A stretch of DNA of 64,000 bases from Mustelus asterias (lineage: Eukaryota), in NCBI RefSeq assembly GCF_964213995.1, contig NC_135830.1, forward strand, positions 4,650,001 to 4,714,000, in the 5' to 3' direction. The notes under the pieces were generated by a model. The model saw only the letters and a program-made list of their open reading frames with translations, was not told the DNA's origin and ran no database searches. Shown in pieces: positions 1 to 64,000 of this stretch (position 1 is its first letter; every line of letters begins with the position of its first letter). The translations under genes were made by a program, and so were the position numbers.

Positions 1-662
1 CTATCAACCTGGGTGCCAACTTTCAGGGATCTATGCACATGGACACCGAGATCTCTCTGCTCATTCACAATACCAAGTATCTTACCATTAGCCCAGTACT
101 CTGTATTCCTGTTACTCCTTCCAAAGTGAATCACCTCACACGTTTCCACATTAAACTCCATTTGCCACCTCTCAGCCCAGCTCTGCAGCTTATCTATGTC
201 CCTCTGTAACCTGCAACATCCTTCCGCAGTGTCCACAACTCCACCGATTTGAGTGTCATCCGCAAATTTACTAACCCATCCTTCTACGCCCTCATCCATG
301 TCATTTATAAAAATTACAAACAGCAGTGGCCCCAAAACAGATCCTTGCGGTACACCACTAGTAACTGAACTCCAGGATGAACATTTCCCATCAACCACCA
401 CCCTCTGTCTTCTTACAGCTGGCCAATTTCTGATCCAAATCGCTAAATCACTCTCAATCCCATGTGTCCGTATGTTCTGCAATAGCTAACCGTGGGGAAC
501 CTTATCAAATGCTTTACTGAAATCCATACACACCACATCAACCGCTTTACCCTCATTCACTTCTTTGGTCATCTACTCAAATAACTCAATAAGGTTTGTG
601 AGGCACGACCTACCCTTCACAAAACCGTGTTGACTACCCTAATCAAATTATTCCTTTCGAGA
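1..662 (-). mobile_element. CR1 LINE ORF2 reverse transcriptase fragment (degenerate)
   Basis: Minus strand encodes CR1 RT motifs (DFSKAFDKVPHG, SGVPQGSVLGPLLF, KFADDT) closely similar to the near-intact copy at 33150-34295. Confidence 0.92.
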
Positions 663-682
663 TTATTGGCACCCCTCTGGTT

Positions 683-1027
683 CATAGAAATAATAGAAAC
701 CCTACAGTACAGAAAGAGGCCATTGGGCCCATCGAGTCTGCACAGACCACAATCCCACCCAGGCCCTACCCCCATATCCCGACATATTTTACCCACTAAT
801 CCCTCTAACCTACGCATCCCAGGACACTAAGGGGCAATTTTGGCATTGCCAATCAACCTAACCCGCACATATTTGGACTGTGGGAAGAAACCGGAGCACC
901 CGGAGGAAACCCACGCAGACACGAGGAGAATGTGCAATCTCCACACAGACAGTGACCCAAGCCGGGAATCAAACCCCGGTCCCTGGAGCTGTGAAGCAGC
1001 CGTGCTAACCACTATGCTACCGTGCCG
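683..1027 (-). mobile_element. HE1-type shark SINE, full length
   Basis: Minus strand shows a tRNA-like head (cggcacggtagcatagtggttagcac...tttgattccc), the core gggtttcctccgggtgctccggtttc and a CR1-like tail ending in TTTCTATG-type repeats. Confidence 0.9.
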
Positions 1028-1029
1028 TT

Positions 1030-1610
1030 CAGATGTAGACAATCCCGTTTGGAGAGGTTCCACCTACCCCAGAATGAGCCCCAATTATCCAGGTATCTGA
1101 ATCCCTCCCTCCTGCACCATCCTTGTAGTCACATGTTCACCGCTCTCTCTCCCTATTCCTCTCCTCGCTAGCAAGTGGCAAGGGTAACAAACCAGAGATA
1201 ACAACTCTGTTTGTTCTAGCTCTAAGCTTCAACCCTAACACCCTGAAATTCTGTCTTACATCCCCATCCATTTCCCACCTATGTCTTGGGTGCCTATGTG
1301 GATCACGACTTGGGGCTGGTCCCCCTCCCCCTTAAGAATCCCGAAAACACGATCCGAGACATCACGGACCCTGGCACCTGGGAGGCAACACACCAACCGC
1401 GAGTCTCTCTCGTTCCCACAGAATCTCCTATCTGTCCCCCTAATTATGGAGTCCCCAGTGACGAATGTTCTACTCCTCTCCACCCTTCCCTTCCCTTCTG
1501 AGCAACAAGGACATACTCTGTGCCAGAGACCTGTACCCTATGGCTTACACCTATTAATTTGTCCGCCCTAAAGGTATCCAAAACGGTATACTTGTTATAC
1601 AGAGGAACAT
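1030..1610 (-). mobile_element. CR1 LINE ORF1 fragment (SGNH esterase domain)
   Basis: ORF 1256..1483 contains GDSIIRG...CCLPGARVRDV...VVIHIGTQD. Further 3' it reads WCRREGFRYLDNW...RDCLHL. These are the SGNH blocks typical of vertebrate CR1 ORF1p. Confidence 0.85.
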
Positions 1611-1667
1611 TAGCACAATAGTACTATTGTACAATAGTGGTACAATAGTAAATAGAGAGGCGACCGA

Positions 1668-3050
1668 CAACACAACACACACATGACAGACACAAACACA
1701 CATAAATACACACATACAAAAACAGAAATACAGACAAAGAAATATACACAAAGAAAAACACAAACATGCACAAACATTGCACACATAAACAGACACACGA
1801 AAGCGAGCACATGCATACTAACACGCACAAATATTTATACAAACAAATATTGGCATACACACAAATACTCTAACAAAGAAATACGCAGATACATAAGCCT
1901 ATACAAAACAAGTACAAAAATAAACATATATATCCATGTAAATATGCGAATAAACGCACAATTTCACACAAGTGCAAACTCGTGTACACACAATCACACA
2001 CATTCACAGAAGCATAAAGGCGGACAGTCAGACACACAAACAGATGCACCGACACAAAGATACATACTTTCGTGCACACATCCAAGCAGGCACATAAACA
2101 CAGAAATACACATAGAAACACACATAGGCACAGAGTCACACACACGCAAACACACACACACGCACACACGAAAAACACATGCAAATCGACTCGTATTTAC
2201 AAGCGTGCACATGCACACAGACACACACAAGCCCTGACATTAGCACATCAGTTCACACACATACATTACTTACGCAAATGCGCATGTATACACACAAACG
2301 AACACTGAAATCATAGAATCCTAGACATGCACATTAAATACACACATGTGCATACAAACGCACAATTGTACACAGACAGAAACGCACACAAACACGTAAG
2401 CAGGCACACACAAACATATAAAATGCAGACGCGCATAATCACCAAGGACATGGAATGCAAATATAACCTTAATTAAAGAATATGGATTTAAAGATGTACA
2501 TGCTCACACACAAATATAGACACACAGGCGCACGTTAACAGAGTACACATGGACACACAAATACTTAGATCAACAGACGGCAAAATGTTCAAAGACACAC
2601 TTGCAGACGCAAACATTAACATGTCAATACACAAGAGAACACAAACACACACTTTAATACAAATGACGACATGAATATATTTCAAATCATGTTTATAAGA
2701 TCTAACAAAGCATGAAAACACTTTAAAGCACATACACACACACAAACAAATACTACTGCACTGACAGTTGGAAGACCAAAATCATATTAACACATATATT
2801 AATAGGCATGGACGCATAAACATGCATTAATATATACATTACTAAATAAACAGCGACTTGAAAACACAATAAATCACTCGTATATACACATTGACAGAGA
2901 AACGTAATGTACACACAGATACAGAGACATGAATTTGCAAATTAACACACATTGGCACAGGGTCACACATTAACACATACATCCATCAACGCAAACAAGT
3001 AATAATGCAAAGCGAGATGTGCATACGCACACAGACAAACTCAAACACAA
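1668..3050. repeat. Degenerate CA-rich low-complexity tract (intron 5' of the left IgH 3' exons)
   Basis: ACAC/ACAT-rich composition. The overlapping His/Thr and Cys/Val ORFs are repeat artefacts. Mirrored by the TG-rich tract at 63300-64000. Confidence 0.85.
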
Positions 3051-3599
3051 AAGTCAGGCTTTTGACGGAAGTATTATTCAAGTTACTTTTTAAAAGACAT
3101 ATTCTCCAACAATTGTTTCAATAACAAAATAACTCAACAAACACGCTGAAAAATATTCTCAATGAGAAACCGATTTAAGTTAATAATGTAACAAGTGTTT
3201 CCATCGCAGACAAACAAACATGATTGAAACTCACATTCGAGTTCTTAAATAGAAACTTTCACAGTTTACAAATAAACAGGTCAGAAATCTCCCTCGAAAC
3301 ACATCATGATATTCTCCAATAATAGGTAGCATGAAATTGTTGGAAGACGGACTGATACTGAAGAAAAGTTGCCATATTTTCCCATACAGTCTGTCCGAGG
3401 AATGTAAGAAAGAACATGTATGAAAATAGTTGCAGAGATCGGTTACTGAGTGTCACGAACTCAATAGTAGATATATATGAAAATCCAATTAGAAAATGAA
3501 TAGCTTAGGAAGGAGAAATGAGAATATACAAAGTAACATTTAGTTATGCTGGATAAATAAAGCAATCTAATTATATTTCCTCGTTTGTGACCCCCAGAG

Positions 3600-3726
3600 A
3601 CTCCAGCGACCGCATCTGGATTCAAAACAATGAAGATGACAACAGCAACATCTGGACAACCGCTTCAACATTCATAGTCCTGTGCTTCCTAAGCATTTTC
3701 TACAGCACTGCTGTCACTTGGTGGAG
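3600..3726 (+). CDS. IGH: Ig heavy chain TM1 exon (left gene), with a 1-nt deletion near its 3' end
   Basis: Acceptor cccccagag|, phase 1, reading (D)SSDRIWIQNNEDDNSNIWTTASTFIVLCFLSIFYSTAVT-WW, then donor |gtgaga. Matches the IgH TM signature (WTTASTFIVLF.LS..YS.AVT). 127 nt versus 128 nt for the paralog at 61666-61793. Confidence 0.93.
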
Positions 3727-3868
3727 GTGAGATGACTTAATTCACCCTCAGTTCAAACTGGTAGAAGGAAGTGGAAAAATCTCGAAATGTTTCAGTGATT
3801 AAAATACACATTGACAGAGATGCCCCGCATCATAACATCTGCTTCATTGTTGTATCTCTCTTTTACAG

Positions 3869-3877
3869 ATCAAGTGA
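3869..3877 (+). CDS. IGH: Ig heavy chain TM2 exon (IK-stop), left gene
   Basis: tatctctcttttacag|ATCAAGTGA lies 142 nt after the TM1 donor, identical to the paralog at 61528-61536. AATAAA at 3971-3976. Confidence 0.88.
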   Translation: MK

Positions 3878-4654
3878 CGGGTTGAATTTTGGACGCTGTA
3901 GATTTCCTTTAGCTAATTATTAAGATCACTTTATGATTGAAATACAATATCTGCTCTTGGTGACTCTAACAATAAAATTCTCTCAGTTTATCATTCTGCA
4001 CCTGTAACTGAGACAAGCGTGGTCGGTATTTCAGGTTTCAATATGAAATGTACGAGGTTTTTTTGTTGTAATCCAAACTGTAGTTGATAATTTCCCTGTC
4101 GTATAAATGTCATGTATGCATCAATGATTTTTCTCGTTCCTTATTCACAATTGTCCATTTACCGATTTGGTTAGCTCCTATTTAATCTTTCTTGTGTCTG
4201 TAACAGTTTTACATATATTGGACAGCTCGGAGCAGCTGTGTTCTATTCTCAATGTGAAGCTCAAGCTTTATGTTCACTTTTGTCAACTTTAAAACAAACT
4301 CTTCTGAAATTTTTTTTAAATCTTGAATGAAAAATCAACCAATTCTGGCTTTTCTTAACTCCTTTCGCCAAAGCCCATCGACAGAGCTCCATTTTCCCGA
4401 TAACACTGTTACCCCCTTTTCCCAGAAAGATATTTTCCCCCAGTCATGTCTGGGACGTGGCTGAACTCAAGGCTGTTCAGTGAAAGAGTCACTGTGCCAC
4501 CCAATGAATCATCTGTGTAAAGACACTTCATCTCTGCCTTTTTGATGATAAACTCCAGAGACAGAACGATTGAACAGCGAGGAGAACCTGGGTGATTTGA
4601 CACATGAACTGGTCGGTCACCTTCGAGTGTCAGGCAATTCTCAAAAGCAAAGGC

Positions 4655-4960
4655 TCTGCTTCATCAGAGGCCGATGCAGCACAGTATATGAAAGAATAAA
4701 TCTTTCTTTACACTGCCCCACCTAACACTGCAACGATCGCTGCAGCGTTGGGTATCAGAGTAAACCTGTCTCTCGATTGTCCGATTAAATACTTCAAAAG
4801 CAGGGGCGCCACCGGCAGGATAATAAAAAGCGGGGAGAACAGTGAGAACATCGGAGACTGGGATGTTTACCGCAAAGACATGGAATCGAGTACACATTTC
4901 CAAATGATTGCCAGCGTTTGGGGCCTATGTGATATACTCGGGCAAAACACGCAGCAATTC
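4655..4960 (-). pseudogene. Possible highly decayed V-set (antigen receptor V) relic
   Basis: Minus reads VLPEYIT*APNAGNHLEMC...YYPAGGAPAF...DRCSVRWGSVKKDLFFHI, then TAC TGT GCT GCA (YCAA) in another frame. Framework-like motifs are in the right order, but the conserved Trp and a clear RSS are missing. Confidence 0.3.
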
Positions 4961-5232
4961 CCAGATCCTGAGATTAATCTGAAGAAACAAATCAGCTGAA
5001 ATTATGAGAAGTGCTCCCGCATTATACGGCTTATTCTGATACAGATACTCCAGCTTCGCATTTTCTCTTAATGACACAAATAGATATGTTGTCCCCATGT
5101 TCTGTTGGAAACGCACACGCTCCAATTTCTGGTGAACATACAGTGACTGTCTGCTTCAAACTGTCCTTTTTGTATCAATTAACACTGTCCCTCTGATTCC
5201 TTTTTCGACAAAGCATTATCCCCAATAAACGC

Positions 5233-8200
5233 CATTCCCTCTGATAGCATCGCTCTGAACTCAATGAACAACATCCCAGGGAACCTTTCTCCCTACTCCA
5301 TTCCCTCTGACAGCATTGCCCTGAATTCATTGAGCATCATACCAGGGATCCTTCTCCCGGCTCTATTTCCTCTGACTCCATCCCCCTGAACTCACTGAGC
5401 ATCATCCCTGGAATCCTCTCCCCCTGATCCATTCCCTCTGAAACCATCGCCCTGAGCACATTGAACATCACCCCTGCGATCCTCTCTCCCGGCTCCATTC
5501 CTTCTGACAGCATCGCCTCTGAACTCATTGAGCATGATCCCAGGGATCCTCTCTCCCTCCTCCATTCCCTACGACAGCATCGCTCTGAACTCACTGAGCA
5601 TCACCCCAGAGATTTTCTCTCCCGGCTCCATTCCCTCTGACTCCATCCCCCTGAACTCACTGAACATGAACCCAGGGACCAACTCTCCCTGTTCCATTCC
5701 CTCTGGCAGCATCGCCCTGAACTCACTAAGCATCACCCCAGGGATCCTCTCTCCCTGCTCCACACCCTCCAATGGCATCGTGCTGAACTCACTGAACATC
5801 ACCCCAGGGATCCTTTCTCCCTGCTCCATTCCCTCTGACTCCATCCCCCTGAACTCATTGAGCATCACCCCAGGGATTCTCTCTCCCTTCTCCATCCCCT
5901 CGGACTCCTTCCCCCTGAACTCACTGAGCATCACCCGAGAGATCCTCTGTCCCTGCTTCGTCCCTCTGACTCCATCGCTCTGAACTTACTGAGCATCACC
6001 CCAAGGAAACTCTATCCCTGCTCCATTCCCTTTGACTCCATCCCCCCGAACTCACTGAGCATCACCCCAGTGACCCTGTCTCCCTGCTCCACACCCTCTG
6101 ATAGCACCGTCCTGAACTGACTGAACATCACCCCAGGGATCCTCCCTCCCTGCTCCACTCCCTTTGACTCCATCCCCTGAACCCACTCAGCATCACCCCA
6201 GGGATCCTGTCTCCCTGCTGCATTCTCTTTGATCCATACCTCTGAACTCACTGAACATCAAAGAACAAAGAACAAAGAACGGTACAGCACAGGAAACAGG
6301 TCCTTCGGCCCTCCAAGCCCGTGCCGCTCCTTGGTCCAACTAGACCAATCGTTTGTATCCCTCCATTCCCAGGCTGCTCATGTGACTATCCAGGTAAGTC
6401 TTAAACGATGTCAGCGTGCCTGCCTCCTCCACCCTACTTGGCAGCGCATTCCCGGCCCCTACCACCCTCTGTGTAAAAAACGCCCCTCTGATATCTGAGT
6501 TATACTTCGCCCCTCTCAGCTTGAGCCCGTGACCCCTCGTGATCGTCACCTCCGACCTGGGAAAAAGTTTCCCACTGTTCACCCTATCTATACCCTTCAT
6601 AATCTTGTACACCTCTATTAGATCTCCCCTCATTCTCCGTCTTTCCAAGGAGAACAACCCCAGTCTACCCAATCTCTCCTCATAGCTAAGACCCTCCATA
6701 CCAGGCAACATCCTGGTAAACCTTCTCTGTACTCTCTCTAACGCCTCCACGTCCTTCTGGTAGTGCGGCGACCAGAACTGGACGCAGAACTCCAAATGTG
6801 GCCTAACCAGCGTTCTATACAGCTGCATCATCAGACTCCAGCTTTTATACTCTATACCCCGTCCTATAAAGGCAAGCATACCATATGCCTTCTTCACCAC
6901 CTTCTCCAACTGTGTTGCCACCTTCAAAGATTTGTGGACTTGCACACCTAGGTCCCTCTGTGTTTCTATACTCCTGATGACTCTGCCATTTATTGTATAA
7001 CTCCTCCCTACATTATTTCTTCCCCCAGAGATCCTCTCTCACTGCTCCATTCCCTCTGATCCATCCCCCTGAACTCACTGAGCATCACCCCAGGGATCCT
7101 CCCTTCCTGCTACATTTCGTCTGACTCCATCACTCGGAACTCACTGAGCATCACCCCATGGACCCTGTCTCTCTGCTCCACACCGTCTGATAGCATCGTC
7201 CTGAACTCACTGAACATCACCCCAGGGATCCTTCATCCCTGCTCCATGCCCTCTGGCTCCATCCCCCTGAACTCACTGAGCATCACCCCAGGGACCCTCT
7301 CTCCCTGCTCCACACCCTATGATAGCATCGTCCTGAACTCACTGAACATCACGCCAGGGATCCGCTCTCCCTGCTCCATTCCCTCTGACTTCATCCCCTG
7401 AATTCATTGCGCATCACCCCACGGAACCTCCCTCTCTTTTCCATGCCCTCTGACTCCATCGTCCTGAACTCACTTAGCATCAATCCAGGGATCCTCTCTC
7501 CCTACTCCACTCCCTCTGACTTCATCCCCCTGAACTCACTGAACTTCACCGCAGGGAACCTCTCTCCCTGCTCCATTCCCTTTGACTCCATCCCCTGAAC
7601 TCACACAGCAGCACCCCAGGGATCCTGTTTCCCTGCTCCATTCCCTCTGATCCATCCCGCTGAGCTCACTGAACATCACCCCAGGGATTCTTCCTCCCTG
7701 CTCCATGCCCTCTGACTCCATCCCCCTGAACCTGAACTCACTGAGCATCACCCCAGGGACCCTCTCTCCCTGCTCCACACTCTCTCATGGCATCGTCCTG
7801 AACTCACTGAACATCACCCCAGGGATCCTCCCTTCCTGTTCCATGCCCTCTGACTCCATCGCCCTGAACTCACTGAGCATCAATCCATGGGTTCTCTCTC
7901 CCGGCTTCCTTCCCTCTGATAGCATCGCCCTGAACTCACTTTGCATCGCCCCATGGATCCTGTCTCCCTACTCCACTCCCTCTGACTCCATCCCCCTGAA
8001 CTCACTGAGCATCACCCCAGGGATCCTCTCTAACTGCTCCACTTCCACTAACTCCATCCCCCTGAACGCACTGAGCATCACCCCAGGGATCCTCTGAAAC
8101 TGCTCCACTTCGTCTGACTCCATCGCTCTGAACTCACTGAGCACCACCACATGGATCCTATCTCTCTGCTCCATTCCCTCTGTCTCCATCCCCCTGAACT

Positions 8201-9582
8201 CATTGAGCATCACCCCAGGGAATCTCTCTCCCTGCTCCATTCCCTTGGACTCCTTCCCCCTGAACTCACTGAGCATCACCCCAGGGATCCTCTGTCCCTG
8301 CTCCGTCCCTCTGACTCCATCGCTCGGAGCTCACTGAGCATCACGCCAGGGAAACTATATCGCTGCTCCATTCCCTTTGACCCCATCGCCCTGAACTCAC
8401 TCAGCATCACCCCAGGGATCCTCTCTCTCTGCTCCATTCCTTCTGAATCCATCCCCCTGAACTCACTGCGCATCACCCGAGGAATCCTCTCTCCCTGCTC
8501 CACAACCTCTGTTATCATCGTCCTGAACTCACTGAACATCGCCCCACGGATCCTCCCTCCCTGCTCCACTCCCTTTGATTCCATCCCCTGAACCCACACA
8601 GCATCACCCCAGTGATCCTGTCTCCCTGCTCCATTCCCTCTGATCCATCCCCCTGAACTCACTGAGCATCACTCCATGGATTCTTTCTCCTGGCCCGCTT
8701 CCCTCTGATAGCATCGCCCTGAACTCACTGAGCATCACCCCAGGGATCCTCTCTTCCTGCTACATTTCGACTGACTCCATCACCCTGAACTCAATGAGCA
8801 TCACCCCAGGGATCCTATCTTACTGCTCCACTTCGTCTGACTCCATGGCCCTGAACTTACTGAGCACCAGATCCTTTCTCTCCGCTCCATTCCCTCTGAC
8901 TCCATCCCCCTGAACTCACTGAGCATCACCCCAGGGATCCTCTGCCCCGGCTCCATTCCCTTTGATACCATCCCCCTGAAGTCACTGAACATCACCACAT
9001 GGGTCCTCCCTCCCAGTTCCATTCCCTCTGGCTCCATCCCCCTGAACTCACTGAGCATGACCCCAGGGATCCTCTCTTCCTGTTCCATTCCCTCTGACTC
9101 CATCCCCCTGAACTCACTGAGCATCATCCCAGGGATTCTCTCTCACTGCTCCATTCTCTCTGACTCCATCCCCTGAAATCACTCAACTTCACCCCAGGGA
9201 CCCTCTCTGCCTGCTCCATTTCCTCTGGCTGCATCCCCCTGAACGCACTGAACATCACCTCAGCGATCCTCTCTCCCTGCTCCATCCCCTCTGCGACCAT
9301 CGCCCTGAACCCACTGAACATCATCCCAGATATCCTCTCTCCCTCCTGTATCCCACCTGACAGCATCCCCTGAAATATCACCCGAGGGATCCTCTCTCCT
9401 TGCTCCATTCTCTGACACCATCCCCCTGAACTCATTGAGCATCACCCCAGGGATCCTCTCTCCCTGTTCCATTCCTATGACTGCATCCCCCTGAATTCAC
9501 TGAATATCACCCGAGGGACCATGTTTTCCTGCTTCATTCACTCTGATACCATCCCTCTGAACTCACTGAACATCACCCCAAG
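5233..9582. repeat. 66-bp tandem minisatellite (about 50 units), interrupted by a CR1 insertion
   Basis: Unit ctgaactcactgagcatcaccccagggatcctctctccctgctccattccctctgactccatcccc. ORF track shows a 22-aa period (LNSLSITPGILSPCSIPSDSIP). Confidence 0.96.
6261..7022 (-). mobile_element. 5'-truncated CR1 LINE (ORF2 C-terminus + 3' UTR) inserted in the minisatellite
   Basis: Uninterrupted ORF 6340..6945 (LYRTLVRPHLEFCVQFWSPH...LERVQRRFTRM). (GTTCTTT)n tail at ~6261-6280. Confidence 0.95.
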
Positions 9583-10034
9583 AATCTACCAGTGACTTTC
9601 AAAACTTCCCGCCGTGACCATTCTATCCACCTCCATCGCACCATGTTCTTCCGCAGGCTGTTGATGATATCAGCATCTCCTGAGGATTCTGGCCTGGCCC
9701 TTTGTATTTTCCAGCATTCTGCTACCTAAAAATGAGACCTTTTTCATTCTAAAATCCTGAAGTTCAGCTTCTAAATCAGAGTTGTTTACAAATCATATCA
9801 AGCTACTGGAGAACATAATTAACTGCCTGCAGGCAGGTTCAGAAGAACTCCCCTGAATTGGTAAAGTTGAAATTTAAACTTCCTTTCTGCTCGAATCTCT
9901 TTTACTCATCATGTCCACCGGCTCACGCAGCCATGGGCCGTTTTCCCTAACTCTGTTACTTTTACCTTCAGATGGTATCACTCCCCATCGCTATGTTCTT
10001 CCCCAGTCTCGGGAGATTCCACGTTGGTCAGGGC

Positions 10035-10263
10035 GACCGTTTGTTGATGAGGGTCTGCAACGAGCTGCCAGAGGTAGTAATAGTGCTGGGTACAATTTTG
10101 TCTTTTAAAAAGCATTTAGACAGTTACTGGGGCAAAATGGGTACAGAAGGATATGGGCCAAATGTGGACAATTCGGACTATCTTCGTGGTAAAAACTGGG
10201 CGGCATGGATAAGTTGGGCCGGAGGGCCTGTTTCCATGCTGTAAATCTCTGTGACTCTTTGAC
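10035..10263 (+). mobile_element. CR1 3' end fragment
   Basis: Reads NELPEVV...FKKHLDSY, followed by the CR1 3' UTR gggccggagggcctgtttccatgctgta. Confidence 0.75.
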
Positions 10264-10407
10264 ACAATTCTTCATGGTCACAATTGCACATCATTAGTTA
10301 TATTGCATTCGATACTGCCTTATTTTGTATTGTGCAAGGCCTTGCCTTTATTTAAATCACACAAGATAGAGTTCAGTTACGAGCGTATTTGAGACACTGA
10401 CTCTTTT

Positions 10408-10725
10408 CATAGTGGTTAGCACAGCTGCCTCATAGCGCCAGGGACCTGGCTTCAATTCCCGACTTGGGTCACTGTCTGTGTGGAGTTTGCACGTTCTCCC
10501 TGTGTCTGCATGGGTTTCCTCTGGGTGCTCCGGTTTCCTCCCACAGTCCAAAGATGTGCGGGTTAGGTGGATTGGCCATGCTAAATTGCCCCTTAGTGTC
10601 AGGGGGACTAGCTAAGGTAAATACATAGGATTATGGGGATAGGGCCTGGGTGGGATTGTTGTTGGTGCAGACTCGATGGACCGAATGGCCTCCTTCGGCG
10701 TTGTGGGATTCTATCATTCTATAAT
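10408..10725 (+). mobile_element. HE1-type SINE
   Basis: tagtggttagcacagctgcctcatagcgccagggac...gggtttcctctgggtgctccggtttcctcccacagtccaaagatgtgc. Confidence 0.9.
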
Positions 10726-11161
10726 CTGAGACTCCGCTTCATTCTTAAACGTGCTCAGGTCTGTATGACATTAGTTCCTACCTTTGGTAGGAAAATACTT
10801 AACCTTGCCTTAATTTTATTACACTCAACATTTCTAAAGGAGATTTGATCCTGTTTTGTGAGTACATGGGGGCATATTTCGGATCAGTTACACTCGTTTG
10901 TTTCTATCATTCTTGACCATCCAATTTCACTGTTTATATTACAGGAGACCAAGGGTGATGCACCCCCCTCCCCCCAGCGCCCAATCACACTCNNNNNNNN
11001 NNNNNNNNNNNNNNNNNNNNNNNNNNNNNNNNNNNNNNNNNNNNNNNNNNNNNNNNNNNNNNNNNNNNNNNNNNNNNNNNNNNNNNNNNNNNNNNNNNNN
11101 NNNNNNNNNNNNNNNNNNNNNNNNNNNNNNNNNNNNNNNNNNNNNNNNNNNNNNNNNNNNN

Positions 11162-11660
11162 ACATGCCAGAAGAATGTGGATGCTTTGGAGAGGGTGCAG
11201 AAAACAGTTAGCAGGATGGTGCCTGGTATGGAGGGCATTAGCTGTGAGGAGAGGTTGGCAAAACTTGATTTGTCCTCACTGAAACAACAGTGGCTGAGGG
11301 GCGATCTGATAGAAGTCGACAAGAATATGAGGGGCATGGACAGCGTGGATAGCGAGAAGTGTGTTCCCAGGGTGGAAGTGTCATTTAGGAGGGGGTATAA
11401 CTTTAAGATGCGAGTGGCAAGGTTTAAAGGAGATGTACGAGACAAGTGTTTGACACAGACGGTGGAGACGTAGTGAAAGCAGATATGATAGTGATTTTTA
11501 AGGGGTGTCTTGACAAATACATGAATAGGACGTGAATAGAGGTATATGGTCTCTGGAAGGGTAAGCGGTTTTAGTTCACACGGGCAGGATGGTCGATGCA
11601 GGCTTGGAGGGCCGAAGTGCCTGCTCCTGTGCTGTAATTTTCATTGTTCTTTGTTCTTTG
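11162..11660 (+). mobile_element. CR1 3' fragment following the N gap at 10993-11161
   Basis: Reads DALERVQK...LRGDLIEV, with a gttctttgttcttt tail. Confidence 0.85.
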
Positions 11661-11968
11661 CTGATGTAATGCAGGAAACGCAGCAGCAAACGTGCATTGA
11701 GCACCCTCTACCCCCACACAAAAGAAAGTAATGAGAGAAATAAGCACACACTGATTTCTGTGTTGTTAAATGAGGGAGAACAAAATCTGGTTTTAATGTT
11801 ATGACATTGCATTTGAAAGGGCAAACACAGACCGTGATTTACCATTTCATCCAGTATATGGTCCACGCCTGAGTTCAGGACTCCTTCAATGTTGACAACA
11901 CAGAACACTAAGTTTCGTGCCCGAAATACATGGAGGGTGGAATGTTGAACGTGGGACATCCAAGATCT

Positions 11969-11980
11969 TGTGTGTGTATG

Positions 11981-12028
<48 letters not shown>

Positions 12029-12148
12029 CAGATAGAAAGAGAAAGACAAAGAGATAAAGAGAACCAGAGAGACAGACAAATAGATAAAGAGAGACGGAGA
12101 GACAGACAAAGAGATAAAGCGAAACAGAGAGACAGCGACAGCGACACA
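11969..12148. repeat. (TG)n followed by GA-rich microsatellite, just 3' of the GPCR stop
   Basis: Direct reading. Confidence 0.9.
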
Positions 12149-12191
12149 CTGGGCCACTCTGATGTTCCTGGGAAATAATTATTTTTTTCTT

Positions 12192-14798
12192 CTATTGTTT
12201 AAAACCACCAGTGAGCATGGTGAAGGGACAGATCAGCAATTTCCTAAGCTCCTCTCTAAACTTGTTCTGGGCGACTGCGTAGATGAAGACGTTGTTGCAG
12301 GAACTGAGTGTCTGGAGCATGTTAGCTGCCTCTTGAAGGATATAGTCTGCGTTATTGAAATCCAGGCTGGTGAGGTAGCCTGCACTTGCGAGCCGTGCAT
12401 AGAGGAAATGTCCGACATAAGTGACCCACAGGAGAAGAAAGCTGAGTGAGATGGCGAAGAGCAGGACAATGGACCTCCTGCGGTTTTCCATCTCTGGGTC
12501 TCCATGGTTCTCGGTGCCGCGGAGTCTCCTACGGGCTCTGCTGGCCGCTAAGATGAGTCTTACAGTCAGGACGTTGAGTAGCAGGATGAGGAGGAATGGA
12601 AGAAACGGGGTTAAGATTTTGTCGAGCCAGTCATAGGCCAGCCAGGCTGGAGCTGTGTAGAAGGTGACCTTCATGTCGCAGAACCAGGGCACCCCGTCCA
12701 GGGTGTACAAGGGCTGGTAGACGAAGTAGTAAGGGAAGTTTTCCACACAGCTTAGGGCACAGACTATTCCTATAGCCCGCAATGCTGTTTTCTCGGTGCA
12801 GTATCTCGTCTTCAGGCTGTGACAGCAGATGGCCACGAAACGGTCGATGGTGAAAGCCACAGTCAGCCAAACTGACACATCCCGAGTCGCAAAAACCAGC
12901 AAGGCGCTGACTCTACACCCGGGTGTGGTGGATAGGACACTGTTAGAAAAGTAGATGCGGCCAATCCGATTGAGGATGACGGCAGTAATGATGACCAGGA
13001 AATCGCTCACCGCTATTGCCACCAGGTAGTAAGTGATGCACCGGGAGAGTCCACAACGTCCTCGGCATAAGATTACAATCGCCAACAAGTTGGCTGTGAG
13101 ATAAAAAGAGTGAACAGTTACAGAGCCAGAATCCAAACACCAGCTACTGACTCACCCAATCAGTTACCGACTCCATCCTGATCTTACCCCTTACCACCCC
13201 CAGACTCCAGCAGTTGGCATTCGTTCAATATCAAATGCTGACCTAAAAATGTGTCATTGTAGACAGCATTGCAACCCGAGCCCGCCACAAACTCTGTTTT
13301 CTGGTCAGCTCAAATTTAGCTCATTTCAAAAAATTGCTGCTGATGCCGTTATTCATGATAGGCCCAGTCCATCAATCAAGTCTATGCTCGCTGGTCTTCA
13401 TTGGTTCGCAGTCCTGCAATGTCTCCTTTCTCAGAATTTCATTCTTCTCATCTTGAATTCCTTCCATATTCTGGTCACTCCAGGTCCCTGTAACTTCCTG
13501 CAGCCAACTGAATTCACAGTTTACCTCCAACTCTGCCCCGTTGTGTGTTTATCCTGCCATTGCAGTTATGCCTTCAGCTGCCGAGGCCCTAATCTCTGTA
13601 AATTCTGTTTTCAACAGCTGTTTCTCGCCATCCTCCTTTAGGACGTTCATTTTACCCTGACTATTTGATCTACTTATGTCGTTCGGTTTCAAATGTCTTT
13701 GATAAAGTTCCCGCCATACGTACTGCAGTGGCTGAAGAAACAAGAACAACTATACCTTTCTTACTGGCAACTGTAGATAAGCAATAAATGTTGACCTGGC
13801 CACGGACACCCACAAAAATATCCAAAATAAAAGTCAACTGTACAAAACCGATCAGCACAAGAAAAACATGCATAGCAAATTTAAAATCTTGATTCTCCAT
13901 TCAGGGAACCCTACAGTGCAGAAGGAGGCCATTCAGCCCATCGAGTCTGCACTGACAACAATCCCACCCAGGCACTAACCCCATGAGCTCATGCATTTAC
14001 CCTAGCTACTCCCCCTGAAAATAAGAGGCAATTTAGCATGGCCAATCCACCTAACCTGCACATCTTTGGACTGTGGAAGGAAACCGGAGCATCCCCTTGA
14101 AGCCTTTCCTGAAATAATTCCTATAACCCCATTAACATTGAGGGCTGCCCAGTAATACATCAAGGCATTGTAACTATTAAGTCGATGCCGACGTCGTGCT
14201 GTAAATTCTTGTAATCACGATAAGATTTTAAAAAAATATTCAATTTCATTTAATTCAAAGAATGCAGTGTAATAGTTAATTCGCCGATGCTGTAATAAGA
14301 TCACTGCATGGAAATGCATGTTACTTCGCTGTTATGCGGTATTATTGCAAAATAGCATTCAGAACACCAGCGAATTTTACGACATCTAATGAAACTCAAA
14401 GTCGAAAATATAATAGATGCAAAGCCATCAATTATAATCCAAATTAGGCAACCCAATAAAATGCATTTCTAACTTTGTGTGCAGCACAGTAATTTGAATA
14501 ATGTCTTGGAATATTCCCTGATTCAATCAAATAAATCATAGAATTTACCATTACATTTTAAAATATCAAACAAGGCACCTATAGACGTATATTGGTACCC
14601 GGTTGAAGTCCCTTAAACTCATCATTGCTGAATAGTAGATACAATGAGCCCGTTCCTGAAAGAGAAGAGACACAATTTATTGTTCTTTTTAAACAACATA
14701 AATAACTTATTTGTGATCCATCACTTACCAGGGGCACCGATAGAAGCAAGAACAGGATAACAAATGGCATAGAAGAGGCCTTTCGCTGGTCCGTGCAT
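12192..14798 (-). CDS. Two-exon class A GPCR of the GPR139/GPR142-related chondrichthyan family, 323 aa: join(complement 14729..14798, 12192..13093)
   Basis: Exon 1 encodes MHGPAKGLFYAICYPVLASIGAP and ends in CCTG|gtaagt. Exon 2 starts tttttatctcacag|CCAAC (phase 1; ANLLAIVILCRGRCGLSRCITYYLVAIA) and is open to the stop. 70+902=972 nt. Seven hydrophobic segments, WLTVAFTIDRFVAIC (DRY to DRF), TM3/ECL2 Cys pair, and TM7 SSCNNVFIY. Confidence 0.92.
13905..14093 (-). mobile_element. HE1-type SINE 3' half in the GPCR intron
   Basis: accctacagtgcagaaggaggccattcagcccatcgag...ggaaaccggagc. Confidence 0.85.
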
Positions 14799-15222
14799 CG
14801 TCTCTCAGAAACTAGACGGTTCTCAGAAGCTTAATGCTTAGCTCTGGGACACATTCAATGAGGCCCTCATTTATTCTGAATCAGAATCTCTTGGGGGCAA
14901 TTAAGTAACAAACTGCAGCTTACTTACGTTTCGGTAAATAAACACATCAACTCACCATTTCACGTCTTCCACTTGCCACATTGGCAGCGTGGACGATTCC
15001 TTTCTTATAGATGGCCGGAATTTATGCGCCTGAATGTTTCACACACATAATTTTTAAAAAGTTTCAAGTTTAACGAACAAATAATTCTTCAATTTCTTCC
15101 ATTTCAAAATAGTTGACTTTGTTTAAAAGCTGGCGATGGTCAATCTCAAATAACCACAATGGGATCTGTATTACCCGGTGACTTGATTCCTATTTTTGGT
15201 CAGTTATGTTTGCAATTCAGTG

Positions 15223-16440
15223 NNNNNNNNNNNNNNNNNNNNNNNNNNNNNNNNNNNNNNNNNNNNNNNNNNNNNNNNNNNNNNNNNNNNNNNNNNNNNN
15301 NNNNNNNNNNNNNNNNNNNNNNNNNNNNNNNNNNNNNNNNNNNNNNNNNNNNNNNNNNNNNNNNNNNNNNNNNNNNNNNNNNNGAGAGACAGTGAGAGAG
15401 AGAGTCAGAGAGAGAGACACACACACAGAGAGACAGAGAGAGAGAGAGACACGCAGAAANNNNNNNNNNNNNNNNNNNNNNNNNNNNNNNNNNNNNNNNN
15501 NNNNNNNNNNNNNNNNNNNNNNNNNNNNNNNNNNNNNNNNNNNNNNNNNNNNNNNNNNNNNNNNNNNNNNNNNNNNNNNNNNNNNNNNNNNNNNNNNNNN
15601 NNNNNNNNNNNGAGACACACACACGCACAGATAGAGACACGCACACACACACATTCAGAGAGAGAGGGAGACGCACAAAGAGAGAGAGAGAAACATGCAC
15701 AGAGAGAGAGAGAGAGACCCACGGGGAGAGAGAGACACATACACACNNNNNNNNNNNNNNNNNNNNNNNNNNNNNNNNNNNNNNNNNNNNNNNNNNNNNN
15801 NNNNNNNNNNNNNNNNNNNNNNNNNNNNNNNNNNNNNNNNNNNNNNNNNNNNNNNNNNNNNNNNNNNNNNNNNNNNNNNNNNNNNNNNNNNNNNNNNNNN
15901 NNNNNNNNNNNNNNNNNNNNNNNNNNNNNNNNNNNNNNNNNNNNNNNNNNNNNNNNNNNNNNNNNNNNNNNNNNNNNNNNNNNNNNNNNNNNNNNNNNNN
16001 NNNNNNNNNNNNNNNNNNNNNNNNNNNNNNNNNNNNNNNNNNNNNNNNNNNNNNNNNNNNNNNNNNNNNNNNNNNNNNNNNNNNNNNNNNNNNNNNNNNN
16101 NNNNNNNGATAGACGCACACAGAGAGGGAGAGAGAGAGAGAGAGACGCGCACAGAGAGAGAGAGAGAGACCCACGGGGAGAGAGAGACACACACACACGC
16201 AGAGAGAGAGGGAGACGCACAAAGAGAGAGAGAGAAACATGCACAGAGAGAGGGAGAGGGAGACGCACAGAGAGAGAGAGAGAGAGAGACACGCACACAG
16301 AGTGAGAGACACGCAAGAACAGAGAGAGAGAGAGAGACGCACAGAGAGAGAGAGAGACACACACACACACGTGGACACACACACACACACAAAGGGAGAG
16401 AGAGTCAGACACACAGAGAGGGAGAGAGACAGACACACAT
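15223..16440. repeat. GA/CA-rich compound microsatellite with three N gaps
   Basis: Direct reading. Confidence 0.9.
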
Positions 16441-16842
16441 AGGCAAAGGGATCTGGGTGTGCAGTTACACAGGTCACTGAAAGTGGCAATGCGGGTGGAG
16501 AAGGTAGTCAAGAAGGCATACGGCATGCTTGCCTTCATCGGCCGGGGCATTAAGTTTAAAAACTGGCAAGTCATATTGCAGCTTTATAGAGCCTTAGTTA
16601 GGCTGCACTTGGAACATAGTGTTCAATTCTGGTCGCCACACGACCAGAAGGATGTGGAGTCTTTGGAGAGGGTGTAGAAAAGATTTACCAGGATGTTACC
16701 TGGTATGGAGGGCATTAGCTATGAGGAGAGATTGGATAAACTTGGTTTGTTGTTACTGGAACAACGGAGGTTGAGGGTCGACCTGATAGAAATCTACAAG
16801 ATTATGAGAGGCATGGACAGAGTGGATAGTCAGAAGATTTTC
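16441..16842 (+). mobile_element. CR1 ORF2 C-terminal fragment
   Basis: ORF 16459..16677 KKAYGMLAFIGRGI...QFWSPH. Confidence 0.9.
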
Positions 16843-16883
16843 GGTTATGAATTTTAGGTTATGGAAAACAACTGAGCACATAC

Positions 16884-16956
16884 GCCCGGCTCGCTCGGTC
16901 GGTCGCGCATGAGACACTTAATCTTAGGGTCGTGGGTTCGAGCCACACGTTGGGCG
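16884..16956 (+). tRNA. tRNA-Lys(CTT), probable pseudogene
   Basis: GCCCGGCTcGCTCgGTCGGTcGcGCATGAGACaCTTAATCTtAGGGTCGTGGGTTCGAGCCaCACGTTGGGCG. About 7 substitutions from the vertebrate consensus, including the A-box and U33. Confidence 0.85.
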
Positions 16957-18307
16957 TCATTGCTTTAAACTTTGCCCCATTCCTGGGTGAATTCCAGATT
17001 TCCATTCGTCCAGAAGTGTCATCGCTCAAACTGAGTCTTTCTCCTTTCCACTTTGTTTATCTCACTGTTGTGGGTTTGTGACTGAAAACTGCCTCCAGTT
17101 CAGTGGAAAGCGAGGAGTTTAGCGCTGAATTCAGCGAGAGATTTTGTTCTCATTTATTATGAGATTTAAACCCAGATCTGCGAGATTGTGTCAGTGGGAA
17201 CAATAAGCATCTCCATTGTCACTCAATCGCTGCAGCCTTCCATCCTATCAAAGGACCATTTGTTCTTTCCTCCTCTCTCTCTCTCTATTTTCCTTGACTC
17301 TGTACTTGTTTGTAAACAATTAAATCACTAATTTCTTCCAGTTAGTGTCAAAGGTCAGCAACCTGAATCATTCACTCTCTTTCCCTCTCCACAGAAGCCG
17401 TTGGAGTTGATGAGCGCTTCCAACATTTTCTGTTTTGAGGGGGATTTGCAACAACTGCAATTCCTTGTTTTGGATCACAGTGGATCACTTTCCTCTGACT
17501 GAACCTTACCTGTTTAAACAGTTGAAGGACTGAGGTTTTAAATAATAATATACCAGAATATGTCACCCTGTTTGACATGAAGTGAAACAAAATGAGAATT
17601 AATCATTCCATAAAATGCTGCTAATGCAATATATATTTCATTGTCAATGCCAGCATTTGTTGTCCATCCCTAATTCCCACTGATACACTGCTCTCGTACA
17701 ACTCATGAATTAAGAAGATTGTGTATCGCTTCTTGATCGAAAACCGGAGCGATACTTGTGGCAAGTTGAACAGCAAGGAGGAAAAATCTGCCCCATTCCA
17801 CGATCCTGTCAATTACCCACAACATTTCACATTTACATCAAGAAGTCTCACAACACTATTTGGAATCAGGAGCTTTCGGGGCGCTGATAAAATACAGCAA
17901 ATTTATTTTATTATTGGAGCAAATGACCCTGTTGGACTTTAACATGATGCTGTGAGAATTCTTATTATGCCCATCCCAGTCCAACGCCGTTATCTCGACG
18001 TCATACTTACATTGCAATTGCTGGTACCTCCTGTCAGAATGAGTGAGCGACCTTCTACTGCATTAGATTTCACTGTAGCTCACCACATTCTCAGAGTAAT
18101 GTTTGTTATAAACCTTATTGTGGTAAATCTGTTGAAAAACTTCAGCTTATCACTGCTCTGCTTTCATCACACTGGAAGCTAATGTGAAAAGAAGAACAAT
18201 TTCAAAGCTGAACAACGTGCACAAGGCTGGAAGGAGAATACGACTGTGAATAATTGGCACTGTGCATATTCCTCTACTCAGTATCTGGGAGAATCAGGAA
18301 GATGAAA

Positions 18308-18365
18308 TCCTAGTGGTATGTTGGTTGGGATTCGGCGCTTTCACGGTCACAGATCGGCTTCAATA
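18308..18365 (+). pseudogene. tRNA-Glu(TTC) pseudogene
   Basis: ggattcggcgctttcac anticodon arm is recognisable; the 3' end is lost. Confidence 0.6.
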
Positions 18366-18813
18366 TGCTAAGATTTAAAGTTTTTGATAATCCGTTTAAC
18401 AAACCTGAATTGTTTCCTGATCGAAAACAGCTCGGTCATAAGCAGTGGAGTTCGATCTATAGTTTTGTGTCCGAATTGGAAATGTCACATGAGCAACAGT
18501 TGAAGAATAAACACAGATAGTGAAGGACAGTGATAGGCTGCAAAGCGCTGCCAAGAGAGCTGGGGATGCAAGGTCAAATCTGTGTGACAATGGGGTAGAT
18601 TTTATCGATTAGATTGACACAGCTATCTCCTCGACCTGGATCCAAATCTCAGCCAAATCACAAGAAAACTTCTCGCTAACTTAAGCGCTAAGCTCTTCGA
18701 CTTCACTGAGAAACCAGTAACTGTGAGACAAAGCGGGATGCAGTCTGACCGCTCGATCCCCCTCCACCACTTAATAAGACTATGCTGGACCCAGAGCGCT
18801 CTTTTACAGTTGA

Positions 18814-18885
18814 GGCGGTATAACTCAGTGATCGAGCATTTGACTGCAAATCAAGAGGCCTTCGGCTCAAATCCGAGTGCCCTCG
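18814..18885 (+). pseudogene. tRNA-Cys(GCA) pseudogene
   Basis: ggcggtataactcagtgatcgagcatttgactgcaaatcaagagg...tcaaatccgagtgccc. Confidence 0.8.
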
Positions 18886-19949
18886 TCCTTGTTTAATTGG
18901 TACTCTTTTTAAAAAATTATAACTGTCTTTCATTGGCTGCAAAGCGCGTTGTGACGTCCAACAAACGGGAAATTGGTTAATGACAATCGTCAGTGGAAAC
19001 AGTTTGTGCCTATCTGCTCTATCAAAAGGAACTTTCCCATGTTCAGAGATGCGAGTAACCACGAAATCACAGCAACACTGTGGGGAGTAAAATAGTCAAA
19101 GGGGCTTGCATAGTGTTGTGAACGATGTGGCCACGTTCTAAACTTTGTTTTACAAAAAGAGAATTAGGGTTGGATATATCCCCGACTCGCTGACACCCTA
19201 ATATAGAGTGTCTTAGTCTAAGTGGCAGAATTCGTTATTGCGTTCGACCCTTAAGCAAATGGTTGGTCGTCAGTACATCCAGGGGCGGCGGCTGTACTTT
19301 TATTTTCCCCATAAGCATTCATTGTCGCGCAGTTCCGGCTTGTGAACCGAGGCAACAATCAAAATATTTCTCAAGTGTTGCCGCTCTACTGTTGTCAGGT
19401 GTTGTCAACATTGCTTATTTAATGGATATTCATATCATACCTATTACATGGTATAATATATATTCATTTCAAATATGCAATTAAAGTTAAGAATTAGAGT
19501 CTTGGTTGGATGTGTCTGTGTGTCATTTCTCCGATGAGTCCTCATCTGAGACTGGGAAACAATCTCTCAGTATTCTGTCGACTTCAATAAGATTGTCTCT
19601 CAGTCTTCTAAACTCCAGGGAATTTCAACCCAACGTACACAGCCCCTCATCCCAGGAGAACTCTCTCACCGCAGGAACCTACCAAGTGGACGGTCTCCAA
19701 TGGAAGGGTAGCCTTTCCTTTATAAAAAAGCATTGTTGATATCAAAAATGCACTGAATATTTCACACTTGCTCCCAACAAAACCCTGTATAAATGTAAAT
19801 GGGCGTTTTTATTCTTGTACAGCAATCTGTTGGCAATAAAGACCAAAATGGCATTTCCCTTCCTATTGTTTGCTGCACCACCATGCTAACTTCCTGCGTT
19901 CCTTGTACAAACACACCCAAATCTCTTTCAACATAAACGCTTATAACTA

Positions 19950-20290
19950 GGAAAGACGATGGCCTAGTGGTTTTATCAGGAGACGATTAATCCAGGAACT
20001 CACCCAATTTTATTGGGCCCCGGTTTTGAATCCTGCCACGGCACGTTGTGGAATTTGTATTCAATTAAAACTATCTGGAATTAAGAATCTACTGATGACC
20101 ATGAAACCATTGTCGATTGTCGGAAAAAAAAACATGGAGTTCGGTAATGTGCTTTAGGGGAGGAAATCTGCCTTCCCTTATCCGGCCTGGCCAACATTGA
20201 TTCCAGAGCTGTAGCAAAGTGGTTGACTCTCAACTGTCCCAGGGCAACCAGGATGGGCAATAAATGCTGGCCAGCCGGCGACGCCAATTT
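19950..20290 (+). mobile_element. Second SINE-like interspersed family (other copies at ~39955-40260 minus and ~51550-51840 plus)
   Basis: Shared blocks gatggcctagtgg...ggaattaagaatctactgatgaccatgaaaccattgtc...gggatgggcaataaatgctgg. Confidence 0.7.
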
Positions 20291-20371
20291 CTAATTAATT
20301 AAAAAATAAGTAGGTCACCTGTACACACATTGTCTGGTCTTCCTCAGTTTATGAACAAGAGAATATCTTTT

Positions 20372-20660
20372 TGGGCAACATGGTGGCACTGCTGCCTCAC
20401 AGCGCCAGGGACCCGGTTTCAATTCCCGGCATTGGTTACTGTGTGCAGAGGCTGCATGTTTTTCCCGTGTTGCGTGGGTTTCCTGCGGGTGCTCCTTCTT
20501 ATTCTCACAGTGTGAAAGGTGTGCCGGTTCGGTGCATTGGCCATGCTAAATTCGCTGTCAATTTACCCGAGAAGGTGCCGGTTCTGCCGACGAGGGAATT
20601 GTCACGGAAACGTCATTACAGTATTAATATAAGCTTAATTTTGCCACTAATAAAAAAAAC
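20372..20660 (+). mobile_element. HE1-headed SINE variant with a different 3' tail (tail also at 59318-59448 minus)
   Basis: HE1-like head and core, followed by ...cattacagtattaatataagctt...actaataaaaaa. Confidence 0.7.
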
Positions 20661-21147
20661 CTTTAAATTGTCCAACCTTATACCCGATGCGGTCCAACCA
20701 CTGAGTTATGGAGCCAATTCCTGAGCCCAGCGCGGAGTTAGTGTATCATCATCAGTGGAGCAAAGAAGAGGTTGAATTTTCAGGTGGGTGATATTTGATG
20801 GATATGGAAATATCCGAGGTGGAGAACAAAGAGTTAATCGATGCAACTTGAAAGCAACTTGTGTGTCAGTTGCTTTTGTGATAAATGTCTGCCTTCTTCA
20901 GAGTTTATTGTTATTGTTACATCTCTGCATTTTCCAGCTCTGAAACAATTCATCCAGCTGCGGATTAATGTTGTTTCTCCCTTAACAGACACTGTGACGC
21001 GTGTTTTCGTTTAATGAAGAGTTAAATAGGAAGTTATTCACTTCTTGCCTGGGACTCCAACGCGGAACATGGCGCCGAAACCTGACCACAGCACGCCAGG
21101 AAAGCTAACATCAGAGATTTGAAATTCGTTGATAACCATTTCTGTCT

Positions 21148-21470
21148 TCATAGAACAGTACAGCACAGAACAGGCCCTTCGGCCCACGATGTTGTGCCGA
21201 GCTTTATCTGAAACCAAGATCAAGCTATCCCACTCCCTATCATCCTGGTGTGCTCCATGTGCCTATCCAATAACCGCTTAAATGTTCCTAAAGTGTCTGA
21301 CTCCACTATCACTGCAGGCAGTCTATTCCACACCCCAACCACTCTCTGCGTAAAGAACCTACCTCTGATATCCTTCCTATATCTCCCACCATGAACCCTA
21401 TAGTTATGCCCCCTTGTAATAGCTCCATCCACCCGAGGAAATAGTATTTGAACGTTCACTCTATCTAGCC
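21148..21470 (-). mobile_element. CR1 3' end, same young subfamily as 32661-34326
   Basis: Nearly identical to 32668-32990. Confidence 0.9.
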
Positions 21471-21934
21471 TCATCCCTTCATTTCAAGTCACTTTCGCTA
21501 CTGACATTGTCACACAGTCATTCCAACATCTTATAACCAACTGAAACAAATTATGTCTTCTTGCTTCATGTTCAAATACTTTCGCCTCCAGAAAATCAGT
21601 AGGTGCTGAGCAAAGTGCCGTTTAGTTAAAAATTTATCATCAATTCCGGGCTATAGCGGTGGAAACATTGACTCTGAACCACTAGACCACCCAGGCTCCA
21701 CTATCACTGGCTCAATGTTGCCTTGTCCACGATTCCTGGTGTCATGTAATCCATCCTACCTTGTGCTCTATCACAGAAATGCTTTTTTTCCCCTTCCGCT
21801 GAGTGATTCCTGACTTTACAATCAGAAAATACTGAGAATACTCAGTCGGTCAGTTCATGGTTAGTGACAAACGCGCAAATAATTCCAGTCGTCGAATCCC
21901 TCTGAAATTAAAAACATTTGGATTTTTTTCTGTG

Positions 21935-22145
21935 AAGGCAAAATACTGCGGATGCTGGAACCTGAAAGGAAAATAGAAAAATGCTGGAAAATCTCAGCAG
22001 GTCTGACAGCATCTGTAGAGAGAGAATAGAGCCAACATTTCGAGTCCGGAGCTATGACGAAGGGTCATCCAGGCTTGAAACGTTGGCTCTAATCTCTCTC
22101 CACAGATGCTATCAGGTCTGTTTAGATCTTCCAACCTTTTCTCTG
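21935..22145. mobile_element. Inverted-repeat element built from Penelope-like 3' ends
   Basis: atgctggaaaatctcagcaggtctgacagcatctgt... is inverted against ...acagatgctatcaggtctgtttagatcttccaac. The same sequence follows the PLE ORF end at 47100-47222. Confidence 0.6.
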
Positions 22146-22156
22146 CATGATGAAAG

Positions 22157-22228
22157 CATTTCTGCCGGGATTAAACTGGGGACCTTTCGTGTGTAAGGCG
22201 AATGTGACAATCACAACACCACAGAAAC
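22157..22228 (-). pseudogene. tRNA-Val(TAC) pseudogene
   Basis: Minus gtttctgtggtgttgtgattgtcacattcgccttacacacgaaaggtccccagtttaatcccggcagaaa. Confidence 0.7.
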
Positions 22229-22349
22229 ATTGCGATGCAATGATTCAAGGAAACTGGTTCCAAAACCCGTTAATTGCCAACAATAATTTACGTTTGAGTT
22301 GCATGGAATTCGTGTGAAAACAAAGGTATTTCGTAAAGTAATTAACTGG

Positions 22350-23130
22350 ACATATAAGAACATAAGAAATAGGAGCAGGAGTAGGCCATCTAGCCCCTCG
22401 AGCCTGCCCCGCCATTCAAAAAGATCATGGCTGATCTGAAGAGAATCAGTTCCACTTACCCGCCTGCTCCCCATATCCCTTAATTCCCTTATCGATCAGA
22501 AATCTATCTACCCGTGATTTAAACATATTCAACGAGGTAGCCTCCACCACTTCAATGGGCTGAGAATTCCAGAGATTCACTACCCTCTGAGAGAACAAGT
22601 TCCCCCTCAACTCTGTTCTGAACCGGCCCTCGCTTATTTTGAGGCTGCGCCCTCTAGTTCTGATTTCCCTTCTAAGTGGAAAGAATCTCTCTACCTCGAC
22701 CTCATCCAGCCCCTTCATGATCTTATATGTCTCTATAAGATCACCCCTCAGCCTTCCAAACTCCAACGAGTACAGACCCAATCTGTTCAATCTCTCCTCA
22801 TAAGCTACACCCCTCATCTCCGGTATCAACCTGGTGAACCTTCTCTGCACTCCCTCCAAGGTTAATATATCCTTTCGCAAATAAGGGGACCAAAACTGCA
22901 CACAGTACTCCAGTTGCGGCCTCACCAGTGCCTTGTATAGTTGCAGCAAGACCTCCCTGTTTTTATATTCTATCCCCCTCGCGATAAAGGCCAACATTCC
23001 ATTCGCCTTCTTAATCACCTGCTGCACCTGCAGACTGAGTTTTTGCGATTCGTGCACAAGGACCCCCAGGTCCCTCTGCACAGTAGCATGATGTAATTTT
23101 TTTTCCATTTAAATAATATTCCAATTTACT
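22350..23130 (-). mobile_element. CR1 ORF2 C-terminus + 3' UTR
   Basis: ORF 22446..23108 (220 aa) with a (TTCTTATG)n tail. Confidence 0.95.
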
Positions 23131-23213
23131 ATCATTGTTATTATTATTATAATTATTATTATTATAGCGGTGATGAGATTGAATCACACGCTTCAACCAG
23201 TATTACTGCACTG

Positions 23214-23422
23214 TAAGTAGTCTCACAGCACCAGGTTGAAGTCCAACAGGCTTATTTGGTAGCACGAGCTTTCGCAGCACTGTCCCTTCATCAGGTGACT
23301 CAGGTGATGAAGGGGAAGTGCTCCGAAAGCTTGTGCTACCAAATAAACCGGTTGGAATTTAACCTGGTGTTGTGAGGCTACTTACTGTGCTTACCCCAGT
23401 CCAACGCCGGCAACGCCACATC
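23214..23422. mobile_element. Palindromic Penelope-like terminal-repeat element with hammerhead-like cores and a TSD-like flank
   Basis: Arms of ~85 bp are inverted around 23297-23302. attactgcactg (23202-23213) and attactgctctg (23423-23434) flank it. A half copy sits at 37875-37998. Confidence 0.65.
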
Positions 23423-23697
23423 ATTACTGCTCTGAGCTCATCAACGCTACGAGCAGAACCTATTGATGCCGTATCTGGTATTGCCAGTGAACAGAATTAA
23501 TGGAGTAGAATTGGGTCGCATGACCCATTGAGCCTCCTCCATGACTTAATCAAGGCAGATCCACAGCCTCAATCCCAATTTCCCAGCTTATCCCGATAGC
23601 CCTTCATTCACTTACATTCCAACAACTCTCCACCTCAACCTTCAATGTCCTCATCAACTGAAGATCCACAGACCTCCGTGCGGCTACAGAATTGATG

Positions 23698-23972
23698 CAA
23701 GATGGCGCCCGAGCGAGGTGACCTCTTGCAAGCTGTGCCCAGCATACCTTCTAACTCTATCTTTTACTCCTGATCTATGCTTCTAAAACTTCATTCCAAC
23801 TCCTTTAAACTCTCTAACAATGCTTTAATTCAATTTCTTACACCCCAGCTATGACTGTAACACTACATTCTGCACTCTCTCGTTTCCTTCTCTATGAACT
23901 GTATGTTTTCTCTGAATAGCGTGCAATAAACAATACTTTTCGCTGTATGCTCATACATGTGACAATAATAAG
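23698..23972 (+). mobile_element. Short non-autonomous retroelement (aagatggcg 5' end, LINE-like 3' tail)
   Basis: caagatggcgcccgagcg...ctgtaacactacattctgcactc...catgtgacaataataa. Confidence 0.5.
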
Positions 23973-49274: not shown

Positions 49275-50200
49275 CAGGGTTTTGTTGAGACCACATCTGG
49301 AATAGTGTGTGCAGTTTGGGTCTCCACATTTAAGACAAAATAAAAACAAAATAGTGATGATGCTGGAAACTGAATCAGAAACAGAAAATGCCGCAAAATC
49401 TTAACAGGTCTTACAGCAGCTGTGGAGAGGGGATAAAGTCAACGTTTTGCGTCACGATGACCCTTCGTCAGAGTAGGCTATACTTTTATGGGAGACGGTA
49501 CAGCGAAGGTTCAGGAGATTCTTCTCTGGGATAAGGGCGTTACCTTGTGACGACAGGCTGACGGAATAGAACTGAAGTTCTCCAGAGTTTCAATGAAACC
49601 TGCATAATACTGACTGAGTGCAGCACAGCCGCCTCACAGCGGCAGGGACCTGAGTTCTATTCCGGCCTCCTGTGACTGTGTGAAGCTTGCACGTTTTCCC
49701 CTTGTCTGTGTGCATTTACCTCTGGCTCCCCATTCCTGCCACGGTCCAAAGATGTGTGGGTTCGGTGGATTGGCCATGCTAAATTGCCTCTCAGTGTCAG
49801 AGGGAATAGCAAGGTGAATGTGTGGTGTGACGGGGATATGGTGCAGGTGGGATTGTTATCGGTATAGGATTGGTGGACCGAATGGCCTCCTTTTATGTCC
49901 TGCAGGGATTCTCAGATTCTACGAGTTTGAAGGGTGGATGCTGAGATAATATTCTCCTTGGAGCGAGAATCTAAAACACGGGACACAATCTCAGAATGAG
50001 GCACTGATCATTTAGGTCTGAGGTGAGGAAAAAATGCTTCACTCAAAGGGTAACTAATCTTCGGAATTCACGCCACAGACTTGTCGATGCTCCATCATTG
50101 AACACATTTCAACCCGGGTTCGGCAGATTTCTGATCCATCCAGCAATGACTAGGAACAGGAATATGGAATTGGAACAAATGTTCAGCCATAAATTAATGT
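49275..50200 (+). mobile_element. Old CR1 3' fragment with a nested PLE-end repeat (49340-49473) and an HE1 SINE (49618-49921)
   Basis: RPHLE*CVQFGSPHL...FTQRVTNLRNS; the nested elements are recognised from their paralogs. Confidence 0.7.
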
Positions 50201-50420
50201 TTGTATTCTAATTGTTAAGCTTAATAGCATAATGGGTGCATGTATATTATGTTAAATATAATATGTTTGAAATGAATAGTCATTGAATAATGTTGGAAAC
50301 CCCAGATAACAGTACATCCGGTAACACTTGAGAGCTATTTTTTATTGACGCCCACGGACCCATGGCCAACCCGCAACTGTTTGCCTGTGAATGCCAATGG
50401 TGTGAAAACAGTAAAAGCTC

Positions 50421-50494
50421 CGCCACAGGGTGGTTTCGAACCACCACCCTATCGGTTAAGAGCCGAACACGCTGACTAATTGCGACACAGAGAC
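50421..50494 (-). pseudogene. tRNA-Asn-derived pseudogene (anticodon reads CTT)
   Basis: Minus gtctctgtgtcgcaattagtcagcgtgttcggctCTTaaccgatagggtggtggttcgaaaccaccctgtggcg. Flank is paralogous to 26842-27050. Confidence 0.8.
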
Positions 50495-51437
50495 TGAAAC
50501 AGCAACTGTTAAAGATATTCTTCACTTGGGTGTCAATGACCACAATTCTATTTCTGCAAAACCGGTTCCAGAACTACAGCATGACCTCACCGTGTACAAT
50601 TCTGTACAAGTCTCTTTGGTTATTTTGACCCCGCAGTATTGCTGTGGTGTAACAGTTATTCCCTTTCTCCTATGAACGTGCAGGTTACAGAAATCCATGC
50701 CTTTCATCCCAGGGAGGAATTCACCGGGAGGGAAGGGAACTGACCACCTGAAGCCCTCGGATCCAATACTTTCCACTCAATCATCGATAATACCACTCAC
50801 AGCTGCAACTCCTTCCAAACATTGCGATCCGTTTCCCTCTGGATTTGTTCCAAGATTTAATATTTTCCTTGTTTTCTCCTCGTTTTGAAATGAGATTCGC
50901 TTCAATATACAACACAAATAGAATTGCAAACATGACGGAGAAACAGTGGGGAACAACTCTCTGGGGAACATAAATCCCATGATGCTCATTTTCAGATTCA
51001 TAACACTCAGCTTTTCACTCAAATGAAGGAATTTATCACTGAAATGTTTTGGAAAATTGGTGTGTATTGTGTTTGTGACTCACTCAGGTATTGTGTAAAT
51101 GCTGCTCGAAGGTTCAGTGAGCGGGATATCATCTATCGACGTTTTTGCTGAGTTTGTATTCAGTGTACTGGGAGGTTTGAACCGGGTTGAATCTTGTGTC
51201 CCAGGGATCGGCAGTAACCCGCTGACTGAAGCTACAGTTCTGCTGGCAGCGGATGGGTGATTGGACAATGCGGGGCAAAATCCTGCTGCTTTCCCTGTCT
51301 CACTCACTGTGGAGCTGGGGAAGAGAGAATCATTGATGGGTGTTTTCCCTTTACTGAAATGTGGCTTCGCGTGACTGTTAACGGAGGTGACGCTGCTGAA
51401 ACCATTAGTAATCTGACGCAAATCAATTGGGGGCAGT

Positions 51438-51532
51438 GCTCCAATGGAGCAATCGGTTAGCGTGCGGTACTTATACAACAGTGCAGCCAGCGGGCTATTC
51501 CGAGATTATGAAATCCAGCATCACCTGGAGCA
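51438..51532 (+). pseudogene. Intron-containing tRNA-Ile(TAT) pseudogene
   Basis: GCTCCAaTGGaGCAATCGGTTAGCGtGCGGTACTTATA[caacagtgcagccagcgggct]ATtCCGAGaTT...TCACCTGGAGCA; T loop decayed. Confidence 0.85.
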
Positions 51533-52547
51533 GATTTTTTTAAAATGTGAAACGATGGCCTCGTGGTATTATCGCTCGACCAGTTAATATTCTGCGGACG
51601 GCCACGACTGCTGGTGGAATTTGAAAACAATGAAGAAGATTGGAATTAAGAATCCACTGATGACCATGAAACCACTGTCCATTGTTGGAAAAACCCATGA
51701 TTCACTAATGTCCTTCAGGGAAGGAAATCTGTTGCTCTTAGCAGGCCTGACCTACACGTGACTCCAGAGAGACTGCAAAATGGTTGTCTCTCAACTAGGG
51801 ATGGGCAATAAATGCTGGTCAGCGACGCTTATGTTCCATGAACGAACGAAAGAAAGAGCCGGAACGTGTAGGTTTGAGAGAAGCTTTCTGAACCGTCAGA
51901 GTTCGAAACGGGAGGCACTGAAAAATATTGGGTTTGAGTGTGAACGGAACTATAGAGGGATGGGGAATGTAAAATACAATGTAAGAACTTTATTCATTTA
52001 ATTTTCAACAAATTTTTGATTTTTGATCCTCACTCTTAGTTTAAATCAACGCACAGTTGCATCTGCAGTCGTTACTTTCTGCGGTTGGCGGATCATTGGA
52101 GAGTATGGGGCGGTGGGGGCGGGGGAGGGGGGTGTAAAATCCTGCTGCTACTCCCTGTCTCACTGGAGCCGGAGCAGAGAAAATCATTGTTGGGTTTGTT
52201 TCCCCGTCTCTAATGTGGCTGCGAGTGACCGTTATTAACGGAGGTGGTGCTGCAGGAACCTTTAATAATCTAACACAAATTAACAGGAATCAGCCGGAAT
52301 GTGTCGGTTTGAGGGAAGCTTTCTGAACGTCAGAGCTGGAAACGGGAGTCAATGAAAAATGTTCTGTCGGGTTTGAGTGTGTCCAGAACTATAAAAGGGA
52401 AGGCTAAATGTAACACAGTGTTAGATACAGTATTCAGTTATTGCCTTTTCCTCACTCTGAGGTTAAATGTATGTTCAAATGTTTCTGCCCGCTTTTGAAC
52501 TGGTAATCTCTCGTTCGGTGAATCTTGTAATCACTACGCTACAGAAA

Positions 52548-53735
52548 CGATGCGTTCCCTCCATCGTGGAAACCTTGGATAAACCCATATCTGAGGTCAC
52601 CATTGCAGATGTCAGAGCTGCTTTCTCGAAGGTCAACCCACGGAAAATGACTGGCCCAGATGGGGTACCCAGACGAGCACTCAGATACTGCGTGAATAGC
52701 TGGCGGGGGAATTTGCAGACATCTTCAACCTCTCTTTACAACAATCTGAGGGCCCCGTCTGCTTCAGGAAGACGAATGTCATCACAGTACCAAAGAAAAG
52801 CCAAGCAGCGTGTCTTAATGACTACCGTCTGTTTGCTCTGGCATCCGTCATTGTGAAATGCTTCGAAAGGCTAGTCAATCAATTCCAGCCTCCCGTACTA
52901 CCTGGATCCAATACATTCGCTTACCGCCGCAACAGATCCACATCAGACGCCATCTCCCAGGCCCTGCAGTCTATCCTGGAACACCTAGATAACGCATATG
53001 GCAGACTCCTATTTATTGACGACTGCTCAGCCTTCAACACCATTATTCCTACAAAACTCATCTCCAAGCTCCATGCCCTGCGCCTCGGCTCCTCCCTCTG
53101 AGACTGGATCTTAACCCACAGTCTACAATCAATAAGGGTAGGCAACAACACATCCTGCACGATCATGCTCAAGACCGGTCTCCTCAAAGCTGTGTTCTCA
53201 TCCCCTACTATATTCCATATATACCAATGGCTGTGTGACCAAATTTCCCTCCAACTCGATTTTCAAGTTTGCTGACCATACCAACGTAGTGGCGTGGATC
53301 TCAAACAATGACGAGAAAGAGTACAGGAGTGAGATAGAGAATCGGCGACAACAATCTCTCCTTCAATGTCAAAAAAAGCAGATTGTCATCGACTTCAGGA
53401 AGCGTAGAGGAGAACATGTGCTTGTCCACATCAACGGGGCCGAAGTGGAAAGTATCGAGAGCTTCAAGTGTTTAGATGGCCAGATCACCAACAACCAGTC
53501 CTGGTCTCTCCCCCCCCCCCGCCCCGCCCCCCCTGCCCCCCCCCCCCCACCTGCTGACACTATAGTTAAGAAAGCGCGCGAATTGGGGGCCTTTTGCGGT
53601 TCCTGTCCTGCCCAGGACCGCAATAAACTGCAAAGGCTCGTGAATGTACCCCAGTTCATCACGCAAACGAGTCTCCCATCCATTGACTCTCTACACTTCC
53701 CGCTGCCCCGACAAAGCAGCCACGATAATTAAGGG
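52548..53735 (+). mobile_element. Rex1/Babar-type LINE RT, frameshifted
   Basis: KVNPRKMTGPDGVP...MKCFERLV...FAYRRNRSTSDAIS.AL...LLFID..SAFNTIIP...IFKFADHT. Confidence 0.85.
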
Positions 53736-54212
53736 CCCGAGGAGACAGTGCAGTGCTCAGAGAATGCTGCACCGTCAGATCTGCCAGCGTCTCGATGACC
53801 TGTTAAATCGGGGGCACCGTCTTCCCTCTCAGCTGGAGGTGATACATCACATGGTCACTGTTTCTCAGCAGAACAGGAGAAATGTCCTGTTTGATATCTG
53901 CTCACCAATCACAATTACTGAAACAGACAGAATACTACAATATTACTGAATGAAATGACACGCTGAGTCTAAATTGGCTGCTGTGTTTTCCACAGTGATA
54001 GGGAAACACTTCGGGACATCAAACTCTATCAATAGTCTAATGTTCTTTCTCTAAACTGCCCCCATTGTTTTAGTTTGGTCATATATTTATTAACAGTAAA
54101 AATATATTAGAATTAAAAGTTTGAGATACCAGCATGATTTCAGGTTCCACATCAGACTCACTCTGATCACAATGTTTGCCTAATGCTCTGTTATGTTGAG
54201 CGAGGCTCTGAC

Positions 54213-54251
54213 AGTTTTTGTACAGATTCAGCCCTGCTCTGCGTCTCTGTG
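54213..54251 (-). other. 23-bp spacer recombination signal sequence
   Basis: CACAGAG-acgcagagcagggctgaatctgt (23 nt)-ACAAAAACT, directly after YYCALS. Confidence 0.92.
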
Positions 54252-55138
54252 TGACTAAGTGCACAGTAATACATCCCGGAGTCTGTCAGCTCTGTTTTAG
54301 AAACTTTCAGCGGTACGGTGCGGGTTGTATCATTGAGCTCCGCTGACAAACGGTACCCTGGGATCTCCCTGTGTTACCAGTCTATTTATTTGTCTGCAGC
54401 AGATACTCCATGGATGCGCTGGGATACTGACGGTACCAGAATAGATAAAGGTTGTTGTTTGTAGCTTTGTAATTACAGAGCAACCTAACATCATCTCCTT
54501 CAGTGACGGTGACTGTAGCCGTTGTCTGTGAAACAGAATCTCCTCTGGAAGGTCCTGTAAGAATCCAAAGGAATGTTAAATTAAACATTGCGACTACACC
54601 ACGTTTCCCCAGAATTTGCGGGTTATCGGCAAGAATAATCTCACAGAGAAATCAGAGAGCAAAACAAAACATATGTCTCTCAGTTCAGTGGCTGGAATGG
54701 GAAGGTGTTTGTGGCGATTAAGTAAAACTTCCACCATAAACATTCTGCTCTTTCTAACGGGATTAGTTCCTCGACTTCAGTCCCTGTTACTGAAAACTGC
54801 TCACGGTCTGTCTGTTTGAAGTGTGATGTTTACCAAAGTCATTCACTGGTATCAGAGGAGCTTGAATATGAGCCCAACTCATTCTCTATCAATCCCTGGG
54901 GGAAATGTGCCCAATCCCAACAGTGTTCAATGTTGAGACCAGCGAGATCCAGATAACTTTTCGATTTTGTGATCAATCCATTCCCTGATCACCCACTCTC
55001 TCCCCCTTTGCATTGAGCGAACCGCCCGGCAGAATACAGTGTGTGGTAATGGTGTGTAACACAGAGTGAGCAACTTGTGAACTTACCGATTAACAGAGCT
55101 GCCGCTGTGAGGAATAAATACAGAGTAACAAGACACAT
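54252..55138 (-). pseudogene. TCR V-alpha/delta pseudogene: leader 55087-55138, V exon 54252-54554
   Basis: Leader MCLVTLYLFLTAAALLI(G)|gtaagt. V exon reads GDSVSQTTATVTVTEGDDVRLLCNYKATNNNLYLFWYRQYPSASMEYLLQTNK*, then a frameshift, then RLSAELNDTTRTVPLKVSKTELTDSGMYYCALS. Confidence 0.92.
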
Positions 55139-55254
55139 GTTTGCAGAGCTCGCGGCGAACTTGACCAAAACGGGTTGAAGCTGAATTTGTTTCGGTCAAG
55201 AGTTGGGAAAAGGTTGAGTCATATCCGTCTCCCTGTTGATTGGTTTACTGTTGA

Positions 55255-55275
55255 AAACGTCATCAGATGACATCC
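55255..55275. promoter_or_regulatory. CRE-like element ~120 nt upstream of the V leader ATG
   Basis: acgtcatcagatgacat is near-palindromic and contains a TGACGT half-site. CRE-like motifs are typical of TCR V promoters. Confidence 0.4.
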
Positions 55276-58226
55276 AATCGGCATCAATCTCCGATGTTCT
55301 TCAGTTCAACCAATGACCTCACAGTTCATTTATCTGCAATTCATTCTATTGGCGGAGGGACGAAAGGAACAAAGTGAATTTGGTCATCCCACGACAGGGG
55401 ATGACTTTCCTCTTCAACCGTAATTTCAGGAACCGACCGGTCCCCTGAGTCCTGATGGCTCTGTTCTGACATGGAGAATGACAATATCCATCCTCAGAGC
55501 AACATAACAAGCAGTTTGTTATTAATCATGTTTGGGATAGCAGCTGCAGTGCGGGGGGGGGGGGGGGGGGGTGGGCGGGGGGAATGTTTTTTTTTGTTAA
55601 AACATCTAGCTCATAAGAAGTGACAGAACAATGAATGGTCTGAGATATTTCAATATGATGTTCCCTCAATTTGTAATTTTGCAGTCTGTGAAATCCTCTT
55701 TCAGAGTGGAAATATAGCGTACCTCCCCATTGGACTGCTGATCCAATCAGTGCCAAACAGAGAAAAGTAGCAAAGATCAATATCTCCAATGAAATCTCCA
55801 AGAAAACAGCACAGGAGAGACGGGTCAGAGTGCGAACAGCACAGGAAAACTGAGTGGGCCTACCATAGGCAGTATGGTACAGCTACGATTTATCTGCAAG
55901 GAGCTGAACTCAATAACAATGTCAAATTGGGAATACGATAACTTTGCCTCTCTATATGAGAGGCAGCTGAATGTCCATTCCATACTGCGGACCAGGATTC
56001 TTGCACCAGGAGTATCGGGTTAGTAAGTGATTCAATACAAAGCCAAATCCTCATCAGTGATGTGGATGGAAAATGGGACCGAATAGCTGTGCAGGCAGAT
56101 TGACGAGGTTCTGAATTAATGTACAAGGTAACAGAAAAAGCTTTAATGTTTACGTTAAAGCCTGGGAAAGGAAATGTGCACAATTTCCATAAATCAGCAG
56201 ACAAGGACAGTCTGGAACAAATAGGCAGAGAAGGGCATCGAAAACGAAAATAAAAGGTGCTGAAGTATCTCAGATCGATTTGTCAATCTTATTTCAATTG
56301 CAAATGTAAGTTCCGACCATCAACTAATTCTGACCACTGTGGAAAACACAGCAGCCAATTTAGACTCAGCGTGTCATTTCATTCTGAGCACCTCAGTTCG
56401 GTCTCTCATTTACCTCCTTTGATATTCGGAGATGAACTCCTGTGTCACAGCGGCTAGCGTCTGTGCCTCTGAGGCAGAAACTTCGGCTTGAATTCCAAAG
56501 CCTGTACCTGATAGCCAAGGATATTTATTGGAGCCTCAGCCATTACTTTCCATATCTCCAGACAATAACATGGATGAAAAAGTCAAATTTGCCGCGGCAA
56601 CTCGGACTGCTCCGCTGGAGTGGTTTGAACGGAGGACAGGTTGTTGCAGGAGCACAGAGCCCTATTCCAATTCGGGCTGTGGTGTATTTCAAACCTGCCT
56701 GCTTGTCCTTTGCGCTGCGCAGTTCATCACGCTTTGGGTAGGACCTGCTTCTTTGCAGAGAACTCCAGAAGAATGTATAAGAGGAACAATTTCAGTTTGC
56801 CTAATCCAGTTGCATCGTTATCCCTCAACCCTGTCATTATTCTGGTGTGGTGCCTCCGCACTTTTTCCAATGTCATTACCCTCGCTCTAATCGTCTTCCC
56901 CAAGATTGCACACAGAGCCCTTGGTTTCGTTAAACGATGATGTATGCGGGTTTGTACGACTTTCTGGCTTGACAGGAAAAACAACGAGGACAGTGTATAA
57001 TTAGCTCCAATTTAAATCACTGGAAGACATTGTCTGACATTTCTGCTTTGATATGTAACCTAATACATCAGAAATCCACTCAAAAGTCCCATTTTTAACC
57101 AAACTGTACTGAATCCACCAGAGGACGTCTCCACGATCGAGCCTGGCCATCGGAATGTCCCGTGAGACCAACGCTAAAGCCAATGGGGATGGTAGTCTGA
57201 GTGAGGTCACAATGGGCCTGCGTTGTGTGGGTGGAGATAAGCTGAACAGAGTCTGAGTTTACTATGTCAACAACCCCTTTCCCTGAGTTGACCGCAACAT
57301 CATACCCTGGTTTTAAAGGAATAAACAATCAATGAGAAGCCGAAAAGGAAGCTAAGCTGGTAGATTGATACAACTGGGAGGCATGATTTAGCAAAATCTT
57401 CCTTATATTAATTTAACCACTGAGCTTTTCCACATAATCTACGCCTGTGCACCCGGGTACCAGAATAAACAATGAAACTTCATTGCAGTATCATGCGTTC
57501 AGTCTCAGCCTTGACTCCTGCCTTAACATCGGAGGACAGACAGTGACCGAAGTTCCGTGGTTGTAAAAAGTAAGACCGTGAGGAATTTAATTTTCTGATT
57601 CAATCTATGCTTGGGCACTGAAAGAAAATGTGAAACACGTTTATTCACATTTCCCTGTGTGGTGAGATGAGTGTGAGTGAGTGGAAAAACAGAACTAATG
57701 TCCTTATAAGGGGAAGGTGTTCCGGTGTTTTTGTGTTATTATAAGACAGAAACTCTGGACTGAGAAAGATGTCAGAAAACATTAAAGCTGAAAAATGATG
57801 CTCCAAACGACAAAGACCATTGGTTCATTTTAAAAATAATTGTCTGCGAGCAAACACAACATTCTTATCAAATAGACTCTCTGCACCGCTGTGATCAACT
57901 GGACTGAGAAACTGAAGGATTGATGGGGAAGGAACTATACAATAATTCAGACATTGGGAAAAACATTAAAAAACAAAATATAAATTGGGGAATCACACTT
58001 TAATTTGAGACCTTTTTCATATAGATGTGAGTTGAATCAACTAGTTTAATTAATTACGTGACTCTCAGCTCCTTGTTGAGCCTTGACTTGAAATTATAAA
58101 ATGACATTGTGACGCTCACAGTTAATGTTTCAGATTATCAGTGTGAGAGCGCACTCTGCTGATCGCTAACTTGAACTCCCAGTCTGGGGTTTTTGTACGG
58201 CATCAGCGACATCTCTGCAGCAGTAG

Positions 58227-58650
58227 CTTCATGGCACAAAAATTCACGGCGCTGTCGGAGGGAAGAGCTCCAGCGATATTTAAGGGGGCTGTGTTGTTTC
58301 CTTTGTGAAAAGCAGCCGATAACCTGTCTGGGGAATCTCGAGGTGTTTTGATATCCCCCCAGCTGTATATCTTTATCAAATATCTCGGAGCCTCCCCGTG
58401 ATGCTGGATGTACCAGAAGAGAACAGTTGTCGAGTATTTACAGTCCAATATTACGCCCTGTCCTTCTAGTACCGGTAATTCAGATTGATTCTGGAACACC
58501 GAATCTTCACCATTTGTCCCTGCAACAAAACACGGAATGTATCAAATAATTGGGAATGAAGATATTACAGGAAACACACACTGCCCATTTAAGTAATGAC
58601 TTACCGGTCAGAAAGACAATTATTATCAGAATTGAAGCTAGGGAACTCAT
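58227..58650 (-). pseudogene. TCR V-alpha/delta segment, open frame but defective RSS: leader 58605-58650, V exon ~58227-58519
   Basis: Leader MSSLASILIIIVFLT(G)|gtaagt, then an 85-nt intron, then EDSVFQNQSELPVLEGQGVILDCKYSTTVLFWYIQHHGEAPRYLI...DRLSAAFHKGNNTAPLNIAGALPSDSAVNFCAMK. Nonamer ACAAAAACC at 58188-58196, but the heptamer lacks CAC. Confidence 0.88.
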
Positions 58651-59561
58651 GGTGTCTGGATTGCAGTCCGAATACATTAACATAATAGTTGAAATCTGCA
58701 GCCGTTCCAGCCTGAGGCAAAAAGAGTAAACTCCAATCAGGAACAGGCTTCACATCAGCAGAACTTGAAGGGGCGTTTCCCGAGGAGAGGATTGGATGCT
58801 TTCTCAGAACTAGTGATAGGTGGGCGCCAATCAGTGTTAATTCTGGAGCGATTTGTTCCTTTCGGATTCTCCTTGTTTTTTTATCAGCGTCTTTTTTCTT
58901 CTTCATCTGTTTCTCTATTTTGCGGTTTCTCTGTGCGTTGAACCCCTTCTTCCTGTCCCTGACCCTCTCTCGCGCGCTCTCTATTTCTCCCGATTTCTCT
59001 AAGAATTCAGAATACAATTTCTCCCAATTTCCCGCTCTAATGAATTCACCAAAAAATAGGTGATTATTTAATGGCAGAATCTATAGTCGATGAAATATAA
59101 TAACATCAATTGAGACACGACATTGAAATTGAAGCAGTTACCTTTAAATCAAAGAGTATGTCGGAAATGTGCCAATTAGCTTTCATACCTTCATCGTCTC
59201 TATGAGCGGTATTTCAAACCCAACAACGGGGCACTGTGAAAAGCAACATCCGAAATGCAATCAGGAATTCCAGAAACAGAAATAAAAATAACTTTAGTGA
59301 TTGATTTCATTTATGTTTATTTATTAGTGTCACAAGTAGGCTTACATTAACGCTGCAACGAAGTTACTGTGAAAATCCCCAAGTCGCCACATTCCGGCGC
59401 CTGCTCGGTTACACTGAGGGAGAATTTAGCATGGCCAATTCACTTACCATAATATAACATAACACGTGATTAGCAAAGGGTGATTTCCGAGAGCCGCTTG
59501 TCCCTCTGGAATACAAGACCAGCAGCTGAACCCGCTGCGGTAAACACACAAACATGGTGAG

Positions 59562-59580
59562 GCAGCGCCATCTGGTGGAG
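59562..59580 (-). promoter_or_regulatory. Candidate CTCF site
   Basis: Minus ctCCACCAGATGGCGCTGc, a near-consensus CTCF core. Confidence 0.7.
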
Positions 59581-61049
59581 ATCTATGGAAATGTCCATTC
59601 CTGGCAAAATATTTGAATTCTCAAGTTTCTGAAATATGTTATTCAAAAGATAGAGGTAGAGATTATTTTCCATTATTGGGATACTGGATGGTGCAGCAGC
59701 TCCTTTATTGAAGGGCCTTGGATTCATTCAACATCCAAACAGGACTGGTGGAAATCCTGTCAGTAAAAGTGGGTGGCGTGGCATGACGGGGCATTTGACC
59801 TCGTACACAGGGCGGTAAGGTAGCAATTTAAGCAGCAATTCAACAAATTCCAAGTTGCTTAATTTGTAATTCAATATTTATTGATAGGTCATAGATCAGC
59901 CGTGTTATATGCATTGTTTATTTCTGACCATCAATTCATGAACTTAGCTCAGTTTCGAATGAACAACATGGATTCAGCCTTTGACAGACCAGGATATATC
60001 TGGGTCATGTGGTGCTGAATGCACCCATCATAAATTTCTGTTTTAATTTTAATTTAACCCATTGCCAGATGTTATGGTTCGTGCTTTAGCGTTGGAATAT
60101 ATGCATATAAGCATCTTTCGATCTGCTTCGTTCTTTGTTTATGTGTCCATGATTGTGAGAGTGTGTTACGTGCCCATGTGTCAATAGAAATGTACGGGAA
60201 AAAAATGTTGAAGCGCATTGTTTTGTCACCACAATCATATGAATACCAAATGTAATGGAAATACCAATTTTTAATTCGTGAGAAGAGAATGCAGATTGGT
60301 TGGAAAATGGGCTCTGATTATTAGAGATGTTCCATGGAGAATGTACCAGCTAAATGTTGACTGACAGTTAACTGCAAAGTTTTGTTTAAATTCAAACCAG
60401 GCACCTTCAGGTGTTCCTGCTGACCTTGTCGTCAATCTGCTTCTGCGAATTTGAATGAAGAGACAGAGGTGGAGGTGCATTTTCACTGATGGGACACTGG
60501 GTGGCGCAGCGAATACTTCACTGAAGTATCCAGGGTTCGCTCAAAATCGAAACAGGATTCGTAAGAAACCCTGTCAGTTAAAAGCGACACAGTGGGAAAG
60601 GGATATTTGATATGAAAAATAAAGCGATATGAGAAAACCGCGAATCTAGGCAGTTATCAATGTTACTCCATTTATACCCTCAATCTTTATTAACAATTAC
60701 ACGACATTTTACAGAAATGTTTATTTTAAAGTTGACTCCAGTTATGTATGTCAACTGAACAAAATATCGACGAAACATAGGGAAAAAAATAATATCTACA
60801 TAAAAGGCAGTGAACAAATATCAATAAGAAATAACTAAACTGCAGATTAATTCGAACAACATTGAATCTCCAAGATTCAATTATATGTATGCCACGATTT
60901 TCTCATTCAGTTAAAACAGAAAATGAAATACAGTTTACGTTGCTATCTCTTAACTGAAGTCGATTTAAATCACTAAAATAACACAATATATTTCCACAGC
61001 ACCGCTATATTGATAAACAGATGGAGAAAATTTGTCCGAAATCCATAAA

Positions 61050-61058
61050 TCACTTGAC
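61050..61058 (-). CDS. IGH: Second (distal) IgH TM2 exon, VK-stop
   Basis: ttttttttttcctattttacag|GTCAAGTGA. The ~135 nt upstream are paralogous to the TM1-TM2 intron. Confidence 0.75.
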   Translation of the reverse strand, partial: VK

Positions 61059-61195
61059 CTGTAAAATAGGAAAAAAAAAAGCAAACTTTTCATGTGTTTG
61101 AAGCATTTAGCTAAAGGTTGTTTATCAATTAAGAATTGTGGAGATGTTTCAAACCGCTTCCGTCAGTTAGAAATGTGAATAGATTGAATCATCAA

Positions 61196-61475
61196 GGCGG
61201 CACGGTGGCACAGCGTTAGCACTGCTGCTTCACTGCACCAAGGGACTCGGGTTCAATTCCAGGCTCGGGTGCCTGTCTGTGTGGAATTTGCACGTTCTCC
61301 CCGTGACTGCATGGGTTTCCTCCCATAGTCCAAGGGTGTGCAGATTAGGTGGATTGGACATGGTTAGTGCAGGTTAGGGGAATTAAATACGGGGATCGGG
61401 ATGGGTAAATGCTCTATTGGTAAATCGGAGCAGACTCAATGGGCTGAATTATCTCTTTGAATTGGTGCTATACAG
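61196..61475 (+). mobile_element. HE1-type SINE between the two TM2 exons
   Basis: ggcggcacggtggcacagcgttagcactgctgcttcac...gggttcaattcc. Confidence 0.85.
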
Positions 61476-61527
61476 AGATCTTAATAATCAGCTCAGGGAA
61501 ATCAACAGCGTCCAAAGATTCAACCGA

Positions 61528-61536
61528 TCACTTGAT
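61528..61536 (-). CDS. IGH: Proximal IgH TM2 exon, IK-stop
   Basis: tatctctcttttacag|ATCAAGTGA, 129 nt after the TM1 donor. Confidence 0.88.
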   Translation of the reverse strand: MK

Positions 61537-61665
61537 CTGTAAAAGAGAGATAAAATATTGAAGCAAATGTTTATGATCTGAGACATTAATGTTAGAGTTT
61601 TTAATCAATAAAACATTTCGCCATTTTTCTCTCAGTTTGAAATGTGAGTGGATTGGTCATCTCAC

Positions 61666-61793
61666 CTTCATCAGAGTGACTGCAGCGCTGTAGGACATGC
61701 TCAGGAAGAACAGGACGATGAATGTGGAAGCGGTTGTCCAGATGTTGCCGTTATAATCCACATTGTCTTCAATCCAGCTTGTGTTCGTGGAAT
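61666..61793 (-). CDS. IGH: Ig heavy chain TM1 exon (right gene), intact
   Basis: ctccatag|(D)STNTSWIEDNVDYNGNIWTTASTFIVLFFLSMSYSAAVTLMK|gtgaga; phase 1/0, 128 nt. Confidence 0.95.
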
Positions 61794-62276
61794 CTATGGA
61801 GTTGGCGAGGAGGAGACCGTTAACTCATTTGTTAATGCATGATGTCATACTGGTATTATCTTTTACCTTCGTTTTTAAATTGATTTTCTCACTTTTATAT
61901 TCGTTCAGGTATTATTTTGCTCTATAATGTCATCTTTAAAGTTTGTTTGTTAATAATCTAATCAGTTAACGCAACTTAAAATATATATCTGTCGTTAACT
62001 GATCATTCTCAGCAATATATCTATGTTACTAACTGCACCTCCGAGTTTATTTCATGTTCTATGTTTGAAAATATTATGCATTTTCTTCATTGTCAGACGC
62101 TCGTTTAGTCTGCTTTAATTTTGTACCGACTATCAGCAAATATATTCTGAAGACCAAGCGAGGGAAGTTAACTGAGCTGAGTTGAATAAATTAGGTCAAC
62201 ATTCTCTCGAATGTTGAAGAATGTGAGAAAATCCTCGTTGAAACACCAAACAATCGGAAGGGGTTTGACAGGGCAG

Positions 62277-62437
62277 TCACTGTTTCTGCTGGTCGGCGAA
62301 AGCAAAACAAAAAACGGGGATGCAGTCTTTTGATGTGTGAGCGTCGTTTAGGACTGAGATGAGGAGACTTTCTTTCAATCGTGGTTTTGAATCTTGGGAA
62401 TTCTTCACATTCGTTGGTTGGGGTAGGGTAGATGTAT
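62277..62437 (-). CDS. Candidate separate secretory-tail exon of the right IgH gene
   Basis: aaag|(D)TSTLPQPTNVKNSQDSKPRLKESLLISVLNDAHTSKDCIPVFCFAFADQQKQ*, phase 1. AATAAA at 62046-62051 (minus) lies before TM1. A decayed homolog sits at 3097-3223. The polypyrimidine tract is weak. Confidence 0.4.
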
Positions 62438-63299
62438 CTTTGATTTTTTTCAAGAAATCAAAGGATATGAGGAATGGATGGGAAATTGCAGTGAGACCCA
62501 ATATCCGACATTATTCTATTGAATGCTGAAGAATTGCACATTGCGTCTATGGTCTAGTCCTGAAAGAAAGTCTTATGTTCTTACGATTTACAATTTTTGA
62601 GAAAAATTCAGGTTACTACTGTGAAATATTATCCATGATGATCAGATGAGTTATATTTTTGGTTCGTTTGTGTTGGGCAAATTATTAATTTATCTAGGTT
62701 TCTGAAGGAAAACATGGTTCCGTCTTTGACAGACCAACATGTATTAGAATCAGGTTTTACAGAATGTGCCCATTAAAAATACACTTTGAATTAAATGCCA
62801 CCTATAGCCTGACGTTCCTGACTGCTTGGGCTTTAGTGTTTGCAATCGTAGGACTACAAAATGTGAAGGGGATTACAAGTTATTTTTAATAAGAAGAGAG
62901 TGTTGATTGGTTGGCAAATGGACTCCGATGGGTAGAGATTTTCCAAGGTGAATGTAGTAGCTAAATGTTGACTCAATGTTAACTACCATGTTTTGTTTAA
63001 ATTCAAACCAGGCAGCTTGACTCTGAGAAATGAACCTGAGCACGGCTGTCGCCTATTTTGTTCAGAGGAAAGACACAATGTGTGTACATGTTCTTTCTGT
63101 CTCAATAGAACAGGGCTCTGAGTTTCAATGTATGCAACTTTATGGCGTTAGGTGCGCCACACTCACCACTATCATTAATTGATATATGTTTGGTGGTCGT
63201 GTGAATGTCCTGCTGAGTGCAAGATGTCTGTGACATATCTCTTTGTTCAGTGATGCTCAAGTTCTGTTCTAACATACGGGAGTATGAAAGATAATGTAC

Positions 63300-64000
63300 A
63301 TGTTTATCTGAAAATGAGGTATATTATGTGCATTATTTGCCTTCATTAATAAGTGTACTTTGTAGTTATTCATCGCTATGCATGCACTTGTGTGCTAATG
63401 TGTCAGTTTTTATGTGTGCTTATCATTGTTAGCAAGTGAGTGTTTATCGGGTGCGTTTATGTATCAATGTCTATGCTTCTGTATTAATGTACCTAATGAG
63501 GTGGGCTGATATGATCATGTGTTAGTGCTTATGGTTATGGAACAATTTGTGTATCGCTGTGTAAGTGAGCATCTTAATGTTTCTGTCTTCATGTGTGCGC
63601 TTGATATTCTATGTACATGAATGTCTATATGTACGTGTTGGTGAATGTTAATGTATCTCGGTGTGCTAGGAGGTATCTTTACTTGTGTTTGTTTTCTTGT
63701 ATCTGCGAGCATGCTCATGTTTGTGTCTCTGTTTGGGTCTGTGAATGTATTAATACATGGTGGCTTGTATTTGCGAATGCCCGCATTTCTTGATGTACGT
63801 GCATGTGTGTCCATGTCTGTGTCACTTTATATGACAGTTTTAACATGAATGTGTTTGAATTCATGAGAGGGGATGGGTTATTAATATTATCGGCTGTGTT
63901 TGCTCCTGAGTCTGAGTGTGTTTGTGGAGATGTATTTGTCGGTGTATCTGTCTATTTGTATTCCTGTATCAGCATTTCTATTATTCCTGCAAGTTTAGGC
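63300..64000. repeat. Degenerate TG-rich low-complexity tract (CA-rich on the sense strand of the right IgH gene)
   Basis: Composition; positional mirror of 1668-3050. Confidence 0.75.

Follow-up and report, generated by a model that had tools for sequence, protein, structure and literature searches.

The window analysed here, 64 kb of the Mustelus asterias contig NC_135830.1 (C71; other C-numbers denote other contigs of the same assembly), holds an orphan IgM tail and a GPCR exon facing a VDJ-joined IgM gene, which is trailed by two damaged TCR V segments. The right part of the window has a near-identical copy elsewhere, in which one of these segments, V54, is fused to a TCR-delta D-J-C cluster, probably through germline RAG activity; we give this reading as a whole a probability of roughly two in three. 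The novelty lies in this inverted twin and its fusion to a TCR-delta D segment; IgM remnants among TCR V segments are already described in the available part of PMC12227049. The features are as follows (extended coordinates continue the numbering outside the window).

about -2317 to -1930 (extended coordinates), +, CH4 of the IgM remnant, immediately outside the left edge of the window
1668..3599, +, intron between CH4 and TM1 of the orphan IgM remnant, CA-rich
3600..3726, +, TM1 exon of the remnant, 127 nt
3869..3877, +, TM2 exon (IK-stop) of the remnant
5232..9580, no strand, 66-bp minisatellite, 15.6 and 39.1 copies, interrupted by a LINE-like fragment
12192..13093, -, main exon, open, of a class A GPCR resembling GPR139 (7tm_1, E 3e-22; best PDB match GPR139)
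18814..18885, +, tRNA-like copy, Cys by relaxed ARAGORN, 42.9 bits
26768..26841, -, tRNA-Asn(GTT), 58.9 bits
34871..34944, +, tRNA-Thr(AGT), 56.2 bits
42907..42980, +, tRNA-Gln(CTG), 45.5 bits, mismatched acceptor and T stems
50421..50494, -, tRNA-Lys(CTT), 43.7 bits
54213..54251, -, RSS of V54, 23-bp spacer, two mismatches to the consensus, missing from the twin
54252..54554, -, V54, TCR alpha/delta-type V pseudogene, TAG at 54384 and a frameshift
58188..58650, -, V58, leader-bearing TCR alpha/delta-type V, frame open
61050..61058, -, another TM2-like exon (VK-stop), following a SINE-like repeat
61528..61536, -, TM2 exon of the joined IgM gene
61666..61793, -, TM1 exon, in phase, 128 nt
61794..64000, -, CH4-TM1 intron; the gene runs on to the right of the window
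65316-64987 (extended coordinates), -, CH4
67076-66768 (extended coordinates), -, CH3
70705-70394 (extended coordinates), -, CH2
72188-71889 (extended coordinates), -, CH1
78594-78223 (extended coordinates), -, joined VDJ
78778-78721 (extended coordinates), -, leader

The window thus contains two IgH TM1-TM2 tails that converge, a pair of TCR alpha/delta-type V segments, the GPR139-like exon and five tRNA-like copies, much as the preliminary description had it. The CA-rich tract it placed ahead of TM1 in both tails was recovered (A+C 0.70 and 0.66, control 0.51) and corresponds to the CH4-TM1 intron; the coding "exon-like block" it placed before TM1 lies within that intron and has no support as an exon. 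Its view of a hybrid IgH/TCR alpha-delta neighbourhood, with IgH 3' ends among TCR V genes, was right, and the layout is published (text and Table S1 of PMC12227049, as far as available). The window is part of the shark IgH/TCR alpha-delta gene complex and its layout is ordinary for sharks: the elasmobranch AgRC (Flajnik et al. 2025, PMC12227049) is described, in the available text, as IgM miniclusters with interleaved TCR alpha/delta V exons in both orientations, and Table S1 carries labels such as "IgM (missing V)", "IgM pseudo?" and "IgM (gj)". C71 likewise has IgH clusters among TCR alpha/delta V segments, together with TCR-delta C. The window and the 100 kb on either side yielded no D, J or TCR C.

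Only one of the "two IgH genes" of the preliminary description is a gene. On the minus strand, four mu-type CH exons and TM1/TM2 follow a joined VDJ, giving 605 codons with no internal stop and canonical sites at every splice; the VDJ is a single exon without RSS, and the twin has the same VDJ junction. As predicted from this structure, it is an open and complete germline-joined VDJ-CH1-4 IgM gene with a membrane form of 605 residues and a fixed V region. Identical residues to Triakis IgM number 53/99 (CH1), 73/103 (CH2), 67/102 (CH3) and 94/109 (CH4), against 25-44 for CH1-CH4 compared with a 990-aa chain, which we take from its length to be IgW. TM splicing starts from a donor inside CH4 (GT present, phases fit), and the TM region shares 23/42 residues with the horn shark membrane form. 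The secretory tail stops after 13 codons in both window and twin, short of a full tailpiece with its penultimate cysteine. With nurse shark IgM1gj (protein P0013; PMC5192425, seen in part) the gene shares a joined VDJ and a CH1 without the extra cysteine that ordinary IgM has near the CH1 start. It differs in retaining CH2, in its TM exons and truncated secretory tail, and in a V region nearer to ordinary Triakis IgM (79/123) than to IgM1gj (64/123). Identity with IgM1gj was rejected because CH2 is present and open although the VDJ is fully joined.

On the plus strand, a search of 200 kb found no CH1-3, J or VH; upstream of the tail there is only a broken CH4 with an in-frame TGA and the TM-splicing donor GT replaced by TT. 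Its TM1, one base shorter than that of the joined gene, is out of phase with TM2. The tail is a dead, orphan IgM pseudogene; the possibility raised earlier, that neither TM1 would have CH exons upstream, applies to half of the pair, with a broken CH4 only on the plus strand and the full CH1-4 on the minus strand. The stretch from CH4 through TM and minisatellite to GPCR is collinear with C71:11.867-11.887 Mb at about 80% identity, and the start of the minisatellite is common to both. By this collinearity, the GPCR evidently accompanies the IgM remnant as an older duplicated cassette. It belongs to a large family in the M. asterias genome; a motif scan of 13.1-30 kb found no first exon.

The preliminary description derived the two tails from an inverted duplication, and they do converge and are homologous (TM blocks 79.1% alike over 345 nt, CH4 86.6%). 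A model in which inverted duplication of one IgH gene around the V/GPCR/tRNA block yielded a purpose-built hybrid IgH/TCR locus is nevertheless hardly credible. In the 450 nt before TM1 the tails are 45% alike, whereas the plus tail is 92-93% alike to four other IgM copies, and a local alignment of the intron stretch (score 151) did not exceed the best of 200 shuffles (153). The intron motif quoted as evidence of homology does occur in both tails; it is not special to the pair, as one other IgM copy carries the plus-strand motif letter for letter. The proposed TM phylogeny was run as a tree of 17 CH4+TM IgM copies (5 of 22 were left out for want of TM in their stretch, and further genome copies lie outside the sample). 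It rejected the tails as sisters (52.8 lnL cost, AU p 7.7e-6), and on these alignments they are assigned to different IgM subfamilies, not to an inverted duplicate pair. Inverted self-matches above 150 nt in the window comprise the TM block and scattered pairs with no common axis, and neither this lack of a collinear mirror, nor the dead plus copy, nor the missing D, J and TCR C fits such a model.

Four N blocks of 152-361 nt, three of them inside GA/CA simple repeat, and the highly repetitive nature of the locus leave some room for a mis-join that would make the tail-to-tail layout unreal. They cannot be called assembly gaps; other stretches sampled from the assembly contain no N. Such a mis-join is improbable: the paralog at C71:11.87 Mb keeps the order from CH4 to GPCR up to window position 14,998, across the first N block, the other three blocks fall within 900 nt of simple repeat, and 16 to 54 kb is uninterrupted and free of N.

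Both TCR-type V segments, recognised as V-set domains on the minus strand (Pfam E 6.6e-10 and 4.6e-6), are damaged. V58, 9 nt shorter than most paralogs, finds mostly TCR alpha V domains as best PDB matches, and its RSS heptamer begins with TAC, not CAC, so that it is likely unable to rearrange. At V54 the window parts from its inverted twin, located 6.3 Mb away on C71 and matching from position 54,256 onward with 98.9% identity (390 mismatches in 35,547 nt). The homology ends exactly at the V54 coding end, and from there, at C71:11,023,768, the twin continues into a TCR-delta D-J-C cluster. At the junction V54 lacks 4 nt and D 3-4 nt, with one shared and no added base, and a 23-spacer RSS (V54) is paired with a 12-spacer RSS (D) in keeping with the 12/23 rule; both coding ends broken, such a pair and small deletions are the features of a RAG V(D)J coding joint. 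The partner comprises a D with 12- and 23-RSS, J segments with 12-RSS and a TCR C with hinge and TM, with NAR-TCR V in paralogs, as in a TCR-delta locus; it is labelled delta because of the D segments and the NAR-TCR context, while database names read "alpha chain-like". The window form is taken as ancestral because a large majority of the 40 scored matches extend across V54 into its RSS flank; only the twin breaks off, at query 345.

Unjoined D segments with both RSS were found on C90, C110, C111 and C115, and, as a point against our reading, the first 661 nt of the twin's D side are 100% identical to the unjoined C90. No identical unjoined parent was seen on either side among the top candidates scored (V side 98.9%, D side 98.7-99.3%); such parents may have escaped genome searches that score top candidates only. 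The far end of the twin was checked for a RAG break and showed none, with identity declining from 99% to 85-89% near 5.09 Mb, and a reciprocal signal joint with V54's own RSS was absent from all 34 candidates scored in the assembly. The contig runs X1-X4 (at most three samples of one study, 27-45% of words) drop rare forms and cover V54 in 5-19 of 30 bins at 97%. None of their contigs among those listed crosses the twin junction (1,363 further pieces lie outside this set), and contigs of X1-X3 enter D with 30 letters unlike the twin. One V54-type signal joint was present in X3 (101-nt contig, depth 4.8, two differences in 71 nt); contigs carrying adapter have the same depth, and the joint may therefore stem from a single somatic molecule that was amplified.

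The V54-D joint, seen once in one assembly, is accompanied by others. Delta D segments are joined in 7 of 19 cases in the assembly. C436, C119 and C96 have one common V-D junction with flanks 2-5% different, which indicates that this join was inherited. At C138:217,716, an IgM VH-D1 is fused to D-delta, and exact 12/23 signal joints with partners other than V54 occur at C110:113,696 and C71:14,376,803. A delta-type C exon has matches at 19 places (83-100%), some of them likely haplotigs, and C71 itself carries many IgM CH4, TCR V and three delta-type C exons.

The main alternative is that the V54-D joint is a somatic lymphocyte rearrangement assembled into one haplotype, the twin being the other allele, misplaced by 6 Mb in scaffolding; the window anatomy would be unchanged. 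The twin's identity, 98.9% near the IgM gene and 99.1-99.8% at 5.05-5.08 Mb, is in the allelic range, and many contigs repeat C71 at or near 100%, so that retained haplotigs are likely. The joint is a singleton, and the low-depth signal joint in X3 fits somatic use of the V family with D. It is rare, however, for a unique somatic molecule to support a contig extending about 400 kb to one side and more than 100 kb to the other, as is the case here. The sampled stretches around the twin contain no N gap, the three diverged copies share their junction at the same kind of D, and the search for an identical unjoined parent among top-scoring candidates was negative. We regard the somatic origin as unlikely and a germline origin of the joint as likely. 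Under the germline reading, IgM cassettes that were born, lost and shuffled would have built up the window, carrying the GPCR, the tRNA copies and the V exons along. In one chromosome lineage, the stray V54 RSS would then have been used by RAG against a delta D, through either inversion or deletion; the window would keep the unrearranged state and the twin (other haplotype or recent paralog) the rearranged state. The join would have moved about 400 kb, including the joined IgM gene, beside a TCR-delta constant region; as V54 is already a pseudogene in both window and twin, it likely makes no receptor.

More tentatively, at slightly under even odds, RAG may act in the germline between separate Ig and TCR loci, inverting or moving blocks of hundreds of kb, leaving signal joints in chromosomes and building the inherited chimeric C138 gene (intact IgM leader-VH-D1 to TCR-delta D-J-C). 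If so, and with TCR-delta in roughly ten or more miniclusters, a route to antibody-like VH-delta T-cell receptors would be caught in the act. The joints bear on how VH segments were recruited to TCR-delta in sharks, frogs, birds and platypus, and on whether germline remodelling by RAG continues in vertebrates outside single Ig clusters; with parents known on both sides and exact coordinates they are directly testable. If they are somatic, lymphocyte rearrangements and mixed haplotypes are built into the assembly's Ig/TCR chromosome, with consequences for gene counts taken from it.

Trans-rearrangement of VH to TCR-delta is known from lymphocyte transcripts. The C138 joint resembles it in that Ig and TCR segments of neighbouring loci recombine; somatic joining of IgM/IgW VH to TCR-delta and TAILV are cited in the available text of PMC12227049, whereas the joints described here stand in the genome assembly itself and are possibly inherited. 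That text treats TCR alpha/delta as a translocon, with few TCR constant-region entries per species in its table, and in the part available coding or signal joints are unreported apart from the great white shark label "NARTCR V(gj)V(gi)V"; here, by contrast, delta-type C occurs at many places, with coding and signal joints in assembled DNA. RAG-type trimmed coding joints in inherited DNA, like that of the minus-strand gene, are known from germline-joined shark Ig genes (Lee et al. 2000, PMC2193156, in part). Joined genes are called peculiar to Ig genes of cartilaginous fish in the seen part of a review (PMC5192425); the joins reported here differ in involving TCR-delta D and in linking separate loci. 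Germline recombination between clusters was proposed as a hypothesis in a commentary (PMC2193153, in part). In the literature covered, which is incomplete, neither germline joints between loci nor multiple copies of TCR-delta in a shark were reported; germline TCR joins or several C-delta genes may be described in the main papers on the nurse shark TCR-delta locus.

Among minor features, an RSS-like site inside the GPCR exon (12,858, spacer 24) was dismissed as chance. The tRNA group of the preliminary description was confirmed, with four copies called by ARAGORN and five by Rfam at 42.9-58.9 bits.

The TM1-TM2 series described earlier for both strands was found on each of them, converging, on a contig (C71) of 20.4 Mb in a genome of 3.68 Gb, of which the window covers C71:4,650,001-4,714,000. 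Proteins labelled Mustelus asterias match a TCR constant exon of C71 at 83-100%, which points to a houndshark or a near relative. The TM blocks of the + and - tails are 79.1% identical over 345 nt and their CH4 exons 86.6%. The following features lie between them.

Features between the converging IgM tails
Between the tails; minisatellite with a 66-bp unit
Between the tails; GPCR exon, open, closest solved structure GPR139
Between the tails; five tRNA-like copies (42.9-58.9 bits)
Between the tails; LINE and SINE debris
54252..54554, - strand; V54, a TCR alpha/delta-type V segment with a stop and a frameshift, yet a good 23-RSS
58188..58650, - strand; V58, a TCR alpha/delta-type V segment with an open frame, its heptamer starting with TAC

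D, J and TCR C segments were not found within the window or in 100 kb to each side. The interleaving of IgM remnants with TCR V segments matches the published shark layout: PMC12227049 locates TCR alpha/delta V exons between IgH clusters, and its Table S1 has IgM entries that lack a V or are marked pseudo, in both orientations and amid TCR V segments. The architecture of the window is already known; what goes beyond it is a recombinase scar in a near-identical copy of the window's right part, together with its companion joints elsewhere in the genome. The preliminary description was largely correct in its observation, and the anatomy given here is very probably right. Clusters of tRNA adjoin IgM genes in the window (16.8-51 kb, 13 calls at a relaxed threshold), at 95-138 kb in coordinates extended into the flank and at C71:10.96-10.99 Mb, and several of the clustered copies, which have stem mismatches, may be pseudogenes. 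At -38.8 to -35.8 kb (extended coordinates), a NAR-TCR supporting-type V is interrupted by a LINE, and behind it stand two or three 23-RSS in tandem, spaced by 61 nt; this arrangement was noted at C71:11,087,714-836 as well.

Only one of the two IgH genes proposed in the preliminary description is complete. The - tail is the end of a gene whose leader, VDJ, CH1-CH4, TM1 and TM2 exons can be spliced in frame, giving 605 codons without a stop; the VDJ forms a single exon without RSS. Its domains are those of IgM, judged by identity to the Triakis, horn shark and nurse shark chains. An assignment to the nurse shark IgM1gj was rejected, since CH2 is retained. CH1 contains the two domain cysteines only and the secretory tail ends early, and the predicted product is therefore likely membrane-bound, with a fixed V region. 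Further joined VDJ exons of IgM are present at C166:442,792 and C71:9,509,075 (9.51 Mb); their junctions differ, and one is open while the other is frameshifted in J. A protein filed under Aeromonas veronii (P0010) shows 88% identity to shark IgM CH4 and is probably host contamination.

The + tail is an orphan. A lack of CH exons upstream of either TM1 had been named as grounds for rejecting the preliminary reading; this holds by half, for the + tail, where only a broken CH4 precedes TM1, and not for the - tail, where CH1-CH4 are present. The single IgM CH4 left of the window carries an in-frame TGA, the donor for TM splicing is TT, and TM1 is one base short. On the same strand, CH1-3, J and VH were not found in 200 kb when shark chains of IgM and related types served as tblastn queries. 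Remnant, minisatellite and GPCR form a cassette that recurs at C71:11.867-11.887 Mb with unchanged order and approximately 80% identity, and CH3 was absent from the 5 kb sampled there. The GPCR is a passenger; its family is large, all 131 scored members among 5,816 candidates matching at 56% or more.

An inverted duplication had been thought to have produced both tails. A phylogeny was built on CH4+TM of 17 copies, with topology tests of 20,000 replicates; it did not group the tails. The + remnant falls into one group with five further copies, at a split support of 99, the - gene with C127, C166 and its twin, an inverted near-identical copy at about 11.0 Mb on C71. A constraint uniting both tails was rejected (delta lnL 52.8, AU p 7.7e-6, SH p 1e-4), and on this sample of copies local inverted duplication is thus refuted as their origin. 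The intron motif taken as a mark of this pair is instead a feature of the family. Most likely, birth and death of cassettes would have led to the tail-to-tail layout by chance.

The twin was detected with VDJ, CH4 and V58 as queries, each of which gave a second near-identical match, in opposite orientation, at C71:11.0 Mb. The inverted match begins at window position 54,256 and extends rightwards at 98.9%; identity is 99.1-99.8% at 5.05-5.08 Mb and drops to paralog level near 5.09 Mb, giving a length of about 385-405 kb (sampled at the two ends). Private to the twin are an additional V between V58 and V54 and, within the VDJ, an inverted duplicate, 151 nt long, of the twin's leader region. The latter piece (C71:10,998,853-10,999,005) comprises 5' UTR, leader and intron start, replaces 16 nt and leaves the frame open. 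At 56,328-56,385 the window is without the twin's 1.5-kb piece bearing the extra V pseudogene and has a short stretch resembling the V54 3' flank instead. The twin is without the 950-nt insert of the CH3-CH4 intron (extended 65,569-66,519), which looks like a repeat arranged as a near-perfect hairpin.

The match between window and twin ends five bases short of the V54 heptamer. In the twin, V54 is followed by a D remnant of 11 nt with a 23-RSS, by seven J-like segments (a number taken from C90 and C110, whose copies are colinear), and then by a TCR C exon, hinge and TM exon. The unjoined D, present on C90, C110, C111 and C115, consists of 15 nt flanked by a 12-RSS and a 23-RSS; the joint at C71:11,023,768 lacks 4 nt of V and 3-4 of D, with one shared base and zero added. 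As defined in the relevant passage of PMC2193153, this junction is a RAG coding joint. Judged from sequence, the window represents the original, unrearranged state, since V54 paralogs continue through the RSS and its flank. Among assembled contigs from four runs, a 101-nt contig of run X3 contains a V54-type 23-RSS fused to the 12-RSS of the D; it shows that the V family of V54 recombines with this D, in germ or somatic cells.

We infer a germline origin of the V54-D joint with a probability of about 0.7. Most likely, RAG in germ cells would have linked V54 with a delta D in a single lineage, later than the tail-to-tail layout arose. If the assembly places V54 (- strand, 4.70 Mb) and D (+ strand, 11.02 Mb) correctly, joining them would amount to an inversion, and a scaffold combining the left break of an unrearranged haplotype with the right break of a rearranged one would yield exactly the mirror observed. 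A deletion within a duplicated copy fits as well. That Ig genes of sharks can be joined in the germline is established (PMC2193156, PMC2193153 and PMC5192425), and entries in Table S1 of PMC12227049 include a joined catshark IgM and the label of a joined NAR-TCR V.

Matches to the D-J unit and to the C exon were found at 19 places each, 18 of them common to both; some are likely haplotigs. Multiple copies of the TCR-delta-type C exon exist, at 83-100% identity; three of them lie on C71, and nearly all have a D-J array of their own. The D flank was read at all 19 places, of which 12 are unjoined and seven joined (twin, C436, C119, C96, C401, C850 and C138). C436, C119 and C96 have one V-D junction in common, with flanks 95-98% alike, and this junction cannot be somatic because three diverged copies carry it; for the joints occurring once, a germline origin is suggested. 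The joined V segments of these three, C401 and C850 are NAR-TCR supporting V segments, the junctions of C401 and C850 being separate. At C138:217,716, an IgM leader-VH-RSS-D1 is fused at the 3' end of D1 to a TCR-delta D, followed by J and C-delta. Its IgM 5' half (14 kb, leader and VH open) is 94.6-96.4% identical to C71:5.10 Mb. Over 389 nt it shares an identical sequence with four unjoined IgM loci, in which D1 is followed by a 22-spacer RSS, and the delta side has its best match at 96-97% (40 scored of 83 candidates). This fusion is an Ig-to-TCR coding joint standing in assembled DNA. Two D-upstream blocks terminate in exact head-to-head 12/23 signal joints, located at C110:113,696 and C71:14,376,803 behind IgH-like V segments, with 23-RSS partners different from that of V54.
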